IMG/VR virus record: IMGVR_UViG_2929656146_000003
Coordinates: 14,215-78,214 of that record
Source of the DNA: a virus
Taxonomy: Duplodnaviria > Caudoviricetes
Strand: one strand, 5' to 3'
Length of the DNA: 64,000 nucleotides
Shown: in pieces, positions 1 to 64,000 of the stretch
Layout of the letters: each line of letters opens with the position of its first letter
Position numbering within the stretch: position 1 is the first letter of the stretch
The notes under the pieces: model-generated
Seen by the model: only the letters and a program-made list of their open reading frames with translations
What the model was told of the DNA's origin: nothing
Databases searched by the model: none
Program-made: the position numbers and the translations under genes

Positions 1-883
1 CGAGGGTGGAGAGGGTCAGTCCTCGTTGCGGGCTGACGAACTGCGACAGGGCCAGCTGGGCCCGAACCGACGCGTTGCTCTGCGAGGTGCCGGACTCGGA
101 CACCATCCGCGTGAGCCTGACCGTGTTCCCGTGGATGTCCTTGTACGGGTTGAATGCCGGGTTGATGTCCGCCGAGCCGGTCGAGATCGAAGCGCCCTCG
201 CCCTGCGCGAGAAGGATCACGCGTGTCGTGAAATCGTCCAGATCCTCCTGGTAGTTGAGCTGGCCGGGCAGCGCGCGCAGGCTCATGTCCTGGCCGGCGC
301 CGCGCCGCACGATCGCGCACTCCGGAACCGTGGTGAACAGGTTGCTCTCCGGGCCCGCGTCGAGGGTGCCGGTCCCGTTCACCCGCCAGCTGACGGGCAC
401 GGACGTAGTAGACATGGTGGTGCACACGTACTGGATGGCCCTGCGGGGGGTCTCCCACTGGTGGGTGCCGGTGTACGTGCCCGCGACCGAGTAGAGGGTG
501 CCCTCCGTGACGGCCCCGGAGGCCGGCAGCAGGCCGCGGATCGTGTTGGCGAACGACGCGGACGCGAAGGGCGTGCTGTTCTCCAGCACGCTGCCCTTGT
601 CGTCCTCATCACCCAACCAGGCGGCCATGCCGACGCCGCCGACGGTGACCTTGTCACCGACCGCCTTCGTGCGGCCGTCGTCCGCCAAGGTCTTGGTGCG
701 CACCACGCCGACGTACTTGGCCGCGGCCAGGAGGTTGTCGCCCGCGGTGCGGACGTCGACCCGGCCGGGCACGATCGCCACGTGCCCGAACTCGACGAGG
801 GCGTCGAGGACATCGCGGGGTGTGGCCGGCTTGAGGTCGATCTGCCAGCGGCCGAGTGCGGTGAGGACATCAGTTACCGGCAT
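1..883 (-). CDS. Minor tail protein (partial, runs off window edge)
   Basis: Not in ORF track. ATG at 883 opens a frame MPVTDVLTALGRWQIDLKPATPRDVLDALVEFGHV... that stays open to the window edge; second gene downstream of the tape measure gene. Confidence 0.75.
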   Translation of the reverse strand, partial: MPVTDVLTALGRWQIDLKPATPRDVLDALVEFGHVAIVPGRVDVRTAGDNLLAAAKYVGVVRTKTLADDGRTKAVGDKVTVGGVGMAAWLGDEDDKGSVLENSTPFASASFANTIRGLLPASGAVTEGTLYSVAGTYTGTHQWETPRRAIQYVCTTMSTTSVPVSWRVNGTGTLDAGPESNLFTTVPECAIVRRGAGQDMSLRALPGQLNYQEDLDDFTTRVILLAQGEGASISTGSADINPAFNPYKDIHGNTVRLTRMVSESGTSQSNASVRAQLALSQFVSPQRGLTLSTL

Positions 884-887
884 CGGA

Positions 888-2105
888 TCAGCGCCTCACT
901 ACGTAGGTGCTCTCGGCGAGGGCGCCGATGTACTGATTCCGGAGGTCGGTTGCGGCGTCCCCCGCGACTGCGGATCCTCCGCCCGCGACGATCCCGAGCC
1001 AGAAGTCGAGCGTCGCAGTGGAGGTCTTGCTGACTCCGAGGTTGGCGTGCGCGCTGAAGCTGCGCGCCGACCCGGCCGCAGCCCGGTTCCCGTCACTGTC
1101 ATTGCCGGTCGCGACGACGTACCCGGACGCTGCGACGCTGGTGTTGGTCTCCGAGGTGCGCAGGTACACGGCGAGCGTGGATGAGGAGCCGGACTGCAGG
1201 TAGCCCTCGACGATGCGGGACCCGCGGCGCAGGGTGAGGTCGAGGGTTGCCCGGCCGGGGGAGCGGGGCGCGGTCAGACGCAGGATGCACTGCTCGGGGT
1301 CGTTGCGAAGGATCGTTGCGGTGTCCCAAGCGGCGACGTTGGCGCCGCCGACTGTGATGTTCCACTGCTTGGAGTGCCAGGCGCCGCCCGTGTAGGACTG
1401 CACGTCGATCACGCCGGCCGACGCGGTGGGGGTCACGTTGACGAGGGCGTTGCCCAGGGTCCAGCCACCGGCGGGGAGGGGCTGGGCGGTGCCCTCGATC
1501 TCGAAGCCGGCGCCGGACGCGGCGACGGTGTCGTTGATGCGGACCCGGCCGGTGAGGTAGGCGGTGGGGTCGCATCCCCAGCGGGGGCTCGCGCCGGTGG
1601 GGATGCCGCGGTAGACGGTCATGGTCCCGTCGGCGCCGGTGCGGGTCATGGTGGAGGGGCTGGTGGCGCCGGTGTAGTAGGTGGTGTGGCCGATGGGCGG
1701 GGCGTGCCAGGTTTCGCCGGTGAGGGCGAAGTCGTTCGCGCGGACCACGCCGGTGAGCCTGCTCTGCAGGTCGATCTCGCCGACTGCACCGAGGCGTTCG
1801 AGGCTGGCTTTCCAGGTGGAGGTGACGACGTCGTTGACGTACTCCCGCAGCGCTGCGCTGCTCCCCTTCACCGCGTAGTAGCCGTTGCGTTCCGGCTTGT
1901 CCGTCCAGGTCACCGCTACGACGCTGCCCTGGTCCAGGGAGAGGATGTTGTCGTGCCGGGCGACCAACACCGGCCTGGTGAGGGGCGGCGTGGATTCCTG
2001 GCCGTCCAGGTCGAGGGTGCGCATGTCGCCCGCGGTCTCGGTGACAGTGAACGTCTCCCGGAGCTGGGTGCGGCCGAGCTGCAGGGTGCCCCAGGTGTCG
2101 GCCAT
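888..2105 (-). CDS. Minor tail protein (distal-tail position)
   Basis: 405 aa, Thr/Gly-rich; start overlaps the tape measure stop codon. Confidence 0.75.
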   Translation of the reverse strand: MADTWGTLQLGRTQLRETFTVTETAGDMRTLDLDGQESTPPLTRPVLVARHDNILSLDQGSVVAVTWTDKPERNGYYAVKGSSAALREYVNDVVTSTWKASLERLGAVGEIDLQSRLTGVVRANDFALTGETWHAPPIGHTTYYTGATSPSTMTRTGADGTMTVYRGIPTGASPRWGCDPTAYLTGRVRINDTVAASGAGFEIEGTAQPLPAGGWTLGNALVNVTPTASAGVIDVQSYTGGAWHSKQWNITVGGANVAAWDTATILRNDPEQCILRLTAPRSPGRATLDLTLRRGSRIVEGYLQSGSSSTLAVYLRTSETNTSVAASGYVVATGNDSDGNRAAAGSARSFSAHANLGVSKTSTATLDFWLGIVAGGGSAVAGDAATDLRNQYIGALAESTYVVRR

Positions 2106-5100
2106 CAGCGGGCCCTTCCTCGGTCGTAGTCGCGCAGCGCGTCCTTGATCTCGATGACGAGGGCGTCGGCGACGCGACGCCGGTCAGCGGCCGACGACAT
2201 GTCGAAGGATCCAGTGATGTTGATGTTCTGGATGGTGATGCTCCCAGCCGGAGTCTGGACTGAGGGCACGGCGGGCGCTGCCGCGGGTGCGGCGACACCG
2301 CCGGCCTGCGGGGCGGAGAATCCTGCGGGGGCCAGAGCCTGCGTGGAGGCAGAGATCTGAGGGCCGGTGAGGACTCCGAGAGAGGTGCCGCCGATCTGCG
2401 TGGTGATGCCCTGGAGGAGGGACTGGAGGGCGGGCACGCGTCCGGAGATGCCCGACATAAGGCCGTCCATCAGTAGGCCACCAGCGGGGCGCAGCAGCTT
2501 GGCGTCCCTCTCTGGGGGCCCCTTCTTGATGGGGATCATGTCGGTGATGCTGCCGAGCAAGTTGGTCAGGCCGCTGATCTTTGACTTGATGCCGTCGATC
2601 AGGCCGCTGATGACCTGCTTGCCTGCGTTGAGGAGCAGGCTGCCGAGGTCGCCGATGGCGTCGAGGATGTGGCCGGGCAGGTCGCTGAAAAAGTCGGTGA
2701 TGTCGGAGCGGTGATCGCGGAGCCAGTTGACGCCCGCGCGGATCGCCCGGCCGAACACTTCGATGAGCTTCTGGTCGAGGCTGATGATCGCGTCGAAGAT
2801 CTTGCCGGGCAGCTCGATGAACAGCCTGATTGCCTCGTTGATCATTCCCTTGACGAGCTCCTTGGCGCTCTCGAAGGCGCCGTGGAAGTCGCCCTGCAGC
2901 AAGGCTGTGATCACGTGGATGGCGGGGACCACGATGTTCTGGATGTACGCGGCCAGCTCACCCGCCAGGATCGACGCAAGCTGACCGATCGTCTGGATGA
3001 TCGGCAGGAGCACGGGCATCAGGGCACCGAGGAGCGGGCCGATCAGCTGGGCGAGAGCGACGAGGAGCGGGGCCAGTGCGGTCACCACGGAGAGCAACGC
3101 GGTCGACAGCTCGTTGATCGCGGGCTGCAGTGCAGTCAGGAGCTGCGCGAAAACTGGCAGCACCGCAGTGATGATCTCAGTGAAGACCGCCATGAGTGGC
3201 GGCATCACCTGTGTGACCAGCGCGGTAAAGATCGGCAGGAGGGCGGAGCCGACGGTGCTGGCGATCTGCGCGAAGATCGGCGCGAGCCCCTGGATGGCCA
3301 GCGTCAGCGCGTTGATCATCGGGGTGAGGATCGGCAACGCCGCGGCGATCAGCTGGCCGAGCAACGTGATCACAGGGGCGAGAGCGACAGCAAGCGCGGA
3401 CACGGCCTGAGCCGCTGCCGTCAGCACCGGACCAAGCGCGCTGGTGATCGACGAAAGCGCCGGCCCGAGCGCACGGAGAAGTGCGTTGAAGCCGGGTTCC
3501 AACGCCTGGACTACCGGGCCGAGTGCCATCAGGGCCTGCCCCAGGAGCGGCACCACGGTCCCTGCGATCTGGTTCAGGATGCGGAAGAGTGAGGTGAGTC
3601 CGGCTTGCATCTCCGGCGAACCGGTGATCCGCCGCAGCTCTGCGAACGCCGCGCCAAGAGCACCGAGCGCGTCCCCGCCTGCGGCTCCGGCTGCCTTGAG
3701 GATGTTCCCGACTGTGCCGCCGATGTCGAAGATCAACTTGCCGAACTGCTTCGCGACCTCCATCGCCTGATTGATCGCCTCAGTGAGACGTCCCGACTTG
3801 AACGCCTCGTTAAGGCGCGTCGAGAATGCGGTCGCAGTCTCTCCGATCGCCGACGTAATCCTCTGAAACGCGGGACCCGCCGCCGCCGTCAGCGTCGTGA
3901 ACATGCTGATCAGGTCGCCCGGGGCCTTCTGCAGCGGCTTCAAGCCCTCGTTGACGCTGGCGAACGCGGCCTTCAGGGCGCCGATCTTGCTGAGCTTGTC
4001 AACCGCGTCCAGCGCATTGAGGCCCATCTGGTTCAGTACCCCGGCGGTACCCACCATCCCGGCCCGCAGGTCAGGCAGGACCTGATGAGCCACTGAAGTG
4101 AGCTTGGCGCCGAACCCCTCGAACAGCTGCTGCTGCACGTCCAGCTTGAGCGCGTTCCACGCCGGCGCCAGGGCCTTGACGGCCTCGACGAACTCCCGCG
4201 CGCTCGGCGCCAGCTTGGCCATCGCATCCGCGTACGCGTTTGCCCCGGCAGCACCCGCAGCAGTCTGCTTCGTCTGAGCGTCGGCCAGCTCCTCCTGTGC
4301 CCTGGCCAGCTCCTCCTGGGCCTTGGCGATCCGCTGATTGCCCTCCACCGCCGCATCGACAGCGGCCTGCCGGGCATCCGCGAGATCACGCTCCGACCGG
4401 GCGATGTCCTGCTGGTTCTCCTGCTGTGTGCGAGCAGCCTCGGTCTGCGCGTCGCCGAGCTCCTGCGTTGCATCAGTGGTGTCCTGCGTGGCCTGCGTCA
4501 CCTGCTCCTGCGCAGACCGGACACCGTCACTGCCCTCAACTCCGGCCGCGGCGGCCTGCCGCTGCTCATCCGCGAGCCGACTGTTTTCCAGCCGCTGCTC
4601 CTGCAGCGACTGCACGGCCTGGTCGTACGCGAGTTGGGCGCGCTCTATCTGGTCTGCGGTGGCGCCGGAGCCCTCACGCTTGACGCTGGCAAGCGCCGCC
4701 TCGGCATCGGCGACCTGAATGACGTCTTCACGTTCCTGTAGCCGGCCATCCGCCACTCGGTTGGCGAGGTCTTCCAGATCCTGCGCGGCCTGGCGGCGGG
4801 CAGCGTCCAGGTCCTGTTGCGCGCGCAGTGCCTTGGCCTGTGCGTCGGTGAGGCGGCGTTCGGCCGTCTCGACGTCTCGCAGGGCCTTGGCGGAGCGGTC
4901 GGCGGCCTGTTGCCGGGTGTTCGCGAGGGCCTGTTCGGCGTCACCGACATCCCTGTTGGCCTTGGCGACGCGTCGGGCGGCTTCCTCTGTGGCCTGCGCG
5001 ACGTTCTGCTTGGCGTCCGCGACCTGACGCTCGGCGCCCCGGATGGCCTTGGCCATCTCGGCGGCGCCCCCGCCACCTCCACCCCCGCCGCCGCCGGCTG

Positions 5101-5926
5101 GGGCGAATGCGGCTTTGAACGCCCCGCCGAGGCCGCCGAGGCCGACCTTGAGCGTGCCGAGGATCGCCCCCAGGGAGGCGATTGCCGGCGCCGCGGCGGC
5201 TGCCGCCGGGCCCATCGCGACTATTGCCTGCCCCAGGCTGGCCAGCGTCGGCAGTGCGGTGAGTGCCGCGCCGATGAGCATGCCGATCCGGCTGCCCAGC
5301 ATGCCGATCCCGCCGGCAGCGCCCCCGCTGCTCCCACCAATCCGGGACAGCAGCCCCGACAGTCCTGACAGCCCGTCGGCGTCGACGTCGACCCTGATCC
5401 TGCGGTTACGGGTCAGCGCGTCGAGGCGGGCACGCGTGTCACCCGCTATGAGCTGGGAACGGATCTCGATCCGCTGGTCACGTGTGAGACGCGACAATTG
5501 GTTGAGGTACTGGTCGGCCTGCATCTGGGCACGGATGTGGACGACCTGGTCGCGGGTGATTCGGGCGAGCTGGGTGAGGTAGTTGGTGGCGTCAAGGACC
5601 GCAGTGATGCGAACGACCTGGTCACGGGTCAGCTTTGACAGTTGAGCGAGGTAGGTGCCGGTGTCCAGTTCGGGTTGCACCCGCACCTTGAGCCGGTTGC
5701 CGAGCTCGGCCAGCTGGGCTTTGGCAACGGTGTCATCGAGCTGGGCCTTGAGCTGCACGGTAAGAGGGCGAGCGAGACGAGAGAGCTGCGCCTTCGCGGT
5801 GGTGTCGCTGAGCTTGACGAGCGCCTCGATGTCCAGCTTGTCGCCGAGCAGACGCCGCTTGTCAGCCTCGTACTTCGACTTGTCCATCGACACTTCGACA
5901 TAGCCTTCGGCGACTCTGAACGCCAC
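2105..5926 (-). CDS. Tape measure protein
   Basis: 1273 aa, Ala/Leu-rich with coiled-coil and amphipathic repeats; N-terminal 'VAEGYVEV'; follows the tail chaperones. Confidence 0.93.
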   Translation of the reverse strand: MAFRVAEGYVEVSMDKSKYEADKRRLLGDKLDIEALVKLSDTTAKAQLSRLARPLTVQLKAQLDDTVAKAQLAELGNRLKVRVQPELDTGTYLAQLSKLTRDQVVRITAVLDATNYLTQLARITRDQVVHIRAQMQADQYLNQLSRLTRDQRIEIRSQLIAGDTRARLDALTRNRRIRVDVDADGLSGLSGLLSRIGGSSGGAAGGIGMLGSRIGMLIGAALTALPTLASLGQAIVAMGPAAAAAAPAIASLGAILGTLKVGLGGLGGAFKAAFAPAGGGGGGGGGGAAEMAKAIRGAERQVADAKQNVAQATEEAARRVAKANRDVGDAEQALANTRQQAADRSAKALRDVETAERRLTDAQAKALRAQQDLDAARRQAAQDLEDLANRVADGRLQEREDVIQVADAEAALASVKREGSGATADQIERAQLAYDQAVQSLQEQRLENSRLADEQRQAAAAGVEGSDGVRSAQEQVTQATQDTTDATQELGDAQTEAARTQQENQQDIARSERDLADARQAAVDAAVEGNQRIAKAQEELARAQEELADAQTKQTAAGAAGANAYADAMAKLAPSAREFVEAVKALAPAWNALKLDVQQQLFEGFGAKLTSVAHQVLPDLRAGMVGTAGVLNQMGLNALDAVDKLSKIGALKAAFASVNEGLKPLQKAPGDLISMFTTLTAAAGPAFQRITSAIGETATAFSTRLNEAFKSGRLTEAINQAMEVAKQFGKLIFDIGGTVGNILKAAGAAGGDALGALGAAFAELRRITGSPEMQAGLTSLFRILNQIAGTVVPLLGQALMALGPVVQALEPGFNALLRALGPALSSITSALGPVLTAAAQAVSALAVALAPVITLLGQLIAAALPILTPMINALTLAIQGLAPIFAQIASTVGSALLPIFTALVTQVMPPLMAVFTEIITAVLPVFAQLLTALQPAINELSTALLSVVTALAPLLVALAQLIGPLLGALMPVLLPIIQTIGQLASILAGELAAYIQNIVVPAIHVITALLQGDFHGAFESAKELVKGMINEAIRLFIELPGKIFDAIISLDQKLIEVFGRAIRAGVNWLRDHRSDITDFFSDLPGHILDAIGDLGSLLLNAGKQVISGLIDGIKSKISGLTNLLGSITDMIPIKKGPPERDAKLLRPAGGLLMDGLMSGISGRVPALQSLLQGITTQIGGTSLGVLTGPQISASTQALAPAGFSAPQAGGVAAPAAAPAVPSVQTPAGSITIQNINITGSFDMSSAADRRRVADALVIEIKDALRDYDRGRAR

Positions 5927-5943
5927 TGCCGCTCACCTCCTCC

Positions 5944-6273
5944 CTAATCGGCCACTCGTGTCACGCTCACCAGCCCTGGGTGAGCCAGCCTGAGTTCGGT
6001 CAGGTCCATCTCCCGCTCGCCACTGTTGGCGGGAGGCTGCTGCATTGGCTGGCCCGCGTCTCTCTGCTCTTCGATCCGCCGGGCCATCACTCCGCCGTAC
6101 GCGGCGACTCGCTGCGCCAGCCGCACCCACCTGGGGCCGTCCAGCTCCGCTTGGTCCAGCCCGTAGTGGGCCTGGAAGTCGGCCTCCAAGTCGTCTACGT
6201 GGTCGACCATCCAGCCCGCCCGCTCCAGCAGCTCGCCGATCGGCCTCGACCAGGTCAGGCCTGGTCTTTTCCC
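5944..6273 (-). CDS. Tail assembly chaperone, -1 frameshift extension (gpGT-like)
   Basis: The -1 frame after GGGAAAA reads KRPGLTWSRPIGELLERAGWMVDHVDDLEADFQAHYG...VTRVAD and ends 17 bp before the tape measure start. Confidence 0.8.
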   Translation of the reverse strand, partial: GKRPGLTWSRPIGELLERAGWMVDHVDDLEADFQAHYGLDQAELDGPRWVRLAQRVAAYGGVMARRIEEQRDAGQPMQQPPANSGEREMDLTELRLAHPGLVSVTRVAD

Positions 6274-6629
6274 GAGTCCTCCGGGCCGGCGATGTGGTGG
6301 GTGACGGCTCGCAGGATCTGATCCATCTCCTCCTCGCGGACGTCGTCGGACTGCTCCAGCGCCTCGTATGCCTCGGGCCCGAGGAGTCGTTCGAGGATCC
6401 GCTGTGCGGCCGCGGACTCGCCGAGGGTGCGGGCGAGGCGCAGGTACTCCAGCGTCATGCCCTGGCTGATCCGTGCGGGGATCCGGTAGGGCTGGTCGTC
6501 GAGGTAGAAGAGGACGATGCCGTCGTCGGTCGGCCTGGCCTTGCGGCCGATGCGAACCGGTTCGAACGGCGCCGACTCGGCGGTCACCGGGGCCTTGGTC
6601 GGGCGCTTGGTTGGGGTGCGGGTTGCCAT
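6255..6629 (-). CDS. Tail assembly chaperone (gpG-like)
   Basis: 124 aa between major tail and tape measure genes; ends ...SGKDQA over the slippery site. Confidence 0.85.
   Translation of the reverse strand: MATRTPTKRPTKAPVTAESAPFEPVRIGRKARPTDDGIVLFYLDDQPYRIPARISQGMTLEYLRLARTLGESAAAQRILERLLGPEAYEALEQSDDVREEEMDQILRAVTHHIAGPEDSGKDQA
6267..6273 (-). other. Programmed -1 ribosomal frameshift site G GGA AAA
   Basis: TTTTCCC on plus = GGGAAAA on minus, in X XXY YYZ phase (TCG GGA AAA). Confidence 0.85.
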
Positions 6630-6695
6630 CGGTGTGCTCCAGGGATGGGGTGGAGGGCTTGGTGGGGCGGCGTCGGCCGCCGCCGCTTGGGGTTG

Positions 6696-7262
6696 CTAGG
6701 ACGTGGCCTCGGCGATGTGCAGTGGCGCGATCACGGAAGTGACGTAGTGCGCGCTGAACTTGGCCTTGAGTACGGTCTGCTTGTCCTTGGTGTAGGCCAC
6801 CTCGACGGACTCGGTGTTCAGCACCTTGCGGACGATGACCCTGCGTCGGTAGGAGTTGGCTCCCCAGCCGTCGAAGAGCAGCGCGGTGTAGTTCGGCTGC
6901 GTCGCGCTGGACGCGAAGTTCGGCTCCAGGGTCTTGTAGCCCGCGCCGGACGCGGCGGTGCCGCCGTTCATCAGGACGCTGAGGTTCTCCAACGTCGCCT
7001 CCGCCAACGACGTTTCGATGCTCATGTCCCGCTTCGTCAAGCGGCTGCCTGCGCGGTCGACGATCTGGTCGACTTCCAGTGCGGTGTACGTCTGGTCGAT
7101 CGTCAGTTTGACGCCGTCCATCGTGCCGCCCATGTCCGTCCATGCGGATGCGGCTGGGGTGGCGTTGATCGCGACGTTGGTGTCGGCCGGCTCCGCTGCG
7201 CCGAACGCCCCCTGGTAGAGGGTGGCGGGGCCGAGCAGCAGGTTGGCGGTGGTCACTGCCAT
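6696..7262 (-). CDS. Major tail (tube) protein
   Basis: 188 aa; 'LLLGPATLY...WTDMGGTMDGV...EVDQIVD...SLAEATLENL' is typical of actinophage tail tubes; gene order fits. Confidence 0.85.
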   Translation of the reverse strand: MAVTTANLLLGPATLYQGAFGAAEPADTNVAINATPAASAWTDMGGTMDGVKLTIDQTYTALEVDQIVDRAGSRLTKRDMSIETSLAEATLENLSVLMNGGTAASGAGYKTLEPNFASSATQPNYTALLFDGWGANSYRRRVIVRKVLNTESVEVAYTKDKQTVLKAKFSAHYVTSVIAPLHIAEATS

Positions 7263-7326
7263 GGGTCAGTCCTCCAGGACACGGTGTGGGCGGCGTGCGG
7301 GGTGGAGGGGCCCCTGGTGTGACGGG

Positions 7327-7554
7327 TCATCGGTAGTCCTCCCGACGAAGCGGGAAGCGGTGATGGGCGAACTGCGGGTGGCAGGAGAGCGGGATGGTCT
7401 GCTCGTCGGGGATGTTCCGAGGGCACGGAACGGCGCGGGCACCGGTGATGAGGAACTCCAGTTCGCCCCGGTGGTTGTGGACGAGGACTCGGCCGCGCCA
7501 CGTTAGGAGATCCCGGCTGGTCTCCCCCTGCAGCGCCCACCGCTCGGCGGTCAT
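7327..7554 (-). CDS. Small hypothetical protein in tail module
   Basis: MTAERWALQGETSRDLL...; ATGA overlap with upstream stop codon. Confidence 0.6.
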   Translation of the reverse strand: MTAERWALQGETSRDLLTWRGRVLVHNHRGELEFLITGARAVPCPRNIPDEQTIPLSCHPQFAHHRFPLRREDYR

Positions 7555-7997
7555 GGCGTCACCTCGACCCAGTTCACGGACAGGCCGAGATTGATGCGGG
7601 CGTACGACGCTTCGTCGTCCGGCACCCGCCGCGGCTCGTACGTCGAGTACGCGGACAGCACGCGGGCCTGCGGGTAGTTGCCGGGCAGGGTCAGCAGCCG
7701 CGGGGTGCCGGGGTGGTCCCAGCACGCCGCCTGGATCCGCTCGGCCAGCACCGACGCCTTGTTCCACGGCGGCCGGCCCGACGAAGGGGCAACGGCCCAG
7801 CAGTCCACGGAGACGACGGGGGAGCGCATCGGCACGTACGGGTCCGCACTGCCGCCGATGGTGGCGACGGTGACGAACCCGGATGCCGCCCACGTCGAGT
7901 TGTCGCGGGGGAGGGTGGTGGCGACGATGTCGCCGACCACGTCGTGCAGCCACGCGACGGTGACGAGCTCGGTGGTGGCCCGCAGGATCGTGGTCAT
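7551..7997 (-). CDS. Tail terminator / completion protein
   Basis: 148 aa with 'PVVSVDCWA'; lies between HK97 gp10-like gene and tail tube gene. Confidence 0.65.
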   Translation of the reverse strand: MTTILRATTELVTVAWLHDVVGDIVATTLPRDNSTWAASGFVTVATIGGSADPYVPMRSPVVSVDCWAVAPSSGRPPWNKASVLAERIQAACWDHPGTPRLLTLPGNYPQARVLSAYSTYEPRRVPDDEASYARINLGLSVNWVEVTP

Positions 7998-8353
7998 CGC
8001 AGTGCCCACTGCTGCAGCAGGGCCGGCCGCAGGAACGGGAACGCGGGCGTGCCGGGGTGGTTGACCTGGGCGACGGGATGGTCGGCGCCCTCCCAGTACA
8101 AGGCCTTCGCGGTCTTCGGCCGGATGATGTGCGGGCCGGTTCCGTACTCGACGTACCGCCAGTAGTCGACGTCGGTGGACACCCGCATCGTCAGCCCGTC
8201 GACCTCCGAGAGGATCGACTGCTTGAGGCGGCCCGTATTCACCCGCGCCAGTCCCTGCGCTGCGGCGGCCATGTCCTGTCCGAGGTGCACCATGACGCGG
8301 TGCAGCTCGACGTCCAGATGGGCGTCGGCGCTCGGGTCGAGACGTATCGACAT
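7994..8353 (-). CDS. HK97 gp10-like tail completion protein
   Basis: 'VNTGRLKQSI...YWRYVEYGT...HPGTPAFPFLRPAL' motif. Confidence 0.85.
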   Translation of the reverse strand: MSIRLDPSADAHLDVELHRVMVHLGQDMAAAAQGLARVNTGRLKQSILSEVDGLTMRVSTDVDYWRYVEYGTGPHIIRPKTAKALYWEGADHPVAQVNHPGTPAFPFLRPALLQQWALR

Positions 8354-8420
8354 GGTCCGCCGTCCTCTCCGGATCGTCGGGGTTGGGTGGCCGCCCGGTC
8401 TCCCCGGGCTCACGGCCGCT

Positions 8421-8756
8421 TCAGTTGATGAGCTTGAGGTCCAGGCGGAGCATCGGTGTGAACCCGACCGCGCTGGGTTGGGTGACTGCGGTGATCTCGT
8501 AGATGCGGCCGGTCCGGTCGTCCCGCAGCCGGTCTTCCTCGGTGACGTCGGTGCCGGGTCGGACGCGGGCGACGGCGTACCGCACGACCCGGGGCGTCGG
8601 GTTGTTCGGTGTCGTGATGGTGCGGGAGCCTTCGATCAGGCTGGCGGGGATGCGGGTCTGGGCGTCAGCGCCGGCTTCGACGGGCAGATCAACATCATCG
8701 TTATACGGATCACTGGAGGTTCCGCGCAGGACCGTCACGGTGGTGGTGGCGATCAC
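8421..8756 (-). CDS. Head closure / stopper protein
   Basis: 'TVTVLRG...DVTEEDRLRD...YEITAV' pattern; GTGA-coupled to the adaptor gene. Confidence 0.7.
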   Translation of the reverse strand: MIATTTVTVLRGTSSDPYNDDVDLPVEAGADAQTRIPASLIEGSRTITTPNNPTPRVVRYAVARVRPGTDVTEEDRLRDDRTGRIYEITAVTQPSAVGFTPMLRLDLKLIN

Positions 8757-9196
8757 CGCAGCGGACTCCAAGTCATGTCGTCATCCGAGCCGTCCGTCAG
8801 CGGGTTGATGCCGTAGTTGCTACTGCCGTCGACGAACGGAGAACGGATGTGAATGGTCCTGGAGCGTCGCCACGAGAGGCGGTTGATCGCGCGGGCGGCC
8901 ATCGGAGCCAGCACCACGGCGTCGGCCGTGAGGTTCGCCGAGATGCCGTCCTGCGTGGACGAGGTGAGATCCATCCGCGACTCCAGGCCGGCCTGCTGCG
9001 CCGCCCACACCGCCTGGTAGGCCACAGCCCGGCCGAGCCAGTACAGGTCCCGGGGGCGGATCCTGGCCGTGTCGGCGTACGTGCGGCCGGTCATGACTTC
9101 GATCGCCGCCTGCGCGGTCAGGACCTGGACGTCCGTGGCCTCGGCGCCAGTGACGGCGAGCACCGTATCGGTGTCGGTCCACGCCTGAATGGTCAT
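8753..9196 (-). CDS. Head-tail adaptor
   Basis: Directly after capsid gene; helical 'AQAAIE...LGRAVAYQA...LAPMAARAI'. Confidence 0.7.
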   Translation of the reverse strand: MTIQAWTDTDTVLAVTGAEATDVQVLTAQAAIEVMTGRTYADTARIRPRDLYWLGRAVAYQAVWAAQQAGLESRMDLTSSTQDGISANLTADAVVLAPMAARAINRLSWRRSRTIHIRSPFVDGSSNYGINPLTDGSDDDMTWSPLR

Positions 9197-9259
9197 CGCA
9201 GCCTCCGGCTGGGCCCGCGCCACCCGGGGGACGGGCGGCACGGGCGAAGAGGGGCGGTG

Positions 9260-10168
9260 TCAGCCGACGAGGATGGACGCGGCCGCCGGGTGGCCGTACG
9301 CCCAGCCGCGGCGAGCCCGCATCTTGAGGATGGACTCGTCGGTCAGGGCGCTGAGTCCGTCCCGGCCGTCGATGACGACGGACTCGGGGCCGGAGCGGAC
9401 ACCGAGGAGCATCATGTCCGTGCGGACGAACGCCATGATCGGGCGGCCGGTGGGCGCGCTGGTTGCGGTGGCGGAGGTGCGGGCACCGAGCGACCAGTGG
9501 ATCTGCACGCCGAAGATGGTGTCCGGGGTGCCGGCGAGGCCCTGCACGAAGATCGGCTCGTTGGTGGTGTCGAGAACGCCGCGCAGGTACTTCCGGAACG
9601 CGGGGTGGGCGATCGCGACGGTCGTCGACGGATCGAAGTAGTCGCCGGCCTCCACGTTGCCGAGCGCGGTCGAGTACTCCAGGTAGGTCGCGTTCCCGGC
9701 GGTCGCGGCGACAGTGATGTTGCTGCTCGCCGTGTAACCGAGGTTGCTGTCCGTCTGGGACAGCAGGTAGTACAGGCTGGTGAACGGGATGCCAGTGCCG
9801 GCCGCAGCGGTGACGGCGAGGCACGAGTTGTCGAGGATCTTCGCGTACGAGGTGCCCCAGTCGGTCATCTTGGTGGCGATGACGTTGGCGACGGAGTCGT
9901 CGACATCCTCCTCGGCCAGGCGCACGACCTTGCCGAACTTCTTGACGCTGAGGACCACTTCGTCGTTGGAACTCGCGTCCTCGCCGTACGTGCCGCCCTT
10001 ATCGACGACGTCGACGCCCATGCCCGCGGAGCGCGGGACGTGCCGGGTGTCGGTCGACATGGGGGTGCGGGCCGCGAGCGACTCGACCGCGGAGACCTGG
10101 TTGATGCGCTGGATGACCTTGGAGTCCCACTCCTCGGGAATCCACGCTTCGAGGGTGTTGCGTGCCAC
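9260..10168 (-). CDS. Major capsid protein (HK97 fold)
   Basis: 302 aa, 'WIPEEWDSKVI...' start and 'ILKMRARRGW...P.AASIL' end; follows scaffold gene. Confidence 0.92.
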   Translation of the reverse strand: MARNTLEAWIPEEWDSKVIQRINQVSAVESLAARTPMSTDTRHVPRSAGMGVDVVDKGGTYGEDASSNDEVVLSVKKFGKVVRLAEEDVDDSVANVIATKMTDWGTSYAKILDNSCLAVTAAAGTGIPFTSLYYLLSQTDSNLGYTASSNITVAATAGNATYLEYSTALGNVEAGDYFDPSTTVAIAHPAFRKYLRGVLDTTNEPIFVQGLAGTPDTIFGVQIHWSLGARTSATATSAPTGRPIMAFVRTDMMLLGVRSGPESVVIDGRDGLSALTDESILKMRARRGWAYGHPAAASILVG

Positions 10169-10298
10169 GGGTGCCCTCCTGGGGCGGTGATGGGGCTGAG
10201 AAGACGGTGGGCTCGGGCCCCATCACGGGCGCCTCGGGCGGACGTTCACGCGCCGGGTCGATCTCCGACCGGGCACGTGATCACGCTAGGTGGGCGGG

Positions 10299-11027
10299 TC
10301 AGTTGCCCCGCAAACGCGCGGCGTGCTGGTCCCAGGAGCTCTTGGGCTTCTCTGGGGCGGCCTGCCTCGGTGCGGCGGTCGGCCTGGCCTTCGGCTTGGC
10401 GGGCTCGGGGCGCGCGAACAGCTCGGGGTAGTCGGTCCTCAGCCGGTCGATCTCGCTGTCGAGACCGATCACGTCACCGTCGTCGTCCACGCTGAGGGAA
10501 TCGGTGTCGAGGAGCTTGAGGACCCGGGACGGGCCACCGGCAACGCCGGCCTCCGCGAGTGCCGCACGCGCGGCCTGGTTGATGATGCGGGGCTTCCACT
10601 GGCTTTCCGCCGCCTCGGTGGCCTCGCGGATCGCACGCTCGTGGTCGCCCTCGTTCTCGCGGCCCTTCGCTTCGAGCTGCTTGAGGGCGAGTCGGTTCCT
10701 CTTGGCCTCCTCGTTGGCCTTCCTCAACGCCGCGACGGTGCGAGCGTGTTCGGCCTGCAGCTTCTCCAGCACCGGGTCGGCCTTGCTGTCCGCGGGCGGC
10801 CTCGGCTTCGGCTTCTCGCCGTCGTCCTGGCTGCCGTCGTCAGAGGTCTCGTCGTCCGCGGTCTCGTCGGCGGCGGTGTCGTCGTCGACTTCGATGTCCG
10901 TGCCGTTGTCTTCCTCGGAGCCGCCGGCCACGTTGTAGATCGGGCGGCCGTCGGCGCGGTGGCCGAGCAGGGTCCACGGGGGCAGGCTGATCGCGGTGCT
11001 GGAGGGTCCGATCACCGGAGCGTCCAC
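10299..11027 (-). CDS. Capsid scaffolding protein
   Basis: Acidic N-terminus, coiled coil 'LRKANEEAKRNR', 'L..DYPELF' tail; GGGAGA RBS before GTG at 11027. Confidence 0.85.
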   Translation of the reverse strand: MDAPVIGPSSTAISLPPWTLLGHRADGRPIYNVAGGSEEDNGTDIEVDDDTAADETADDETSDDGSQDDGEKPKPRPPADSKADPVLEKLQAEHARTVAALRKANEEAKRNRLALKQLEAKGRENEGDHERAIREATEAAESQWKPRIINQAARAALAEAGVAGGPSRVLKLLDTDSLSVDDDGDVIGLDSEIDRLRTDYPELFARPEPAKPKARPTAAPRQAAPEKPKSSWDQHAARLRGN

Positions 11028-11098
11028 AGGGTGTCTCCCATCACGGGGGTTTACATGACTGACTGCGACCGTAGCCGCGGGCCCGGGACGGACTGTGA

Positions 11099-12100
11099 TC
11101 ACGCGGCCCGGTCGAAACGGCCGGTGCGCACTGCGCGGTGGGCCCGCTCAGCAACCCGCGGCGGTAGCGACACGCCAGAGTTGAGGAGCGCGCGTGCGGC
11201 ACGCACCCGGGCTACGCCGGACTCCGACGGCAGCGCCCAGCCCTCGGCGACGGCCCGCTCGGCTTGGTGGCGCAGCAGGTTCGGCAGGCCAGTGCCCCAT
11301 GATGCAGACCACGGCACTGCGCGGCACCGGCAGTGAGGGTGCAGAGGAGGGCCCGAAACCGGGGGCGCCTCTGCTGCACGTTGTTGAGGGTCGAACGACA
11401 AGCCGCCTGGGAACTCCCCGCCCGGCCTGATAGTGCGCCCGGAGTAGGCCGTGCACCGTAGGCACGCATCCTGCTCCGACACCCACAGCCGGCCCACACT
11501 CATGCCGTCGGCGACCGCAGCCGTACCCGCGTTGACGGCCGTATGCACCAGCCATGCGAGCAACGCCCGAACCCTGGACACTGCGGATCGGGCAACCTGT
11601 AGGACGGTCGCCAGGCTGGAGAACCGCTCCGGGTTGGCTGCGAGGAGTTGCTTGGCGCGCCGGAGTTGCTCCGAGACGGCGTCACCGATGCCGCGGGCCT
11701 GGTCGGTGAGCGCCCGCGGTAGCCGCGCACCGGAGCCGGCCGTGGACGACACCCGCTGGCCGGCGGCACGTACGAGTTGGCGGGCGTGTTTGGCGCCGAG
11801 CGCGACGGCGTGGGGCAGCGAGCTGCCGGCGGCCCGGCGTGCGCGGGCACCAAGCCCCGCCAGCGCCGTGCGGATCCGCTCGCCGACTGCGGCAAGGATT
11901 CGGGTGAGAGCATCACCGTCCCCGCTGCTTGTGGCCGAGCCGAACTCGCCGATCCACTCGGTGAGGGTGAGCCGCAGTGCTTCGACGAGGAGGTCGTCGG
12001 CGTTGCCGACTGCCTGCCGGACTGTGGCTTCTTCCAAGTTCCGGGCCTCGCCGATCTGCTGGTCCTGGATGAGACGGGCCAGATCGGTGGGGCTAGTCAC
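11099..12100 (-). CDS. MuF-like minor head protein
   Basis: 'W..EQDACLRC...PPLHPHCRC' MuF signature; directly after portal. Confidence 0.85.
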   Translation of the reverse strand: MTSPTDLARLIQDQQIGEARNLEEATVRQAVGNADDLLVEALRLTLTEWIGEFGSATSSGDGDALTRILAAVGERIRTALAGLGARARRAAGSSLPHAVALGAKHARQLVRAAGQRVSSTAGSGARLPRALTDQARGIGDAVSEQLRRAKQLLAANPERFSSLATVLQVARSAVSRVRALLAWLVHTAVNAGTAAVADGMSVGRLWVSEQDACLRCTAYSGRTIRPGGEFPGGLSFDPQQRAAEAPPVSGPPLHPHCRCRAVPWSASWGTGLPNLLRHQAERAVAEGWALPSESGVARVRAARALLNSGVSLPPRVAERAHRAVRTGRFDRAA

Positions 12101-13670
12101 CGGTCGGCTCCGGCGGCACAACGGGGCGACCGGTCATGGCGTCGACTACGGGACCGATGAGGTCCTGCACTTGGGCCTGGTCGATCGCGCCGAGGGTGAC
12201 GGCCGCGCCGAGTTTCTGGACGGTGTCGGCGAGGCTGGACAGGTCAGCGAGACGCCGGGTCAGCTCTGCGGCGTCGTCGGTCGGGGACTCCAGCCACGCT
12301 TCGACCTGGTCGTCGCTGTATCCGGCTTCGACGAGGAGTTGTCGGTGGGGTACGCCGAGTTCGGACTTGACCTTGGCGGTGTCCCAGCTGTCCTTGTCGT
12401 CGACGGTTTCGGCGGCGTGCCAGCGCACGTCGACCACAGGGTCGGCGAATCCGACGAGGTGCAGGGCGAAGCCTTGGGAGTCCTGCCAGGAGTCGGTGGC
12501 GCCTTCCTGCCGGTCCTTGATTTTCTCGACGAACGGGGCGTCCTGCGCACGAACGGATCGGCCGGACGGCTGCTCGCTGGTCGGGTCGAGCAGGTGGAGC
12601 GGCGTGGTGGTCAGTACTCCGATGCTGCGCACATTGAACTCAAGCGGGTCGTAGAACACGGCGGGCTCGGCAGGGTCGAACTGGCCGACCTGCCGGAACC
12701 CCCGCAGCAGCCATACCTCGCCCGGGCCGGACTTGAGGGACGAGTCGTCACCGCTGTCGGACGGGCCGGCTGCGGGGTCTGGGGGGAAGAGGTCGTCGCC
12801 GAAGTCTGCGGGTTCGAAATCGCCCGTGTCGGCGTTCGCTGCGTCGGTGAGGGCGTATCGCTGTGGTACGCCCTGGTAGTCGATGCCGCCCATGTGGGTG
12901 GCGTCGAGCTTGTTGATGGTGTCCTGGGCACCGTAGCCGCGTCGGTGCTCGGGGACGCCGTAGGGTTCGGAGTTGCGGAAGTGGAAGACCGGGATTTCGC
13001 CGTAGTTGTGCTCGATGATCCACGCGTCGTCGTCCGGCTCGACCGTCTCGCCGTCCTCGGTTGTGACCGCCGAGGGCAGCCACGGCTCCCAGTCCGCACG
13101 GGCATTTCCCGCCGAGTCGGCCTTGGTGGTCCAGCGTTCGACGCGGTCGTTGTAGTACAGCTCGGCTCGGTGGATCTGCCGGTCGGTGTCGACGGTTTCG
13201 CACCACCGCTTGACCGCGTATGCCTTCTCGCGAGGGTTCTCGGCGCTGTAGATCATGCGGACGGTCAGCGGGTCGTTGGCGTATTCGTCGACGCCAGTCA
13301 CAGTGCTGGCGTCGTCGGTGCGAGGCAGCACGATCAGGTAGGCATCGCCGTACTCGGCCTGCCACTTGTGGACCTTCATGGCCTCGCGGCGCAATCTGTT
13401 GCTGTCCCAGATCCGCTGCAGCGCCTCGGCTTGATCCTGGTCGGGGCTGGTGATGGCGGCGAGCTTCATGCGGTCGACCACGGCGTCGACGACCATGGCG
13501 ATGTACGGCTTGCCGTGGTCCATGCCGGTACGGGCGATCGCCCGTCGGACCCGGGCCGAGGCGAACACCTCCGGCACCTCGTCGTCGTAGTACGCGGCGG
13601 CCTCGACGTACGCCGGCCTGGCCTCGCGCAGCGCCTCCAGGCCCATCCACAGGTCGTCGCTTGCGGTCAC
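12093..13670 (-). CDS. Portal protein
   Basis: 525 aa after terminase; SPP1-like motifs 'YYD...VVDAVVDRM...YGDAY...GEIPVFHF'. Confidence 0.92.
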   Translation of the reverse strand: MTASDDLWMGLEALREARPAYVEAAAYYDDEVPEVFASARVRRAIARTGMDHGKPYIAMVVDAVVDRMKLAAITSPDQDQAEALQRIWDSNRLRREAMKVHKWQAEYGDAYLIVLPRTDDASTVTGVDEYANDPLTVRMIYSAENPREKAYAVKRWCETVDTDRQIHRAELYYNDRVERWTTKADSAGNARADWEPWLPSAVTTEDGETVEPDDDAWIIEHNYGEIPVFHFRNSEPYGVPEHRRGYGAQDTINKLDATHMGGIDYQGVPQRYALTDAANADTGDFEPADFGDDLFPPDPAAGPSDSGDDSSLKSGPGEVWLLRGFRQVGQFDPAEPAVFYDPLEFNVRSIGVLTTTPLHLLDPTSEQPSGRSVRAQDAPFVEKIKDRQEGATDSWQDSQGFALHLVGFADPVVDVRWHAAETVDDKDSWDTAKVKSELGVPHRQLLVEAGYSDDQVEAWLESPTDDAAELTRRLADLSSLADTVQKLGAAVTLGAIDQAQVQDLIGPVVDAMTGRPVVPPEPTGD

Positions 13671-13734
13671 CGCGTCCCCTCCTCAGGTCGCGATCACCGT
13701 AGGTCCGGGGTCCGGGCGGGCTGTGAACGGCCGG

Positions 13735-15294
13735 TCAGTGGGTGTAGGTGTGGCTGGTCGCGGTCGGCACAGCACGTTTGGTGGTGTCGAGGAACCGGGT
13801 GACCGCGCTTCCGACGGCGTCGACGAGGTCGTCGTGCGGGGCCCGGGGGAACCCCACCATCTGCTCCTCCAGGTCGCGCAGGGTCCGGCCGTGGAGGACG
13901 CGGCCCCGCTGGTAGTGGTTGAGGGCCCGCGCCGCGCGGACTGTCTTGTGCTCGGATTGGCTGACGGTCTTCACCTTGACGGGCATGTGGTGAAAGATCG
14001 CGTCCCAGGTGCCGTGACCCTGGTTCACTTCCAGCAGGATCAGCCCGACCTCCGGGTACTCGTCCAGCAGGGCCAGCACCCGTTCCCGCAGCTTCGCGCC
14101 GGGCGGGATCCGGACCGGGATCGCCGCGTGGACGGTGCAGCGGCGGGTCTGCGCGGACCAGGACACGACGGCGAGGCCGGTGTAGTCGCTGGTGGCCTTC
14201 GCGGTGACCGCGGGGTCGATGGAGAGGACCATGTGCGTGACCGGGTCGGGGCCGTCCTCGGGGTAGCGGAAGTCGTCGGCGCACCAGTAGTCACCGTCGG
14301 CGCCGAGCGGATCGTTGGCGTAGTTCTTGGCGAAGCTGCGGGTGTGTTCGATCTTCTTCAGGTAGCTCAGTGGCCACTTCGCCGGCCACATGCTGCGCTC
14401 GGTGCCGTCGTCACGGCGGATGATCGGCAGGCTGTGGTGCGTCGCGAAGCCCTCGTCGGCAATCCACTCCGCGGTCTCCACCCCTTGGCCGTGCTTGACG
14501 AGCTGGTGGACGATGCTGCCGGGCATGGTGACCGTGCCGACGAGGACCACCCTTGCGTAGACGTTGAGGGGCAGGACCGCGTCCCGCAGGGTGGTGAGCC
14601 TCTTCCGGGCCTGGTCGGGGGAGTAGGAGGACTCGTCCGGTTCGACGTCGTCGAGGAGCAGGAGGTCCGGCCTGTGATTGCGCACCTTGAGGCCCAGGCT
14701 GGAGGAGTCCATGCCGCGGGCTGCGAAGGCGAACCCGTTCTCGGCGATGTACATGCGCTGCGTGTCGGCGACGTTCCCGCCGTTCGGCCGCTTTGCGGGG
14801 TTGCACAGTTCCGGGAAGTCGGACCGCAGCTTGTCGTTGTTGTCGATCTCCTGCTTGAACGTCGACAGGTGGGCCTCAGCCTGCGCCGCGCTGGCGGAGA
14901 ACGCCGCGGTGAACTTCACCCAGCCATGCGCCGCGGCCCACATCGGCAGCAGCAGAAACCACCACGTGCTCTTGCCGGTCTCGCGGGGTGCCACGTAGGC
15001 GTCCCGCTGCTCCGCCGGCATCGTCGGCGTGCGGATCCAGCGACGGCCGGCGCGGCACCAGTCCAGGTGCGCGTCGCTGAAGGTGACCTGGCCCTCGGCG
15101 TCCTTGATGTGGTCGCGCAGGTAGACGATCGCGAACAGGGCGGGGTCAAGCCGGGTGAGCGCGCGCCGGCCTTCCGGGTCGTCGAGCATCCGCGCGTCGG
15201 GCACGGTGCGGGCCAGGTACCGGTGCAGGTCGAAGCCCTCGCCGGTGACCCCGGCGAGGTAGGAGTCGACGACACCGGCCGCCAGGTCCGTCAC
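13735..15294 (-). CDS. Terminase large subunit
   Basis: Walker A 'APRETGKST', Walker B 'LLLLDDVE', nuclease 'SIDPA...SDYT...HDDLVDA'. Confidence 0.95.
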   Translation of the reverse strand: MTDLAAGVVDSYLAGVTGEGFDLHRYLARTVPDARMLDDPEGRRALTRLDPALFAIVYLRDHIKDAEGQVTFSDAHLDWCRAGRRWIRTPTMPAEQRDAYVAPRETGKSTWWFLLLPMWAAAHGWVKFTAAFSASAAQAEAHLSTFKQEIDNNDKLRSDFPELCNPAKRPNGGNVADTQRMYIAENGFAFAARGMDSSSLGLKVRNHRPDLLLLDDVEPDESSYSPDQARKRLTTLRDAVLPLNVYARVVLVGTVTMPGSIVHQLVKHGQGVETAEWIADEGFATHHSLPIIRRDDGTERSMWPAKWPLSYLKKIEHTRSFAKNYANDPLGADGDYWCADDFRYPEDGPDPVTHMVLSIDPAVTAKATSDYTGLAVVSWSAQTRRCTVHAAIPVRIPPGAKLRERVLALLDEYPEVGLILLEVNQGHGTWDAIFHHMPVKVKTVSQSEHKTVRAARALNHYQRGRVLHGRTLRDLEEQMVGFPRAPHDDLVDAVGSAVTRFLDTTKRAVPTATSHTYTH

Positions 15295-15297
15295 GGG

Positions 15298-15753
15298 CTA
15301 CTCCCCGCTGTCGCTGGCCTCATGCCGCTCGCGGCCGTCGAGGGAGTGGTGCGTGACGACCCACATCTGCGATCCGTCCGCGGACTGCTCGGTGCGCTGC
15401 CGGGGCCCGCATGGGCATGCGTCGTGGAGGTCGTGCACGATGAGGTCGTCGAGCGGGTAGGCGTGAACCTCGGCGTCGGTGCTCTGGACGACCATCCAGG
15501 GACCGCCCGCCTGGCCGTCGGCGAGGTCGATGTCGAACTCCTCCACGCACACCTCGGCGCGCAGAAGGACGGTGCCAACAGGGATTCGGGCCTCGCAGCC
15601 GTCGGCGGGCATGACGGCCGGGCCGGCGACGACCTTCCAGCCCTGCAGCTCGACGCGGGCGACGAGGTGCTCGCCGAGCGCGGCGATGTAGCCGGGGTCC
15701 TCGGCGAGCCAGGACGGGACGAGGGAGTCGAAGGTGTATCGGGTCACGGCCAT
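15298..15753 (-). CDS. Hypothetical protein between terminase subunits
   Basis: 151 aa; C-terminal 'H.YPLDDLIVH...CPCGP...HHSLDGRE' His/Cys motif. Confidence 0.65.
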   Translation of the reverse strand: MAVTRYTFDSLVPSWLAEDPGYIAALGEHLVARVELQGWKVVAGPAVMPADGCEARIPVGTVLLRAEVCVEEFDIDLADGQAGGPWMVVQSTDAEVHAYPLDDLIVHDLHDACPCGPRQRTEQSADGSQMWVVTHHSLDGRERHEASDSGE

Positions 15754-15754
15754 C

Positions 15755-16222
15755 TCAGGCGCCGCCCCGGAGCTGGGCCTCTTCGGCGGCTTGCCTGGCC
15801 TTCGCCTCGTTGATCATGTCGCGGAGTTCCAGATCCGTCGCGGACGGCGCCTGCTCGATCGTCACCTCCGCGCGAGTCGGGGCGTAGAGGCCCTGAACCT
15901 TGGCGATCTCCTTGCACACCATCACTGCCACTTCGATCGCCCGCGGCTCGCCCCGGTCGATGCGGGGAGAGAGCCGGGTCAGGTAGTACTCCAGCCGGTC
16001 GACGTGCTGGTCGACCCACAGATCGACCATCTCCTGCTCGGCTTCCTTGGCAGCCCGTCGGGCCCGGGTGAAGTCCTTGCGGGCGTGGTCGCTGGAGCTG
16101 TAGCCGAAGCCGGGGTCGGCTGCGATGTCGTCGAAGCTCCGGCCGTCGATGCGGGCTTGGATCATGCGGGCGCGACGGTCGGCAATCTGCACCCTTTCGT
16201 AGCGGGTGGTTCCTCCGGGCAC
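15755..16222 (-). CDS. Terminase small subunit (HTH)
   Basis: 'RIDGRSFDDIA..GY' HTH and 'GLYAPTRAEV' tail; GAGGAGG RBS; upstream of TerL. Confidence 0.75.
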   Translation of the reverse strand: MPGGTTRYERVQIADRRARMIQARIDGRSFDDIAADPGFGYSSSDHARKDFTRARRAAKEAEQEMVDLWVDQHVDRLEYYLTRLSPRIDRGEPRAIEVAVMVCKEIAKVQGLYAPTRAEVTIEQAPSATDLELRDMINEAKARQAAEEAQLRGGA

Positions 16223-16280
16223 GGTTCCTCCTCGGGTCGATCTGGATGATCGCCCGGGGGCCGACAGAGGCTGCGAACGG

Positions 16281-16451
16281 TCAGCGCTTGCGGACGCCCT
16301 TGCGCGCGGGCAGGCGGCGGTACCGGGTGACGGCGCCGCCGGGCGTGGCGTGGGCTTTCTGGTGTGCGTAGCGGCGGAGCCGGGGGCTGGCGAAGAAGAG
16401 CCGCCACTGGGCGTTGCTCTTGAAGCCGGTGCGGCCTGCGCGTTTTGCCAC
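16281..16451 (-). CDS. Small basic protein (56 aa)
   Basis: Not in ORF track. GAGGAGG RBS + GTG; MAKRAGRTGFKSNAQWRLFFASPRLRRYAHQKAHATPGGAVTRYRRLPARKGVRKR. Confidence 0.7.
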   Translation of the reverse strand: MAKRAGRTGFKSNAQWRLFFASPRLRRYAHQKAHATPGGAVTRYRRLPARKGVRKR

Positions 16452-16460
16452 GGTTCCTCC

Positions 16461-19361
16461 TCAGGCGATGTCGAACGGAGCGGTGTCCATCACGGGCAGC
16501 TCCGGGGTGGCCGCGACCCGCACCCATGCCCTGTACCGGCCCGGCACCGGGACAACAACGCCCGCCGGGCCGACCAGCAGCTTCGCGACCGTGCCGGTTC
16601 CGCTGCTGGCGGTGTCCCACGCGGCGGCATGCCAGTCGCCAGCCGCGGGTTCGTGACCGACAGGGACAATGGCCATCTCGACGCCGTACCCGGTCGGGAT
16701 GCCGCGGTCCCAGGTGACACCGACTTCGTAGTACTCGGTGGAGAGCGCGTCCACAGGGATCGTCCTTCCAGTGCAGGCCCAGGCGGTGGTGGTGCCGTGG
16801 ACGGTCCACCGGGCGGTGGGGCCGCCGGTGAGTCGCAGGCCGTGGGTGGTGTGCTGGCCGGCGACGGTGACGGCCACGGCCAGGTCGAGGGTGGTGGCGC
16901 GGCTGAGGGCGCGGGTCTTGACGCGGGTGGGCGAGAGTGCGAGGGCGGTCTCGCCTGCGGTGCCGAGCGGGATGATGAAGCCCCGGGCGACTGTGATGGC
17001 AATATCGACGGATGCCGCGGCCGTGAGGGTGATGGTCTTGTGGCGGGCCGGGGCGAGCGCGGTCGCGGTGCTGCCAGCTGGCGTGATGGGTGTGCGCTTC
17101 AGCCGACCCGGGGCTGGGGCGGTGCTGGTCTCGGTGGCGTAGCCGACGGGGACGAGCCGGCCGGTGGAGATGGCGAGTGCCTGCTCGCTGCTGGCGGCGG
17201 GGGTGAGCGCCGCGGTCTTGCGGCGCTGGACCGACTGGGCGGCGCCGGATTCAGCAGCGGCGGTGACGGCCCGAGCCTTGAGCCTGGCTGGGGACAACGC
17301 CGACTCGACAGACGCGGCGGGTCCGGACGTGAGCGACTTCCTCCGGCCGACAGACTGGGCTGACCCGGTCTCGCCCGCCGTGCCCAGAACGAGTGTCTTA
17401 CATGCCGTCACCGTCTGCGCGGTAGCGGCCTCCTGTGCCGTCCCGACAGGGATGACTCGGGCCGGGAGGATGTTGACGTTGTCGAGCTCAGTCCAGGTGG
17501 AGGAGCCAGCATCGCGGTGGGACTCGACGAGGAGGGACAGGTCGGTGGCGGACGCCCACCCGGGCGTGGTCTCGCTGCGCCTCACAGTCCATGTGGACCC
17601 GTCGGGGCTCGTCTCCCAGTACAGGGTGCCCGCGTCCTCGCGCAGGCGCAGCCAGGCGTGGCCGGTCGGGTCGTAGGAGAGGAACACGGCGCCAGGGTCT
17701 GAGAAGCCGGTGCGGAGGTAGAAGCCCATGGCTCCGGCAGCGGAGTCAATCAGGAACCCGCCGTCGGTGCCGGATGTGCTCGTCTCGACGAGAAGCGTCG
17801 CCGTGGCGGTGCTGGCGCCGGCGGAGATGGGTGGCCACATGCGGGCCTGCACGTGGGAGCCGGTGAGGGTGTAGAGGCTGCCGGAGCGTAGGCCGTTGAA
17901 TCCGGTGTCGCAGGCGACCCTGCCGTGCCCGGCGCTGGTGTCGTAGGTGCCGTAGCTGGCGGGCCAGCGGCCGGCGTCGATGGCGCCGGAGAAGTCGTCG
18001 ACGAGGTTGGCGAACGGCTGGGCCGGGGCGAGCGCGGTCTCGGTGCTGCCCGCGATGCTGAGCGTCCGTGTCTTGGTCTTGGCTGTTGGGGAGAGGGCTG
18101 TCTCGGTGGCTGTGGATTGTGGACAGGCACGGGTCTTGACCCTGCCGATGGCCTGGGCTGTGTCGGTCTCGGTGGCGGTGCCGAGGCTGATGGTCTGGGC
18201 GGCGTTGAGGTTGTCAATCTCAGCGTTGTCGGCGGTGCCGGAAGATCGCTGCGCTTCCGCGTAGAAGATCAGCGTCCCCAGACGCATCCATTGGGAGGGT
18301 GTGGAGATGGTGCGGCGGGTGGTCCAGGTGGTGCCGTCCGGGCTGGTGTCCATGGTGATGGAGCCGCCGGATTCGGCGAACCGCCACCAGGCGTGGGTGG
18401 ACGAGTTGTAGGTGAGGGTGGTGGGGGAGGCGTCGGTGCCGCCCACGCTGTTGCGGAGGACGAGGTTGCCGGTGTTGGGGGAGTACTCGAACTCCAGGTT
18501 CGTCGTGCTGATCGTCGGGCCGGCGGACAGGTAGGCGGAGAACGCCACGCCGGAGCCGCCGCCCGTGCTGGGGACGGTCGGGACTTGGAAGCGGACCTGG
18601 GAGCCCTGGATCTCGTACGCCGTGGCGGTGTACATGTCCTCAAGGGTGGTCGTGCAGGGGATCCGGGCCCGGCCGCCGCTGGAGCTGACGTTGGTGGTCT
18701 TCGTCCACTTGGAGTCGACGCTGCTGGTGAACGTGTCAGTCAGCGTCGAGAAGCTCGGCGTGAACAAGCCGTCAGCCCCGGAAAACTCCACCCACCCGGG
18801 TTCGGTTGTGACCGCGGTGTCGCCGGATCCGAGGTCGGTGCCGCCGGTGTTGCCATAGTTGATCGTCGCGTTGTACGTCGTCGACAGGGAGTTGGCGCGG
18901 TAGCCGATCTCGACGACCAGGCGGTCCCCCACCTGGATGGCGACAGGCGTGACGGCCTGCCCGCTGATCGCGGTGCCGGTGGCGGTGGTGGTGAACTCCG
19001 TGCTGCCGATGTAGTCGGCCAGCAGGGTGCCGCGGGGCGTGTCCGAGTCACCGCTGGTCGCGTAGATGTGAAGGTGCCAGAAGCCGTTGAGGTCGACGTT
19101 GGACTCGCGGACTCCGACCGTCCACGACACGGTGCCACTGATGGTGCCCGCCTTGATGGCGCCCGCACTGATGGACCGGTGCAGCAGGACGTCCCGGTCC
19201 GCAGCAGTGGAGCCGACGTTGATGCTGGACGTGCCCGCCGACCCGGCCGGCTTGCGGCCGAGGAGCTGAACGTCCTCGCCGCTTGCTGTATCCCAAGCCC
19301 CGCGACGGGTCGTGGGCGTGTAGGGCGCGGCCGAGTTGGTCAGCCAGAACCTGGTGGCCAC
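16461..19361 (-). CDS. Large Thr/Ser-rich virion fibre/adhesin-like protein
   Basis: 966 aa with two homologous beta-rich domains ('HAWWRFAESGG' / 'HAWLRLREDAG') and tandem 'GTA.ET..A' repeats. Confidence 0.75.
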   Translation of the reverse strand: MATRFWLTNSAAPYTPTTRRGAWDTASGEDVQLLGRKPAGSAGTSSINVGSTAADRDVLLHRSISAGAIKAGTISGTVSWTVGVRESNVDLNGFWHLHIYATSGDSDTPRGTLLADYIGSTEFTTTATGTAISGQAVTPVAIQVGDRLVVEIGYRANSLSTTYNATINYGNTGGTDLGSGDTAVTTEPGWVEFSGADGLFTPSFSTLTDTFTSSVDSKWTKTTNVSSSGGRARIPCTTTLEDMYTATAYEIQGSQVRFQVPTVPSTGGGSGVAFSAYLSAGPTISTTNLEFEYSPNTGNLVLRNSVGGTDASPTTLTYNSSTHAWWRFAESGGSITMDTSPDGTTWTTRRTISTPSQWMRLGTLIFYAEAQRSSGTADNAEIDNLNAAQTISLGTATETDTAQAIGRVKTRACPQSTATETALSPTAKTKTRTLSIAGSTETALAPAQPFANLVDDFSGAIDAGRWPASYGTYDTSAGHGRVACDTGFNGLRSGSLYTLTGSHVQARMWPPISAGASTATATLLVETSTSGTDGGFLIDSAAGAMGFYLRTGFSDPGAVFLSYDPTGHAWLRLREDAGTLYWETSPDGSTWTVRRSETTPGWASATDLSLLVESHRDAGSSTWTELDNVNILPARVIPVGTAQEAATAQTVTACKTLVLGTAGETGSAQSVGRRKSLTSGPAASVESALSPARLKARAVTAAAESGAAQSVQRRKTAALTPAASSEQALAISTGRLVPVGYATETSTAPAPGRLKRTPITPAGSTATALAPARHKTITLTAAASVDIAITVARGFIIPLGTAGETALALSPTRVKTRALSRATTLDLAVAVTVAGQHTTHGLRLTGGPTARWTVHGTTTAWACTGRTIPVDALSTEYYEVGVTWDRGIPTGYGVEMAIVPVGHEPAAGDWHAAAWDTASSGTGTVAKLLVGPAGVVVPVPGRYRAWVRVAATPELPVMDTAPFDIA

Positions 19362-19395
19362 CAGCCACCCCCTCCCTCTCCGTTAGTGGTGGCGG

Positions 19396-19842
19396 TCAGG
19401 CTGCGGAGGTGGAGCGGTAGAAGTCCGCGACGGTGGCGGTGACGTCGGAGCCGTCGGGGGTCAGGGCGAAGTCCAGCTTGACCAGCGGCACGAGGTCGGA
19501 GTCAGTGCCGGTGGTGGTGTCCGGGTCGTAGCAGATGACGAGGGCGGAGACGGCGTTGCCGGTGGCGGCAGTCCAGGTGATGTCGGCGCAGTCGACGGCG
19601 ACGCGGTCGTTGGTGTCGTCGACGGTGACGGTGACCGAGGCCAACGTCTTGCGTCCCATGGTGGTCTGCTCGTTGCTGGCGCCGGCGAGGAGGGTGGAGA
19701 GGTCGTCGTAGTCGCGCATGGTGGCGTCGGAGACGATGCCGCTGGTTTCGATGGGGACGGCGATGAGGGCGTCGTTCGTGGCGGGCAGGCTGGCGTACGC
19801 AGCCACCCGACCAAGTGCCACATTGAATACGAGGTTGGCCAT
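19396..19842 (-). CDS. Putative virion structural protein paired with the fibre gene
   Basis: 148 aa, acidic and Thr-rich ('DDTNDRVAVDCADITWTAA...CYDPD'); AAGGAG RBS. Confidence 0.7.
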   Translation of the reverse strand: MANLVFNVALGRVAAYASLPATNDALIAVPIETSGIVSDATMRDYDDLSTLLAGASNEQTTMGRKTLASVTVTVDDTNDRVAVDCADITWTAATGNAVSALVICYDPDTTTGTDSDLVPLVKLDFALTPDGSDVTATVADFYRSTSAA

Positions 19843-19875
19843 TGGTCAACTCTCCTTTTCGATATAATCGATGCC

Positions 19876-20667
19876 ATGACGGGTACTACGCTTGCCTGCG
19901 AGAACTGCGGAACCAACTATGTCCGCAGGCCCAGCGGAGCTGGAAAGTACTGCTCTCACCCCTGCTACATCGCAGCGAAGAAGAGAACGGCCACGGCGAA
20001 GTGCGGGCAGTGCCGGAAGGACTTCACACACAAGGCGCGCCTGTCGCCCAAGTTCTGCTCGCGGGCCTGCGCAGCCAACAGCTACAGGAAGACCGAGACC
20101 AGGAACTGCGCCTACTGCGCTGCGGCCTTTTCGAGGGTCCCTACTGCGATCGGGAAGTACTGCTCCGACACCTGCAAATACGCAGCCCGACGCAAGGACA
20201 ACCCTGCAGTCCGGCGCATGAGGTATGCGCCGGGACATCCGCTTGTCTTGACTGCGCCATATGTCCCTGAACACCGGGCGGTCCTCTTCGAGAAGATCGG
20301 ACCCGGGCCTCACCCATGCCACCATTGCGGGGACTCGGTGGAATGGACGCCTGGTGGTCGAACCGGGCAAGGGGTGCTCGTAGTCGACCACCTTGACCGC
20401 AACCCGATGAACAACAGCTCTGACAACCTCGTGCCGTCCTGCTCGCGGTGCAACGTGCTCAACGCAGATCGCGCGGTGACTGACGGGGAGAGCTACCGAA
20501 ACGTGGGCGGGCGGAGGACCCGGCTTCGCGGCCTCCCACGGAACTGTGAGTACTGCGGCCAGGGGTTCGTGACGTGGACGATGAATCCTGGCGAGGGGAA
20601 GGGCCGGTTCTGTTCGCGGTCGTGTGCTCGCCGGAAGCCGATGGCGGATGGGCCGGGCGCAACATAG
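19876..20667 (+). CDS. HNH homing endonuclease with CxxC/CSxxC zinc-finger repeats
   Basis: 'PEHRAV...VDHLDRNPMNNSSDNLVPSCSRCN' HNH core plus four CxxC..KY/FCS..C units; antisense to neighbours; TATAAT at 19863-19868. Confidence 0.9.
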   Translation: MTGTTLACENCGTNYVRRPSGAGKYCSHPCYIAAKKRTATAKCGQCRKDFTHKARLSPKFCSRACAANSYRKTETRNCAYCAAAFSRVPTAIGKYCSDTCKYAARRKDNPAVRRMRYAPGHPLVLTAPYVPEHRAVLFEKIGPGPHPCHHCGDSVEWTPGGRTGQGVLVVDHLDRNPMNNSSDNLVPSCSRCNVLNADRAVTDGESYRNVGGRRTRLRGLPRNCEYCGQGFVTWTMNPGEGKGRFCSRSCARRKPMADGPGAT

Positions 20668-20769
20668 GTCGGGCATGGCCCCTCCTCGGCAGGTAGTACG
20701 GTGCCGGGTGGAGGGACCCGGGTGGCTTGGTCTATCGGAGCACAACCGGGTTCGGGTCCTGGAAACGCC

Positions 20770-20798
20770 GAAGCCCCGCCCGGTGAAGGGGGGGCTTC
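20770..20798. terminator. Hairpin, probable terminator
   Basis: GAAGCCCC...GGGGCTTC inverted repeat between convergent HNH and DUF6221-like genes. Confidence 0.55.
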
Positions 20799-20813
20799 AT
20801 GGACTGGGCGCGG

Positions 20814-21107
20814 TCAGGCGTCGGGCGCCCACTCGGGCTGGTAGTTGGGGTGGTCGCGGTACGGCATGGCGAGGATAGCCAGTGTCTGGTTCGCGAGCCA
20901 GTGACCGTGGTCCTCGTAGGCGAGGACGTGGTTGCAGGTTGCGATGATGCGCCGCTTGGCGTCGACCTCGGCCAGCACCCGTAGGTGGTGACCTGGGGCG
21001 CCCGGTTCGTTGTACTCGGAGTACCCGTTGTCCCCCCACGGGCCCTGTGCGAACTGCTCGTCCTCGTCGAGGCGGGCGTTCATGAACGCCACGAGGTCAG
21101 CACTCAC
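20814..21107 (-). CDS. DUF6221-like protein
   Basis: 'DLVAFMNARLDEDE...RVLAEVDAKRRII...LAMPYRDHPNYQPEWAP'. Confidence 0.8.
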   Translation of the reverse strand: MSADLVAFMNARLDEDEQFAQGPWGDNGYSEYNEPGAPGHHLRVLAEVDAKRRIIATCNHVLAYEDHGHWLANQTLAILAMPYRDHPNYQPEWAPDA

Positions 21108-21944
21108 AGCCCCAGCTCCCCATACGGGTAGTCGTACGGGCGAAGCGCCTCGGTGAGCGCCTCGTGCAGAGTGGGCTGTGGCAGGGTAGCGCTGATCTCG
21201 GGGTTGAGTTCCTTGACGATGGCTTCGCCGAGGGACCTCAGCAGGTCGGCCTTCATCCACTCCTGGTACTGCTGGTCCTGATGCCACAGCTCAACGCTGG
21301 CGAAGGTCTGTGCCTGAAGCCGCTTGCCGTTGACCTCGACGACGGTCCTGAGGGCCACCATGTCGGGCGGGGTCGTACTTCCGTCAGTCATCGGGGGAAC
21401 ACGTCCGGCAGCACTGGAGCGAACTGCAGGCTGGCCTGCCGGAGTGGCTCCATGGCGGCGGCCAGGTCACGCAGGGCCTTCGCGGCGACGAGTTGCAGCG
21501 GCGTGGGATTGGGTGCGGGGTGGTGGTGTCGGCCGAGTTGGCGGAGGGTCCGGTCGGTGCTGGGGTACGGGCGGTGGCTCATGCGGTCACCGTCGCTACT
21601 CCATGGCAAGGTCCACACATGGGCACGTCTACCCGGCCTGTTATCTCCGAGTACCTCGGCACCGTCAGGCCCGGTACCGCCTGTCCGGTGCAGGTCACGT
21701 TGGGCTGATCGCGGTGGAGGTCGCACAGGCAGTGGCATCCGCCGATTCCGGAGAGTGCCTCGTTCTCACGCCGGAGGCGGTCGAGTTCCTCGGGGTGCTG
21801 TTCGAAGTACTCGATGGTGGGGCGGAGGGTTTCGTACGCCTGGGCGATAGTTCCGACCGCGTGATTGAGAACGGGGCGGAGCGCCTGGCTTACGGCGTTG
21901 ATCGCGGCTCGGAGTTCCTGAGGGAAGGGCTGCTCACTGCTCAT
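21104..21944 (-). CDS. Three coupled hypothetical genes (21104-21391, 21388-21582, 21579-21944)
   Basis: Chained ATGA/GTGA overlaps. Confidence 0.6.
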
Positions 21945-22003
21945 GGGTTCATCCTCTCGTGGGAGGCCCGCCCGTGGTGAGAACTGGGCGAGCCCCTCTT
22001 CTA

Positions 22004-23974
22004 TCACTCCTCGGCACCGGGCAGGTAGAACTGCTCGGCCTTGCCGGCCTTGCGTGACTGCACACCGTGGGTCTTCCACAGGTCGAGGGCCCGGCGGACG
22101 GTGTCCCGGCTACCGAACGGCCCCTCTTCGACCAGGCGTTCCTTCGTGGCGTAGCCCTCCTCCTCGCATAGCTGAAGGAAGACCCGGTACAGGTCGATCC
22201 ACTCGTCTCGACCGACCATGGTGCCGTCCGGGTAGACGGGCGGCGGCGGACCAACCGGCCGGGCCGGGGCGGGCTTGAACAGGGACGCCTGAACTCCGCC
22301 CCCGACGGGCCGGGTCTGCGCCGGGGCGGCGGCGTGCAGGTGCGCCACATCTGCGGCGATGTCCAGGTCCGTCACATACTCGGCCCGGCACTTCGGCGGA
22401 TCCGTCAACGGCATCTCCGGGCAGCCGATGTAGAACTCGCCTGGTCGGGTGAGCTTCTCCGGCGTGAAGCCGTTGCTCTTGCAGCCCTGCCCGAAGATGA
22501 ACACGCTGTGCCCGGCCTCGCCGACCCTGGTCGAGATGCGGTTCGCGTAGTTACCGCGGGCGTCGCTGGACCCGCCGAACACCTTCGCGGACGGCTGCTG
22601 CGTCGCGGACAGGAACATGATCCCCATCGAGCGGGCGATCGCCAGGGCGGACTCGTATGTCGTCGCGATGTCCTGCTCGGGCGGGCCCATCTCCGGGTCC
22701 AGCTTGCGGAGCTCCGCCTCCTGCTTGCGGAGTTCCTCGTCCTGCCGGATCAGCTCGGCGAGTTCGTCGGTCACGACGATCCATGCCGGGCCGTGGACGC
22801 CGGGGATCCACTTGCGGACGGGCTCGCGGCCGGCAGCCATCTCCCTCTTCGACAGCTCCTCCAGGTAGGCGCCACGGCGGTCGCACTCCGCGCGGATGTA
22901 CTGCAGGAGCTCGCGGGCCTCCTCGGCGGTTCGGGCGAGCCTGCGCATCTTCGGCTCCCACGGGCCGAGTTCCACGGCGCCAGGCTTCATATCGATGCCG
23001 AACAGCTCGACGTGCTTCTTCTTCAGCAGCTTCTTGATGATCAGGTTGATGATGCCGGACTTGCCCCAGTCCGATGCGCCGGCGACGAGGGTGTGCCGGT
23101 ACATGACGGTCAGCAGGACGGGCTGCCCGTACTCGGTCCAGCCGAGCCGGATCGGCTTGGTGATGTCGTCGGAGTCGTCGTCGGCGTACGGGATGACGCG
23201 GTCGTGGAACGGGCCGCCCGGGCCCCGGGGCGTCGACTGCTCTTCGGTGCTGCTGGACGCGGAGGCCTTCAGGGCGGCCTGGCCCCCCTGGTGCAGCTGG
23301 ACGTCGACGGAGGCGTTGGCCTTCGCCGTGGCGCTGGCTTTCCCCGGCAGCGCCTTGTGGTCCTTGCGGTGCTGGATCAGCCACGGCACGTACACCGCGT
23401 ACGCGGCGCCGGTGGTGACCGCTGCGGCGGTGAGGGAGACACCGCCAGGGCCGGTGCCGACAGCGGTGGCGACGTCGGCGAAGGTGAGCGTCAGGCCGGC
23501 TCCGGCCCGTGTCAGCATCTCGTCCTTCTTCTCTACCCCGGCGGCGGTGACCGCTGCACCCAGGACGGCAAGGCCGGCGTACGCGGCGGTTCCCCAGCCT
23601 CCGACACCGGCGAGGTACTGCCACCAGCCGAGACCGGTGACGGCGCCGACGGTCATGGCGGGGGCGAGCTCGACGCGGTACCGGATGACGAGGGCGCTGG
23701 CCTGGTTGGCGACGGCCACGCAGGCGGCGAGGAACCGCCTGGGCAGGGCTGGCCGGGTCTTCTGGACGACGTAGACGGAGCCCTCGACCACCGCCGTCGC
23801 GGGTGACGACGAGGCCCCAGTGGACTCGTCGTTTCCTGTTTCCGCAGGTCGCGGCTCTGCGATGGTCGTCGTCATCGGCATCGTCGGCGTGATCGTCGCG
23901 TTGTCCTGCCGCTGGGGTCGGGGGAGGAAGGGGAGGATCTGAGCCCCGTCGGCCGGGGGCAGGTACTGGGCCAC
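22004..23974 (-). CDS. traB: TraB-like FtsK/SpoIIIE conjugative DNA translocase
   Basis: N-terminal TM helices, Walker A 'AGASDWGKS', 'IDMKPGAVEL', Walker B 'VVTDELAEL', 'ARSMGI...ATQQP', short C-terminal wHTH-like domain; GAGGAG RBS before GTG. Confidence 0.85.
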   Translation of the reverse strand: MAQYLPPADGAQILPFLPRPQRQDNATITPTMPMTTTIAEPRPAETGNDESTGASSSPATAVVEGSVYVVQKTRPALPRRFLAACVAVANQASALVIRYRVELAPAMTVGAVTGLGWWQYLAGVGGWGTAAYAGLAVLGAAVTAAGVEKKDEMLTRAGAGLTLTFADVATAVGTGPGGVSLTAAAVTTGAAYAVYVPWLIQHRKDHKALPGKASATAKANASVDVQLHQGGQAALKASASSSTEEQSTPRGPGGPFHDRVIPYADDDSDDITKPIRLGWTEYGQPVLLTVMYRHTLVAGASDWGKSGIINLIIKKLLKKKHVELFGIDMKPGAVELGPWEPKMRRLARTAEEARELLQYIRAECDRRGAYLEELSKREMAAGREPVRKWIPGVHGPAWIVVTDELAELIRQDEELRKQEAELRKLDPEMGPPEQDIATTYESALAIARSMGIMFLSATQQPSAKVFGGSSDARGNYANRISTRVGEAGHSVFIFGQGCKSNGFTPEKLTRPGEFYIGCPEMPLTDPPKCRAEYVTDLDIAADVAHLHAAAPAQTRPVGGGVQASLFKPAPARPVGPPPPVYPDGTMVGRDEWIDLYRVFLQLCEEEGYATKERLVEEGPFGSRDTVRRALDLWKTHGVQSRKAGKAEQFYLPGAEE

Positions 23975-24067
23975 GAGGGGCTCCTCTCGGTACTGGGATG
24001 GGGTGGTCTGAGTGCTCGCGGCGGCCGCCCAACCGCAGGGGTTGGGCGTCACCGGCAGGCCGTCAGA

Positions 24068-25435
24068 TCAGCCGTCCGTCCCGGTGATCGGCCGGACGTT
24101 GTCGGACCCGAGCGCGGCAAGCTCGGGGTGCTCTCGCTCGATCTCCAGCCGGCGAGCGTTCGCGAACTGGCGGGACTTGGGGAGCTTCGCGGCCTTCAGG
24201 GCGGCCACCATCTCGGACTCCAGGGGGCGCCTTCCAAGGTCGGCGTAGAGCGCCTTGATGGCGTCTCGTGCGGCGTCCCGTGGCGCCGCCGTGGGGCGCC
24301 CTGAAGTGGTGGGCCGGGGCGCCTTCGTGGCGCTACGAGGGCGGGCGACGGGGCGCTTCTGGGGCGCTTCAGAAGCGGCATTGGTGGCGCTCTGACGGGC
24401 GCTGTCATAGCGCTCTCGGGGCGCCATAGCGTCGACTGCCGTGGCGCTCTGAGGGCGCTTCACAAGGTCGACGGTGGCGTCATGCGTGGCGCTCCCGTGG
24501 CGCCCCGAAGCCGCTGCCTGAGGCGCTTCCGTGGCGGGTGCGAGGGCGCTTTCGATGGCGCCCCGAATCACTGGTTGGGGCGCCACGATGCCGGACGCCA
24601 TGGCGCTTTCGGGGCGCTCTACGTAGATAGGCGGGAGCGCTTCCGTGGCGCCTTCATGGCAGTCGACGGTGGCGTCCTGAGGCGCCTCGATGGCGGCCTG
24701 TCCGTAGGCCTCGTGCAGCGCTGCGCCGATCGGCTTGCCAAGCTTGGCGAGCCTGATGGCGAGCTGCTCGGGCTTGGTGGCCTGCCTCTTCCATCCGCGT
24801 CCGTAGCGGATCCTGAGCGTGGTGCGGAAGACCTTCGACTCCTGTTCCATCAGGATCACTTCGGTGTAGGAGCGGATGTTCCACATGCGCATGCGGCGCC
24901 ACACGCGGTAGGTCGGCCACGGGGCGAGGAACCAGCGGGGCAGCGGCGGGTTCTCGTAGTAGGCGCCGCTGCTGATCTTCGCCATCCGGCCCACGGCGTG
25001 CCTGCCAGCCTCGACGATGAGGACGAACAGGATGGGCATGGTGGCGTGCATGCCTACGGCGATTTCGTCACCCCAGGAAGCGGCGACGTTGAAGGCGATC
25101 GTGGCGCCGGTGAGACCCCAGGCCGCGTAGCGCAGTAGGGGGAACGGCATGCGGAAGAAGGTGAGGAGGAGGTCAAGGGCAAGGAGGGTACCGATGCCGA
25201 CGTCGACGCCGAGGGGGAAGACGCGGGCGAAGTCGCCGAAGTCCTTCTTGATGGCGAGCCTGACAACGGCGTTGTAGGAGCCTGCGAAGCCGATGCCAGC
25301 GATGGAGATGGCGCCGGCAACGATGGCGCCGATGGTGGCTTTCTGCGGCTTGGTGAGCTCGCGCTTGGTGCGGGCGTCGAGGCCCAGCGCGGGAGTGGTG
25401 GTGAGCTCAGTCTCGGTGTTTGCGATCGGGTTCAC
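24068..25435 (-). CDS. DUF2637 membrane protein (Spd-like spread protein)
   Basis: Four TM segments 'GFAGSYNAV...FPLGVDVGI...TIAFNVAA...MHATMPILF..VEAGRH', low-complexity linker, C-terminal HTH-like end. Confidence 0.8.
   Translation of the reverse strand: MNPIANTETELTTTPALGLDARTKRELTKPQKATIGAIVAGAISIAGIGFAGSYNAVVRLAIKKDFGDFARVFPLGVDVGIGTLLALDLLLTFFRMPFPLLRYAAWGLTGATIAFNVAASWGDEIAVGMHATMPILFVLIVEAGRHAVGRMAKISSGAYYENPPLPRWFLAPWPTYRVWRRMRMWNIRSYTEVILMEQESKVFRTTLRIRYGRGWKRQATKPEQLAIRLAKLGKPIGAALHEAYGQAAIEAPQDATVDCHEGATEALPPIYVERPESAMASGIVAPQPVIRGAIESALAPATEAPQAAASGRHGSATHDATVDLVKRPQSATAVDAMAPRERYDSARQSATNAASEAPQKRPVARPRSATKAPRPTTSGRPTAAPRDAARDAIKALYADLGRRPLESEMVAALKAAKLPKSRQFANARRLEIEREHPELAALGSDNVRPITGTDG
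24224..24690 (+). repeat. Dense oriented array of GGCGCY motifs (candidate clt/TraB recognition locus)
   Basis: About 22 GGCGC(C/T) copies counted by eye in about 460 bp, often 10-12 bp apart, falling in more than one reading frame of the DUF2637 ORF. Confidence 0.6.
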
Positions 25436-25454
25436 GTCTGGGCTCCTTCCTGGG

Positions 25455-25790
25455 TTAGCGAGTGGTCGGTGAGTGGTTGGGGGCGATGTGGTGGGCGCTG
25501 GTGGTGAGTACCCACAGTGCTGCGGTGGCGAGCGCGCGGAGTGTGGCGGCGAGGGTAAGGAGGCTGCCGGCCGCGATCGCGCGGAGGGTGTGGTGGTGGC
25601 CGGCGATGAGCTGCGGAAGGTCGAGGCGCAGGGCGGTGCCCGCGAGGGCGAGCACCGCGTACTGGGCGAGGATCGCGGTGGTGACTGCGGCGAGGGCGGG
25701 GGCGGGGAGCAGGGTGGCGGCGAGCACCGCGAGCGCTAGGGCGGTGGTGGTGAGGGCCTGCTGCTCGGCCGGGGCGGCGGTGCGGGCCAC
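25455..25790 (-). CDS. Hydrophobic membrane protein (Spd-like)
   Basis: 111 aa Ala/Leu-rich; GAGAGGAG RBS; in transfer operon. Confidence 0.6.
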   Translation of the reverse strand: MARTAAPAEQQALTTTALALAVLAATLLPAPALAAVTTAILAQYAVLALAGTALRLDLPQLIAGHHHTLRAIAAGSLLTLAATLRALATAALWVLTTSAHHIAPNHSPTTR

Positions 25791-25836
25791 GACGGTCTCC
25801 TCTCTGGGTTAGGCGGGTGGGTCCGGGGCTCGGCTC

Positions 25837-26067
25837 CTACTTCGGGGTGACGACGAGGTCGAGCACGTTCCCGGGCACCTTCAGCAGGGTGGCGAGGTCG
25901 GCAGCGAGCGAGCCCAGGGTGTGCGGGATGTCGACCCTGGTGACGATCTGCTTCTGGTTGATGCCGGTGCCTGCGCTGTCGCGCAGCTCGGTGATGAGGG
26001 TGACGGCGTAGTTGCCCGGCGGAACCTGGGTACCGGCTCCGTTGCGGCTGATCGACATGGTGGTCAT
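25837..26067 (-). CDS. Hypothetical protein
   Basis: 76 aa; GAAAGGA RBS. Confidence 0.6.
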   Translation of the reverse strand: MTTMSISRNGAGTQVPPGNYAVTLITELRDSAGTGINQKQIVTRVDIPHTLGSLAADLATLLKVPGNVLDLVVTPK

Positions 26068-26082
26068 GGCGTGGTCGTCCTT

Positions 26083-26616
26083 TCAGGTGGTGGCTGCGGT
26101 GCGCAGCAGGTTGTGGATGTCGGCCTTCGTGCGGCCGGGCTCGTCGTTCCAGGTGTCGACCGGGATCGGGTGGCCGGCGCGGCCGAGGGCGTTGCCGATG
26201 AGGAGGCGGGCTTGCCAGGCGGTGGCGGGGGTGCCGTATCCGTGGGCGAGGACCTGGAGGTGGGCGCCGAGGACGCACACGGCGCCGGTGGCGTCCCAGA
26301 GGCCGCCCTGGGTCCAGCCGTGCTGGGTGATGTAGCGGTCCATCAGCTGCAGGTGCTCTCTCGCGGTGACTTGGATGGTGGGAGCCGGGCGACGGAGGAT
26401 CCGGTCGGTGAGGGTGCGGGCGGGTTGGGGGTGGCCGGCCCACCAGGGCGGGGTGGTGCTGCCGTGGGCCGGGATGTGCACCGTTGGGGCGGTGCGCAGC
26501 GGGGTGGGTCCGCCGGTGGGGATGACGGTTTTGAGGTAGGCCTCGATCTCGGCGACCAGGAGGGGGCCGTACAGGTCCACGTCCAGGTCGAGCGGGGTGG
26601 TGATGGTGGCGGGCAT
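26083..26616 (-). CDS. DUF6197-like protein
   Basis: 'HGWTQG...GAVCVLGA...WNDEPGRT..DI..LL' motif. Confidence 0.65.
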   Translation of the reverse strand: MPATITTPLDLDVDLYGPLLVAEIEAYLKTVIPTGGPTPLRTAPTVHIPAHGSTTPPWWAGHPQPARTLTDRILRRPAPTIQVTAREHLQLMDRYITQHGWTQGGLWDATGAVCVLGAHLQVLAHGYGTPATAWQARLLIGNALGRAGHPIPVDTWNDEPGRTKADIHNLLRTAATT

Positions 26617-26704
26617 CTTGGGGGTTCTCCTCTCCTGGTCAGCGAGCGTGCGATGGGTGCGGTCCGTGCGAGTGATGCGATACCGTGCACGGCCCGCCGG
26701 GAGG

Positions 26705-26920
26705 TCAGGCCCGGTGCCGGCCGCATCGCGACAGTGCGGCCGAGCCGTAGCCGACGCCGGAGGTGACGACGCACAGGCAGGCATCGCAGACGGCTCCGGG
26801 GATGGGCAGGCTCTCGGTGGCGTGCGCGACCCGCATCGGCTGGCCGCAGCAGGTGAGGTTGTCGTAGGCCTCGGGGGTGAGTGATGCGCCGTCGGCGAGC
26901 TGCGTGAGTGGGGTGGCTAT
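26705..26920 (-). pseudogene. Cys-rich small ORF beginning with ATA (mutated or non-canonical start)
   Basis: GGAGG RBS, in-frame TGA, GCC, then ATA opening 71 codons with 'CCGQPM...CDAC'. Confidence 0.5.
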
Positions 26921-26923
26921 GGC

Positions 26924-29900
26924 TCAGTCCTCCAGGTCGGTGGGGTACTCGCCGAGGCGGGCGGTCTCGGCGAGCGAGCGGTGTTCTTGTGCCTGTGCGA
27001 GGCACTCGGTCCGGCCGGGGCCGTCGGCCTGGGCGGCGAGAAGCTTCAGGGCCGCGGCTTCCCTCAGGTGGTGGGCCACTGCGGCGGCGCGTTTCATGTC
27101 GATGTCCCCCTGCTCCGGTGCGGTGTGTGTGAGGGTGCGGGCCTTGGCGTGGGCTAGAGCGCGGCGCGCAGGTCTGCGAGGGCCTGGTCGGCGGCCCGCT
27201 GGCTGGGGGTCAGGATGCTGCGCGCGGCGCCGTGGATCGTGGCGGGCAGCAGGGCGCGGATGTCGCGCTCGTTGACGCCGGCTGCGATCGCGGCCTTGTA
27301 GGCCTCGCAGGCGTCGGCGACGGACTGGCTGTAGGTGGCGTCGGCCGCGGCGTCGGCCCGGTAGGCGGACTCGCTGCGGGCGACAGCGTCGACAACGGTT
27401 CGGATGAGGTGCTGCTGGCTGGCCATGGTTCCTCCTGGGAGTGAGGCGGCGGGCTGGGCGCGGGGCTCTCCTGGTCGGCGTTCAGGCCGCGCGGAGCAGC
27501 TCGCGGGTGGCCGGGTACATGTCGAGCTGCGCGGCCAGGTAGCGCTGGGCGACGTCGTCCTGGATGCCGGCGCTGGCGGCTGCGACGCGGTCGTGGAGGT
27601 CGGAGCTGAACCGGGCGGAGAGCTCCTCGTCGTGGCGGTGCTGGTCGGCGCCGGTCCACTGCGGGGTGTCGGTGAGCGGGCCGTGAGCGGACCAGATCTG
27701 CCAGGACGGGGTCTGGCCGGCCATCAGCTGGCCCGTGTAGACGCCCCACTTGGCTTTGCGGTCGAACTGGTAGTCGCCGTGGACGAGGCCCCCGCTTCCG
27801 GAGCTTCCGATCGGGGCGATTGTGTAGTAGGTGACGCCGAGCTTGGCGACGGTGTTGACCCACTGGTCGTGTTCGCGGCGGGCCTCGGCGGCGTAGCGCT
27901 GGCTGCGGGCACTGTCGATGGCGCGGTTGAGGAGCCTCATACTGAGGTTGCCCTTCTTGCTCGTTGGCGGGTGGTGGGGTGTCCGGGGCGGCCGGCTGTG
28001 CTTGGCGGCTGATGGCGGCCGCCCCGGGGGCGGGGCTAGGAAACGTGCTCGGAGGCGTCGGACTTGGCTTGGGCGACTGCGGCATACCAGTTGGCCTGGT
28101 CGTTGAACAGACGCTTGCCGGGATCGCTGGCGTTGTTCCAAGTGCAGGTGCAGAACGCCTCGATGGTGTTGCCGTCGGGGCAGGCTGTCTCGGTGACCAC
28201 CGCGGTGTGCTGACCGTTGCGGAACGCGGCGATGTCACCGCGGCCTGGGTAGATTTCGTGGGGAAGCACTGCTTTGGCCTCCTTGCGGCCAGGTCTGGGC
28301 TGGGTTGCGTGGTCAGGACCAGTGCCAGACCGAGCGGGTGCGGGCCGCCTCTGCGGCGGCTGCGCCGAGTTCGTAGCAGGCCTGCTGCCATGTCGGTGAG
28401 GCGAACGGGGTGAGGGCCTTGAACGCGGCGCCCATGCGCGCGGCCTGGTCGGGCTGGATGTCGAAGGTGTCTCCGCTGCCCCGGTTGAACAGTGGGCTGA
28501 TGGCGGCCCAGTCGCTTCGTGGGGCGATCTGCTTCAGGTACTCGCCGAGTTCGGTGTGCGCACTGTAGGAGCGGGTCCCGCCGGTCTGGTTGTGGTCCCA
28601 GGACCAGCCCATCAGTTCTTCCGAAGCTGTTCGGGCCGGTAGGTGCGCTCTCCGAGTACCGCCTCGACGAGTCGGTTGTCGATGCCCTTCACAGAGACCA
28701 GCTGGCCGACGTCATCGGTCTGGACCTGGACGACGGTGCCGGTGCGGCCGAGGGTCTTGGGGTTCTGCCCGTCGGTGTTGATCACGGTGACGCTGTCACC
28801 CTCACGAACGGCCATCAGGCGGCAGCCCGGTAGACGTCGACGTAGCCAGCGGGCAGGTGGAGCTCCTGCGCGGCGAACGCGAGGACCTCCGCGTCGGTGA
28901 CCGCACCGTACGTGTGGACGGGCTTGAAGACCGGGCCGGCGAACTCGGGGTGCCGGACGATCAGGCGGGCGGGCTCGCCCAGGATCCGGTCGGTGAAGTT
29001 CTTCATGATGTCCCTTCAGAATCAGACGTAGAGGGCGTAGGCGATGCCGCTGAGGATGAGGATCACGAGGATCACTACGGGGATGAGAGCAGCCAGGCGG
29101 TGGGCCTCCTCCCTTGCGCTGTCCTGAGGGGTGATGAGGTATCGGAGGTAGCTGCCATCGCCGTCCATCAGGTTGCCTTTCACGCGGCGGCCGGGTAGCG
29201 GATGGTGTCCGCGCCGAGCCGGTAGAGGAGGGTCGTGGCCAGAGCCTCGGCCTCGTGCTCGGCAGCGTCGATGACGGCGTCGCGTTCGGCGGGGGTGGCG
29301 TCGGGGCGCAGTCGGCCGAGGGCGATCTGCATGCTGGCGATGCCGTCGCGCTGCTCCTGCAAGGTGGCCATCAGACGGTTCCTTTCAGAGTCGGGCGGCG
29401 GCCTCACGGACCGCCTGGACGGTGTCGTACGGGGAGTCCTCCAGCGCGAAGACCTCCGCGCTGGGCAGTGCGGCGAGCATGCGGGCCGCGTGGGTGACGC
29501 ATCCGTTCGCGTTGATGTACGGGTTCCACTGGACGACATGGGCCACGACCGGGCCGTCACACGGGGGTTGTGCCTGCTTGCTGTGGTTCGCGGCGGACTG
29601 GGCGGCGTCGCAGTAGGCGCTCACTCGGTGTCCTCGTCGAACGGTTCGGTGAGGATGTCGATGTACGGGGTTCCGTCTGCGGCGGTCATGAGCGACAGGA
29701 GCTCGATCAGGCCGGCGCTGTTGGGGTCGTCGATGTCGACGGGGACCGGGTCACCGTTGCCGGCCATCAGACGATGTCCAGCGGGGTGCGGACCTGGGTG
29801 GCTTCGAGGTCGGTGATCTCCTGGACCTCCGCCCGGAACTGCTGGGCCAGGGTCTCGCGCAGGCCCTTGTCCTTGGCGGCGAGGAACTGCCTTGCCGTGG

Positions 29901-30265
29901 TCCGGGCCTTCGTTTCGAGGGCGGCGATCTGCTCGTCGAGGGTCACTGCTTGTCCTCCTTCTTGATCGGGTCGATGGGCTTCCGCGGCCGCGGGATCCTG
30001 GGGATGACCGGCCGGTTGTCCCAGTCGGTCACTTCGTGGGCTGCGGGGGGAGGGGCGGGAGGGGCTGGTGGCCGTAGCCGCCGTTCGTGGAGTGGTCGCC
30101 GGCGCCGTCGGCGAAGGCACGGTCGTAGTGCATGGGGTCCTCCTTGCTGGGGGTGATGGTCCGCTGGCCGATCGGGGGAGCCCCGAACGCCGGCGAGGGG
30201 CGGGACGGCTGCGGGCCGGGTTCAATGGGGTCGAGGCCGGGCCAGCCGTTGTGCGGGTCAGGCAT
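26924..30265 (-). CDS. Chain of small hypothetical genes (26924-27097, 27154-27426, 27482-27940, 28036-28269, 28313-28612, 28612-28815, 28815-29006, 29022-29168, 29180-29371, 29385-29624, 29621-29767, 29767-29946, 29943-30032, 30029-30265)
   Basis: Tightly packed; each has an RBS or a start/stop overlap; one operon upstream of the transfer genes. Confidence 0.6.
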
Positions 30266-30492
30266 CAGGCGGCGTCCGCCAGGTCGTGCATCGCCTGGAT
30301 CTTGGCCGCGACGACCGCGCGGGGGATGCGGATGGCACCGCCGCGACCGGCCTGGCCGCGGGACCACTGCTTGCCGTGGCGGATCGCTTCGAGCTCTCCG
30401 TCCTGCACCCAGCGGTAGATGGTGGGGATGCTGACCCGGAGCGCTTTCGCGACCTCCTTGACGGTCAGGACCGGTGGACTCTCGGGCAGCAT
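30265..30492 (-). CDS. Excisionase-like (HTH_17) DNA-binding protein
   Basis: 'LTVKEVAKALRVSIPTIYRWVQDGELEAIR...IRIP'; first gene of the leftward operon. Confidence 0.85.
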   Translation of the reverse strand: MLPESPPVLTVKEVAKALRVSIPTIYRWVQDGELEAIRHGKQWSRGQAGRGGAIRIPRAVVAAKIQAMHDLADAA

Positions 30493-30538
30493 GCTGAAGC
30501 CCTCCTTCCGAGGGGTTCCTCGTTGGCTGATGGACACA

Positions 30539-30577
30539 ACTATATAGGTTCTCTTGAGAAGCTGCAATGTTCTCAGG
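30539..30577 (-). promoter_or_regulatory. Leftward promoter/operator
   Basis: Minus strand TTGCAG-N17-TATAGT; spacer contains palindrome TTCTC-NN-GAGAA. Confidence 0.75.
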
Positions 30578-30664
30578 CTGTGTTCGAGCTACCAGGGCCG
30601 CAACCTTGTGCCTTAACTTGAAAGGCGACAAGGTTTCCCGCTCTGTGCCAAAAGGAGGCGACTG

Positions 30665-31207
30665 ATGGCTGACGAAGGCCAGCTGGACGCGTCGGCTGCC
30701 TACCTCCGAGCACCCACCAGCGGACACCGCGATGCATGGAGCGAGCTCGCACGCGCATCTGGGCGGCAGGGTGGTCAACGGCTGATTGAAGTGGGTGAAG
30801 TCGAGGCGCCAGAAGGCGTCGCCTGCGCGCTCCGTTTGCCCGTAGGGGCGCTCGTCTCGATCCGGCGCAGGGTGATCACGCTTGATGGCCGTGCAGTGGA
30901 AGTCGCAAGTTCCTACTACCCGGCCGACATAGCGGCGGGCACTCCGCTGGCGAGACCCGCACGCATTCGAGGCGGGGCTGTGGCGGTGTTGGCAGCCCTC
31001 GGGCACCAACCAGTGGTTGCTCACGAGGAAGTGGCGGCCAGGCCAGTGTCAGCAGCTGAGCTGGAGATCCTTGACGCGAACCCGTCTGACTGGGTCCTCG
31101 ATCTCCTGCGAATTGCTCTGGATGTGACTGGGCGCCCTGTCGAGGTCTCTCTGATGACCATGCTGGCCGTTGGCCGGAAGCTCCACTACACCGTCGAGAT
31201 CGGCTGA
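30665..31207 (+). CDS. Stand-alone UTRA-domain protein (no HTH)
   Basis: 'RRRVITLDGRAVEVASSYYP.DIA.GT.L..P.RIRGG...EEVAAR' parallels the UTRA domain of the next gene; AGGAGG RBS; no N-terminal wHTH. Confidence 0.8.
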   Translation: MADEGQLDASAAYLRAPTSGHRDAWSELARASGRQGGQRLIEVGEVEAPEGVACALRLPVGALVSIRRRVITLDGRAVEVASSYYPADIAAGTPLARPARIRGGAVAVLAALGHQPVVAHEEVAARPVSAAELEILDANPSDWVLDLLRIALDVTGRPVEVSLMTMLAVGRKLHYTVEIG

Positions 31208-31211
31208 GATC

Positions 31212-32015
31212 ATGAAAGAACACGACATCAGTACCACCAGTGAGGCACCGGACAAGCCGACTCTTGAGCAGGAAAAGGGCGCCTGGCCGCAACACGAACT
31301 CCTGGCGAGCTACCTGCGCGACGGCATCCTGTCCGGCGACTTCCCTGCCGGCAGCCTGCTGCCGTCGACGAGGCTCCTGCGAGAGAAGTTCGGGGTTGCA
31401 CCCCAGACCATCAAGCACGCAAATGACCAACTGGCCAGCGAGGGCCTTGTCCGCAGCCACCGAGGCAAGGGCATCATCGTGCTTGATCGCCGCCCACAGA
31501 CCGTGGTGCCTGCGGCGACCAAAAGGCCGGCAAACCCGGGTGACCCGTATCGCTGGATCACCGAAGCATCGAAGAGTGGGCTGCAGGGAGCGAGTGTCCT
31601 TCTCGACGTAGACGAGGTCGTTCCGCCCAAAGACGTTGCGCGGGCGCTCGGACTTGGGGCGAGTGGCGTGGCCCTTCGGCGCGAGCAAGTCCTCACGCTC
31701 GACGGCGAGCCGGCCGAATACGTGAGGGCGTACTACCCTGTGGATATCGCGCGAGGCACTGAGATCGCCGTTCGCAAGCGGATCAGGGGCGGGACGCCGC
31801 GGGTCCTTCAGGACCTTGGGTATCCGCCGCTCAGGTGTGTGGACACTGTTTCGGCGCGTGTTCCGACGCCGGACGAGGTCAAGGCCCTGGGTACGCCCAC
31901 CAAGGTTCCAGTCCTCAGGACACTGCGCGTGGTTCACAGCGTTGACGACAGAGTGGTGGAGGTCGCTGTGATGGCGAAGGCAGGCCACCTCTACGAGCTG
32001 CAGTACGACTTCTAG
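31212..32015 (+). CDS. GntR/HutC-family repressor with UTRA domain (KorSA/TraR-like)
   Basis: 'LRDGILSGDFPAGSLLPS...FGVAPQTI..A...LASEGLV....GKG' GntR HTH plus UTRA. Confidence 0.9.
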   Translation: MKEHDISTTSEAPDKPTLEQEKGAWPQHELLASYLRDGILSGDFPAGSLLPSTRLLREKFGVAPQTIKHANDQLASEGLVRSHRGKGIIVLDRRPQTVVPAATKRPANPGDPYRWITEASKSGLQGASVLLDVDEVVPPKDVARALGLGASGVALRREQVLTLDGEPAEYVRAYYPVDIARGTEIAVRKRIRGGTPRVLQDLGYPPLRCVDTVSARVPTPDEVKALGTPTKVPVLRTLRVVHSVDDRVVEVAVMAKAGHLYELQYDF

Positions 32016-32038
32016 CCCCTGCGTCGGGAGCGATCAAG

Positions 32039-32072
32039 CTACGGCCCTGCCTTAGTCATGGCGGGGCCGTAG
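32039..32072. terminator. Bidirectional terminator hairpin
   Basis: CTACGGCCCTGCC...GGCGGGGCCGTAG between convergent GntR and PemK genes. Confidence 0.7.
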
Positions 32073-32078
32073 TAGTTG

Positions 32079-32465
32079 CTAGCCGAGTTCTCCGAGGAGC
32101 CCGAATGAGCGGGCCAGGACTGTGTTCAGCTCGGCCATCTGGGGAGGGCGCAGGCGACCAGCGAAGCGTTCGAGGCGGGACTGGTCGATGGTCATCACCT
32201 GAAATCCCAGGATGTCACCGGCATCGGGGAGGGGGTCACCAGCCTGAAGGGTCACCGTGATGGGGGAGGTTTCGCGAACCCTGGTTGTCATCGCCGCGAC
32301 GGTCACCGTAGGCATACGGCTATTGAACGAGTCCAGCGAGATCACGACGGCGGGCCGATGGCCGGCCTGCTCTGAACCGCGTGCTGGGTCGAAGTCCACC
32401 CAGTAGATGTCTCCCCGCTGAGGGGACGGCGGCCGCCTGAGAGGCGGAGGGCTCGGTACGGGCAC
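32079..32465 (-). CDS. PemK/MazF-family endoribonuclease toxin
   Basis: 'RGDIYWVDFDPARGSEQAGHRPAVVIS...QVMTIDQSRL'. Confidence 0.92.
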   Translation of the reverse strand: MPVPSPPPLRRPPSPQRGDIYWVDFDPARGSEQAGHRPAVVISLDSFNSRMPTVTVAAMTTRVRETSPITVTLQAGDPLPDAGDILGFQVMTIDQSRLERFAGRLRPPQMAELNTVLARSFGLLGELG

Positions 32466-32474
32466 TCGGACAGC

Positions 32475-32729
32475 TTAGTACTCGGGCCACTCCGCCGAAC
32501 CCGCATCCCATGCGGCCGCAGCCCACTCTGCCGACTCGTCGGCGAATACTGCGAACGCATCTCCCAAGCCATCATCGGGGGACGGCGTGGCGGTGGCGAG
32601 TTCCACCTGTGGAGAGCTTTGCAGGGAGAGGGACAGCCAGGGGAAGCACTCCGCGAGGCTTGCTGACGGTGCGCCGACAAGTGGGTAAACCACCTGGGCG
32701 GAGTTGCTCTGAGAAGGTGCGGTGCTCAT
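32475..32729 (-). CDS. Putative antitoxin (acidic C-terminus)
   Basis: 84 aa directly upstream of the toxin; ends 'FADESAEWAAAAWDAGSAEWPEY'. Confidence 0.55.
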   Translation of the reverse strand: MSTAPSQSNSAQVVYPLVGAPSASLAECFPWLSLSLQSSPQVELATATPSPDDGLGDAFAVFADESAEWAAAAWDAGSAEWPEY

Positions 32730-33076
32730 GGCTGTTCCCCCTGTGCCTCGTCGTAGATCTCGGCCGCCGACTCCAGGATCTTGATGAGCTCCTGGATACG
32801 GTCTCGTGTCAGGACGAATCTGCCAAGAGGTTTCACGGGCAGCTTATGCCCGGATTCGGCCAACCGCTCGACGATCTCTTCGTCCGAGCCGAACAGTAGG
32901 GGTGGCTCAAGGATCCCCATGGTCAGGTAGATGGAGTCTGGCCGGCCTGACGCGTTTGGAACGCCGAGCGCAACGGCGAACTGGTTGGTCGGTTGAGCAG
33001 GGCCGGCGGGGTCTTCCCACACCAGTCGGAACTTCGCGGTGTGTGCCGTGGTGCTCGTGATGGGGGGCTTGGTCAC
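32726..33076 (-). CDS. Hypothetical protein, first gene of toxin operon (DUF3467-like pattern)
   Basis: 116 aa 'TNQFAV...IYLTMG..EPP...GRFVLT...QELIKIL'; ATGA-coupled to next gene. Confidence 0.6.
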   Translation of the reverse strand: MTKPPITSTTAHTAKFRLVWEDPAGPAQPTNQFAVALGVPNASGRPDSIYLTMGILEPPLLFGSDEEIVERLAESGHKLPVKPLGRFVLTRDRIQELIKILESAAEIYDEAQGEQP

Positions 33077-33206
33077 ACGGACAGTCTGCCACCGTCAACT
33101 GATCAGCATGCAGGCGCCAGCCAGGTTCCGCTGCGACTGGCCACCCTAAGGGGGGAACTGCCACGTATTGGCTGCGCCTGCGATTGCAGTTCAGGGCGCG
33201 CGCAGT

Positions 33207-33245
33207 CCCGAGAACATTGAAACTTCTCAATAGAACCTATAAGGT
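33207..33245 (+). promoter_or_regulatory. Rightward promoter/operator
   Basis: TTGAAA-N17-TAAGGT; 33207-33241 is a 31/35 inverted copy of 30543-30577. Confidence 0.75.
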
Positions 33246-33268
33246 TTGATGTGCTGCACAACGTAAGA

Positions 33269-33293
33269 CGGCCCCGCAGTAGGTGCGGGGCCG
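33269..33293 (+). other. Leader hairpin
   Basis: CGGCCCCGCA-GTAGG-TGCGGGGCCG, perfect 10-bp stem just downstream of the promoter. Confidence 0.6.
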
Positions 33294-33356
33294 CGACTTC
33301 ACCGCGCGTGCAAGTGGCCTGGTAACCGGAACACGCGCAGATCGGAGATCTCCATC

Positions 33357-33998
33357 ATGGCATTCGCCGTCAAGAGCGTCGACGTCACCCCGGCGGTGAC
33401 CCGATGATCGCCGTCACCGTCGCCCGCCCCACCGAGAACACCGCCGTCGGCCTCATGCCGGTCCGTGAGCTCGGCAACCTCGGCGCCTACCACCTCGCCC
33501 GGTTCGCCCTCAAGACCGGGGACATGTACGGCGCCCGCCTGTTCACCAAGAGCTACCTGCGCGCCCTGGCCGGCGGCAAGGTGGGGGAGTCGCTGTGATC
33601 ACCATGACCGCCCCGCGGATCACCGCCGGCCTCGTCCCCGTCGAGTTCGGCAACCCCGGGCCCGCGATGCACCCCGTGCAGATCGACGCCGTCACCCTGA
33701 TCGTCGGCTACGACCCGCGGGTCCTCGACGCCGACCTCGTTACCACGATCCTGCAGTCCGTGCACGGCGCCGACCTCGTCATCGTCGAGGAGGTGCCTGA
33801 GTGAAGCTCCTCCAGTCCCTCCACAAGGACCAGCCTGGCGCGGCCGCCCAGATCGCCGCGACCGCGGACGACGCCCGCACGCTCGGCTTCGAGAACGTCG
33901 CGACGCACTACGAGCCCCAGACAGGCCACCACACCGTCACGGGTGACCTGCCCGCGGCGACGGCGCAGCGCACCGTCGACCGGATCCTCGGCCGCTGA
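33357..33998 (+). CDS. Four coupled small ORFs (33357-33407, 33404-33598, 33595-33804, 33801-33998)
   Basis: RBS and chained ATGA/GTGA overlaps. Confidence 0.6.
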
Positions 33999-34111
33999 GG
34001 CCTGCTTGGGCCGCCCCGTGATGGGGCGGCCCCTCGTTCACCCTCACCTTCGTGTCCAGCTGGAGAAGCCGTGTTCCTGCGTACCCCTGCCGCCGTACTG
34101 GCGGTGCGCTG

Positions 34112-35089
34112 ATGGGGATCAAGCTGGTCGAAGAGGTCATGGACTGGTGTCCGGATGATGTGACGCCAGCGCAGCGCTGGTGTTTGACGGTGTTGGCGCG
34201 GGATGCGAACGACGCGACCCGGGAGACCTTTCACGGCCCGGAGCATCCCGAGATCCTGCGCCGGGTGCGGTTGTCGGCGAAGCGGTGGGAGGCGGTGCGG
34301 TCGTCGTTGTTGAAGCGGGGGTTGATCGAGCCGGTGTCAGGTGGGTATCGGGGGCGTGCGGGGCGGTATCGGATCGCGTGCTTGTTCGCTCCGTGTGTGA
34401 TTGGGGACGGTCGAAAGACCCCTGGTTTTCGGGGGGCTTTCGGTGGCTACCAGCCGGTAAGGGGGCAGAAAGACCCTCAGGTTCCGGGGGTCAATCACTC
34501 TGAAAGCCCCCCGGAACCTGAGGGTCTTTCGTCGGAAAGCCCCCTGGAACCCGAGGGGCAATCGGCCGAAAGACCCCCGGAAACCAGGGGTCCTACTCCT
34601 CCTTCTTTCTCCTCCCAACCACCCTCCTCCCGACCCGCGCCTCCCGAGCCGCCCACCGGACCCGAGCCGGACGACGGACGGGAGGGCGGGGGGACCGCCT
34701 CACGGCGGCAGGACAACCCCGCCTACGCCGCCCTCGCCCGCATCGCAGCCCGCCACCACCAACTCGCCCTCGGCGAAAACGAGATCGCCACCCTCGCCCC
34801 ACTCGTCGCCCCCTGGCTCCAGCGGACCACCGAGGCCCGCATGGAGCACGCGATCACCACGGGCATGCCCGCTACCGTCACCAACCCTGTCGGGTTCCTG
34901 CGCCGCCGGCTCGTCGAGAAGCTCCCTCCGCCGCTCGCCGCCGTCCCCGACGAAGAACGCTGCGGTCGCCCGAACTGCGACCCGATCACCCACATGGTCA
35001 CCCTCCCCGGAGGCGACCAAGCGCACTGCGCCACCTGCCACCCCACCGGGCGCGCCCTCGCCCGCCGAGCCCAAGGAACCGCCGCATGA
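34112..35089 (+). CDS. Replication initiator (HTH Rep), island copy
   Basis: N-terminal wHTH-like 'LTVLARDAND...LLKRGLIE....GRAGRYRI', internal DNA repeats, C-terminal 'NPVGFL..RL' and Zn motif; ATGA-coupled to DnaB. Confidence 0.75.
   Translation: MGIKLVEEVMDWCPDDVTPAQRWCLTVLARDANDATRETFHGPEHPEILRRVRLSAKRWEAVRSSLLKRGLIEPVSGGYRGRAGRYRIACLFAPCVIGDGRKTPGFRGAFGGYQPVRGQKDPQVPGVNHSESPPEPEGLSSESPLEPEGQSAERPPETRGPTPPSFSSQPPSSRPAPPEPPTGPEPDDGREGGGTASRRQDNPAYAALARIAARHHQLALGENEIATLAPLVAPWLQRTTEARMEHAITTGMPATVTNPVGFLRRRLVEKLPPPLAAVPDEERCGRPNCDPITHMVTLPGGDQAHCATCHPTGRALARRAQGTAA
34413..34593. repeat. Five iteron-like quasi-palindromes (candidate origin)
   Basis: GAAAG(A/C)CCC..GG....(G/A)GGG units start at 34413, 34468, 34502, 34535, 34568; first two inverted relative to last three. 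Confidence 0.75.
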
Positions 35090-36465
35090 CCGACCACGAC
35101 GACGACCAGGCCCTCGGCCCCGTCCCGCCGCAGGACCTCCACGCCGAACGCGCCGTCCTCGGCGCCATGCACCTCGCCTCCACCGCGGTTGCCGATGCCG
35201 TCGGCACCGGCCTGCGCGGCAGCGAGTTCTACCGCCCCGCCCACGAAAAGATCTACGACGCGATCGTCGCCCTGTACGCCGCCGGCGACCCTGCCGACCC
35301 GATCACCGTGTCCCGGCAGCTGGCCGTCACCGGCGACCTGGACAGGTGCGGTGGGCCCGGCTACCTGCACACGCTCGTCAAGGCTGCTCCGGCGGCGGCG
35401 AACGCCGAGTACTACGCGGCGATCGTCCGCGAGAAGGCCCGACTGCGTACTCTCGCGGTGGCGTTGAACCGCGGCTCGCTGATGATCGCCCAGGCCGAGG
35501 GCGATCCGGCCGAGGTTGTCGAGGCGATCCAGGCGGAGATCATTGCCGCAGCCGGGAACCCGGACGGGCCGGGCGCGTCCTCGGTCGGCCTGGCCGTCGT
35601 GCGCGACACCCTGGGAGCTGCTCTCGATGCGATCGAGGCCGTCAACGAGGGCTCTACGCCGATCGGCGTCCCGTGGGGCTTCAGGGACCTGGACGCGCTG
35701 ACCGGTGGCATGCACCCCGGCCAGATGATCGTCATTGCAGGGCGGCCGGGCATGGGCAAGTCCACCGGAGGTATGGACATCGCCCGGTCCGCCGCGATCG
35801 GGCACGGCCTCGGCACGGCGTTCTTCTCGCTGGAGATGTCCCGTGTCGAGATCATGAAGCGGTTGATCTGCGCCGAGGGATGCGTCCCCCTGCACCACAT
35901 GCAGGTCAAGGCTGGCATGACGGATGACGACTGGACGCGGGTTGCGAAGGTCATGCCGCGGATCTCGGACGCTCCGCTGTACCTCGACGACTCGCCGGAC
36001 CTGACGATGACGTCGATCCGGACGAAGGCCCGCCAGATCGCCGCTGAGACCGAGTTGAGGCTCATCGTGATCGACTACATGCAGCTGCTGCGGTCCGGGG
36101 GCGGGCACCGCTACGAGTCCCGGCAGCAGGAGGTCTCGGACCTGTCGAGGTCGATCAAGTTGCTGGCGAAGGAGTTGGAGATCCCGGTGATCGCCCTGTC
36201 GCAGCTGAACCGCGGCCCGGAGCAGCGCACCGACAAAAAGCCGATGGCGGCTGACCTGCGGGAGTCCGGGGCGATCGAGCAGGACGCCGACTTGATCATC
36301 CTGTTGCACCGTGAGGACGCCTACGACAAGGAGTCGGCGCGGGCGGGGGAGGCGGACTGGATCGTGGCGAAGAACCGGTCGGGGCCGACGTCGACGATCA
36401 CGGTCGCCTTTCAGGGGCACTATGCCCGTTTCGTCGACATGGCTGCGGATCTTCGGGCAGCCTGA
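35086..36465 (+). CDS. dnaB: Replicative DNA helicase
   Basis: 'PPQDLHAERAVLGA', 'AGRPGMGKST', 'FSLEMS', 'IDYMQL', 'LSQLNR', 'DLRESGAIEQDAD', 'KNRSGP'. Confidence 0.97.
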   Translation: MTDHDDDQALGPVPPQDLHAERAVLGAMHLASTAVADAVGTGLRGSEFYRPAHEKIYDAIVALYAAGDPADPITVSRQLAVTGDLDRCGGPGYLHTLVKAAPAAANAEYYAAIVREKARLRTLAVALNRGSLMIAQAEGDPAEVVEAIQAEIIAAAGNPDGPGASSVGLAVVRDTLGAALDAIEAVNEGSTPIGVPWGFRDLDALTGGMHPGQMIVIAGRPGMGKSTGGMDIARSAAIGHGLGTAFFSLEMSRVEIMKRLICAEGCVPLHHMQVKAGMTDDDWTRVAKVMPRISDAPLYLDDSPDLTMTSIRTKARQIAAETELRLIVIDYMQLLRSGGGHRYESRQQEVSDLSRSIKLLAKELEIPVIALSQLNRGPEQRTDKKPMAADLRESGAIEQDADLIILLHREDAYDKESARAGEADWIVAKNRSGPTSTITVAFQGHYARFVDMAADLRAA

Positions 36466-36566
36466 CCACCATCACCGAAAGGAGCGCCATGAAGCGCGAG
36501 TTGAACATCATCTGCCAGACCTGACGAGGATCCGCCAGCGTGCTGACCGGCGGCCTGTGACGAGAG

Positions 36567-36599
36567 CGCCCCACCGTGCTTGGGACACGGTGGGGCGCT
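36567..36599. terminator. Terminator hairpin
   Basis: GCGCCCCACCGTG...CACGGTGGGGCGC after dnaB, between convergent genes. Confidence 0.7.
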
Positions 36600-36699
36600 G
36601 CGGTGTTCGGCGGGCAACGTGAACACCTCGGGGTGACCACCCCTCGTGCCGTGGAACGCTACGCCTGCGGAACGGGGGAGTCCACATGTTGCGCAGCAG

Positions 36700-37047
36700 T
36701 CACTGCCGTGGCGGCCGGCCCCACGTCGTGTGCGTCGGCATCTGGCCCGGGCCCGGGGGATGCCCCATCCCGCCGTTGCTGTCGTGCTGTGGCGGCCCGA
36801 AATAGCCCGGCTGCCCCGGAGGTCCACCAGGGTCCTGAAAGCCCGTGTACGGGCCCTGTGGGGCCGCGACCGTCACCGTAGTCTTCGTCTTCCGGCCCAT
36901 CGCCGCCGCGATCGGCCAACCAGTGATCGCCCACAGGCCACACGTGATGATCGACAGAAACACGTGCAAGCCGTGGTTCGCACCCCGCTTCGTCACCCGC
37001 GTCTGCCGCTGCGGACCAGGCGGGGGAGGGTAGTTCTGGTAGGACAA
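36700..37047 (-). CDS. Small membrane protein
   Basis: 'NHGLHVFLSIITCGLW' TM hairpin with Pro-rich flanks; GAGGAG RBS. Confidence 0.7.
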   Translation of the reverse strand: MSYQNYPPPPGPQRQTRVTKRGANHGLHVFLSIITCGLWAITGWPIAAAMGRKTKTTVTVAAPQGPYTGFQDPGGPPGQPGYFGPPQHDSNGGMGHPPGPGQMPTHTTWGRPPRQ

Positions 37048-37135
37048 GGCGCTGCTCCTCGACTCCGGAGAACTGACTCGCCGAGCCTCCCAGGACCCAC
37101 CCCCGGCCCGTCGGCGACGTGATGAACCTGTGACG

Positions 37136-37663
37136 TCACCGCACCCCAGCCGACTCCCGCGCCACCAACTCGCCCGCCTGCAACCGGCAATCCCGCCACA
37201 CCACGAACCACCGCCGCCACGCCAGATACTGCGCCTCGCGGTCGAACCACGTCTCCAACGGCAACCGCTCCGGACACCCGTCCGGCAACGGCGCCACCCA
37301 CTCGATGTTCGCCGCCGGCAACTCCGCGCGGATCACCTCCCGCTCCACGGCGATCGCATCGTTCCCGCCGCACTGCAGCCACTCGACAGTCGTCCGCGAC
37401 CGGTCCACGTCCCGCCACCACGGCGTCGCCTTGCGGTGCTCCCGGAACCGGCGCTCCGGCGCCGTCGACAAGCCGACATACAGCAGCAGCCCGTTCCCGT
37501 CGTACAGCCGGTACAGGCCCGTCGGGCCATTCCAGAACGCGGCGTTGCGGGCCGCCACCTTCACGTCCCAACAGGGCCGACACCGGTCACCGGGCCACCG
37601 GCCGGGAGAGTGCTGGCCGCAGTCACGGCAAGGGCCGGCGCCCTGCGATCCGAGGAGCTCCAT
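37136..37663 (-). CDS. GIY-YIG nuclease-domain protein
   Basis: 'GLYRLYD...LLYVGLS..PERRFREH...WW...E...I..E.P..N'. Confidence 0.8.
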   Translation of the reverse strand: MELLGSQGAGPCRDCGQHSPGRWPGDRCRPCWDVKVAARNAAFWNGPTGLYRLYDGNGLLLYVGLSTAPERRFREHRKATPWWRDVDRSRTTVEWLQCGGNDAIAVEREVIRAELPAANIEWVAPLPDGCPERLPLETWFDREAQYLAWRRWFVVWRDCRLQAGELVARESAGVR

Positions 37664-37668
37664 TCAGG

Positions 37669-37941
37669 TCAGATGGCCCGCACTCGGGGCTGGCTCTCCG
37701 TGACCCGGTACCTGGCCGACTCGACCACGGACGCGGGGAACACGAACACCGTGTACTCGCCGCTCGGGTCCGGGGGGACGGTGCTGGAGGACCGCGTGTC
37801 GACGTGCACGAAGCCGTTGTCGAACGCCACCCGGACGTTCGCCAGCTGGTCGAGGAGGAGGGACTGGTGGCCCGGGGACGGGATGAGCTTGTCCTTGAGG
37901 CGGAGCTCGACTCCGCGGATCCACTGCAGAGAATTGTTCAT
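37669..37941 (-). CDS. Hypothetical protein
   Basis: 90 aa ORF ending 5 bp before the GIY-YIG start. Confidence 0.6.
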   Translation of the reverse strand: MNNSLQWIRGVELRLKDKLIPSPGHQSLLLDQLANVRVAFDNGFVHVDTRSSSTVPPDPSGEYTVFVFPASVVESARYRVTESQPRVRAI

Positions 37942-38150
37942 GGCGGGAGGCTAGCGGCGGGGTCGGACAATCAGCCCCCGCCGGTCGGCGCGAACGGCGT
38001 GTCGCTGTGGGGGACTTCCGCTCTGCCGGATGTGCTGGCTACAATCGCCGCCACGTCGGCCGGGTGCCCCAAGCCCGGACCACGACCAGTCGAAGGCTCC
38101 ACCCGCGCCAGGGTGGGGCCTTCTTGCGTTCCCGGACCAAGGAGACCCTC

Positions 38151-38444
38151 GTGCCCCACTGCAACCGGCTCGCCGGCCACTGCACCGAGACCGGCGACCA
38201 CTGGCTCCACTACGGACCCACTCACGCGATCCCCGCCCCGCCGGCGGCAGGCCACCCGAACCTGGTCGACCTACGGCTGGAGGAGTACGAGGAAGGCGGG
38301 CCGCTCCTCGTCCTCGCCTGGGGCGGTGATACCGCCAGTCTCAGCCCGGGCGGGGCGCTGCTCCTCGCCGCCCACTTCGTGCGGTTCGCGGCCCGCATGG
38401 TCGTCGCGGCCGTCCAGCTGGCGAAGGCCCGCCGCACCGCCTGA
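38151..38444 (+). CDS. Hypothetical protein
   Basis: AAGGAGA RBS + GTG; followed by two hairpins (about 38459-38487 and 38507-38531). Confidence 0.6.
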   Translation: MPHCNRLAGHCTETGDHWLHYGPTHAIPAPPAAGHPNLVDLRLEEYEEGGPLLVLAWGGDTASLSPGGALLLAAHFVRFAARMVVAAVQLAKARRTA

Positions 38445-38571
38445 ACCCCGCCACTGCAAGCCCCCGCCCACTCGGGCCGGGGGCTTTCTTCATGCCCGCA
38501 CACACAAGGCCCCGCCGAGTCGGCGGGGCCTCTCATACTTGGGCAGGGTGGAGTCGACGCGCTGTGCCTGA

Positions 38572-38871
38572 TCATGGCCAGCTGATGGTGGTGGGTCGAT
38601 GCCAAATGTGCTGATCAGTCTCCGAGAACCTCTCCCATCGATCGTCGGGTCCTGAGTCCAGGAGCCGCTCGATGGTTGACTCGGCCCACTGCGCGAAGGC
38701 TGCGCGCTGTGCACCCTTCACTCCGCGCTTGACTGCCACCTTCAACAGATAGCCGGCCTGGGCCCGCCGGGCGAGGACGAGGCCGTCGTGGCGCGGGTCT
38801 GCGTCTGGGGGCAGGTCAGTCTCCAAGATCCTGATCCCACGGCGAAGCAGGAGCTCTTCTCCAGTGTTCAC
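38572..38871 (-). CDS. Hypothetical protein coupled to Phd-like gene
   Basis: 99 aa; GTGA overlap. Confidence 0.55.
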   Translation of the reverse strand: MNTGEELLLRRGIRILETDLPPDADPRHDGLVLARRAQAGYLLKVAVKRGVKGAQRAAFAQWAESTIERLLDSGPDDRWERFSETDQHIWHRPTTISWP

Positions 38872-39065
38872 GAGGCGTCGGCACCGTCCGTCGGGCGTCG
38901 CGTCGCTTCGGCTTGCTCGGCGATGGCGAGCGGCACCATAGCGGCGATCCGTCGACCGCGGCTGGTCAGGTAGGTGATGCGGCCGTGAGCGGCCGCCGCG
39001 TTGATGACGTCGGCGAGGTTGGCACGGACGTCGGCAGTGCTCATCTCAACGGCTTCGTTATTCAT
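38868..39065 (-). CDS. Phd/YefM-family DNA-binding protein
   Basis: 'MSTADVRANLADVINAA....ITYLTSRGRRIAAMVP'. Confidence 0.85.
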   Translation of the reverse strand: MNNEAVEMSTADVRANLADVINAAAAHGRITYLTSRGRRIAAMVPLAIAEQAEATRRPTDGADAS

Positions 39066-39090
39066 GAACGGGAGTGTACTCCGGCGTTCG

Positions 39091-39114
39091 TTCATGTACA
39101 CTGGTGTACATGAA
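39091..39114. promoter_or_regulatory. Phd-type operator palindrome
   Basis: TTCATGTACAC-TG-GTGTACATGAA, two TGTACA cores, between divergent starts. Confidence 0.75.
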
Positions 39115-39586
39115 TGTGGATCGGGGGTCGAGGATTCCCCGGAGGCACTCGTCCTGCTATCACGTCGGATACTCACTGAACTGCAATGAGTACGACGATC
39201 TTCGCGGGCTGGCCGCCGGTCGCTGCATGATGTGCAGCGAAGCAACCGCCCGGCTCTACATCGACCACGACCACCAACTTGGGACGTGGGCCGTTCGCGG
39301 CCTGATATGCCACACCTGCAACCAGGGCCTGAGGTACGTCGATGCGGGCACCAGGCACGCTGGCCCGGAAGTCAACGAGTACCTCGCCCGTGCCTGGCAT
39401 CGCGATCAGCCAACCAGCGCCGCCAAGCAGGCCCGCTCGCGAAAGCGTGTCGCCTGCCCAACTTGCGGGCGTGATACCGCGATCAAACGGGACGGATCTT
39501 TATTCCGGCACTGGTCACGCCTGTCGGGTCCCACGCGTTACCGCGACGCCAGCGTCGACGCCGGCCCCCGCATCATCCGCCACTGA
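39110..39586 (+). CDS. Endonuclease VII-domain protein
   Basis: 'CMMC...IDHDH...VRGLICHTCNQGL'. Confidence 0.85.
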   Translation: MNVDRGSRIPRRHSSCYHVGYSLNCNEYDDLRGLAAGRCMMCSEATARLYIDHDHQLGTWAVRGLICHTCNQGLRYVDAGTRHAGPEVNEYLARAWHRDQPTSAAKQARSRKRVACPTCGRDTAIKRDGSLFRHWSRLSGPTRYRDASVDAGPRIIRH

Positions 39587-39599
39587 AACCGAGGAACCG

Positions 39600-40786
39600 A
39601 TGACCCCCTTGCCGCCCGACCTGCTCGACCACCTCGCCGCCGTCGGCAACAGGGCCCTCAGCGACCACTACCACGACGACCTCTGCGGCTGCTCCCCGTG
39701 GCCCAACTCCTGCGTCAGCCGGTACAACGCCAGTGGCTGGGACACCAGCGCGTTCGACATCGCCCTGCCCGCCATCACCGCCGCATACGAGAAGGCCAAG
39801 GCGCAGCAGTAACCGTGGACGCCACGCACATCAGCTACCACCTCGGCGACCGAACCACCCACCCCGGAACCCGCCGCACCTGTACCGACTGCACCGTCGA
39901 AGACCAGTGGTTCCGCACCAGACAAGCCCCATGCCCCCAGTGCGGAACCCCCCTCGCCACGCGAGACCTCTACGACGGCACCATCCCCGCCCACAACTGC
40001 CAAGCCAAGGAGCAGCAGTGACCACGCCGAAGCGCAAGGCCAAGCCGTGGGCCGTCGTCCTCAATGCCCCCGGCGGCCCGCTCCGCACCGAGCACACCAG
40101 CGAAGCCAAGGCCTACGAGCACGTCCGCGCCGAACTCGCCGCTGCCCGCGCCGGCGCCAGCCGCGTCACCCGCATCCGAGTCGAGCAGTGGGACCGGCCG
40201 GCCGGCCGGTGGCAGCTGTTCGACCTCATCGACCCGAAGGAGCAGCAGTGACTCCCGACGACATCCCCACCAGCGTCACCAGCCTCGTCTACACCGATCC
40301 GTCCGGCATCGTCCTCAGCCAGAACCAGGCCGCCGCGTTCCTCGCCCACTACTGGCCCGCCATCGATCAGGACCGCGGGCCCGCTCCCTGGCGCGAGACA
40401 GCCCACCCCCGCTATGGCGAGGACGGCCAGTGGATCGACTCCCGCGACTGCACCAAGGCCGCCCGGATCGCCCGGGGACAGCAGTGACCACGAACGGAGG
40501 CGCCTCCGCCTCCTATGTCTGGTGCTTTGACCACGGCCGCACCCACAACTTCTCCCACGGCGCCTGGTGCACCGCATGGTGGACCCCGCTCACCGGGAAC
40601 ACCGAAGCCGAAGCGCTGACCGACAAGACCAACCGGTTCGGCGACGCAGTGTTCTACAACGACCTGCCGACCGACCAGCAGATCGCACTCGCCAACGCAT
40701 GGCAGGACGGTGCCGACCACTCCGACTGCATCCAGCCCCACCGCACCGTCGACGGCTACACCGACTGCGACGGCCAACCCCTCTGA
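39600..40786 (+). CDS. Five small coupled hypothetical genes (39600-39812, 39815-40021, 40018-40251, 40248-40487, 40484-40786)
   Basis: Shared RBS-CAGCAGTGA junctions. Confidence 0.6.
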
Positions 40787-40801
40787 CTCTGAGGAGTAGC
40801 A

Positions 40802-41320
40802 GTGATCCGCAAGGTCTACCTCGACACCGAGTTCATCCCCTCCGACCCCACCACCAGCGGCCTCATCAGCATCGGCCTCACCGACAACCAAGGCCGCGAC
40901 TACTACGCTGTCAACGGCGACATCAACCCGCCCGACGTTGCCTTCCACCCTTGGCTCGGCAAGCATGTCTGGCCCTACCTCCCGAAGAACAACGCCGGGT
41001 TCCTCGATCACTTCCACCCCGACGTCAAGCCGCTCGCGCAGATCCGCAAGGACATCGCCCGCTACTTCGCCGATCACCAGCCAGCCCATCTCTACGCCTG
41101 GTACGGCGGCCAGGACATCTGCCGCCTCCACTCCCTCTGGGACAACGACTGGTCCCGCATGCCCGAAGACATCCCGCAGTGGTTCCACGAACTGCAGTCC
41201 CTTGCCTGGCAATCCGGCAACCCGCAACTACCGCAGCAAGACGGCGGCGAGCACCACGCCCTCGCCGACGCCAAGTACAACCGGCAGCTCCACGAGTTCC
41301 TGAGCGGAGTGAAGCGATGA
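40802..41320 (+). CDS. DEDDh 3'-5' exo(ribo)nuclease (RNase AS-like)
   Basis: 'YLDTEF...LISIGL...YYAVN...WL.KHV.P.L...HHALADAKYN'. Confidence 0.85.
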   Translation: MIRKVYLDTEFIPSDPTTSGLISIGLTDNQGRDYYAVNGDINPPDVAFHPWLGKHVWPYLPKNNAGFLDHFHPDVKPLAQIRKDIARYFADHQPAHLYAWYGGQDICRLHSLWDNDWSRMPEDIPQWFHELQSLAWQSGNPQLPQQDGGEHHALADAKYNRQLHEFLSGVKR

Positions 41321-41568
41321 GAGTGCCCCGTTTCGGGTTCACCGTCGAGTACATCAAGGAACTCTGGCTCGACGACGACAACAAGCCCGGCTGGAAGGTC
41401 CACCTCCCCCACCAGTGTGACAACTGGCGCATCGACGCTGACACCGCCTACGCCGACCCCAGCAGCCAACAGGCCGCGCTGTACAGCCTCGACAAGTTCA
41501 TCGCCGAGGCGCAGCAGGCCCGTGCCGCGCTGGCCCGGGGCGAGCAGTACCCGCCAGCCGAGGGGTAG
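41317..41568 (+). CDS. Hypothetical protein
   Basis: ATGA-coupled; 'W.V.LPHQCD.W'; followed by hairpin at about 41594-41624. Confidence 0.6.
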   Translation: MRVPRFGFTVEYIKELWLDDDNKPGWKVHLPHQCDNWRIDADTAYADPSSQQAALYSLDKFIAEAQQARAALARGEQYPPAEG

Positions 41569-41634
41569 AGGTGAAGGCACCCCGGAGACCACGAAGGCCC
41601 CGCCACGATCGCAGTGGCGGGGCCTCTTCGTCTC

Positions 41635-41928
41635 CTATGGCTCGCGTTGCCCGGGTATCTGGACCCAGCCACGTGCCGCAGCGCCGTCGCGCAGCCAGGC
41701 GACGGCGAAGTCGAGGAAGAGATCCTGCGGACGCTGGTCCTCGGGCAGGCCCAGGATCGCGACGAGCCGGCCAGCAGGAGTGTTGCCGGTATCGCACCGG
41801 AGGCACAGGAACAGCTCGATGCCGTCGCCGAGGGGAAGGTGGGCGGTGAGAGCGGCCGGTTCGCCGCAGCGGGGGCAGGGCGGCATGTCGCCGGTGCGGT
41901 TCACTTGGAAGTCGGCCATGTCGGTCAA
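41635..41928 (-). CDS. Small zinc-binding protein (DUF6300-like)
   Basis: 'PPCPRCG...LCLRCD...PA..LV'; GAGGAG RBS. Confidence 0.6.
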   Translation of the reverse strand: MTDMADFQVNRTGDMPPCPRCGEPAALTAHLPLGDGIELFLCLRCDTGNTPAGRLVAILGLPEDQRPQDLFLDFAVAWLRDGAAARGWVQIPGQREP

Positions 41929-42019
41929 TGCGGGCTCCTCCCTGAGGGGTGGCCAGGATGATCCCGGTGATCATGCGGAGTCAATACCTTGATCCGCAAC
42001 AGGCCGCTACCGTTCACCA

Positions 42020-43432
42020 ATGGCCGTCACCACCCTCCCCGCCCAGGCCCGCCCCGCACGAAGACCAGACCGCCGTCACACCCCGCACCTGGCCCTCGCC
42101 GCAGGCCTGTTCGCCGCCTACACCCTCACCTCGGTCCTCCGATACCAGCGCTACGCATCGCCCAGCTGGGACCTCGCCATCTTCACCCAAGCCGTCAAGG
42201 CCTACGCAGCGTTCGGCCCGCCGATCGCCCCGATCAAAGGCGACGGCTTCAACCTCCTCGGCGACCACTTCTCACCCGTCACCGCGACGCTCGCCCCGGC
42301 CTGGTGGATCGCCCCCAGTGCGATCACCCTCCTCGTCGCCCAGGCCGCACTCATGGCCTGGTCCGCCGGCATCGTCTCCGCGACCGCCGAACACCTCCTC
42401 GGCCGGGCCCGCGGCCTATGCACCGGCGCCGCATACGGCCTCAGCTTCGGGATCCTGCGAGCCGTCGACTTCGAGTTCCACGAGATAGCGTTCGCCGTCC
42501 CCCTCCTCGCCATGACCGGCCGCCAGCTGATCCTGCGCCGCTGGACCCGCGCCGCCTGGTGGGCACTGCCGCTACTCCTCGTCAAAGAAGACCTCGGCCT
42601 GACCGTCGCCGCGATCGGCCTGTACATCGCCCTCGCCAGCCGACACCGTGTCCTGGGCGCAACACTGGCCGTCCTCGGCCTGGCAGCGATGACGGCATGC
42701 GTCTGGTGGCTCATCCCGCACTACAACCCCGACCACGCCTACCCGTACTGGGACCGAATCCCCGCCGGCCCCTGGTGGCACACCCCCGCCGACGCCGCCA
42801 CCCGCCTACAGACCTGGAAGACCCTGGGCTGGACGCTCGGCATCACCGGCCTCCTCGCAGCCAGATCCCCACTCGCCCTCGTGGCCGCCCCCGGCCTGCT
42901 GCTGCGCCTCGCCTCCAGCAACGAAGGCATCCACGGCACCGGCGCGCACTACTCCGCCACCGCCATGCCGATCATGTTCCTCGCCGCTGCGGACGCCGCC
43001 ACCAGGCTCCGCCGCTCACCGAAGATTCCGCTGCGCCAAATCGCAGACCGCGCCATCACCACACTCCCCGCCATCTCCCTCGCCCTGATGTGCGCCTTCG
43101 GATACGGCATCGCCGACCTCACCAGAGTCCAAGCCTGGACCGGCACCGAAGTAGGCGCTGCCCGGGCCGCGGCCGCCCGCATGATCCCCGACGGAGCCAG
43201 AGTCGAGGCTGGAATCGCCGTGTCCCCCCACCTTGCCGGCCGGGCGACCGTGTACTGGACCGGCGACCCGCACCGGCCCGTCGGCTGGATCGTCATCGAC
43301 CGCCCGGAGTGGCCGGAGGCCCCCGCCGATCTGGTCGGCTATGCCGCGGCGGAGAACGGGGGAGCCCGGTACCAGGTGGTGTCCGAGCGGGCAGGGATTG
43401 TGGTGCTGCGTCTGACCATCACAAACACATAG
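42020..43432 (+). CDS. DUF2079 polytopic membrane protein (GT-C-like)
   Basis: 'SWDLAIFTQAV...LLGDHFSP...FHEIAFAVP...LVKEDLG...HYSA' with many TM helices. Confidence 0.85.
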   Translation: MAVTTLPAQARPARRPDRRHTPHLALAAGLFAAYTLTSVLRYQRYASPSWDLAIFTQAVKAYAAFGPPIAPIKGDGFNLLGDHFSPVTATLAPAWWIAPSAITLLVAQAALMAWSAGIVSATAEHLLGRARGLCTGAAYGLSFGILRAVDFEFHEIAFAVPLLAMTGRQLILRRWTRAAWWALPLLLVKEDLGLTVAAIGLYIALASRHRVLGATLAVLGLAAMTACVWWLIPHYNPDHAYPYWDRIPAGPWWHTPADAATRLQTWKTLGWTLGITGLLAARSPLALVAAPGLLLRLASSNEGIHGTGAHYSATAMPIMFLAAADAATRLRRSPKIPLRQIADRAITTLPAISLALMCAFGYGIADLTRVQAWTGTEVGAARAAAARMIPDGARVEAGIAVSPHLAGRATVYWTGDPHRPVGWIVIDRPEWPEAPADLVGYAAAENGGARYQVVSERAGIVVLRLTITNT

Positions 43433-43445
43433 AACGCACGTTCGA
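43430..43445. promoter_or_regulatory. LexA (SOS) box
   Basis: TAGAAC-GCAC-GTTCGA, one mismatch to actinobacterial TCGAAC-N4-GTTCGA; abuts a TATCGT -10 element. Confidence 0.7.
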
Positions 43446-43457
43446 TATCGTGGGTGT

Positions 43458-43796
43458 GTGAGCACAGCCCTCCACCCCACATGGTGCGACCCCGCACACT
43501 GCGACGTCCCCGACCGCCAGCCGCTCGGAGCCCGCGGCGGCGCCCACCGCTCCAAGCTGGTCGCGCTCAACCTGGAAGCCGAAGCCCGCGGCGAAACTGG
43601 CCACGTCTACGCCGGCCTCGCCCAATCCGCCCGACCCCGCGCCGGCGTGTTCCTCAAATGGATCATCAACGGCGAAGTCGTCGGCCACCTCCCCCTCGCC
43701 GACGCCGAACCCCTCGCCTGGCTCATCGCCGACGGACTCGCCAACCTCCGCGGCGACGACCAGCCCATCGAACACGCAAAAGCGCCCGACCAGTAG
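43458..43796 (+). CDS. Hypothetical protein, probably leaderless and SOS-inducible
   Basis: 112 aa 'HPTWCDPAHC...HRS'; GTG 6 nt after the -10 element. Confidence 0.65.
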   Translation: MSTALHPTWCDPAHCDVPDRQPLGARGGAHRSKLVALNLEAEARGETGHVYAGLAQSARPRAGVFLKWIINGEVVGHLPLADAEPLAWLIADGLANLRGDDQPIEHAKAPDQ

Positions 43797-43820
43797 GCCG
43801 GGCGCAACGGGCGAGAGTGG

Positions 43821-45348
43821 CTACTTGGGCGTCGGCACCTCGAACGCGTGGCAGGGGCTGGAGAACCGCATCACCTGGCCGTCCGAGAAGTCCAGCTGGA
43901 ACATGTTGGTCCGGCCGCACGTCGGGCACTTGCTCCTCCCGCCGAGGGGCTTGCCGTCGGCGTCGAAGAAGTTGCGGAGGTGTGCGGCACTGACCGGGAC
44001 GTACTCGGGGTTGCTCATGAGTCCTTTCTAGTGGTCCCTAAAATGCCCGGCCAGAGCCCGAAAGGGTCACCCGAAATGGCTCGGCAGGTTGGAACTATCC
44101 ACGCCGTTACGCGAGAGCGTCAGGCCGTCACGGTGGGATGCGGTAAGTCATGGCCGGCTCGGGCGGCGCGGTGATTGGACTGCGTGGGTGCCCCGTTGCC
44201 GTGCCTGGGGTCAGTGGCGGTGGGTGGGCGGGCCGTACGGGAACTGCTGCCAGGCCGGTCGAGGCTCGCAGCAGAAGTCGCCGTCGTAGTTGGCCGTCCG
44301 CTCGCGGTACCGGCGGAGCGTGACGAGGGCGTCCTCGCCGTCGGCCCAGGACAGTTCGCCGCGCGGGTTGCGGGCGACGAGCCAGTCGGGGCCGAGCGCC
44401 TCGACGGTGCAGCAGGTGTAGTGGTCGCGGCCGAAAACCCCGCCACAGAATCCGTGAAGAATGTCGCCGACGGCGATGGGCTGGTTCATGAGGCTCCTCA
44501 GGGTTGGTAGTCGGCGAGGTCGCGGATGACGGTGATGGTCGGCGGGGTGATGGGCGGGGTCGGGGCGTCGGCGCTGTCGGCGAGGATGCGGTCAGTGATG
44601 GCCTGGTCCGTGTACCGCTCGTCCTGGTGGCGGTCGTCCGCGCAGCTCACGGCCGGACCTTGCTGGCCAGCCGGTGGCAGGAACACGTGTCGGGGCAGGT
44701 GCCGTCCGGGAGGCGCTCGTCCAGGCCCGCGTACCCGGCACTGCCTGCCGTGCTGGTGGTGGCCCCGTCGAGGGCGGTGTGGGTGAGGCGGCGGCCACCT
44801 CGGACGGTCTCGGTGTTGATCGGCATGCCGCAGTCGCACCCGTCGAGCGGACGGCAGACGCAGGGCTGCCCGCCGTCGAGGATCGTGGTGATGCGGCCGC
44901 AGACGTCGCGGGTAGCGTCGTCGTCCTCGTCGTGCTGGCCGTACACGGAGGCGACCAGCCGCTCGCACTCGGCCCGGGCGGCGTCGATGCGGGACTCGGC
45001 ACGCTCGGCACGCTGGTAGTGGATGTCGACCATGCCGCGGGTCAGCCGCACGAACTCCGCGTACTGGGCGCTGAGGATGTCGACGGTGGTCTCGGCGTCG
45101 GCGGCCCGGGCCTGCTGGCGGCGGGCCTCCAGGATGGTGGACTGCCAGGCGCGGCGGGTGTAGGCGGCGCGGCGGCGGGCGGACTGCCAGGCGGCCCGGT
45201 AGCGGTCGGCGCGGCGGCCCGGCCGGCGCCACGCGGCGAGCTCGTCCTCGGCGGCCCGCAGGTCGGTCGCGGCCTTGGCGGCCCGGGCGAGTGCGTCGTC
45301 GCGTTGGCGCGTGAGTTGCTGCTGGTAGGTCTCCTGCTCGGGGATCAT
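43821..45348 (-). CDS. Hypothetical genes (43821-44018, 44211-44489, 44647-45348)
   Basis: RBS-bearing ORFs; the last is coiled-coil with 'YRAAWQSARRRA'. Confidence 0.6.
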
Positions 45349-45626
45349 GCGGCGCTCCTGGGGGTGAGCGGGTGGACGAGGCGGACCTCGCGGGGGTGGA
45401 GCTGGCGCGTGATGATCGCGAGGCCGATTGAGTGGGCGTTGTCGCGGGCGCCGAGCTTGCGGTGGGTGGTGGTTCGGATGTTGGTGACGGTGCCTCTGGA
45501 GATGCCGAGGGTGTGGGCGATGTAGGCGGTGGTGTGGCCGTTGGCGGTGAGGCGGAGGACCTGAAGTTCGCGCTCGTTCAGAAGTTCGCCGGGCTCGGCG
45601 TTCGGGGTGCTGGGCGGTCGGGTCAC
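45345..45626 (-). CDS. LuxR-type HTH protein
   Basis: 'LNERELQVLRLTANG.T...IA..LGIS..TV...KLGA'. Confidence 0.85.
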   Translation of the reverse strand: MTRPPSTPNAEPGELLNERELQVLRLTANGHTTAYIAHTLGISRGTVTNIRTTTHRKLGARDNAHSIGLAIITRQLHPREVRLVHPLTPRSAA

Positions 45627-47061
45627 GGCTGCGGCTCCTCGGCGATGGGCTGGCATCGGTGGCAGCCGTTGTGCATAACGCAGGCCATCGACGTGTTGCA
45701 GCCCTGCATCGGGTGGATGCGGCGCATCGAGTGGCGGGCGAGCATGCCCTCCAGCTCGTCGGCGGTGCGGCGGTCGAGGACGATCTCGTCGCGGTCCGGG
45801 CCGAGGCTGAACGTACGGAGGGCGCCGAGCTGCAGGCTGATGGCGACGCGTCCGTCGGGCAAGTCGGTGACGGTGATGAAGGTCGGCTCGGACGGCGGGC
45901 GCTTCACGGCTGCGGCTCCTCGGGGGCGGCGAGTGCGCGGAGCAGGTCAGACAAGCGGAGCGCGTCGTCGATGGTCAGGTGGAGGAGCCCGGTGAGGCCG
46001 CGTCGGTTGTCGAGGGCGAGGCCTATGCAGCCAGCGCGCTGGTGGCCACTCCAGGTGCCGCAGGTCCGGCGGCCGTCGATGACGACAGGGGTGTTCTCTC
46101 CGCCCCAGCGGCGGACTCCAACGAGCCAGAGGTCGGGCAGGGCCTGGATGTCGTTCATGTGGTGCCTCCGGGGCGGGGGGTGCGGCGGGTGCCGTGGCAG
46201 CAGGCGATGAGGGTGAGGGCGGAACCGGCGCCGAGGATGGCGCCGGCCACGAGCAGCAGGTGCGCGGTCGTCACTCGGCGGCCCTGATCTGGGCGATCCG
46301 GTCGAGCGCGGCCTGCACAGTGAGGCCGTTTACCGTGACGTGCCGGGCCGCCTCCTGTGCGAGCTTCAGCGCGGTGTCGAGGTCGTGCCGGTGATTGGCC
46401 GTCCACTCGTCGCGGGCGGCGTGGTAGGCGTCCCACTCGGTGTCGTTCTCGGGTTCGCGGCTGCCGGGCTTGCCGGGCGGCCACTCGGGGCCCCAGGACC
46501 ACTGGCCATCGGCGCCGAGCGACTGGTGGTGCCGGGTGACGGCCCACAGGTCGCGACCGCGGTACTCAACGGCGATCTCGAAGACGTGGGCGTCGGGGCT
46601 GGAGTCCTCGGGCATGCAGTTGACGGTGTAACGGGTGGCCTGCACCCGCGGCTCCAGGACGGTCACTGCTGGCCGCCGTCCTGGCCGAGCACCGCACGGG
46701 CGAGGTCGATGGGCTCCCACAGCGCGGCCAGGTGTTGGACCATGCTGGTCAACCACTTGCGGATGGCCGGCTCGTCAGCCTCGGTGACGCGGATGCTGTA
46801 GGACATGCAGCAGCTCTTGCGCGGCATGATGAAGAACAGCTCCAACTTCTCGCGGCCGTCCCATTCGTGGTGGCCGGGCTTGCGCCAGTCCCAGCGGTAG
46901 AGGTGGTTGAGGTCGGCATCGAGGTGGGGGGCGATCTCGGTGGCGAACTCGCTCCAGTCCTCGCACTCGTTGGTGTAGCCCTCTGCTCCGTAGTACGGGT
47001 GGTCGATCTCCCACAGGTGCTGGGCTGCGTTGGCGAGCAGGTCGGCGGGCTGGTCGGGCAC
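45623..47061 (-). CDS. Coupled hypothetical genes (45623-45907, 45904-46158, 46155-46274, 46271-46666, 46663-47061)
   Basis: Chained 4-bp start/stop overlaps. Confidence 0.6.
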
Positions 47062-47119
47062 GGGCGCTCCTCGGGTGGGTGGGGCCGCCGCCCGGGGTGG
47101 GCGGCGGCGGGACGGGATG

Positions 47120-48076
47120 TCAGGCAGCGGCGAGCGCAGGCTGGCGGGCGGTGATGCCGGTGGCTTCGGCGATCAGCACCGTGGCGAGGGGCGGGGGGAC
47201 GGCGTTGCCGATGGCGAGGTACTGCTGTCCGGCGGTGCCGTGCCACTGGAGGCCGGGGCGGAAGCCCTGCAGCGCGGCACAGTCGGCAACCGTGGGCCGC
47301 CAGCCGCGGGGGCCGGGGACGCACAGGGCCGGGTCGCGGTCGGCGGTGTTGCGCATCGCCCGTCGGCTGCCGTTGCCGAACGGCTCGGCCCCGCCGGTGG
47401 AGGTGCCGCCGCCGGTGACGGTGGGGGACGGGCGCCGGGTGTATCCCCAGCCGACGGTGTCGCGCATGGCGGTGAGCGGCAGCTGTCCGGGCCCGCCGTG
47501 CGTCGTGGCGGGAAGGGCCACGGGCCGGGCCTGGGAGGCGATGAGGACGGCGCGCTTGCGGTGCTGGCCGAGCCCGTACGAGGCGGCGTCCACGATGCCG
47601 GTGGCGGTCCGGTAGCCCCAGTCCTGCAGCAGGTCGGCGTACAGCTCCCACAGGGGCAGGACGGCGGGTACCTGTTCCATGAGGATCCACTCCGGGCGGA
47701 GGTCGTGGTACCAGCGCATGGGTTCGGCGGTGAGGGCGGAGCGTTCGTCGCGGCAGGCGGCGCGCAGGGCCTGGCGGGTGTCGTGGCCGCGGGCGTAGTC
47801 GCGGATCGCTCCGGCTACGTACGGGGCGTCGTGGGTGCCGGCGCCGTTACCGGACTTGGAGAAGCTGGGGCAGGGCGGCGACATGATCACCCCGGTGGTG
47901 CCGCGGTGGTCGGCGGTGTCGAGGGTGGTGATGTCGGCGTGGATGGTGGCGTGTCCGGCTGCGGTGCGGGTGGTGCAGGCGGAGGCCGAGTAGTCGATGC
48001 CGGTCTCGGTGAGGCCGAGCACCTGGGCGCCTTCGGCCCAGCCGATGCCGGCGAAGCCTCCGAGGATGGTGGTCAC
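47120..48076 (-). CDS. DNA (cytosine-5) methyltransferase
   Basis: Motif I 'FAGIG', IV 'SPPCPSFS', VI 'EQV', VIII 'QHRKR', X 'GNAVPP'. Confidence 0.9.
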   Translation of the reverse strand: MTTILGGFAGIGWAEGAQVLGLTETGIDYSASACTTRTAAGHATIHADITTLDTADHRGTTGVIMSPPCPSFSKSGNGAGTHDAPYVAGAIRDYARGHDTRQALRAACRDERSALTAEPMRWYHDLRPEWILMEQVPAVLPLWELYADLLQDWGYRTATGIVDAASYGLGQHRKRAVLIASQARPVALPATTHGGPGQLPLTAMRDTVGWGYTRRPSPTVTGGGTSTGGAEPFGNGSRRAMRNTADRDPALCVPGPRGWRPTVADCAALQGFRPGLQWHGTAGQQYLAIGNAVPPPLATVLIAEATGITARQPALAAA

Positions 48077-48084
48077 GGTGGTCC

Positions 48085-49025
48085 TCAGCTGGTCGGGGTG
48101 CGGGCGGCGAGGAGGTATCGCGCGGCAAGGCGCTTGGCGGCGTCGCAGGCCTTGGTCATCTCGGTGAGCTCGGCGCGGAGGCGGGTGTTCTCGGCGTCGC
48201 GGGCGGCCAGCTGCTGGCGCGTCTCCCGCAGGTCGGCCTCGGCGTGCAGCCAGCGCATCAGCGTTGGTCGCAGGGCGTCCATCGCGGCGCGGGCCTGCCG
48301 GTGGTGGTCGGCATCGGGATGGTCCTGCGCGAGCTGGTGCAGGGCGCTGAGGACCTCGTACTGGCGGAGCTGGCGGATCTCGGTGGGCTCACCGCACGTC
48401 CAGCAGGATGGGCCGACGCACAGGTGCGGCGGGGTGGCGGTCACCGGTCACCCCCGGCGGCGCAGGTGTGCCCCCGGCCCGCGCAGTTGCAGCCGTCGCA
48501 CTGCTCGCACAACTCGGCGTGGCAGTGGGAGCAGTGCGCGCCGATGCAGGGGCTGTCGTGGTCGCAGGAGTAGGTGTCCATGGCGGGTCTCCGTGGTGGG
48601 TGTGGCGGGGCTGTGCGGGGCGGCCGGTGGGGGCGTCAGCAGCGCTGGCAGGTGACGTCCTCGGTGGTCGGGATCAGGAAGTGGAGGCGGCGGGCCGCGG
48701 ACTCGCTCGCGCAGCAGGCGGGCAGGTGGGTGCGGAGGCGCTTCGAGTAGCTGCCCTTGCGGTGCACGGTGCCGGTGTGGGTGCGGAGGTTCGCGGGCTG
48801 GTCGTCGGCCTGGGCGCGGTGGGTTTCGATCTCCTGCGCGGTGGCCGGTCGCACCGTCACGCGTCGGCCGTCGGGGTAGGTGATGGCGTAGGTGCTGCCG
48901 GAGCCGTACAACTCGGTGCCGTCATCGTGGCCAGCGCTCATGACGGCCTGGACCTCGTCGAGGGCGGCGCGGGTGGCGATGAGGGTGGTGGTGCCGTTCT
49001 CGGTGCGGATGTGGGTGAGGTCCAT
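48085..49025 (-). CDS. Hypothetical genes (48085-48444, 48636-49025)
   Basis: ORFs in the phage orientation; 49025 start has a GGAGG RBS. Confidence 0.55.
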
Positions 49026-49042
49026 CGGTTCCTCCAGCTCAC

Positions 49043-49095
49043 AGGTGGTTGACCACCTCTAGATAAGCACACGCTGGACAGGTGGTCAACCACCC
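49043..49095. promoter_or_regulatory. Paired operator palindromes
   Basis: AGGTGGT-TG-ACCACCT (49043-49058) and AGGTGGT-CA-ACCACCC (49080-49095) between divergent genes. Confidence 0.75.
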
Positions 49096-49110
49096 TGCGA
49101 AGATCTGGTC

Positions 49111-49299
49111 ATGGCCAACATGCACAAGCACCCCGTCCGCGGACTCCGCGGCATCCCCAGCGACCTCTGGGACGCCTTCGACCAGTCCGCCAAGGGCGTC
49201 GGCGCCGACCGCTCCGCCCTGCTCCGCCAGTTCATGGAGTGGCACACCCACCAGCCCGGCGCCGAGCTCCCCGCCCGGCCCGAGCCGCCCAAGGCCTGA
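49111..49299 (+). CDS. Ribbon-helix-helix DNA-binding protein
   Basis: 'RGLRGIPSDLWDAF...DRSALLRQFMEW'. Confidence 0.75.
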   Translation: MANMHKHPVRGLRGIPSDLWDAFDQSAKGVGADRSALLRQFMEWHTHQPGAELPARPEPPKA

Positions 49300-49466
49300 C
49301 CAGCCCCGACCCGTAGCCGCCGGCCGACGCCGTGCGGCTCTTCGTGCTGTCCGGCGACAGTCGGCTGGCGCACGGCGGGTCCTTTCGCGTGGTGGGGCTG
49401 TGCGGGCGCGTGGCGGCCTCGCGGGCGGGCGGTGACCGACGGGTCCGGTCCGGTACTGCGGGGCCG

Positions 49467-52400
49467 TCAGACGGGCGCCTGCGGGCCGCCGGGGGCGGGT
49501 TGCGGGTTGAGCACGGCGCGGATCTCGTCGAGGAGGTTGCGGGTCTGCGGTCCGATGCAGTGGTCGGTCCACTGCTCGACGACGTCGAGGGCGGCGTCGA
49601 GGCGGCCCTCGGCGCGGTGGGCGCGCTGGTTCTCCTCGACGGCCCGGGCGGTGAGGCGCTGGACCTCGGATCGCTTCCGGTCGAGGACGGGCCACACGAC
49701 CGCGAGCATCGCGTCGACCAGGCCGAGGCGCTCGGCGCGGGGCTTGGTGGCGTCGTCGACGATGGCGGTGACGACGGCGCCGCGGAGCTCCTTGTCGGCC
49801 ACCGTGCGGGCCTGGATGGCGTCGAGATCGAGGGGCGCGGCGGGCTGGGTCATCACGACTCCTGGTCGTCGGGCACGTGGTTGGTGAGCGTCGGGTAGAG
49901 GTCCGAGAAGGTGAGGCAGGCGTCCACGACGGTGATGAGGGCCTGCCGGTCACCGGGGTACTCCAGGTCGTGGTGGCGCATGCCCTGCACCCAGCCCATG
50001 ACGGAGGCCTCCTTGACCAGCAGGCGCTCGCGCTCGGTGAGGCCCATGAGGATCTCGGCGACGGCGTCGAGGCGGGCGGTCTCCCGTTGGGCGAAGTAGG
50101 CGACCAGGGCATCGGGCAGGTCGGCCTGGGGCTGGGTCATCGGCTGGTCTCCTCGGTGGCAGTGGGCGTGCGGCGGTTGCGGTGGAAGTCGCGGAGCCTG
50201 TCGTAGGCCTCGTCGAACGCCGCGATCTGGTCCGGTCCGGCACCGGGGCGGTACAGGGCGGCGCGAGCGGCGGTGATGTCGTCGCGGATGACGGTCTCGG
50301 CGGCGGGCTGGGGCTGGGTCATGGGTTCTCCTGGGCGCGGGTCGGGGCGGGTCCGGTCAGGCGGCGGGCTGGACGGTGTAGGTGCCGTCGGGCTGGCGGG
50401 TGATGGTGTCGCCGAACTTGGCCAGGGCCCGGGGGAGGCCGTCGTGTTCGAGGATCGTGAGGCCGTCGACCTCGACCCGGTTGGTGAACGGGTCGGCGAC
50501 GAAGTGGAGCTTCGACGGGCCGATGAGTTCCCACAGTTCGCCGAGGTTGGCCGGGCCGACGGTCCACTCGGTGCGGTTGGTGTCGGCGCACAGGGTGCAC
50601 GGCGTGTGACCAGCGGTGTCGGTGGCCTGGAGGACGGCGCCGCCGTGGTTGAGGCGGGCGGTGTCGAGGGCGGGGCAGGCGGCGTCGGAGTGGTAGCGGG
50701 TGGTGCCGCGGATGACGAAGGCGGTGGTCAGGTCGGGCTGGCCCATGACTCAGACCCCCTGCGCGGCGGGATGCTCGGCCTTGGCCAGGTCGTACTCGGC
50801 GATGCCCCGGACGATCGCGTGGCAGGCCCACAGGAATTCCCACGACCAGTCATCGAACGACTGCTCCCAGGCAAGCGGGTACCGGAGGGTGTGGCCGGCG
50901 TGGTTGAAGTTCTCCGCGGCGTGCCGCGCGAACTCCTCGAACTCCAGCGAGTACTCCTCGTTGTCGAGGATCTGCTCCCGGACGGCCTCGATAAGGCCGG
51001 GGTGGCGGGTCTCGCCGGACGCGGCCCAGCTGGTGAGCCAGTCGCGGAACCTGGCCTCCGACCACGCCTTGGCCTGGCCGGCGACCACCTTCTCCTGCCA
51101 GTGGCCGGGGTTGATGCCGTAGTGGCTGGTGCCGCGGAACATGTCGAACAGGTCCTGCGTCGGGTGGAGGGCGAAGACGAAGTTCGGGCCGTCGCCGCGG
51201 ATGGTGAGGCCGTTGGGCCAGGTGATGAGGTCGTAGCGGTAGAGGCCGCCGTACTGCGGGTTGACGTACCGCAGGTGCCGGTAGAGGCCGTCGTCGTGGA
51301 GGACGGTGAGCCGGTGTCCGGCGGTCTCGCTGGCGAAGCGGGCGGCGATCTGCTGTTCGACGGTGAGCTTGGGCTCGGGCTGGTCGGTCATGTCGGTCTC
51401 CGGGTTCAGGCGGCGGGGTGGGTGGCGGATGCGGCGGTGAGGATGTCGGTCCGGATCCGGCGGAGGTCGGCGAGGGCGTCGAGCCACCACTGCCGGAGTT
51501 CCGCGTCGTCGGGGTCGGCGTTGAAGGCCGCCCCGCATTCGGCAGCCCACTCCTCGGCCTGGACAAGCGCGGACTCGGTCACGGTGGCCTCCTCAGGCAG
51601 CGGGGCGGGTGTAGGTGGCGAAGAACTTGCGGCGCCCCAGGTAGCTGGTCGCGCCGTGGTCATACGGCCGGGTGATACCGATCCGGTTGCCGTCGACGAC
51701 GGTGATTCGGACGGACCCGCCGAACGGGATCTTGCGCGTCCAGGTTTGGCCGGGGTAGATGCCATCGGGGTCGGTCATCGAAGCTCTCCAGGTGGTCAAA
51801 GGAGGTGGGCGGGGGCGCGGACGGTCACCATCCGCGGCGGTAGCTGAACGGGCACCTCAGGTACTGGTGCGGGGGCCAGACGCTGGCGGCTGCACGACCG
51901 GATGGCCGGCTCGGCGTGGGGCTCGTACACGGCATCCAGCTCGGCGGCCGTGACCTCGATGGCCTGGTCGTACGGGGTGCCGTCGATGTGGACGAAGTAC
52001 TGGTTGCCCCAGTGCCGGGAGGGGAGCCCGGTGACGGTGCCGACCTGGCCGGTCGCGGTGACGCATACGCGGGTCTGGGTGTGGTGGACGATTGGCTCCT
52101 CGCCGCGTTTGGCGAAGGCGCGGACGAGGCCGTCTCGCAGTTTCTGCACGAAGGCGTCGCCTTGACTGGCGTGGGGCTCGCAGTAGTTGCGGAGCTTCTC
52201 GCGACTGGTACCTCGGCTGATCCACCGTGTGGTGGTGGCGTCGGCCTGGCAGTGGATCATCTCGTCGAGCTCCTCGCCGCCGTGGGGGCTCGGCTTGTAG
52301 GTGAGGGCGACGTTCTCGCAGAGTTGGACGGCGGTCACTGCGGGCTCCTCAGGTATCGAGGCGGCTGGGGGTCAGTGGTAGACGTAGCCGCGCCAAGCGG

Positions 52401-52560
52401 CCTCTTCCTCGACGACCTGCTGCGCCCACTCGTCACGGCAGTCGTTGCACGCGAGGTCGCCATCCGGGCCGGGCTCAAGGTCCACGGCGTCGAGGTGGGA
52501 GCAGCCGTCGAGCATGTCGCCGGCGATGAGGTGGATCAGGTCGATGGCGGTGGTGTGCAT
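49467..52560 (-). CDS. Hypothetical genes (49467-49856, 49853-50140, 50137-50322, 50357-50746, 50750-51391, 51796-52338, 52372-52560 and others)
   Basis: Packed ORFs; 50750-51391 has the recurrent phage motif 'VLHDDGLYRHLR...DLITWP..L.I.GD'. Confidence 0.6.
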
Positions 52561-52569
52561 TGGGGCTCC

Positions 52570-52908
52570 TCAGGCGGCGAGGGTGAGGCGCAGCGCGGCG
52601 GCCTTGAACGCCGGCTTGCGGGGCCGGCAGGCCATGGCGATCACGGCGACCTGCGCGGGGGTGAAGCGGCGGGTGGTGCGCATTCGGCGGCCGGCGTGGA
52701 CGCGGTGCTCGCTGCCGGTGATGCCGAGCTTGGCGGCGGTCTTGCGGAGGGTTCCGGCCATGCTGCGGGCGGCGGCAGGGCGGAGGCCCTGGGCGATGCC
52801 GTGGGTGGTGAGGGAGGCCTCACTGCGGCGGCGGATGGAGGCGGCGGCGCGGGTGGTGCGGGCCCGGTCGCGGAGGGTCTGGCGGGCGGTGCGGGTGCGG
52901 GCGTTCAT
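52570..52908 (-). CDS. Basic putative DNA-binding protein
   Basis: Arg/Ala-rich, 112 aa; palindrome GTAGCGCTAC at 52929-52938 upstream. Confidence 0.6.
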   Translation of the reverse strand: MNARTRTARQTLRDRARTTRAAASIRRRSEASLTTHGIAQGLRPAAARSMAGTLRKTAAKLGITGSEHRVHAGRRMRTTRRFTPAQVAVIAMACRPRKPAFKAAALRLTLAA

Positions 52909-53052
52909 CGGGATCCCCCAGTGACCAAGTAGCGCTACCTTGTTGCGCTGTCTGGTATCCACCATAGCCGCCGTAATCGAGAAGCGCAACCATGTAGCGG
53001 TCCCAAGATGCGCTCCTACCCAGCGAACCCAACCCGCGATACCCTTACAACC

Positions 53053-53334
53053 ATGACCACCACAACCGACGACCCCATCACCACAGCCGCCGCCCGCTAC
53101 AAGCGCGACGAAGCCAAGGCCAAGCAATCCCGCACAGCACTCACCGACCTCGTCCTCGCCGCCCTCCGCGAACCCGACGCCAAACCAGCCGAGATCGCCC
53201 GCCGCGCCGACTGGACGCCGGCCTACGTTCGCAAGCTGGCCCGCGACAACGGCATCGAAGCCGACGCCGCCTACAAGGCCCGCACCGAAAAGGCCCGCGC
53301 CAGGCTGATCGCGGAGGCCACCACCGAGAACTGA
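53053..53334 (+). CDS. Small HTH regulator
   Basis: 'LVLAALRE...AEIARRADWTPAYVRKLARDNGI'. Confidence 0.7.
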   Translation: MTTTTDDPITTAAARYKRDEAKAKQSRTALTDLVLAALREPDAKPAEIARRADWTPAYVRKLARDNGIEADAAYKARTEKARARLIAEATTEN

Positions 53335-53444
53335 CCCGCCACACCCCGCCAGCCGCCCGGCACCACCGCCGCGCGGCCCTTCTGCATGCCCGCACACTTC
53401 TTCCCGGGCCCGGGAAGAAGCCAGGCCACACCCACCGCGCCCCC

Positions 53445-53825
53445 TCACCGCTGCGCCCCGAAGTCGTCCACACGGATCCCCGCAGCCGCAGCACGCCGCA
53501 TGCAATCCCGAGTCCCCACCGACCGGCCCAACGGGAACGCCACACACACCGCAGCACCCCGATCAACCATCACCTGGTTCCGCCGCGGACCAGCAGACCG
53601 GCCGAACCGCGCCCAATCCGCGGGCCACCGTTCCTCCCGAACGCCACGTCCGAGCCGAACCCTCGCCCATGCCGCAGCCATCGAATCCACGCCCGTCGGA
53701 CAAGCCCCGTGAACGACAACCAGCCCCGAATAGTCGAACTCCTCGGCCACAAGATCTAGGCCCGTTATCACCGCAGAACGGTCAGACCACGACCGCGAGC
53801 CCGTCACCAAGACCCGAGCGCTCAC
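53445..53825 (-). CDS. SLOG / DUF2493 (YspA-like) protein
   Basis: 'VLVTGSR.W...VVHGACPTGVD...PADW..GRSAGPRRN..MV...GT.DC'. Confidence 0.85.
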   Translation of the reverse strand: MSARVLVTGSRSWSDRSAVITGLDLVAEEFDYSGLVVVHGACPTGVDSMAAAWARVRLGRGVREERWPADWARFGRSAGPRRNQVMVDRGAAVCVAFPLGRSVGTRDCMRRAAAAGIRVDDFGAQR

Positions 53826-54677
53826 AACCGCACCCCCACGGCGCCGCACCTGTTGCACGAGAACCCCGCAGGGGGGACCCCATGACACGTCCCGCAAACA
53901 GGCGCAGCACCCTCACCCTGCGCCAGCAACACCAGCTCAGGCGCCCAGCCCAACCACACCAGCAAGTTCGCCAGCAGGTGCGCGTCCGGAGCGCCGCCCT
54001 TCGCCATCCTGGTGAACGCCGACGGTGTCGCGCCCACCGCCCGAGCAAGCCCCGACCGCGACCACCCAAGCTCCGCACACCGCGCATCCACTACCGCCAG
54101 CAGGCGAGCAGGATCCAAGCGGAAGACGACGCTCATTCCTGGCCCTCCGCATCCCAACGCTCCAACATGCGCTCGAACACGTCATCGGGCGCCGACGGCA
54201 AACCCCACACCAGGCCCCACCGCATCCGGCGCCCCACCAGACCCGCCTTCGCCGGCACCACACACCGACCCCGCCGCCGGTGCCGATCGAAAGACGTCCG
54301 CGAACTGAACGTCAGGTGACACCCCCCGCAGTGAGACCGCGTGTCGCCCGTCCACCACGCCCCACACCCATGCCGGATCGCCGATTTCGGAACCCGCACC
54401 TCGGCGCCACTCACTGGATACCCCTTCCCGCTGTTGCTGACTGAGTAAGAACGGCCCCACAGGCCGACCCCGGCCCATCGGCCCAACCCGACCCCGGGAG
54501 GCCGTCAGATCCGCGCCTGGGGAGGCGAAGGTCGTGTGGAGGCTGGATCTGCCACCCCTGCGCCCGCAGCTCGACGACCGCGAGTTCGGCCTGCCGCCGG
54601 GGCGGTGCGTACGGGTTGTCTTCGATGACGGCCCGGATGACTGCGGCGACTGCGGCTGGTATCGGTTCGCGCATCAC
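53822..54677 (-). CDS. XRE HTH (53822-54136), zinc-finger protein (54133-54414), hypothetical (54411-54677)
   Basis: 'WSRSGLARAVGATPSAFTRM'; 'HCGGCH.TF....FDRHR'; chained overlaps. Confidence 0.65.
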
Positions 54678-55342
54678 GCAGTCCGTCGTTGCGCGTGGTG
54701 GGCTTTGGCGTCATCGACGCGGCTCGGGTGCGGGCTGTTGCGCCGGCTCCATCGGGCGGCGCCGTCGCGGGGTGCTCGGGTGTGGCGCCGGCACTGTTCA
54801 CCGGCCGGGGCCTGGCACCACCGGCAGGGCACGCCGAGGAGGTCGACCTGGCCGTCTCGGCGTGCGCGTTCGCGGGCCGCCCGCATGGGCAGGGCCGATT
54901 CCAGCAGCCGGCGGGCGTCGTCGGGTATCGCGCCGACGCCGGTGATGGCGGCTTCGATGTCGGGGTGTGGGCCGCCGTCGGTGATGGCGACGAGTTCGGG
55001 CCGCGCGTTGCCGTCGGCGATGGCGGCGAGTTGGGCGCGCCGGTTGCGGGCGTATTCGGTGCCGGTCTCGTCGCGGCCGTCGGCGGGGTAGGCGAGGACG
55101 CCGTGGGGGATGCGCTGGTGGCGGATGGCGGCTCGCAGGGTGACGACGTTGTGGGGCTGGATCCAGCGTTGGCGGTCGTCGCCGGGCCGGCCGTAGAACT
55201 CGGCGACGGCCTGGAGCGCGTCTTGGTCGAGCGGCACGTCTCGGAGGGCGGCGGCCCAGGCGCGGGCGTCGGTTTCGCCGACGGTGCGGCGGTCGTAGGC
55301 GGCGATGTGGCCGAGGAGGGCGGCGGCTTGGGCGGGGGTCAT
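54674..55342 (-). CDS. Helicase loader/inhibitor-like protein with C-terminal zinc finger
   Basis: 'AAALLGHIAAYDRR......AW..AL...AV..FY...I.P..V' plus 'CRWCQAPAGEQC...H.SR'; coupled to initiator. Confidence 0.7.
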   Translation of the reverse strand: MTPAQAAALLGHIAAYDRRTVGETDARAWAAALRDVPLDQDALQAVAEFYGRPGDDRQRWIQPHNVVTLRAAIRHQRIPHGVLAYPADGRDETGTEYARNRRAQLAAIADGNARPELVAITDGGPHPDIEAAITGVGAIPDDARRLLESALPMRAARERARRDGQVDLLGVPCRWCQAPAGEQCRRHTRAPRDGAARWSRRNSPHPSRVDDAKAHHAQRRTA

Positions 55343-56400
55343 TGGGGGTTCTCCTCTGCGGCGAGGCGGGCGGCGAGGTCGAATGCTGAGGCGACGCGCT
55401 GGTCGGCGGTGGAGGGCCGGTAGCCGTCGGTGCCGGTGGCGGCGAGGGGGATCACGTTGGCGTTCATGACCTGGTTGACGACCGAGGGCAGCGTCGAGGG
55501 GTGGAGGCCCTTGGCGGTCCACAGGGCGAGGCCCCGGCGGATGTGGTCGCTGGCGATGCCTTCGTCGAGCATCTGCTTGAGGTGCTTGGAGGTCTGGCCG
55601 ATGACGGCGCCGGGGGGCCGGTTGGGCACGTGGTCGAGCCATTCGGCGACGAGGGTCTGTGCGGTGATCGGGTCGTGCGGCGCGACTGCGCCCGCCGTAG
55701 GCGGAACGTGGCTGGGGTAGGGGACAGGGGTAGGGGCAGGGGATAGTGCGCGCGACGCCTGTGTGCGCGTCGTCTGCGCGTGCGCACGCGTAGAGCCTCT
55801 CCGATCCCCTTCGCCAGGCCCCTCCGAAGGGGGTTCGGCAGGGGCCTGCGAAGGGGGGTCGGTGTCCCCGTCGGGAACGGGCTTCAAGGCGCGTGCCGGG
55901 GGGTTCGGCAGGGGCTCGCGGAAGGCCCTGCGAAGCGTGTCGATGTGCTGCCCGACTTCCTGACGGATCGACAGCGGTCGGCTGCCCGGGTCATCACTCA
56001 ACTCATCGAGCGGGATCCGGTCCATCTCCTCCAGCAGAGCCCGGCGCAGGCGCCGCGACGAGATCTCCAGCGCTCCGGACACGGCGGCACCCATCACCTT
56101 GGGCTGCTTCCACACGCCGTCGTTGCGGATGAATGACCGGATCAGCAACTCCTCCGTGTCGTCATCGACGACCACGAAACGGGCCGCGTCGAGCTCGGCG
56201 AGGGTCTTCTCCAGGCCCGCAGGCGTGAGGCCGCGGGCCTTGCGGGCCCACCGCTTGAGGGTGAGGGGGAGCAGTCCGGCGTGGTTGAGGTTGGGCTGGG
56301 AGATGAGGAACGCGTAGGTGCCCTGCTGCTCCCGGTCGAGGGAGAGGAAGTCGGCGTCCTCCCAGATGCTAGAGAGGACACGTCCGTGACCTCGTGCCAT
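55339..56400 (-). CDS. Phage replication initiator
   Basis: 'MAR.HGR...SIW.D.DF..L....Q..Y.FL.SQP..N.AG...EELLIRSFIRNDG'; contains direct repeat GGGGGTTCGGCAGGGGC at 55829 and 55899. Confidence 0.8.
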   Translation of the reverse strand: MARGHGRVLSSIWEDADFLSLDREQQGTYAFLISQPNLNHAGLLPLTLKRWARKARGLTPAGLEKTLAELDAARFVVVDDDTEELLIRSFIRNDGVWKQPKVMGAAVSGALEISSRRLRRALLEEMDRIPLDELSDDPGSRPLSIRQEVGQHIDTLRRAFREPLPNPPARALKPVPDGDTDPPSQAPAEPPSEGPGEGDRRGSTRAHAQTTRTQASRALSPAPTPVPYPSHVPPTAGAVAPHDPITAQTLVAEWLDHVPNRPPGAVIGQTSKHLKQMLDEGIASDHIRRGLALWTAKGLHPSTLPSVVNQVMNANVIPLAATGTDGYRPSTADQRVASAFDLAARLAAEENPQ

Positions 56401-56427
56401 GCCGGTGCTCCTTGCGTTGGGGGGTGA

Positions 56428-56601
56428 TCAGTTGGAGTTGAGAGCTGCGGCTGCGGCGATGGTCAAGACCCACAGCCCGAGCCACGCGCCGATCCAGATC
56501 CGACACCACATCGGGGCGTCACCCGTTGCGGTGATGTAGGCCAGTGGCGGGACCTGGATGAGTACGCCAAGGACGGAGGCGGCGGGCGACTGCTTGGCCA
56601 T
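56428..56601 (-). CDS. Small membrane protein (57 aa)
   Basis: Not in ORF track; AGGAG RBS; two hydrophobic segments. Confidence 0.5.
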   Translation of the reverse strand: MAKQSPAASVLGVLIQVPPLAYITATGDAPMWCRIWIGAWLGLWVLTIAAAAALNSN

Positions 56602-56610
56602 GGAGGGCTC

Positions 56611-57474
56611 CTAGACGGTTGAGTTGGTGGCGCGTTCGCGGCGACGGAGTTTGCGGCCGGCCGCGGCGACGGCGACGGCGTCCCGGCACGGTTGGCAGGT
56701 GGGCGTGCCGAGGACGGTGTGGTCGTAGTAGCCGCCCGGCGTCCCGCACCTTCCGGTCCAGTCCGGCAGGGCGGCCGGGTTGTCGATGTCGTCGTCGTCC
56801 CACGCGGCCGCCGGAGCCCACCTGGACGCGGTGGCTGCGTTGGCCGCGGCCCGGATGTCTTGCGGTCGGGCTCCGTGTGCGGCGGGCTGTTGGTCCCAGT
56901 ACAGGTCGTACAGGTGGCGGATCGCGGCGGCCCGCCACGCGGTGATGCTCAGTACGCGCTCGTGGAGGATGTCGAAGTACAGGCGGGCGTCGGCCTGTTC
57001 GCGGCTCATGCCCGCGGTGGCGATGAGAGTGCGCAGCGGCCAGCCGGCGCAGCGCAGGGCCTGCAAGCGGCGGCGGCTGCCGACCGCGTCGACGAGGGCC
57101 TTGCCGTCGGCGGCCAGCCCGCCGACGGGAAGCGGCACGGAGATGATCGCGCGGGCGGTGGCGGGAGAGAGCCCCCGGGTGGGGGGCCTCCCGGCGGCTC
57201 CGACGAGGAGGCCGCGGATGACGGCGCGTGTGACACCGGCGGCGTGTGCGCTCTGGTCCCAGGTGTAGCCGGTGGCGGTGAGGGCCTGGACGTGGCGGCG
57301 GGCGGGTTCTGCGGGGACGCGCTGTTGCCACCTGCCGTAGGCGATCTGCCGGTCGCGAGCGGTCTTGTAGGCGGCCATGGCGTGTCGGCAGGGGAGGCAG
57401 CGGCAGCCGTGGTGGACGTAGGTGGAGCGGCCGTGGCGGCCGCCAGTGGGGGCGGTGCGGGTGGGGCTGGTCAC
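56611..57474 (-). CDS. Phage protein with Cys motifs and HTH-like segments
   Basis: 'HG..TY...GCRC.PC', 'RRRLQAL...GW', 'AAWDDDDIDNP', 'CGT..GY..H.....C.PC'. Confidence 0.7.
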   Translation of the reverse strand: MTSPTRTAPTGGRHGRSTYVHHGCRCLPCRHAMAAYKTARDRQIAYGRWQQRVPAEPARRHVQALTATGYTWDQSAHAAGVTRAVIRGLLVGAAGRPPTRGLSPATARAIISVPLPVGGLAADGKALVDAVGSRRRLQALRCAGWPLRTLIATAGMSREQADARLYFDILHERVLSITAWRAAAIRHLYDLYWDQQPAAHGARPQDIRAAANAATASRWAPAAAWDDDDIDNPAALPDWTGRCGTPGGYYDHTVLGTPTCQPCRDAVAVAAAGRKLRRRERATNSTV

Positions 57475-57524
57475 TGGCGGGCCTCCGTGCGGCGTGGTGC
57501 GGGTCGGTCGAGGGCGGGGCTGGT

Positions 57525-58004
57525 CTAGAAGGGGGGTTCTGACACGGCGGATGGCGGGGTGCCCCAGCCGGACTGGGCGGGCTGGCCGGAGGACCACGGG
57601 TCGTTGTTCTGCTGCCGCTGCTGGCCGCCGCTGTTGTTGGCGCGCTGGGCGCGGGTGACCTTCGCGGTCGCGGAGCGCAGGCTCGGGCCGACCTCGTCGA
57701 CCTCGACCTCGAAGACGGTGCGCTTCTGCCCGTCCTTCTCGTACGAGCGCTGCTGGAGCCGGCCCTGCACGATCACGCGCATTCCCTTGGAGAGGGACTC
57801 GGCGCAGTGCTCGGCAGCCTGCCGCCAGACGTTGCACGTGAGGAAGAGGCTCTCGCCGTCCTTCCACTCGTTCGTCTGACGGTCGAAGGTGCGGGGGGTG
57901 GACGCGATGCGGAACTTTGCGACCGCCGCACCCGACGGGGTGAAGCGCAGCTCGGGGTCGTCGACGAGATTGCCGACGAGGGTGATCACGGTGTCACCGG
58001 CCAT
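57525..58004 (-). CDS. ssb: Single-stranded DNA-binding protein
   Basis: '[32 protein letters not shown]...EPPF'. Confidence 0.97.
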
Positions 58005-58154
58005 GAGATTCCTCAGGAGTGATGAGGGCCCGCTCGGCGCAGACCTTGTGTGCGGGCCGACGTTCGCCGTCCCGGAGGTTGGTGGGCTTCCCGCAATGCC
58101 TGCACGGGCTGGCCTGGGTCGCCCAGTGGGAGCGGTCGCCCCAGGCCAGGACCG

Positions 58155-58421
58155 TCATGCCGCGACCGCGGTCTTACGGCGCGTGTCGTAGATGGCGCGA
58201 CGCTCGGCAGGAGTGGTAGCGCCCCAGATGCCGTACCTGTACTTGGCGGCGCTGCTTCCCTCGCGGAGGAGCGCTTCCTCGCGGCACGCGTCCTTGATCG
58301 GGCACCTGTGACACTCGCGCTTGGCTTCCTCGGCCAAGGCCAGGCCTACACCGCTGGACGAGTTGGGGAAGAACAGCTCGGGGTCTTCCTGGCAGGGGAA
58401 TTGAGGGCCGTCGGTGGTCAT
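58155..58421 (-). CDS. WhiB-family transcription factor
   Basis: 'C..DPELFF...C.RCP...C...GIWG'. Confidence 0.92.
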   Translation of the reverse strand: MTTDGPQFPCQEDPELFFPNSSSGVGLALAEEAKRECHRCPIKDACREEALLREGSSAAKYRYGIWGATTPAERRAIYDTRRKTAVAA

Positions 58422-58577
58422 CGGCGGGCCTCCTTCTTGAGGAGCTGCTCGATGTCCCGAAGCCCGCGGCGCCGGTCCTGCCGCGTCCGCCACCGGTCGC
58501 TGGTTACGGCGGAGAACACGATGGCTGCGGCGAAGAGGAACATCACCCAGAACAGGACGCCGCTGACGATCAGGAAC

Positions 58578-59183
58578 TCAGTCACCGCGCACCCCCTCCG
58601 GCCATACGCTCTTCGTGAGCGCGGCCCGGTTCGCGGCCGGCATCGGCACGACCGGGTAGCCGAGGTAGTCCAGGCCCGCGGCCATGAGGACCACGGCGTC
58701 GGCCTGGTTGTCGTCACCGCCGGTCGACCAGTCCGGCCAGCGGCGGGCCACGGCGTCGACCACGGCGGACTTGGTGGCGCTGCCCTTCCCGGTGGCGTAC
58801 ATCATGCGCTGCGACGGGCTCATCAGGGCGACAGGAATGTCCCGCACGGTGAGGCCGCGGTACACCTCCCACCACAGCCATGCCCGTTCGTGGCCGCCGC
58901 CGCCGAGGGACCGCAGGGAGGGGCTCTCCAGGACGACGAGGCCCGGCCGGCCGACGGCGAGGATGATGTCGCCGAGAAGTGCGAGGAGGGAGCGGAGGCG
59001 CTGTTCGTGCGGCTGGGTGGTGATGCTGTCGCTCTTGTGTCGGGGCTTGTAGCCGACGGTGTCGCACCAGCCGGTGGAGGAGGCGATGCCGGTGGCGGTG
59101 AGGCTGGTGTCGAGGCCGATGACCACGGGTGCAGCGGCGGGCATCAGGCCGGGATCGGTGGGGAGAGTGGAGAGGTCAGTCAT
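58578..59183 (-). CDS. RuvC-like Holliday junction resolvase
   Basis: 'IGLDTSLTATG...VVLE...YATGKG.A.K...DN.ADA'. Confidence 0.85.
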   Translation of the reverse strand: MTDLSTLPTDPGLMPAAAPVVIGLDTSLTATGIASSTGWCDTVGYKPRHKSDSITTQPHEQRLRSLLALLGDIILAVGRPGLVVLESPSLRSLGGGGHERAWLWWEVYRGLTVRDIPVALMSPSQRMMYATGKGSATKSAVVDAVARRWPDWSTGGDDNQADAVVLMAAGLDYLGYPVVPMPAANRAALTKSVWPEGVRGD

Positions 59184-59303
59184 TGCGGGCGCTCCAGGCG
59201 GTGTACGAGAGGACGATGAGGGCGACAGCGACGGCGACCAGGACCAGGACAGCGAGACCGGTCCACGCCTGGTTACTGGTGATGTGCTCGACGAGCCGAT
59301 GGG

Positions 59304-59813
59304 TCACGAGGCGACGGCGGCGGGGACGGTCTGCCAGTCCCGGGCCTCGGACGCGAGCTGGTATGCGTCGATGCGGTCCTGCAACTGGCGGATGATCTTG
59401 TCACGCTGGCGGAGGTCCCGCCGGAGCCGCTCCACCTCGGGCGTCGGGGCGGCTGGCTGAACGGCCCGGTCGGCGAGCGCGTCGGCCCGGTCGACGAGGC
59501 GCCGCAGCCTGGCGATCTCTCGCCGGTACCGTGCGCAGCCGCGCAGCGCCCGGCCGAGACGCTCCGCCTGCCCGACAGCCTCCGACGACCAGTTGCCTTC
59601 CCGGATCACGAGGGTGGCGTTCTCGATCCGGGCGACGGTCAGCTGCTTGGCGTGGGCGACCCTGTCGTCACTGATCCGCTCGGCGAGCGCGAAGTGCTGC
59701 CGGCTCTCCGCCGTGGTGGCGCCGAGGGCGAGGTTGAGCTGGCGAACCCGATCCTCCAACCAGGCGTTGCGCTCGCGCAGTTCGGCGTTCTGGCGGCGGG
59801 TTCTACCGAGCAT
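59304..59813 (-). CDS. Coiled-coil hypothetical protein
   Basis: 169 aa heptad-rich; GGAGG RBS. Confidence 0.6.
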   Translation of the reverse strand: MLGRTRRQNAELRERNAWLEDRVRQLNLALGATTAESRQHFALAERISDDRVAHAKQLTVARIENATLVIREGNWSSEAVGQAERLGRALRGCARYRREIARLRRLVDRADALADRAVQPAAPTPEVERLRRDLRQRDKIIRQLQDRIDAYQLASEARDWQTVPAAVAS

Positions 59814-60060
59814 GGGGGCCTCCCTGGAGGATCTGGTCGGGGGCGAGCAGGTTGAGGGCGCAGGCGATGCCGACCGCGTGGGTGACGTTCACCGCGTTGA
59901 GGGCCTCGAAGATGGACCGCAGGTAGGTGCGGACGGTGTGCACGCTGATACCGAGCGAGGTGGCGATTTGACCGGGCTGCTCACCTCGGGCGTGGGCCAG
60001 GAGAACCGCGGTCTGCTGGTCGGTCAGGTGCGGCGCCGTCTGGATTCGGGGGCCGGTCAC
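59803..60060 (-). CDS. LuxR-type HTH protein
   Basis: 'LTDQQTAVL...ARG....IA..LGISVHTVRTY'. Confidence 0.8.
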   Translation of the reverse strand: MTGPRIQTAPHLTDQQTAVLLAHARGEQPGQIATSLGISVHTVRTYLRSIFEALNAVNVTHAVGIACALNLLAPDQILQGGPHAR

Positions 60061-60803
60061 GACGCCACCCCCGCCGGCAAAGGGAGCAGCGGCCACGACC
60101 TGTCGATGACCTTGTCCGGCGCTCCGCCCTGTTCCGGCGTGGCTTTGGTCCGGAACCACTCCTGCAACCCGGCCTGCTGTTCTGCCCGCCACGCCTGCTG
60201 CGCCCCGTAGAGCCCGGCGGTACCGAGCGCGGAGAGCCACGGGAACTGCTGGAACTGGGCCTCGGCGATGCTGAGCGCGGCGACGGCGTCTGCGTCGGCC
60301 GTGTGCCAGCCGGTGACCTCGATGCCGTAGACGTCGGCGGTGGGCTGGAGCTTCCGCCTGCCGGAGCCCTTTCGGTACCGGTCTACGTGCTTGTCGATGA
60401 CGTGCGGGTCGACCAGTGCGGGCCACTCTGTGGTGAGCCGTTCGCCCATCGGGGCCAGGCCGTTGCGCCGCAGGTCGCGGTCCAGCACGGTCCAGTCGAA
60501 CGACAGGTTGAACGCGATGACGGGCATGCCGTAGTTGAGGGCGGCCGCGAGTCTGTCGGCGATCTCCTCCAGCGCGACCTTCGGGTCCTGCCCTTCGGCC
60601 TCCGCCTTCTCGGTGGTGATGCCGTGGATGGCGGTGGCCTCGTCGGGGATCGGCACGCCGGGGCTGATGAGCCAGTTGTAGGTCTGGTCTGCGCGTCCGC
60701 CGCCGCGTACGACGAGGGCTGTGGTGACGATGCGTGCTTCCTGCGGGTCGGGGCCGGTGGTTTCGGTGTCGAAGCCAGCACGGCGGATCTTGTTGAGGTG
60801 CAC
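60057..60803 (-). CDS. DnaQ-like 3'-5' exonuclease
   Basis: 'FDTETTG...IHGIT...FNLSFD...H.A.AD'. Confidence 0.92.
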   Translation of the reverse strand: MHLNKIRRAGFDTETTGPDPQEARIVTTALVVRGGGRADQTYNWLISPGVPIPDEATAIHGITTEKAEAEGQDPKVALEEIADRLAAALNYGMPVIAFNLSFDWTVLDRDLRRNGLAPMGERLTTEWPALVDPHVIDKHVDRYRKGSGRRKLQPTADVYGIEVTGWHTADADAVAALSIAEAQFQQFPWLSALGTAGLYGAQQAWRAEQQAGLQEWFRTKATPEQGGAPDKVIDRSWPLLPLPAGVAS

Positions 60804-61147
60804 GGGGTCCTCCTCTCGGAGTGGTGGATGATGGGCGGTGCGGGGCCGATCCCGATTCGGGCGAGATCGGCCTCGACCGGACTAGAACGGAACGTGCGCA
60901 GCGGCTTCCTGCCGGAACCGCTCCCGGCGGGCTGACGGGCGCGACCACGCGTCACGCGGGGACAGCGGACCACCGAGGCTGTGAATGTGATCGTCGACCG
61001 CCAAGTCGACGTTCAGACCAGCCTCGTCGAGGTGCTGTGCGAGCCTGCACGCATGGGCGTGGCGTCCCTCGTCATCCGAGAGCAGCGCATCGGCAATGTG
61101 ACCGACCACGATGCTGCGCCACGAGGCGTCGACGGTGGGAGGCATGG

Positions 61148-61996
61148 TCATCGGGCACCACCCGGAACCGCCACCGACGGCCACTCCACCGGCTCGGCGT
61201 CGACGAACTCGCCCTCCACCGGTTCCTCCTCCGGCGGCATCGGCATTGACACCGACACCGGGATCGAGGCGGCCGGCCGCTCAGCAGCAACCTCGACCTT
61301 CGCCCGAAGCTGCTCCCGCATGTACTCCGCCGACGTCGGCACCCACTTCGTCAACCGGTGCGCCGCCGTCTTCAGCCACATCGCCTCCTCGTGCTGCTGC
61401 CACGGCGAGTACTGCGAGTCGGAACCCTTCGACATGGCCCTGGCCTTCGCCACCTGCGCCCGGTTCAGGACCACCACCTTCGACGTGGCGCCGTCCTTCA
61501 TCACCGCGTAGGCGTACACCAGCCGCAACTCGCCGCGGTCCTCCGCATCCCAGTCGATCTCATGGTCCGGGCGCTCGTCCCTTCCCGGCCGGTAGCGAAA
61601 GATGTCGCCGAACCGAACCACCTCGACGATGACGGACGACACCGCGCCCGCCCGGTAGATCAGCTCGATCTCGCCCTGATAGCCGCGGATCCCGGCGATC
61701 TCCTCCTGCCGGGTCTTCCCGTTGTAGCGGGGCGTCAGGTAGTACTGCTCCGTCCCCGGCTCCAGGCCCAGGCGAGCAGCCTCCATGAGCGCGCCCATCA
61801 GAGCCGCGGGGTTGTTCGCGGCAGCCTTCATCAGCTTGTCGTCGCGGCGAAGCACCGAGACCGCGAGGCGGGCGAACGTGTCCGGCTTGACGTGCGACGG
61901 CATGACCGTGGCCAGCTCGCCCTTGTACTGCTCGATGATGGCGGCCGGCCCGGTGTCACGGACGGCGATGGCGTTGGAGACGGTCTGGGCGGTCAT
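61148..61996 (-). CDS. recT: RecT-family recombinase
   Basis: 'AARLGLEP...YL.P...GYQG.IEL..R.G...SPW....EAMWLKT'. Confidence 0.92.
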   Translation of the reverse strand: MTAQTVSNAIAVRDTGPAAIIEQYKGELATVMPSHVKPDTFARLAVSVLRRDDKLMKAAANNPAALMGALMEAARLGLEPGTEQYYLTPRYNGKTRQEEIAGIRGYQGEIELIYRAGAVSSVIVEVVRFGDIFRYRPGRDERPDHEIDWDAEDRGELRLVYAYAVMKDGATSKVVVLNRAQVAKARAMSKGSDSQYSPWQQHEEAMWLKTAAHRLTKWVPTSAEYMREQLRAKVEVAAERPAASIPVSVSMPMPPEEEPVEGEFVDAEPVEWPSVAVPGGAR

Positions 61997-62895
61997 GCGG
62001 CGGTCCTCCGGGTACGTGCGGGGAGAAGCTGGTAGGTGCGACCTGCGCGGACGGTCCGGGTGGCGACGCGGTCACCGAGGACAGTTGCCCGCCGGCCCGT
62101 GCCGATGGCGTCCAACAGCTCGCCCTTGCAAGCGGTGACCTCGTCCTCAGCCGCCCAGAAGGCGTCCTGGGCAGCGTGGAACCTGTCGCGAAGCTGCGGG
62201 TCGATCTCGACGTCGATGTCCTCCAAGCCCTCCGGCAAGGCCCGGAGAACCTGGTACGTCGCGCTGTGCCCGTCGATCGAGGGTCGCTCGTTCTCCCGCA
62301 CGGTCCGCATGAACTCGGCGGCTGCGGCGCGCATGGCCAAGGCGTCGGCCGCGTCGTACTCGACGAGGTACTCGCGGTAGTCCGCGCCGGCGATCAGCAC
62401 CGCCACGTGGCAGCGTCGTACGCCGAGCACGTCGAGATACCAGATGCACTGCGCTCGGTACCAGACCGGGATCTGATCTGTTCCCTCTTCGCCCCATCCC
62501 TCGTCGTCGCGGGACGTCTTGGCCTCCAGTAGCTCCAGCTCGCCCGCCGGGCCGCGGAGCAACCGGTCCGGGTTGGCGATCTGCTCCGGCCGCATGGCTG
62601 AGCGGAACGTGGGGGAGAGGTCGACACTCCACTCGGGATGAAGTTCGGCGAACTCGGCGCAGATGGTGGGCTCGTGTTTGGTGCCCCACCTCATGACGGG
62701 GGTCTCTTCGATGTGCCCGGCGAGCCCTTGCTTGCGGTGCCACAAGGAGAAAGCCGACTCGAACGGGCTGAGGCCCATGACGGCGGCGATCTCGCTGCCG
62801 CCGATGCCGTTCGCGCGGGCGGCGTGCCACTCGGGCGAGCCGGGGGCGAACATGCCGATGGCTTCCGGGCCAGCCTCAGGCATTACGGCGGTCAC
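61993..62895 (-). CDS. YqaJ-like viral recombination exonuclease
   Basis: 'EWHAARANGIGGSEIAA..G.SPF...WG...E...ANPDR...LEAKT...Y.AQ..WY'. Confidence 0.92.
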   Translation of the reverse strand: MTAVMPEAGPEAIGMFAPGSPEWHAARANGIGGSEIAAVMGLSPFESAFSLWHRKQGLAGHIEETPVMRWGTKHEPTICAEFAELHPEWSVDLSPTFRSAMRPEQIANPDRLLRGPAGELELLEAKTSRDDEGWGEEGTDQIPVWYRAQCIWYLDVLGVRRCHVAVLIAGADYREYLVEYDAADALAMRAAAAEFMRTVRENERPSIDGHSATYQVLRALPEGLEDIDVEIDPQLRDRFHAAQDAFWAAEDEVTACKGELLDAIGTGRRATVLGDRVATRTVRAGRTYQLLPARTRRTAA

Positions 62896-63791
62896 GACTC
62901 CCCGCCCGTCCGCTGCCGCGGCAGCCACCCCCGCGAGTCCCGCGCCGAGCACAACCCGGTGCAGCAGTGCGCCATGTGCTCGTACCAGCGACGCAGGAAC
63001 CAGACCAACATCCCGACTGACAGCACCACGCCGACCGCGACGATCAGCAACTCCCAACGGTCCGCGCTCACGACGCCACCGCCGCACGCCACTTCTCCAA
63101 CGCGTTCGAGTAAGACGCACTGTCGTCCGTGCACCATTCGCACGGCGCCGTCCGGCCAGTGAGGTGCTCACACAGCAACTGCGTCTCGGCCTCGTCCGCA
63201 CGGTCCGGGTGCACCTCGGCGGCATACATCAGGATGATCGCGAAAGCGACACCGTCGACCGTGAACGACAGCATCTGTGTCGTCCGGCCCGTCCTTGTGT
63301 TGGTCCACGGGTCGTACTTCCTGGCGCCGAGCTTCTCCGCCAGCCTGGCGCCGGCGCCGGCCGGGGCATCCCAGTAGGTGCCCTGCGCCTGCCCGGACGC
63401 GGCCAGGATTGACCAGGTGGCGATCGGCAGGTCGTGGTGGGTGGCGAGGAGCTTCGCGAGTGCTCGGGAGACGTGGAGTTGCGGGTGGGGGGTAGAGTCG
63501 GCTCTCATGGCCTGCCTCCTTGTTGTGTGGATGGTTGGGCCGTAGGGGTCGCCTTGGAATGGCCTCCAACGGCGGCCCCGGCCGAAAGGTCTAGGCGGCG
63601 ATGGACTGCCGCGTCGGCGCTTCGGTCGACCGGGCGCTCAGATCGGCGTTCACCCGGGCCATGGCCGGGGCGAGGATCGGCCGGAGCTCGGCGACTACCT
63701 CCGCGCTCGGCGGCGGTGCTGCGGCAGCCCGGCGGCGAATCTCAGCCAAAAGCTGCGGGCCCAGCAACCGAAGGTGGTCGGCAGGCGTCAT
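62892..63791 (-). CDS. Hypothetical genes (63068-63508, 63591-63791 and a small membrane ORF ending at 62892)
   Basis: RBS or start/stop overlaps in the early operon. Confidence 0.55.
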
Positions 63792-64000
63792 GCGGCTTCC
63801 TCCACGTCGTCCAGAAGCTCCGAGACGCTGATGTCGTACGCCCGCGCGATCCGCTGCAGGCGGCCGACACGGGGCTCTCGGGTGCCGCGGAGGTACCGGG
63901 AGATGGAGCCCTGATCGAGGCCAGTGCGCTTGGTGATCGTGGCGACGGTCTGGCCTGCGGTGATGCGGGCGAAGTTGCGCTGGAAGGTCGTGCTGCTCAT
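63788..64000 (-). CDS. XRE-family HTH (Cro-like)
   Basis: 'TGLDQGSISRYLRGTREP....L.RIA....ISVSELL'; at the head of the early operon, start at window edge. Confidence 0.85.
   Translation of the reverse strand: MSSTTFQRNFARITAGQTVATITKRTGLDQGSISRYLRGTREPRVGRLQRIARAYDISVSELLDDVEEAA

Follow-up and report, generated by a model that had tools for sequence, protein, structure and literature searches.

The window, i.e. the whole 64,000-nucleotide stretch analysed, belongs to an 84.07-kb element, which makes up the whole insert and spans window-equivalent positions -17286 to 66778. The block under study (22004–36465) lies between the early and the packaging genes of a tailed phage, and each component that the original prediction had named there was found: a TraB/FtsK-type ATPase, DUF2637 and other membrane proteins, an excisionase-type HTH protein, a GntR regulator, a PemK operon, and a putative initiator gene with iteron-like repeats followed by dnaB. 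The phage genes around the block were assigned as follows:

1–19842, minus strand: late genes (Pfam, PHROGs and TerL comparison)
2105–5926, minus strand: tape measure (Pfam/PHROGs)
9260–10168, minus strand: capsid (Pfam)
10299–11102, minus strand: scaffold (Pfam)
12093–13670, minus strand: portal (Pfam)
13735–15294, minus strand: TerL, with ~50% identity to those of Streptomyces phages, e.g. Yara
43821–64000, minus strand: early arm of the same phage
47120–48076, minus strand: C5 methylase, early arm
54674–55642, minus strand: phage Zn-finger protein, early arm
55339–56400, minus strand: "replication initiation protein" phrog_8064 (PHROGs), early arm
57525–58004, minus strand: SSB, early arm
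60057–60803, minus strand: exonuclease, early arm
61148–61996, minus strand: RecT, early arm
61993–63225, minus strand: YqaJ, early arm
65197–66726 (window-equivalent, ~1.2 kb past the window end), minus strand: serine integrase of 509 aa with Resolvase and Recombinase domains, at the right end of the element

The element is bounded by attL and attR, the latter at ~66779 (window-equivalent). The attB was mapped inside a PLP-dependent decarboxylase gene, with insertion at the 3' end of this gene, and the empty site in three relatives (G368, G334 and G408) joins C4:~397947 to C4:~313881 with an overlap of ~9 bp. The 509-aa recombinase is the single match to PF07508 in the whole genome, and a genome-wide profile search with PF00589 returned 13 matches, none of them on the prophage contig. 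The original claim that no integrase is present thus holds for the block, but the element does possess one just past the window. The block was also said to lack att repeats of its own, in agreement with the absence of exact direct repeats longer than 16 bp flanking it; no tRNA genes were found. Misassembly, raised beforehand as a possible explanation, is unlikely because the prophage contig spans 729 kb, both junctions match the relatives' empty site and the gene order recurs in other genomes. The source run's contigs show the element in integrated form. In G320, the related prophage is likewise linked to the glycosyltransferase cargo that the element has at its left end, and both lie on another contig than the copy of the decarboxylase flank in that genome. 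The host is a mycelial actinomycete, and the element is a temperate tailed phage that uses a large serine integrase of its own for integration.

The left part of the block comprises the following features:

22004–24052, minus strand: TraB-like FtsK/SpoIIIE translocase (ORF of 682 aa; database form of 656 aa from 23974)
24068–25435, minus strand: SpdB2-like membrane protein (DUF2637) of 455 aa (Pfam DUF2637, 99 bits)
24226–24685, inside the DUF2637 gene: phased array of 22 [GT]GGCGC[CT] copies (GCGCC on the coding strand), candidate docking (clt-like) site
25455–25790, minus strand: small hydrophobic protein of 111 aa with four hydrophobic segments, Spd-like by position only
26083–26784, minus strand: DUF6197 protein (Pfam, 75.7 bits; phrog_762)
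28313–28612, minus strand: DUF7739 protein (Pfam, 77 bits)
30265–30567, minus strand: excisionase-type HTH protein (HTH_17), first gene of the leftward operon (Pfam, 50 bits; NCBIfam TIGR01764)
30538–30577: left copy of a twin operator/promoter region, a 40-nt inverted repeat, 85% complementary

As judged from sequence and predicted model, the pump has a TraB architecture, with a membrane N-terminus, an FtsK motor and a C-terminal winged helix. The model contains five N-terminal helices (residues 77–205) and a C-terminal winged helix (593–650), and its motor domain matches FtsK 6t8g with an E-value of 2.5e-9. At the sequence level, the match to Pfam FtsK_SpoIIIE is weak (29 bits; cut-off 24), the PHROGs assignment is phrog_1358 (E 1e-21), and TcpA and FtsK were the matches among PDB sequences. 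Walker A (GASDWGKS), Walker B and TQQPS are invariant over 15 homologues. Classical plasmid TraBs showed no detectable sequence similarity (tblastn, E 1e-5), which places the pump at a distance from them; among 72,556 plasmids, tblastn retrieved five records, all ~130-kb plasmids with the ATPase domain alone covered. Gilgamesh was the sole match among 50,697 phage records, and pump relatives are encoded by 36 IMG/VR viral contigs. In five sampled contigs of this set, a phrog_2 TerL was present in four and DUF2637 was detected by Pfam in one, as a weak match.

The DUF2637 protein (phrog_29003, E 4e-80) has three hydrophobic segments, and its homologues occur in 348 plasmid records. The GCGCC array within its gene is the top k-mer cluster across the entire element, and it holds 15 of the 34 element-wide 8-mer copies, in an orientation ratio of 15:3. 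Its copies use all three reading frames, their spacings fit a lattice of ~11.35 bp, and the 22 copies compare with 6.5 ± 2.1 expected, a number reached in none of 2000 synonymous resamples. The array is a DNA-level signal under DNA-level selection. In each of the six relatives, the cluster of k-mers that ranks first or second in the locus lies within the same (DUF2637-position) gene, with lineage-specific motifs; over the seven pump loci these are GCGCC, TGATGCGC, GTGAGCGC and CCGAAGC. The predicted recognition helix of the winged helix (S-R/L-D-T-V-R-R-A) is near-invariant over the seven pumps while the motif varies, and winged-helix identity does not follow motif type, so a simple model in which the winged helix reads the array is not supported. 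Another reader, e.g. the DUF2637 C-terminus, is possible. In G129, most of the array stays in a single frame, where it codes for a peptide of AEAE type, and it may therefore be a protein-level repeat. For comparison, clt loci are described in passages of PMC3583192 as arrays of 7–9-bp repeats that lie beside or within tra and vary between plasmids.

The 111-aa protein matched no Pfam family, and homologues with 60–63% identity occupy the equivalent place in G140, G374 and G129. The true start of the excisionase-type HTH gene is likely the ATG at 30493, which is preceded by GGAGG, and the leftward operon may be read as one transcript. To its right lie the control and replication genes:

30665–31207, plus strand: UTRA-only protein without HTH (Pfam UTRA, 71.8 bits)
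31170–32015, plus strand: GntR/HutC-type regulator (HTH and UTRA), TraR/KorA-like candidate repressor (Pfam GntR, 50 bits; UTRA, 65 bits)
32079–33076, minus strand: PemK/MazF toxin gene (32079–32465; Pfam PemK, 94.9 bits) and two upstream small ORFs
32475–32729 and 32726–33076, minus strand: these PemK partner small ORFs, no family
33207–33246: right copy of the twin operator/promoter region
34052 or 34112–35089, plus strand: putative replication initiator of an orphan family, translationally coupled to dnaB
34408–34602, inside the initiator gene: iteron-like palindromic units of ~33 bp, candidate origin
35086–36465, plus strand: DnaB-type replicative helicase (Pfam DnaB_C, 315 bits; DnaB N-terminal domain, 95 bits)

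The 17-mer operator core is present in two copies in the window, and none of 100 shuffles contained at least two. The GntR regulator, for which NCBIfam gave only sub-threshold GntR-family matches, would pair with these twin operators.

The putative initiator had no match in Pfam, PHROGs, NCBIfam or PDB sequences, tblastn against the 72,556 plasmids found nothing, and its 20 homologues are all annotated as hypothetical. No RepSA, RepAM, Prim-Pol or any other Pfam Rep family was matched in the block, and neither ParA nor ParB was found on the prophage contig. In the predicted model, a disordered linker joins an N-terminal winged helix to a C-terminal helical domain; a fold search gave only weak MarR- or RepA_N-like matches (E ~0.1). 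Four cysteines, which form a C-terminal Cys4 motif, are invariant in the family alignment, and the ERPP..GG peptide repeat encoded by the iteron-like units is likewise conserved. Homologues of DnaB with 30–55% identity are found in all six related loci, whereas the initiators vary between relatives. In phage lambda (O) and P22 (gp18–gp12), an initiator gene with an internal origin and iterons is coupled to a DnaB-type or helicase-recruiting gene, next to the control region of the phage. The pair found here looks like such a phage replication module, and not clearly like a plasmid replicon: the iterons likewise lie in the linker-coding stretch of the initiator gene, the helicase gene is coupled and a control region adjoins. 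Unlike those of lambda and P22, the initiator has neither sequence nor confident fold similarity to known initiators, and the Cys4 motif is its own.

A pump search over 401 genomes of the family yielded 18 with a match, seven of which, from the same genus, were full-length. Linkage was counted in the six other genomes fetched (G140, G320, G374, G129, G358 and G318). In five, the pump adjoins phage structural or packaging genes, upstream of the late genes, so the proposed linkage of TerL and capsid genes with traB recurs; the contig of the sixth, G318, ends too soon. G140 and G320 carry the TerL type found here, and G374, G129 and G358 have other head genes with homologous tail genes, the TerL of G129 being phrog_2. 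A DUF2637 gene lies directly upstream of the pump in all three relatives tested by Pfam (G320, G129 and G358). Genes for an excisionase-type HTH protein and a GntR regulator accompany the module in part of the related genomes, and the small genes upstream of DnaB are conserved in related prophages as well. The block is thus not the foreign island originally proposed, but a conserved native module of one phage between attL and attR.

The closest known element is the plasmid-phage pZL12 (phage ZL12), reportedly described by Zhong et al. in 2010 (J Bacteriol 192:3747). Its GenBank record (GQ919031.1) is a circular tailed-phage genome of 90,435 bp and thus of similar size. As here, a GntR gene diverges from a minus-strand operon, the last genes of which are one for a membrane protein, the large ORF pZL12.72c and the FtsK/SpoIIIE-like tra; the genes for terminase, portal, capsid and tail follow directly downstream. 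Both elements share early genes (SSB, 62% identical; RuvC-like, 53%; C5 methylase, 39%). However, the two pumps are not BLAST-similar, the ZL12 record has no PF10935 or PF01580 match and no comparable k-mer array, and pZL12, which has ParA and ParB, is maintained as a plasmid, unlike the integrated element studied here. [quoted passage not shown]

The literature presents a membrane-anchored FtsK motor with winged helix, SpdB2, GntR and a repeat array as the defining Streptomyces kit for double-stranded DNA transfer, and the predicted anatomy of the block fits the original TraB/Spd/GntR reading. The TraB/clt/SpdB2/TraR systems of plasmids pSVH1, pIJ101, pJV1 and pWTY27 and AICEs pSAM2 and SLP1 likewise comprise a membrane-anchored FtsK-type motor with a C-terminal winged helix, an SpdB2-family multi-pass membrane protein, a GntR repressor adjoining the operon and a short-repeat array beside or within the transfer genes. 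In contrast, the kit here resides in a phage with a full virion module and without RepSA, RepAM or Prim-Pol, and its array has 22 copies on a helical lattice, compared with the 4–9 copies that the literature passages give for plasmids. A passage of Thoma et al. 2015 (PMC4447253) mentions SpdB2 homologues in the temperate actinophages phiC31 and VWB, presumably meaning gp24 in the case of VWB. This protein (DUF2637, 126 bits) is 52–53% identical to the DUF2637 protein here over the first ~220–240 residues (184 or 223 aligned residues) and is encoded between early genes and terminase. VWB gp10, gp12 and gp16 are early genes with homologues here, but VWB has no FtsK-like gene (tblastn, PF01580), and the neighbouring gp25 is an unrelated PHROG. 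A phage with a transfer kit already has precedents in these sources: pZL12 for tra-dependent transfer, and phiC31 and VWB for SpdB2 homologues.

We lean, with some reserve, towards viewing the block as the phage's central control, transfer and replication region, providing a particle-free, pump-driven route of DNA transfer. The TraB architecture of the pump, the oriented array and the GntR switch with its twin operators speak for a role in DNA transfer; the recognition helix, near-constant while the array motif varies, speaks against it. The GntR/HutC-type repressor, its HTH-less UTRA paralogue and the PemK module would sit between two outward promoters sharing one operator. The leftward operon would begin with the excisionase-type HTH gene and continue over ~15 small genes to those for the small membrane protein, the SpdB2-like channel protein (DUF2637) and then the TraB-like pump, heading towards the packaging genes. 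An operon running rightward would supply the initiator with its internal iterons, coupled to DnaB. Once the switch has opened and the element is excised and replicating, the membrane-anchored hexameric pump may dock on the phased array within the DUF2637 gene and drive phage DNA in double-stranded form through septal cross-walls or into an adjoining hypha, assisted by the SpdB2-like protein. Such a particle-free route would resemble that of Streptomyces plasmids and the one reported for pZL12. We infer both the binding of the pump to the array and any DNA transfer by the element.

It is possible, if rather unlikely, that pump and DUF2637 protein serve the phage otherwise than in cell-to-cell transfer. 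They might disturb the host's chromosome segregation, its septation or its sporulation, distribute phage or prophage DNA to spore compartments, exclude superinfecting phages at the membrane or aid DNA entry; the array would then be bound in that function or in segregation. PHROGs puts the pump family under "moron, auxiliary metabolic gene and host takeover", the pump's sequence lies far from that of classical TraBs, changes in the array motif go without matching changes in its recognition helix, and the ~11.35-bp lattice could also suit a centromere-like or wrapping site. The Streptomyces phages Jaresh and AndoPrime carry FtsK/SpoIIIE-like genes as well, for which the relevant passage of PMC13587820 considers a link with host development and not with transfer. 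Against this stand the match to the defining transfer kit as presented in those literature passages and the conjugal transfer reported for pZL12, whose layout is alike.

The original "second replicon", i.e. a plasmid- or AICE-derived island whose excised circle replicates plasmid-like before TraB pumping, is doubtful. The element does contain two initiator candidates (the orphan Rep with iterons and the phrog_8064 protein), plasmids and AICEs typically carry GntR regulators and TraB/Spd genes, and initiators that differ while DnaB persists indicate module shuffling; however, an origin within the initiator gene and a coupled DnaB, next to the control region, is the classical lambdoid arrangement, DnaB and the small upstream genes are conserved in related prophages, and the searches for Pfam Rep families in the block, for Rep homologues in plasmids, for ParA/ParB on the contig and for att-like repeats around the block were all empty. 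Least probable by far is an independent AICE-like element or decaying remnant that inserted by chance and is of no use to the phage. Its content would be that of an AICE minus the integrase (Xis-like HTH, GntR, Tra, Spd-like and Rep), and GC falls to 0.64–0.66 around 31–33 kb. Yet the block holds neither integrase nor flanking repeats, its position and orientation recur in five of six diverged prophages with different head modules, the catalytic motifs of the pump are invariant in 15 homologues, the array is under DNA-level selection, and the twin operators connect the leftward and rightward arms.

Under the preferred reading of a particle-free route, the presence of a conserved plasmid-type DNA pump and its membrane helper in a prophage means that this phage may also spread without virus particles.

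The window proved to be the minus strand of a 729-kb contig (C4) from a 9.1-Mb genome in 56 contigs, and Kitasatospora was the source name on the closest homologues of its proteins. Genes were called by third-position GC, and the called genes were then submitted to family scans. All the components that the original prediction had listed for the block at 22004–36465 were recovered in this way. The gene content is as follows, with positions outside the window given in window numbering extended beyond its ends (window-equivalent):

Window-equivalent −8652 to −3528 (left-arm numbering L001:3529–8652), opposite strand, beyond the tail genes: two glycosyltransferase types, an NAD-dependent epimerase and a methyltransferase
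Left of the block: TerL, portal, scaffold, capsid and a 1273-aa tape measure (Pfam, PHROGs and TerL comparison)
22004–24052, minus strand: TraB-like FtsK/SpoIIIE protein (hereafter, the pump)
24068–25435, minus strand: DUF2637 protein (Pfam, 99 bits; family scans)
Inside 22004–36465: DUF6197 and DUF7739 proteins (family scans)
Inside 22004–36465: excisionase-type HTH_17 protein (family scans)
30665–32015: stand-alone UTRA protein (180 aa, without HTH) directly upstream of a complete GntR-UTRA regulator (family scans)
Inside 22004–36465: PemK, the Rep ORF without family (34112–35089, plus strand) and DnaB (family scans)
Right of the block: early genes for Endo VII, C5 methylase, a phage Zn-finger protein, a PHROG 'replication initiation protein' and SSB
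Right of the block, further early genes: RNase T-type exonuclease, RecT and YqaJ

A megablast search of 50,697 phage records with the block returned a 144-bp DnaB stretch in Pseudomonas phages as the sole match. Between the transfer module and the terminase, a 966-aa protein (16461–19361) matched phrog_14065 of unknown function (E 4.5e-99) and DUF1349 below threshold only, and plus-strand ORFs at 19876–20667 break the minus-strand gene train that leads to the packaging genes. On the plus strand at 42020–43432, a 470-aa DUF2079 multi-pass membrane protein, with a counterpart 64% identical in the related prophage of genome G320, may be a moron gene.

Tyrosine integrases gave 13 matches in the genome and none on C4. 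The sole PF07508 match in the genome was a 509-aa Resolvase + Recombinase protein encoded at window-equivalent 65197–66726 on the minus strand, about 1.2 kb beyond the window end. The claim that no integrase is present thus holds for the block, and for the tyrosine type on the whole contig, but not for the element, which has this serine integrase. The DNA past the integrase holds a PLP-dependent decarboxylase gene with its surrounding genes. This flank is conserved in 107 of the 134 other genomes in the genus, and the matches break off no more than a few bases from the integrase side. Three genomes (G368, G334 and G408) have an empty site, in which the decarboxylase flank runs straight into DNA that lies 84 kb away here. 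When the G368 site was aligned to both junctions, the crossover mapped to an overlap of ~9 bp that lies within the decarboxylase gene, at its 3′ end. From this continuity and this alignment, the insert was delimited as C4:313882–397946 (window-equivalent −17286 to 66778), spanning 84,065 bp. Both junctions and the synteny speak against misassembly. In the probable source run, one contig crosses attR with even coverage and shows no other junction. No tRNA genes were found. Att repeats around the block were likewise not borne out, no exact direct repeat longer than 16 bp bracketing it. With a Resolvase + Recombinase integrase at one end, attB in a protein-coding gene, a short core and virion genes, the element shows phiC31-like integration traits and, as judged from sequence alone, appears to be a temperate tailed phage with a large serine integrase. 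The HTH_17 protein could possibly be the excision factor of this integrase, but the latter is of serine type and encoded 35 kb away; the protein was treated as an early regulator or as having no assigned role.

The left 15 kb of the element encode glycosyltransferases, epimerase and methyltransferase. The same genes are also linked to the related prophage of G320, on a contig other than that bearing G320's decarboxylase flank. The left-end cluster was read as phage cargo, which may serve glycosylation of the virion or the cell wall. Within the left arm, a ~530-bp stretch (L001:7067–7594; C4:389725–390252) has counterparts of 75–85% identity in numerous congeneric genomes and one further copy in its own genome, on another contig (C3:515178–515699), and could represent either a conserved gene or a repeat.

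The pump had 164 database homologues, with matches in at least 18 of 401 genomes of the family and full-length ones in at least seven genomes of the same genus, including the element's own. Approximately 60 kb around the pump gene from six other genomes were compared with all element products. The pump gene was found 4–5 kb upstream of a TerL of the element's type in G140 (91% identical) and G320 (52%). A TerL of this type was absent from G374, G129 and G358, in which the pump is followed by other head genes (the G129 TerL belongs to phrog_2) and by tail genes 24–49% identical to those of the element; the G318 contig stops 4.7 kb past the pump gene. DnaB was common to all six relatives, and the small genes, the HTH_17 gene and the GntR gene each occurred in part of them, with order kept. 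The DUF2637 gene was directly upstream of the pump in each of the three relatives tested with Pfam (G129, G358 and G320). Since the module thus recurs next to phage genes in related prophages, the linkage test put forward in the original prediction came out positive. In place of the island proposed there, carrying a second replicon but no integrase, we read the block as a transfer-type module native to an 84-kb prophage with a serine integrase.

A profile built from 15 homologues found pump relatives in 36 IMG/VR viral contigs. Among five diverse ones sampled, four had a phrog_2 TerL and one a weak DUF2637 match. Across the 36 loci, HMM, jackhmmer and phmmer searches with a query panel that was too narrow found DUF2637-like ORFs in only 3–5, although in most of the loci the pump is preceded by an ORF for a multi-pass membrane protein. 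In the viral locus L030, a 91,887-bp IMG/VR record with direct terminal repeats, complete and circular-looking, a pump relative shares 57% identity across the motor; neither a phrog_2 TerL nor a DUF2637 match was found, and the record may represent a plasmid or else a plasmid-phage of the pZL12 kind.

Hydrophobic segments at the N-terminus and a Walker A motif were identified in the pump (656–682 aa), and the catalytic motifs GKS, DE and TQQPS are invariant in 15 homologues. Its Pfam FtsK_SpoIIIE match was weak (29 bits), and the best PDB matches of the motor were FtsK (6t8g; Foldseek E 2.5e-9) and the pCW3 coupling protein TcpA. The AlphaFold model (mean pLDDT 61) comprises five N-terminal helices at 77–205 and a C-terminal winged helix at 593–650 (pLDDT 83–90). 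These features point to an FtsK/SpoIIIE-type hexameric motor with intact Walker A and B motifs and to a predicted TraB architecture of N-terminal membrane anchor, motor and C-terminal winged helix. In a search of plasmid records, the sequence appeared remote from characterised TraBs of the pSVH1, pIJ101 and pSG5 type: tblastn at E 1e-5 matched 5 of 72,556 records, all of them ~130 kb long, and no classical transfer plasmid was among these. The surroundings of the pump homologue in a ~131-kb Streptomyces plasmid (H38) were nearly all annotated 'hypothetical', and Gilgamesh was the sole phage record with a match. The DUF2637 protein matched phrog_29003 (E 4e-80) and 348 plasmid records, has three hydrophobic segments and is 52–53% identical to VWB gp24 over its first ~220–240 residues; NCBIfam added nothing for either protein. 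Through VWB, we infer that Pfam DUF2637 corresponds to SpdB2, and the domain, the several predicted transmembrane helices and the adjoining translocase gene are those expected of an SpdB2 protein. According to the relevant passages of Thoma et al. (2015, PMC4447253), all conjugative Streptomyces plasmids carry SpdB2 homologues.

The strongest k-mer cluster of the whole 84 kb was found at 24226–24685, in the 3′ half of the DUF2637 gene. This array consists of 22 copies of [GT]GGCGC[CT], spread over all three reading frames, with all pairwise spacings multiples of ~11.35 bp. Synonymous resampling yielded 6.5 ± 2.1 copies, and none of 2000 resamples reached 22; the copies exceed the demand of the encoded peptide. 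Of the element's 34 copies of the 8-mer form, 15 are in the array, oriented 15:3, and beyond it no KOPS-like strand skew of the 8-mer was detected (19 vs 20 copies). The same gene holds the first- or second-ranked k-mer cluster of the locus in all six relatives, the motifs being GCGCC in G318, TGATGCGC/GCGCATCA in G140, G320 and G358, GTGAGCGC in G374 and CCGAAGC in G129. As described in the pertinent part of PMC3583192, clt loci are variable arrays of 7–9-bp repeats beside or inside tra. The arrays in the DUF2637 genes resemble these loci and would fit as candidate sites.

The main rival to transfer is that the pump module serves another role. In the TraB–clt pairing, the winged helix acts on 8-bp repeats; here an oriented array does adjoin the pump, while across seven elements the predicted recognition helix is almost invariant as the motifs vary, and winged-helix identity is unlinked to motif type. 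The G129 repeat, moreover, is mostly in one reading frame and may be a peptide repeat. Both the one-frame repeat and the invariant helix weigh against a clt-type reading of the array. With the array excess, the SpdB2-like neighbour and the predicted TraB architecture set beside these points, a particle-free route for phage DNA remains our best reading, to which we give slightly better than an even chance.

A 40-nt inverted repeat at 30538–30577 and 33207–33246 brackets the UTRA, GntR and PemK genes, each copy being upstream of an outward operon. Its 17-mer core has exactly two copies in the window, and 0 of 100 shuffles gave two. A consensus scan of 15000–34000 was uninformative on operon limits (promoter-like, 0 vs 0.8 in shuffles; terminator-like, 5 vs 6.2). 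The stand-alone UTRA protein may modulate the GntR repressor. Flanked by the candidate twin operators, the PemK/MazF toxin gene and two small ORFs that precede it, these without a recognisable antitoxin family (32079–33076), occupy the stretch of the element that is lowest in GC.

Every one of the 20 members of the Rep family is annotated as hypothetical, and the ORF had no match in plasmids (tblastn), PDB sequences, Pfam, PHROGs or NCBIfam; with its model, Foldseek retrieved only generic winged-helix matches (E about 0.1). Alignment and model indicated an N-terminal winged helix, a disordered linker, the DNA of which carries ~33-bp palindromic units, and a C-terminal helical domain, with four invariant Cys in the alignment. 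Rep is translationally coupled to DnaB, and such an initiator with internal repeats next to DnaB is the arrangement of lambda O and of P22 gp18–gp12. Relatives retain DnaB and exchange the initiator, as is usual for phage modules. ParB_N (PF02195) and ParA (AAA_31, PF13614), the two partition families searched, had no matches on C4. Based on this layout, the initiator swapping and the lack of ParA/ParB matches on C4, Rep and DnaB were read as probably the phage's own replication module, and the second replicon of the original prediction was judged unlikely. Two replicons in one element would accord with the second initiator candidate in the early arm, the PHROG 'replication initiation protein'; the odds of this are low.

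In Streptomyces phage ZL12 (pZL12), as here, GntR diverges from an operon whose last genes code for a membrane protein, the product of a large ORF and an FtsK/SpoIIIE-like protein, with the packaging genes following directly, so that tailed-phage genes, an FtsK/SpoIIIE tra operon and a divergent GntR share one replicon. For pZL12, conjugal transfer is reported to require tra together with two neighbouring genes. However, pZL12 is extrachromosomal and has ParA and ParB, whereas neither was found on C4 and the element is integrated with mapped junctions. The two pumps are not BLAST-similar, and ZL12 lacks a DUF2637 or PF01580 match and a comparable array. AICEs combine Int, Rep (RepSA, RepAM or Prim-Pol) and Tra in one integrated element (Ghinet et al. 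2011, PMC3218068). Serine Int and Tra are present element-wide, but Rep matches no Pfam family, which sets the element apart from AICEs, as do its complete virion module and its length of 84 kb. In the literature, supplements aside, no integrated prophages with pump, DUF2637 gene and array were found described; AICE-like matches inside prophages are possibly listed in the supplements of Ghinet 2011 and Choufa 2022. PMC10023795 and PMC7969092 made no actinophage-relevant mention of FtsK, TraB or conjugation. We class the element as a putative dual element like pZL12, not categorically new.

More tentatively, and with the balance against all steps holding jointly, a whole lineage of temperate actinophages, comprising Kitasatospora and Streptomyces prophages and viral contigs, might be true dual-route elements. 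The serine integrase would excise the phage, and the replicating circle would then be loaded onto the TraB-like pump via the helically phased array, at least 20 copies long, that lies within the spdB2-like gene. Recognition of the array would fall not to the conserved winged helix but to some other partner, for which the variable C-terminal part of the DUF2637 protein is a possible candidate. The DNA would be conjugated or spread through the mycelium without capsids, and one GntR switch would choose between mating and lysis.

The 22-copy, ~11.35-bp-phased array within coding sequence is an unusually clean candidate site and the most interesting detail of the element; if the proposal is true, it would provide a natural setting in which to study how FtsK-type motors locate their DNA. 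The sole experimental case found is pZL12; an integrated serine-integrase lineage would untie the trait from plasmid life. If the pump acts on the phage's own DNA, the line between virus and conjugative element would be blurred in mycelial bacteria. Without lysis, a virus could then settle in adjacent compartments of the hypha or enter new hosts by mating, and models of prophage spread, host range and gene flow, including that of the 15-kb glycosyltransferase cargo, would change.

What the first reader, a model, noticed from the sequence alone, without database searches (positions are those of the whole stretch)
24224..24690. Oriented GGCGCY array hidden inside the DUF2637 gene: candidate clt locus
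Seen: about 22 GGCGC(T/C) copies in about 460 bp just upstream of traB. The asymmetric GGCGCT form is almost always on the plus strand. The motif encodes SAT/EAP in one frame and KRP/GRP in another, so the constraint looks nucleotide-level. Known: TraB proteins bind clustered 8-bp direct repeats (TRS/clt) near traB through their wHTH. Inference: this is the cis-acting transfer site overprinted on a disordered linker.
Basis: partly seen in the sequence, partly recalled or inferred. Interest (0 to 1): 0.72.

Follow-up and report, generated by a model that had tools for sequence, protein, structure and literature searches.

The report
Binding-site array written inside its own gene
A prophage membrane-protein gene carries, in the DNA that encodes its floppy linker, a strictly phased row of about 30 copies of one 8-base word that most likely is the docking site for the protein's own DNA-binding tail, not for the neighbouring DNA pump.

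Summary
There are 22 exact GGCGC(T/C) sites on the + strand at 24226-24686, against about 2 expected. They fall in all three reading frames (7/9/6). They are phased at 11.37 bp (coherence 0.97). It is the densest and the only phased such cluster in the 9.1-Mb genome. Synonymous recoding gives 6-7.5 copies (0 of 5000 reach 22), so the constraint is on the DNA.

The array lies in the predicted disordered linker of a DUF2637 membrane protein. An FtsK-like "TraB" gene follows it, and both sit inside a prophage.

The TraB-clt reading is not supported. The TraB wHTH recognition helix is identical in five related elements, yet two of them carry a different word (TGATGCGC) at the same place. The same RGCGCC array recurs in 6 other loci that share only the DUF2637 protein's C-terminal three-helix, HTH-like domain. 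Four of those have no FtsK-like gene nearby.

In a wider survey, C-terminal domain type and array word go together (TGAGCC 14/14, CGGACA 3/3, CTGCCA 3/3 loci).

Best reading (about 0.55): a centromere- or clt-like array bound by the protein's own C-terminal domain, tethering the element's DNA to the membrane. Binding has not been shown.

The parts
24226..24697 (-). Phased direct-repeat array. The core is 5'-RGCGCCMC-3' on the coding (minus) strand, which reads GKGGCGCY on the + strand. There are 42 slots of 11.37 bp: 22 exact GGCGC, 11 with one mismatch. Occupancy tends to follow a 34-bp 'two filled, one weak' pattern.
   Evidence: lag-3 autocorrelation of exact sites 0.38
24068..25435 (-). 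DUF2637 membrane-protein gene (P0001, 455 aa) that contains the array
   Evidence: translation; PF10935, 3.5e-28; phrog_29003, 4.6e-80, function unknown; close homologues keep the whole reading frame and the C-terminus
24860..25324 (-). N-terminal helical membrane domain (Pfam match to residues 38-192)
   Evidence: (long helices 29-63, 69-93, 99-119, 124-155). The N-in/C-in topology is my inference from the positive-inside rule.
24293..24688 (-). Coding DNA for the predicted disordered linker (residues 250-381, pLDDT below 50, no secondary structure). It coincides with the array.
24071..24283 (-). C-terminal three-helix domain (residues about 385-455), the proposed reader of the array
   Evidence: 42 proteins share it; model: helices 15-30, 36-45, 52-65 of the 85-residue construct, core pLDDT about 89; best structural neighbours are mostly winged-helix/HTH domains, Z 5-6.5, not decisive
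22004..24052 (-). FtsK/SpoIIIE-like 'TraB' gene (P0002, 682 aa as the longest ORF), 15 bp downstream of the DUF2637 stop codon
   Evidence: PF01580, 8.7e-7; phrog_1358 FtsK/SpoIIIE-like, 1.2e-21
22007..22255 (-). C-terminal wHTH-like end of TraB. Its helix SRDTVRRALD is unchanged in relatives whose upstream array differs.
   Evidence: (HTH_29, E 0.0097, below the cut-off)
31170..32015 (+). GntR/UTRA regulator. Context only: the same regulator class as the TraR/KorA regulators of Streptomyces transfer genes.
   Evidence: comparison with TraR from PMC4447253 (abstract passage)

Best explanation
The array is a centromere- or clt-like protein-binding site written into the DNA that encodes the disordered tether of a prophage DUF2637 membrane protein. 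Its most likely reader is that same protein's cytoplasmic C-terminal three-helix (HTH-like) domain.

Shown:
- An oriented 8-bp word, RGCGCCMC, repeats every 11.4 bp over about 470 bp.
- It lies in all three reading frames.
- It is conserved in word, orientation and phase in relatives whose linker peptides, membrane domains and neighbouring genes differ.

Inferred:
- Many copies of the C-terminal domain, delivered by an oligomeric membrane protein, sit head-to-tail on successive direct repeats. These are often pairs 11 bp apart, recurring every 34 bp.
- They form a nucleoprotein filament that ties the element's DNA to the membrane.
- Where a TraB translocase is encoded next door, as here, the complex could hand the DNA to TraB for movement between hyphal compartments. 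The array would then act as a transfer or spreading locus by proxy.
- The linker-plus-domain segment behaves as a swappable specificity cassette.
For: (1) DNA-level constraint and phase.

(2) Same C-terminal domain goes with the same word.
- L186 (C-domain 81% identical): 21 GCGCC in the ORF, 11 of the locus's 13 AGCGCC, period 11.30, R 0.95.
- L187 (75%): period 11.49, R 0.91.
- L188 (57%): 11.34, R 0.99, n = 5.
- L189 (51%): 11.56, R 0.84.
- Each is at or above the 99.9th percentile of a random-position null for its n.
- L141 and L156 (43%) carry RGCGCCCCG 8 and 7 times, with pairs 10-11 bp apart.

(3) Dissociation from everything else.
- The membrane domains of L186 and L187 are too different to be found by tblastn with the window's. 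L186's still matches PF10935.
- No other neighbouring gene is shared by all array-bearing loci.
- L188, L189, L141 and L156 have no PF01580 gene nearby.

(4) A natural cassette swap. L003 shares TraB (75%) and five other neighbouring genes with the window. Its DUF2637 gene has another C-terminal domain and another word (17 GATGCG/CGCATC in 563 nt against 9 in the remaining 9.5 kb).

(5) Generality. Among 149 DUF2637 tails clustered by their last 65 residues, clusters have their own words: TGAGCC in 14/14 loci, CGGACA 3/3, CTGCCA 3/3, CGAACA 2/2. Of 5 phage records tested, the 4 rated 100% complete lack PF01580.

(6) Footprint. In a window-L186 alignment, core positions are 88/105 identical against 176/335 outside the cores.

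(7) The C-terminal domain models as a three-helix bundle whose nearest solved folds are mostly wHTH/HTH. The linker is predicted disordered.

(8) In 50 proteins with this domain, the three-frame peptide signature is 5.3 per 100 linker residues, against 1.2 in 103 DUF2637 proteins without it. Relatives are not independent.
Against: - No binding has been measured or modelled.
- The array and the C-terminal domain are adjacent on the DNA, so part of their association is simple linkage and shared descent.
- The fold matches are modest (Z 5-6.5; Foldseek found nothing at E <= 0.001), and no Pfam HTH family reaches its threshold.
- L127, a distant member of the domain cluster, has only 1 GCGCC.
- L141 shows no array-wide 11-bp phase.
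- L122, which has the L003-type domain, has only 2 GATGCG.
- The alignment is biased towards pairing cores with cores.
- The strict coding-strand orientation would also fit an RNA-level role.
- In several other clusters the enriched words are largely frame-locked peptide repeats, so not every enrichment in the survey is a DNA site.
Confidence: 0.55

Rival explanations
1. One reading: the array is the clt/TRS locus, read directly by the winged helix of the downstream FtsK-like TraB.
For: - The array is about 8-bp direct repeats, oriented, and lies next to traB.
- clt loci of Streptomyces plasmids consist of direct 7-9-bp repeats bound by the cognate TraB wHTH (passages in PMC4447253, PMC4170104 and PMC3583192).
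- Three of the seven loci with this array do encode a TraB relative directly downstream.
Against: - The TraB recognition helix is identical in elements with RGCGCC arrays and in elements with TGATGCGC arrays. Over the last 75 alignment columns the window is 65% and 53% identical to L186 and L187 (same array), but 68% and 65% identical to L003 and L004 (different array).
- Four loci with the array have no PF01580 gene in the provirus, on the contig or within 500 kb.
- Four phage records rated 100% complete that carry analogous arrays have no PF01580 gene at all.
Confidence: 0.12
2. The array is bound by some other trans factor, from the phage or the host, that was not identified here. Alternatively it is a packaging or replication site.
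For: Only about 10 kb around each relative was compared. A C5 cytosine methylase (47120-48076) and several HTH proteins are encoded elsewhere in the window. The core fits the degenerate palindrome RGCGCY; I recall that as the HaeII site, and no call tested it.
Against: - No neighbouring gene other than the DUF2637 gene is shared by all array-bearing loci.
- The words differ between elements of the same host genus, which argues against a host factor.
- The array is unique in the genome, and no second cluster exists in the prophage.
- The large terminase gene lies 9 kb away.
Confidence: 0.15
3. No function: the array is a by-product of replication slippage in a tolerant linker, or of amino-acid repeats.
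For: DUF2637 linkers are low-complexity, and many relatives carry frame-locked peptide repeats with shared codons. Examples are GAAGC 24 of 27 in one frame and AGCAG 19 of 19. Such repeats would defeat a synonymous-permutation test through common descent alone.
Against: - The word is spread over three frames (7/9/6), and the period is not a multiple of 3.
- The core is conserved while the flanks vary.
- Word, orientation and 11.3-11.6-bp period persist in loci whose C-terminal domains are only 51-81% identical and whose linkers differ.
Confidence: 0.08
4. The repeats act in the mRNA, as a structured or protein-bound RNA segment upstream of traB.
For: - The orientation is always RGCGCC on the coding strand.
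- The RNA folds better than its shuffles (z = -4.4).
Against: - The minimum-energy structure has negligible ensemble weight, and the centroid differs strongly from it.
- There is no Rfam match.
- An 11.4-bp phase has meaning for duplex DNA, not for single-stranded RNA.
- Analogous arrays in other clusters use both orientations.
Confidence: 0.05

Closest known systems
clt loci / TRS repeats of Streptomyces conjugative plasmids (pSVH1, pJV1, pIJ101, pWTY27)
   Same: Clusters of short direct repeats (5-9 bp) on a mobile element, next to an FtsK-like tra gene. They are thought to nucleate a higher-order protein-DNA complex. The pWTY27 clt even overlaps 16 bp of traA (PMC3583192 abstract and discussion passages; PMC4447253 introduction passage).
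   Different: - Known clt loci have 3-9 repeats, are largely non-coding, and are read by the TraB wHTH.
- Here about 33 phased sites lie wholly inside another gene, in three frames.
- The word does not follow the TraB wHTH.
- The array exists without TraB.
SpdB2 spread protein of pSVH1
   Same: An oligomeric four-TM membrane protein encoded next to traB. [quoted passage not shown]
   Different: - The DNA binding reported for SpdB2 is non-specific, and the passages read mention no cognate site.
- Homology of DUF2637 to pSVH1 SpdB2 was not tested here because no sequence was at hand.
- pIJ101 SpdB gives no PF10935 match at E <= 1.
Iteron-type plasmid centromeres with adaptor filaments (ParR-parC of R1/pSK41, TubR-tubC); recalled, not from a call
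   Same: Arrays of about 10-12-bp direct repeats, roughly one helical turn apart. Small DNA-binding adaptors coat them cooperatively into a helical segrosome. The site lies beside the adaptor gene.
   Different: - Those centromeres are intergenic, and the adaptor works with an actin- or tubulin-like NTPase.
- No ParA, ParM or TubZ family was found among the 72 ORFs of the window that were scanned.
- Here the adaptor would be the tail of a membrane protein.
parS inside parB/spo0J; recalled, not from a call
   Same: The binding site of a DNA-segregation protein lies within that protein's own coding sequence.
   Different: That is a single 16-bp palindrome, not a phased array of about 33 direct repeats in three frames. 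ParB is soluble.
BldC of Streptomyces
   Same: A small wHTH domain that oligomerises head-to-tail on variable numbers of direct repeats and forms extended protein-DNA filaments (PMC5859096, abstract and passages).
   Different: BldC is a free 68-residue regulator of promoters with AT-rich 9-bp units. No sequence relation to the C-terminal domain here was found or tested.

Membership tests
Streptomyces clt / TraB recognition sequence (TRS) locus | Cluster of short (about 8-bp) direct repeats on the element close to traB | tested here: met
   22 exact and 11 near-exact oriented copies, ending about 170 bp upstream of the traB ORF
Streptomyces clt / TraB recognition sequence (TRS) locus | The repeat word is specified by the recognition helix of the cognate TraB wHTH | tested here: not met
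   The helix SRDTVRRA(L/T) is identical in 5 TraB relatives. Three have RGCGCC arrays and two have TGATGCGC arrays. This is a comparative test only, with no binding assay.
Streptomyces clt / TraB recognition sequence (TRS) locus | Occurs together with a TraB translocase | tested here: not met
   L188, L189, L141 and L156 carry the array without a PF01580 gene nearby or in the record. One of these records is only 72% complete.
Streptomyces clt / TraB recognition sequence (TRS) locus | Required in cis for transfer | not testable with these tools
   Needs a mating or spreading assay
DUF2637 (PF10935) | Match to the Pfam model above its gathering score | tested here: met
   99 bits against a cut-off of 22.8, residues 38-192
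SpdB2-type spread proteins | Multi-pass membrane protein encoded beside traB | tested here: met
   Four long helices in the N-terminal 155 residues; the gene lies directly upstream of traB
SpdB2-type spread proteins | Sequence homology to characterised SpdB2 (pSVH1) or SpdB (pIJ101) | tested here: inconclusive
   pIJ101 SpdB has no PF10935 match at E <= 1.
Iteron centromere with adaptor and NTPase (type II/III partition) | Array of direct repeats about one helical turn apart | tested here: met
   Period 11.37 bp, R 0.97
Iteron centromere with adaptor and NTPase (type II/III partition) | Partner ParM/TubZ/ParA-type NTPase encoded alongside | tested here: not met
   No such Pfam family among the 72 window ORFs scanned or the 10 further ORFs
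Winged-helix / HTH DNA-binding fold (C-terminal domain) | Three-helix bundle superposable on solved HTH domains, with clear scores | tested here: inconclusive
   The model is a three-helix bundle with core pLDDT about 89. Foldseek gives nothing at E <= 0.001. The VIA wide search gives Z 5-6.5, mostly wHTH/HTH chains, which is within the range of chance for small helical domains.

The most novel reading that the evidence does not exclude
A large family of actinophage and plasmid membrane proteins (DUF2637) each carries its own address label. This is a centromere-like array of an element-specific 6-8-bp word, written in up to three reading frames into the DNA that encodes the protein's own disordered tether, and read by the protein's own C-terminal HTH. 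Linker array plus HTH would form a swappable self-recognition cassette. It would let each element tether and move only its own DNA at the membrane or septum, with or without a TraB pump.
Probability: 0.4. Interest if true: 0.85.

Novelty: new variant of a known kind. Interest (0 to 1): 0.74.

Why it matters
If the protein reads its own gene, three things follow.
- DUF2637, a family with thousands of members on Streptomycetaceae phages, plasmids and chromosomes and no known role, would gain a concrete and testable function.
- The finding would suggest how phage or plasmid DNA is held at the membrane for spreading through mycelium.
- It would be a clean case of dense overprinting: a roughly 470-bp protein-binding array and an open reading frame share the same bases because the encoded peptide is only a tether.

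It would also correct a tempting annotation rule: repeats next to traB are not necessarily clt. It offers ready-made orthogonal protein/site pairs (RGCGCC, TGAGCC, CGGACA, GATGCG and others) for experiments.

Tried and rejected
- Amino-acid repeats as the cause: rejected by the frame spread and the recoding nulls.
- Covariation with the TraB wHTH: tested and not found.
- A shared TRS-like cluster near traB in the five TraB-bearing loci: no 8-mer, and only generic GC-rich 6- and 7-mers, recur.
- Repeats downstream of traB: only two-copy families.
- RNA element: no Rfam hit at E <= 0.1 in 21000-27000, and the fold is ill-defined.
- Foldseek against the PDB: no match at E <= 0.001.
- Single-protein scans of metagenome contigs found nothing. 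A profile scan then gave 80 loci.
- Phage and plasmid collections hold only distant TraB relatives.
- Equating DUF2637 with pIJ101 SpdB: no Pfam support.
- Literature: a full-text search for 'DUF2637' found 2 unrelated papers. Searches with TraB/clt/TRS, SpdB2/phage and centromere-like/membrane-anchored terms found no description of arrays inside DUF2637 or spdB2 genes. Vogelmann et al. 2011 and Sepulveda et al. 2011 are not held, so their TRS tables could not be checked and may bear on this claim.
- Earlier notes of this scan: none for this genome or this protein.
- No protein-complex job was run, because it cannot include DNA.
Full report
**Context.** The window is high-GC (66-73%). Most of it reads as a prophage: tail tube, HK97 gp10-like, capsid, scaffold, portal, DnaB, RecT, YqaJ and a C5 methylase, plus a large terminase. 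It lies inside contig C4 of a 9.14-Mb genome. The nearest relatives found are Kitasatospora records.

On the minus strand, ORF 24068-25435 (P0001, 455 aa) matches PF10935 DUF2637 (3.5e-28). ORF 22004-24052 (P0002) matches PF01580 FtsK/SpoIIIE (8.7e-7). Both also match phage families in PHROGs. A GntR/UTRA regulator and a MazF-like ORF lie 7-8 kb upstream. The module therefore resembles the transfer region of an actinomycete plasmid, but it is carried by a phage.

**Observation.**
- 22 GGCGC(T/C) sites lie on the + strand between 24226 and 24686. Only one GGCGCT lies on the other strand.
- The rest of the window predicts 1.85 copies, and the next densest 470-bp window holds 10.
- In the whole genome this is the top cluster. 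It is the only one of 21 clusters with 13 or more copies that is both phased near 11 bp and spread over three frames.
- Start-to-start distances are 11, 12, 22, 23 or 34 bp, apart from one of 13 and one of 56. Phase coherence is 0.966 at 11.37 bp, against a maximum of 0.63 in 1000 random sets.
- Laid on that lattice, 33 of 42 slots carry GGCGC with at most one mismatch. Shifted registers give 0-10.
- Exact sites tend to follow a 34-bp 'two filled, one weak' rhythm (lag-3 autocorrelation 0.38).
- The extended word on the coding strand is R-N-R-GCGCC-M-C.

**DNA or protein?**
- The sites start at all three codon positions (7/9/6). They are translated as EAP/VAP/MAP, as SA(T/M/L)/GA(T/I), or as (E/K/G)RP.
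- Resampling or permuting synonymous codons gives 6.1 and 7.5 copies. Shuffling codon order gives 4.3. None of 5000 trials of each reaches 22.
- A period of 11.37 bp is not a multiple of three. The constraint therefore acts on the nucleotides.
- The reading frame is nevertheless real. Close homologues (60-80% identity) keep it through the array and end in the same conserved C-terminal domain.
- AlphaFold gives pLDDT below 50 and no secondary structure for residues 250-381, which are encoded at 24293-24688. The array thus coincides with a predicted disordered linker between a helical membrane domain and a small C-terminal domain.

Their upstream genes are only weak DUF2637 matches and are 24-26% identical to P0001.
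- At the same position they carry a different word, TGATGCGC/GCGCATCA, in both orientations and unphased. L003 has 17 copies in 563 nt against 9 in the remaining 9.5 kb. L004 has 18 against 8.
- Yet the TraB C-terminal wHTH-like region, including SRDTVRRALD, is conserved.
- L003 also shares five other neighbouring genes with the window at 40-86% identity. This is a natural swap of the DUF2637 gene on a common backbone, and the array changed with it.
- Conversely, a search of 401 Streptomycetaceae genomes (the window's own included) with the 70-residue C-terminus found four other genomes.
 - In L186 TraB is 58% identical overall, and in L187 it is 39% identical. Both have RGCGCC arrays with the same orientation and phase.
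 - L188 has no PF01580 hit within 500 kb, and L189 has none on its 368-kb contig. The proviruses holding L141 (72% complete) and L156 (100% complete) have none. All four still have the word.
- Over the last 75 alignment columns the window's TraB is as close to L003 and L004 (68%, 65%) as to L186 and L187 (65%, 53%).

**What the word follows.** The only protein segment common to all seven RGCGCC loci is the C-terminal domain (81, 75, 57, 51, 43 and 43% identity to the window's).
- The membrane domains of L186 and L187 are too divergent for tblastn. L186's still matches PF10935.
- Periods are 11.30 (R 0.95, n = 18), 11.49 (0.91, n = 8), 11.34 (0.99, n = 5) and 11.56 (0.84, n = 11). Each is at or above the 99.9th percentile of a matched random null.
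- L156 shows 10.96 (R 0.91, n = 5). L141 shows pairs 10-11 bp apart but no overall phase.
- In a window-L186 DNA alignment, core positions are 84% identical (88/105) and the rest 53% (176/335). The aligner favours pairing cores, so this overstates the contrast.
- At the protein level, 50 proteins with this domain have 5.3 three-frame signature peptides per 100 linker residues, against 1.2 in 103 DUF2637 proteins without it. Relatives are not independent.
- Exceptions: L127, a distant member of the domain cluster with a different third helix, has a single GCGCC. L188 has only five.

**Is the domain a DNA reader?** With a 43-row alignment it models as a three-helix bundle (core pLDDT about 89).
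- Foldseek finds nothing significant.
- An exhaustive structural comparison gives Z 5-6.5. The list is dominated by winged-helix and HTH domains (Z-alpha, ROK/Mlc, ScpB, DriD/BrxR, MecI, Lrp/AsnC, IclR). The tool warns that such scores are common for small helical domains.
- S51, A55, R59 and E63 of the third helix are invariant in the alignment.
- The C-terminal domains of other clusters give several sub-threshold HTH matches.
- The fold is consistent with DNA binding but does not prove it.

**Generality.** Tails of 149 DUF2637 genes, from genus-wide genomes, metagenomes and IMG/VR viral contigs, were clustered by their last 65 residues.
- Clusters with their own strongly enriched words: TGAGCC (14/14 loci with 4 or more copies, 49-fold over background), CGGACA (3/3), CTGCCA (3/3), CGAACA (2/2), GCAGCC (7/9).
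- GATGCG marks the cluster that shares the L003/L004 domain type (42-52% identity). The signal there is graded: 8, 7 and 2 copies in L131, L121 and L122.
- Many of these exceed synonymous-permutation nulls (z 5-11). That test can be fooled by recent in-frame duplications, and several words are largely frame-locked.
- The TGAGCC group is more telling.
- The four records rated 100% complete that were tested from these clusters have no PF01580 gene.
- The chromosomal paralogue, present in 167 of 167 genomes of the genus (the window's own included), and two other clusters show only weak, peptide-like enrichments.

**Mechanism proposed.**
- Shown: the anatomy, the conservation and the associations described above.
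- Inferred: the N-in/C-in topology places the linker and the domain in the cytoplasm. Many domains bind head-to-tail to direct repeats spaced slightly more than one helical turn apart, so the proteins would wind gently around the DNA.
- Published work on pSVH1 shows that the spread protein SpdB2 is an oligomeric four-TM protein that binds dsDNA and TraB. [quoted passage not shown]
- In that light the array could serve as a spreading or transfer locus by proxy where TraB is present, and as a tether or segregation site where it is not.
- BldC shows that a lone wHTH can polymerise head-to-tail on direct repeats (PMC5859096, passages).

**Novelty.** Known clt loci are short, mostly non-coding and read by TraB (passages in PMC4447253, PMC4170104 and PMC3583192). 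Centromeres of the ParR/TubR type and parS within parB are conceptual neighbours; I recall them and they come from no call. I found no description of arrays inside DUF2637 or spdB2 genes in the searches named under Tried and rejected. Two key TraB papers could not be read. That is a parallel in an unrelated system, and I did not test it.

**Verdict.**
- The cis-site idea is supported.
- Self-recognition by the DUF2637 C-terminal domain is the best reading, at about 0.55.
- It is a new variant of the centromere/clt kind.

Noticed in passing
window 31170-32015 (+) and 32079-32465 (-): A GntR/UTRA regulator and a PemK/MazF-like toxin ORF sit upstream of the DUF2637-traB operon. Together with an HTH_17 (excisionase-like) ORF at 30265-30567, the 19-32 kb stretch looks like a plasmid/AICE-type transfer module embedded in a prophage.
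   Followed up: partly
window 21144-21164 (+): Two copies of AGCGCCTCG lie 12 bp apart, in the opposite orientation to the array. They are about 850 bp beyond the 3' end of traB, inside a DUF6221 ORF. This could be chance.
   Followed up: no
window 24430-24436, 24467-24481, 24662-24676: Three GTCGAC sites fall in the weak slots of the array. Two of them belong to GTCGACGGTGGCGTC, which encodes DATVD. The peptide (G/D)ATVDL(V/T)KRP is kept in the linkers of many homologues. It may be a short protein-level motif inside the otherwise free linker.
   Followed up: no
L145, L149, L138, L128 and 10 more viral loci (DUF2637 gene tails): 11-23 copies per gene of TGAGCC, a word that contains a stop triplet.
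   Followed up: partly
G001-G166 (same genus), e.g. L009-L035: Every one of the 166 other genomes of the genus has a chromosomal DUF2637 paralogue with a 510-720-aa open frame. In many draft assemblies it lies about 2.5 kb from a contig end, so it probably neighbours a repeat that breaks assemblies.
   Followed up: no
G064: C1:8487177, C2:857896, C4:38653 (L180, L184, L185): One genome holds three copies of the DUF2637-C-domain/traB module, with identical match scores on three contigs. This could reflect terminal inverted repeats plus a plasmid, or a multi-copy element.
   Followed up: no
plasmid records H3-H7 (about 130 kb) and Streptomyces phage Gilgamesh (129 kb): The only TraB relatives in the plasmid collection lie on five 'plasmids' of about 130 kb. 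That is the size of phage Gilgamesh, which holds the only phage hit. They may be phage-plasmids.
   Followed up: no
genome C3:259172-259700: A perfect 9-bp-period tandem array contains 17 GGCGC in one frame. It is an ordinary coding tandem repeat, and it served as a contrast to the three-frame array.
   Followed up: no

Follow-up and report, generated by a model that had tools for sequence, protein, structure and literature searches.

Near the middle of a temperate prophage of Kitasatospora, two almost identical sequences face outward from a small repressor operon, which raises the question of whether one prophage-encoded regulator keeps the genes on both sides under common control. The prophage that contains the module measures about 75 kb and encodes a serine integrase and, apart from the module, a CI/Cro switch; the stretch of DNA analysed here, hereafter the window, is 64,000 nt long. 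Judging from sequence, we consider it reasonably probable (roughly 0.6) that the GntR regulator encoded in this core holds the leftward and rightward arms off together.

The inverted repeat and its predicted promoters

The core contains the following features:

30538..30577, no strand assigned: left arm of a 40-nt inverted repeat, holding P_L and an operator-like spacer
30539..30567, minus: predicted promoter P_L (TTGCAG at 30567-30562, 17-nt spacer, TATAGT at 30544-30539), leftward to the HTH_17 gene
30602..30635, plus: P_U, a third related site just upstream of the UTRA-GntR operon (arms AACCTTGT / ACAAGGTT around CTTGAAAGGCGACAAG)
30665..31207, plus: UTRA-only protein of 180 aa, without HTH (PF07702, E 6.8e-20; no GntR domain)
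31212..32015, plus: GntR/HutC-type regulator of 267 aa, the candidate repressor (PF00392, E 2e-13; PF07702, E 8.1e-18)
32079..33076, minus: cargo between the GntR gene and P_R, a MazF/PemK toxin and two ORFs
32079-32465, minus: MazF/PemK toxin (PF02452, E 4.3e-27)
32475-32729, minus: 84-aa ORF in the cargo slot, a possible antitoxin
32726-33076, minus: 116-aa ORF in the cargo slot
33207..33246, no strand assigned: right arm of that 40-nt repeat, with P_R and an operator-like spacer
33217..33245, plus: predicted promoter P_R (TTGAAA, 17-nt spacer, TAAGGT), rightward to a leader, three small ORFs, an initiator-like gene and dnaB

The two arms, delimited with a repeat finder, are complementary at 34/40 positions (85%) and lie 2629 nt apart. 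The 31/35 match between 30543-30577 and the reverse complement of 33207-33241 that the initial annotation had reported was reproduced with both sequences as quoted, and the promoter hexamers are where it had placed them, TTGCAG-N17-TATAGT reading leftward and TTGAAA-N17-TAAGGT rightward. A 32-nt probe allowing up to 3 mismatches found two sites in the window, both of them the arms, and none in 100 shuffles; a degenerate 28-mer (again with up to 3 mismatches) recovered only these two places in the element's own genome (9,135,998 bases, without 1,821). The pattern TTGNNN-N17-TANNGT matches the 64-kb window three times against 0.47 expected, a count that 0/100 shuffles reached. Scanning 30200-33700 with an E. 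coli-type consensus called no promoter, because each site fits only 8 of the 12 TTGACA/TATAAT positions. Both arms are predicted to carry promoters of an actinomycete type, and their description as outward promoters with a common operator-like spacer, flanking the GntR operon, is supported.

The candidate operators sit between the -35 and -10 hexamers, which is the usual position of a repressor site, and the operator would comprise the 17-nt spacer together with the -35 flank of both promoters. A palindrome TTCT(C/A)TTGAGAA occurs at 30549-30560 and 33224-33235 (two matches in the window against 0.10 expected; 1/100 shuffles reached two). The spacer palindrome that had been proposed is therefore present at both window sites, but its strong form, TTCTC-TT-GAGAA, is confined to the window, the closest relatives keeping just TTC-AA-GAA. 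At P_L and P_R the dyads are short as well as imperfect, and there is no choosing between two candidates that overlap: TTCTC-AA-GAGAA, whose centre coincides with a 20-bp dyad in one group of relatives (group C, see below), and (C/A)TTG-N8-CAA(G/T), which occurs 5 times in the window (0.76 expected), including 3 occurrences at P_L, P_R and P_U or their surroundings as sites of the core. The motif YWTCARGAR is so degenerate that it gave no information. Direct repeats resembling AGAAC, at a distance of 21 nt, are also visible within the sites. P_U, which is kept in the window, L016-L018 and L045, can be read as TTGTGC-N17-CAAGGT, suggestive of a weak promoter with the common core.

The regulator itself has the composition of a HutC-type repressor. 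PF00392, the N-terminal GntR winged helix-turn-helix, covers residues 46-104 of the longer ORF, and the C-terminal UTRA effector/dimerisation domain (PF07702) has DasR and NagR/YvoA as PDB relatives. The N-terminus matches PDB chain 1v4r, which we take to be the DNA-binding domain of pSN22 TraR, at E 5.6e-07. The UTRA-only gene is the first of the core operon, with its stop 4 nt upstream of the GntR ATG, and it precedes the GntR gene in 23/23 loci; a plasmid homologue of its product carries the RefSeq name 'UTRA domain-containing protein'. The canonical HutC operator is GT-N4-AC (NyGTMTAKACNy), and some members of the family have other motifs, according to the available excerpt of PMC4494728. 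By eye, GT-N4-AC is absent from both strands of 30538-30577 and 33207-33246; the other motifs within the family leave room for GntR binding at these sites.

The two arms and the separate CI/Cro switch

On either side of the core lie:

22004-24052, minus: FtsK/SpoIIIE-domain protein (PF01580, E 8.7e-07)
24068-25435, minus: DUF2637 protein (PF10935, E 3.5e-28)
30265..30492, minus: HTH_17/excisionase-family small DNA-binding protein of 75 aa (PF12728, E 2.9e-13; TIGR01764; PHROG excisionase/regulator)
33269..33408, plus: leader downstream of P_R, comprising a 16-codon ORF and two hairpins, one formed by GGCCCCGC..GCGGGGCC and the other having the loop TGGCCTGGTAACCG
33404..33998, plus: three small ORFs (64, 69 and 65 aa), the first right-arm genes; kept in L016, L017 and L020, without a Pfam hit
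34052..35089, plus: initiator-like protein with an N-terminal winged helix, a disordered linker and a C-terminal Cys-rich domain
35086..36465, plus: DnaB-type replicative helicase (PF03796, E 3.5e-94; PF00772, E 3.3e-27; phrog_19)

One arm starts at each site: on the left it runs from HTH_17 to the FtsK-like gene, and on the right it leads via the small ORFs and the initiator-like gene to dnaB. This agrees with the suggested link between two arms, although not all of the gene labels given to them are established. That of dnaB is firm, resting on PF03796, PF00772 and phrog_19. The gene called traB encodes a protein of which the ATPase core alone (residues 287-540) matches FtsK-like proteins of phage Gilgamesh and of five plasmids of about 130 kb. 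The fold of the supposed xis product does fit the HTH_17/excisionase family, but the only integrase found is a large serine recombinase (PF00239 and PF07508; 20 kb on either side of the window were covered), making an excisionase role doubtful. Serine integrases use unrelated directionality factors. An RBS (GGAAGGAGGG) stands upstream of the HTH_17 ATG at 30492, and the gene is the first leftward one in 21/23 loci (19 by tblastn, 2 by Pfam). A search of genome contigs gave at least one true relative of the protein among the matches listed, and a family-wide search placed it in one genus only, in 3/400 searched genomes besides the window's own. At locus L017 the DUF2637 gene was found by tblastn and the FtsK-like gene was not, within 20 kb.

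On the right, the stop of the leader's 16-codon ORF overlaps the ATG at 33404. The leader hairpins are conserved, with two compensatory pairs in a comparison of only three sequences; the leader had no Rfam match, and its single-sequence fold is unexceptional (z = -1.25). Homologues of the initiator-like protein begin at residue 21, and even its best fold matches, the plasmid Rep-DNA complex 5kbj and MarR-type wHTH proteins, are weak, at E about 0.06. The linker-coding part of its gene contains an array (34408-34600) whose palindromic units each measure about 30 nt; Rfam returned only sub-threshold hairpin matches to the array (34416-34594).

Next to the integrase lie genes for a CI-like protein of 166 aa and a Cro-like protein of 70 aa, a pair that has boxes of its own. 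The Cro promoter fits the host-type pattern common to P_L and P_R and carries different boxes (three copies of GAGCATGA, by eye), in line with the proposed separateness of the core from the phage lytic switch. A strong terminator-like hairpin on the minus strand (43782-43805) ends the early operon before the arms.

Co-variation across related loci and the candidate readers

Conservation was examined in 23 loci totalling 364 kb (the window, 10 genomes of the same genus and 12 IMG/VR contigs), which are kin, so that all counts given here overstate independence. The 30-mer best-match test alone was at noise level for most relatives and a pattern-based scan was needed: loci were scanned with TTGNNN-N17/18-TANNGT, P_L being the leftward match in the HTH_17/UTRA intergenic region and P_R the rightward match after the GntR gene. 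P_L was present in 20/23 loci, P_R in 19/23 and both in 18/23. Together they account for 39 of the 43 pattern matches in 364 kb, where block shuffles expect 17, spread anywhere. The gene order, HTH_17 to the left and UTRA-only and GntR to the right, is kept in 21/23 loci, and P_R lies 13-84 nt downstream of the GntR stop in 13. The relatives have no long inverted repeat (at least 22 nt at 80% identity or more); locus L046 provides an independent near-identical pair (27/30).

The P_L spacer of a locus resembles its own P_R spacer (mean 10.6/17) more than the P_R spacers of other groups (7.4/17). Own-pair similarity was the higher in 16/18 loci and in 5/5 groups, although in group D it barely exceeds background (8.5 versus 7.5), and 2/18 loci fall below it. 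By eye, the spacers have group-specific cores (TCAAGAA, TA(A)GGCG, TTTnGCGAA and CGTAAGC), and the group C spacer carries a perfect 20-bp dyad. Since left and right spacers co-vary between groups, an element-encoded protein probably reads both. The GntR regulator is the best candidate, because its recognition helix differs from group to group along with the spacer motif, while that of HTH_17 is nearly constant in groups A and B, whose spacers differ; between the window and locus L019, the GntR helix is identical at 2/12 positions and the HTH_17 helix at 10/12 (by eye). Considering this co-variation and the analogy with TraR, KorA and ImpA, GntR most likely reads both sites, and HTH_17 may take part as well.

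Should GntR be the reader, the 2.7-kb core would act as a control region with two host-type promoters facing outward. Leftward transcription from P_L would cover HTH_17 and a long operon, presumably through the DUF2637 and FtsK-like genes, and P_R would serve the structured leader, the three small ORFs and the initiator-like and dnaB genes. A GntR dimer on each of P_L, P_R and P_U would occlude RNA polymerase and hold both arms off until released by a ligand at the UTRA domain or by loss of the protein, and this switch would operate separately from the CI/Cro switch by the integrase.

The strongest competitor, which we regard as unlikely, is a two-protein switch in which HTH_17 reads part or all of the sites, either Cro-like against a CI-like GntR or by itself making the arms alike. 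Its place as the first leftward gene and the conservation of its recognition helix between groups A and B would suit such a role, as would its BldC-like and excisionase-family similarity taken with the AGAAC-like direct repeats in the sites, BldC being a protein that binds direct repeats. Also in its favour, the promoter before the UTRA-GntR operon of the group-B locus L019 resembles the group-A P_L cassette (29/37 by eye) although the P_L and P_R of that locus are of another type; a group-A cassette at the P_U position fits a second reader such as HTH_17 and argues against a single repressor. Against it, the HTH_17 helix stays constant while the P_L and P_R spacers change between the two groups, the protein scores 27.8 bits with the BldC model (cutoff 77), and no precedent for it as reader was found in the literature consulted.

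A poorer prospect is that the arms are two copies of one good promoter, generated by duplication or gene conversion, with common sigma contacts and no dedicated repressor. Both arms do fit the host-type pattern of the Cro promoter, and the 34/40 match of the window far exceeds what the closest relatives show, 10-11 matching spacer positions out of 17, as recent conversion would give. Sigma recognition does not need the spacer, however, and it is the spacer that co-varies in all five groups and holds the perfect dyad of group C; moreover, a regulator operon lies between the two promoters in every locus.

Inversion of the 2.6-kb core as a phase switch, raised in the initial annotation, appears highly improbable. 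A 40-nt inverted repeat around a discrete cassette is what recombination sites would look like, but the longest exact run common to the arms is 10 nt, the ORFs of 30265-33076 include no invertase or recombinase domain (the only recombinase being the serine integrase about 32 kb away), and the HTH_17-UTRA-GntR orientation is constant in the 21 loci that show HTH_17 (0/21 inverted). The closeness of P_R to the GntR stop in 13 loci also means that the 'invertible' unit there would be the regulator operon alone. The inverted ends do bracket a unit whose cargo relatives lack, yet the idea that MazF arrived on a small transposable cassette with the arms as its terminal inverted repeats was rejected as no less improbable, there being no transposase in the unit, no target-site duplication seen beside the arms and no second copy of the single arm pair in the genome, and relatives without the MazF cargo still carrying arms. 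This cargo was absent from all 22 related loci searched, and different cargo occupies the slot between the GntR gene and P_R in relatives. When 29000-35000 was searched with blastn, fragments of the GntR and MazF genes were matched in plasmids only, and no phage matched.

Relation to known repressor systems

By analogy, the module can be placed as a variant both of the Kor/TraR/ImpA repressors, known from Streptomyces plasmids and AICEs, and of the P_L/cI/P_R layout of lambda. A repressor of the Kor class would bind specifically to repeats in its target promoters, and its kor gene would tolerate no deletion as long as kil is present. In the available text of PMC2440964, pMEA300, the plasmid of KorA, is described with an inverted repeat at korA-traA that recurs in front of its replication genes, and ImpA of SLP1, encoded in a two-gene regulatory operon, is described as binding its own promoter and a transfer promoter and as repressing replication. 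The likeness to KorA and ImpA, a GntR-type repressor with one operator at transfer and replication promoters, concerns layout as this partial source describes it. It extends to the GntR regulator being adjacent and divergent to the operon that it would control (21/23 loci) and to the same putative operator standing at the transfer and replication promoters (34/40; 5/5 groups). The surprise is moderate for specialists, since pMEA300 and SLP1 are already described with a single Kor-type GntR that has one operator at both kinds of promoter. The window differs in lying within a prophage of about 75 kb, which has both a serine integrase and a CI/Cro pair of its own, rather than in an AICE of 10-17 kb, in having whole outward promoter copies as its sites, and in the second product of the regulatory operon, an HTH-less UTRA protein here and, in SLP1, ImpC, described with an HTH motif in the part of PMC2440964 available.

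The kil-kor systems of pSVH1, pSN22 and pIJ101, as far as the partial sources describe them, have a GntR repressor beside a long operon ending in an FtsK-like translocase, a plan that the window appears to share. TraR of pSVH1 binds only in front of the gene that opens a long operon with traB at its end, at 14-bp direct repeats TTTGGTACACAACT (PMC4447253, excerpt), which the window sites do not resemble. The window's FtsK-like protein also has no detectable plasmid TraB match beyond the five plasmids of about 130 kb, and the window has a second candidate target, on the right, from which the DnaB replication arm starts.

Other mobile elements also use HutC-type GntR proteins, as the window does: KorSA/Pra of pSAM2 and SCO3932 of S. 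coelicolor are described, in the text available, as cases where such a protein binds its own and a neighbouring regulatory promoter and silences the element (PMC2440964, PMC8584621). KorSA acts via the activator Pra without binding transfer genes (PMC2440964, same excerpt), and the SCO3932 motif, AC[TC]T[AG]TT[GC][TG][GT]ACG in the accessible part of PMC8584621, differs from that of the window. Among the matches listed in a literature search, no title or abstract concerned such a module, and no paper was found joining temperate phage, GntR repressor, lysogeny and Streptomyces; the available part of the Samy prophage paper mentions neither GntR nor FtsK.

The likeness to lambda concerns the overall plan. 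In lambda, the repressor and accessory non-essential cargo (rexB-rexA-cI) lie between the outward early promoters P_L and P_R with related operators, and the rightward arm leads to an initiator gene with origin-like repeats and then to helicase functions. The window has, correspondingly, a candidate repressor with adjoining cargo between outward promoters with related putative operators, the spacing being about 2.4-2.6 kb in the two systems, and a right arm in which an initiator-like gene containing origin-like repeats is followed by the helicase gene. It differs in that its repressor would be a GntR/HutC regulator that carries a ligand-binding domain rather than an HTH_3 protein of the CI type, in that one site per side is definable, not three, and in the separate CI/Cro-like pair by the integrase, HTH_17 being a candidate for the Cro role.

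A broader and rather speculative possibility is that this is a temperate actinophage with two decision points. CI/Cro would govern the early recombination genes, and a central small-molecule-sensing HutC protein, its UTRA paralogue and a Cro-like HTH_17 would, with lambda-style P_L and P_R, gate DnaB replication and the long leftward operon via the FtsK-like translocase toward virion genes. The cassette would then be exchanged among phages and large linear plasmids, with toxin-antitoxin genes landing preferentially in its flank. In such a scheme, the HTH-less UTRA paralogue could form one-headed heterodimers or buffer ligand. If GntR holds both arms off, this prophage family would tie replication, and possibly DNA translocation and late genes, to a metabolite-sensing repressor, which would constitute a chemical input to phage and plasmid activation in antibiotic-producing actinomycetes. 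The HTH-less UTRA partner, always present, is a candidate means of tuning a HutC repressor. The order P_L, UTRA-only and GntR genes, P_R offers a simple sequence signature with which control regions may be found in phages, AICEs and linear plasmids, and an outward P_L/P_R pair is present in a Streptomyces linear plasmid too.

The inverted repeat and the genes around it

The initial annotation had drawn attention to two 35-nt sequences, at 30543-30577 and, in reverse complement, at 33207-33241, proposed to act as twin outward-pointing promoter/operators; both are present as quoted and agree at 31/35 positions, and their promoter hexamers and TTCT(C/A)TTGAGAA palindrome lie where they had been placed. 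Extension with a repeat finder gave 40-nt arms (30538-30577 and 33207-33246; 85% complementary, spaced by 2629 nt) that form the longest inverted repeat within 29500-34500. Within the window, a 32-nt probe (up to 3 mismatches) matched nowhere but at the two arms, and it gave nothing in any of 100 shuffles; a degenerate 28-mer, used with the same tolerance, matched only the two arm positions in the prophage's own 9.1-Mb genome. The core between the arms and its surroundings are organized as follows:

22004-24052 (-): FtsK/SpoIIIE-domain protein, in the left arm; between it and the next feature lie, going leftward, many small ORFs, then DUF7739, DUF6197 and DUF2637 genes (-)
30265-30492 (-): HTH_17/excisionase-family protein of 75 aa, left of the core
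30539-30567 (-): P_L, putative leftward promoter
30665-31207: UTRA-only protein of ~180 aa, between the arms, its stop 4 nt before the GntR start
31212-32015: GntR/HutC regulator, between the arms
32079-33076: MazF/PemK toxin and two small ORFs, between the arms, on the strand opposite to UTRA/GntR
33217-33245 (+): P_R, putative rightward promoter
Right arm (+): three small ORFs, then a 345-aa protein, then DnaB helicase (35086-36465)

A scan with an E. coli-type consensus called no promoter at the twin sites. The looser pattern TTGNNN-N17-TANNGT, derived from the two sites together with general knowledge of actinomycete promoters, has three matches in the 64 kb against 0.47 expected, two of which are the twin sites; it also matches the promoter region of a Cro-like gene just past the window end. 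The third match, at 52961-52989 (-), falls within an early-region ORF that is weakly coding; it may represent an internal promoter.

Conservation of the promoter pair and the adjoining cargo slot

Of 166 other genomes of the genus, 10 encode orthologues of the GntR protein (43-62% identity), and 12 IMG/VR viral contigs were added by protein alignment, giving 23 loci in all with the window. In every one of them (23/23) the GntR gene is immediately preceded by the UTRA-only gene, and the HTH_17 gene is divergent from this operon in 21/23 (tblastn found it in 19 loci and Pfam in L023 and L025, L024 lying outside the Pfam scan); HTH_17 was not found in L056. The UTRA-only protein shares about 30-35% identity with the UTRA domain of GntR itself and may heterodimerise with GntR or buffer its ligand; a limited literature search returned no publication on such a pairing of an HTH-less UTRA protein with a GntR regulator.

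Across both strands of the 23 loci (364 kb), TTGNNN-N17/18-TANNGT matched 43 times against 17.0 expected from block shuffles. Twenty of these matches are P_L, leftward and in the HTH_17/UTRA intergenic region, and 19 are P_R, rightward and after the GntR gene. The P_L match is missing from L047, L049 and L056, and that of P_R from L045 (which extends only 1475 nt after the GntR gene), L047, L048 and L056. Both promoters are present in 18/23 loci. We regard the twin sites as a real, conserved outward promoter-operator pair flanking the regulator operon. A Streptomyces linear plasmid carries this UTRA/GntR pair too, along with both outward pattern matches, and Micromonospora phage pMLP1 encodes a GntR protein of 47% identity and has a P_L match. 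In one genome of the genus, G064, the module occurs three times with identical scores (contigs C1, C2 and C4; L006, L014 and L015); about 22 kb separate one of these copies from the end of an 8.5-Mb contig.

What separates P_R from the GntR stop is a cargo slot: it is empty in 13 loci, where P_R lies 13-84 nt past the stop, and filled in six (the window and L016-L020), where the distance is 856-2972 nt. Its contents include MazF and two small ORFs in the window (32079-33076), a Gp49 (HigB-like) and HTH_3 pair in L016, a PCMT methyltransferase with a GIY-YIG protein in L018 and a SocA/Panacea protein in L019. The MazF cassette was detected in none of the 22 related loci searched.

Spacer co-variation and the candidate regulators

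The 17-nt spacers between the promoter hexamers are not needed for sigma-factor contacts. The P_L spacer of a locus agrees with its own P_R spacer at a mean of 10.6/17 positions, versus 7.4/17 with the P_R spacers of other groups; this own-pair excess is seen in 16/18 loci and in all five groups, barely so in group D. A related core also occurs just upstream of the UTRA-GntR operon (P_U; 30602-30635 in the window).

Spacer cores shared by P_L and P_R (read by eye) and GntR recognition helices, by group of loci
Group A (window, L016-L018, L045): core TCAAGAA; helix APQTIK(H/N)AND
L046: core TTCAGGAAACCCTG, left versus right 27/30; helix APQTIREATMK
Group B (L019, L020): core TA(A)GGCG; helix AS(T/I)TAVQNAMR
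Group C (L021-L025): core CTTTTnGCGAA (P_L holds a perfect 20-bp dyad); helix ASNASVQKAVG
Group D (L049-L055): core CGTAAGC; helix SNVTVQRALQ

In the window, the twin sites contain two overlapping candidate dyads. The one noted initially, TTCTC-AA-GAGAA, has the same centre as the group-C dyad; the other, (C/A)TTG-N8-CAA(G/T), has five matches in the window against 0.76 expected, three of which are P_L, P_U and P_R. The canonical HutC operator GT-N4-AC, as given in PMC4494728, is absent from both arms.

Two DNA-binding proteins, GntR and HTH_17, are encoded at the locus. Between groups A and B the HTH_17 helix hardly changes (PTIYRWVQDGEL and STVYRWVQDGEL, respectively), whereas their P_L/P_R spacers and GntR helices differ, and GntR is therefore favoured as the reader of the group-specific core. 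The best reading of these sequence comparisons, to which we give a probability of roughly 0.6, is that one element-encoded repressor, most likely GntR, would act on both arms. Evidence against a one-protein model comes from L019, a group-B locus whose UTRA-GntR operon promoter (oriented, about 8900-8990) agrees by eye with the group-A P_L cassette at 29/37 positions but faces the opposite way. Promoter-operator cassettes seem to have been exchanged between positions, and HTH_17 may read the group-A-like core in L019 and act in a Cro-like manner on the regulator's promoter; a second player of this kind, next to GntR as the favoured reader, is quite possible. The further suggestion that the repeats allow inversion of the core finds no support, as the longest exact run common to the arms is 10 nt, no recombinase is encoded among the core ORFs and none of the 21 loci with readable orientation is inverted.

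Phage setting, known systems and the two arms

The window is part of a prophage, with tail, capsid, scaffold and portal genes at 1-16 kb and exonuclease, RecT, SSB, WhiB and methylase genes at 45-64 kb; a large serine recombinase is encoded just past position 64000 and an amidase about 9-10 kb outside the window, beyond position 1. A divergent CI-like/Cro-like gene pair at 4301-5213 of L057 (the locus at the window end, corresponding to 63788-64000 of the window and beyond) adjoins the gene for the 509-aa serine integrase; the two products are, respectively, an HTH_3 protein of 166 aa (PHROG 'transcriptional repressor') and a protein of 70 aa. Their intergenic region displays three GAGCATGA boxes (by eye) around a TTGCTT-N17-TAGCGT promoter; these boxes are unlike the twin sites, in keeping with the proposal that the twin sites belong to a switch separate from that of the phage lytic cycle. 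A strong terminator-like hairpin at 43782-43805 (-), of 10 pairs (9 GC) followed by TTTTG, would close the leftward early operon at its junction with the rightward DnaB arm, and Cro-side transcription probably does not reach the virion genes that lie downstream of P_L on the same strand. A second genome has this virion gene block next to the module (virion proteins 44-86% identical) and a third has part of it there, so the module belongs to the phage rather than being an inserted element.

The design put forward initially has precedents. In the AICE review PMC2440964, KorA of pMEA300 is described as binding a korA-traA region whose 14-bp inverted repeat recurs upstream of replication genes; SLP1 ImpA as binding a 16-bp inverted repeat at its own promoter and a second promoter ahead of the transfer genes, with replication repressed by the two-gene imp operon; and KorSA of pSAM2 as repressing pra and itself. 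TraR of pSVH1, according to Thoma et al. (PMC4447253), has its sole binding site upstream of spdB3, from where it is proposed to control a long transcript extending through traB. Given these cases the inferred design is already known; here, in contrast, the module sits in a large temperate phage that has a CI/Cro pair of its own, GntR is always accompanied by an HTH-less UTRA protein, whole promoters occur in duplicate, facing outward in a lambda-like arrangement, and a cargo slot adjoins the regulator. The module is a variation on the Kor/TraR/ImpA theme in a phage setting.

As regards the arms, previously labelled xis-traB and rep-dnaB, the DnaB assignment is firm (family match). The name xis for HTH_17 is not upheld, the integrase of the prophage being a serine recombinase, and neither is traB: the FtsK-like protein matches plasmid and phage collections only over residues 287-540, in five Streptomyces plasmids and the 'FtsK-like DNA translocase' of phage Gilgamesh. 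These nearest annotated relatives are a 129-kb Streptomyces phage (Gilgamesh) and 'plasmids' of 130-133 kb that may be phage-plasmids of the Gilgamesh kind. As for rep, the 345-aa protein has 319 relatives and no family match in domain and profile searches; in its model, a disordered linker joins a confidently modelled winged helix at the N terminus to a C-terminal domain, and the best fold matches, a plasmid Rep-DNA complex and MarR-type proteins, are weak (E about 0.06). Some six palindromic units, each 27-33 nt long (GAAAGACCCC..GGGGGCTTTC type), occupy 34408-34600, in the linker-coding part of this ORF, as expected for an origin inside an initiator gene; this is suggestive only. The units could represent an iteron-containing origin or a locus recognised by a translocase, and GACCCCCGGAA within them is reminiscent of the 8-bp TraB recognition repeats. 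The Rfam matches on the array are all sub-threshold.

Downstream of P_R, a conserved leader (33269-33408) has a 9-bp GC hairpin and then another whose loop, TGGCCTGGTAACCG, is invariant and which shows two compensatory pairs among only three sequences. After the hairpins comes a 16-codon ORF (MAFAVKSVDVTPAVTR; about 70 codons in L016) whose stop overlaps the next ATG.
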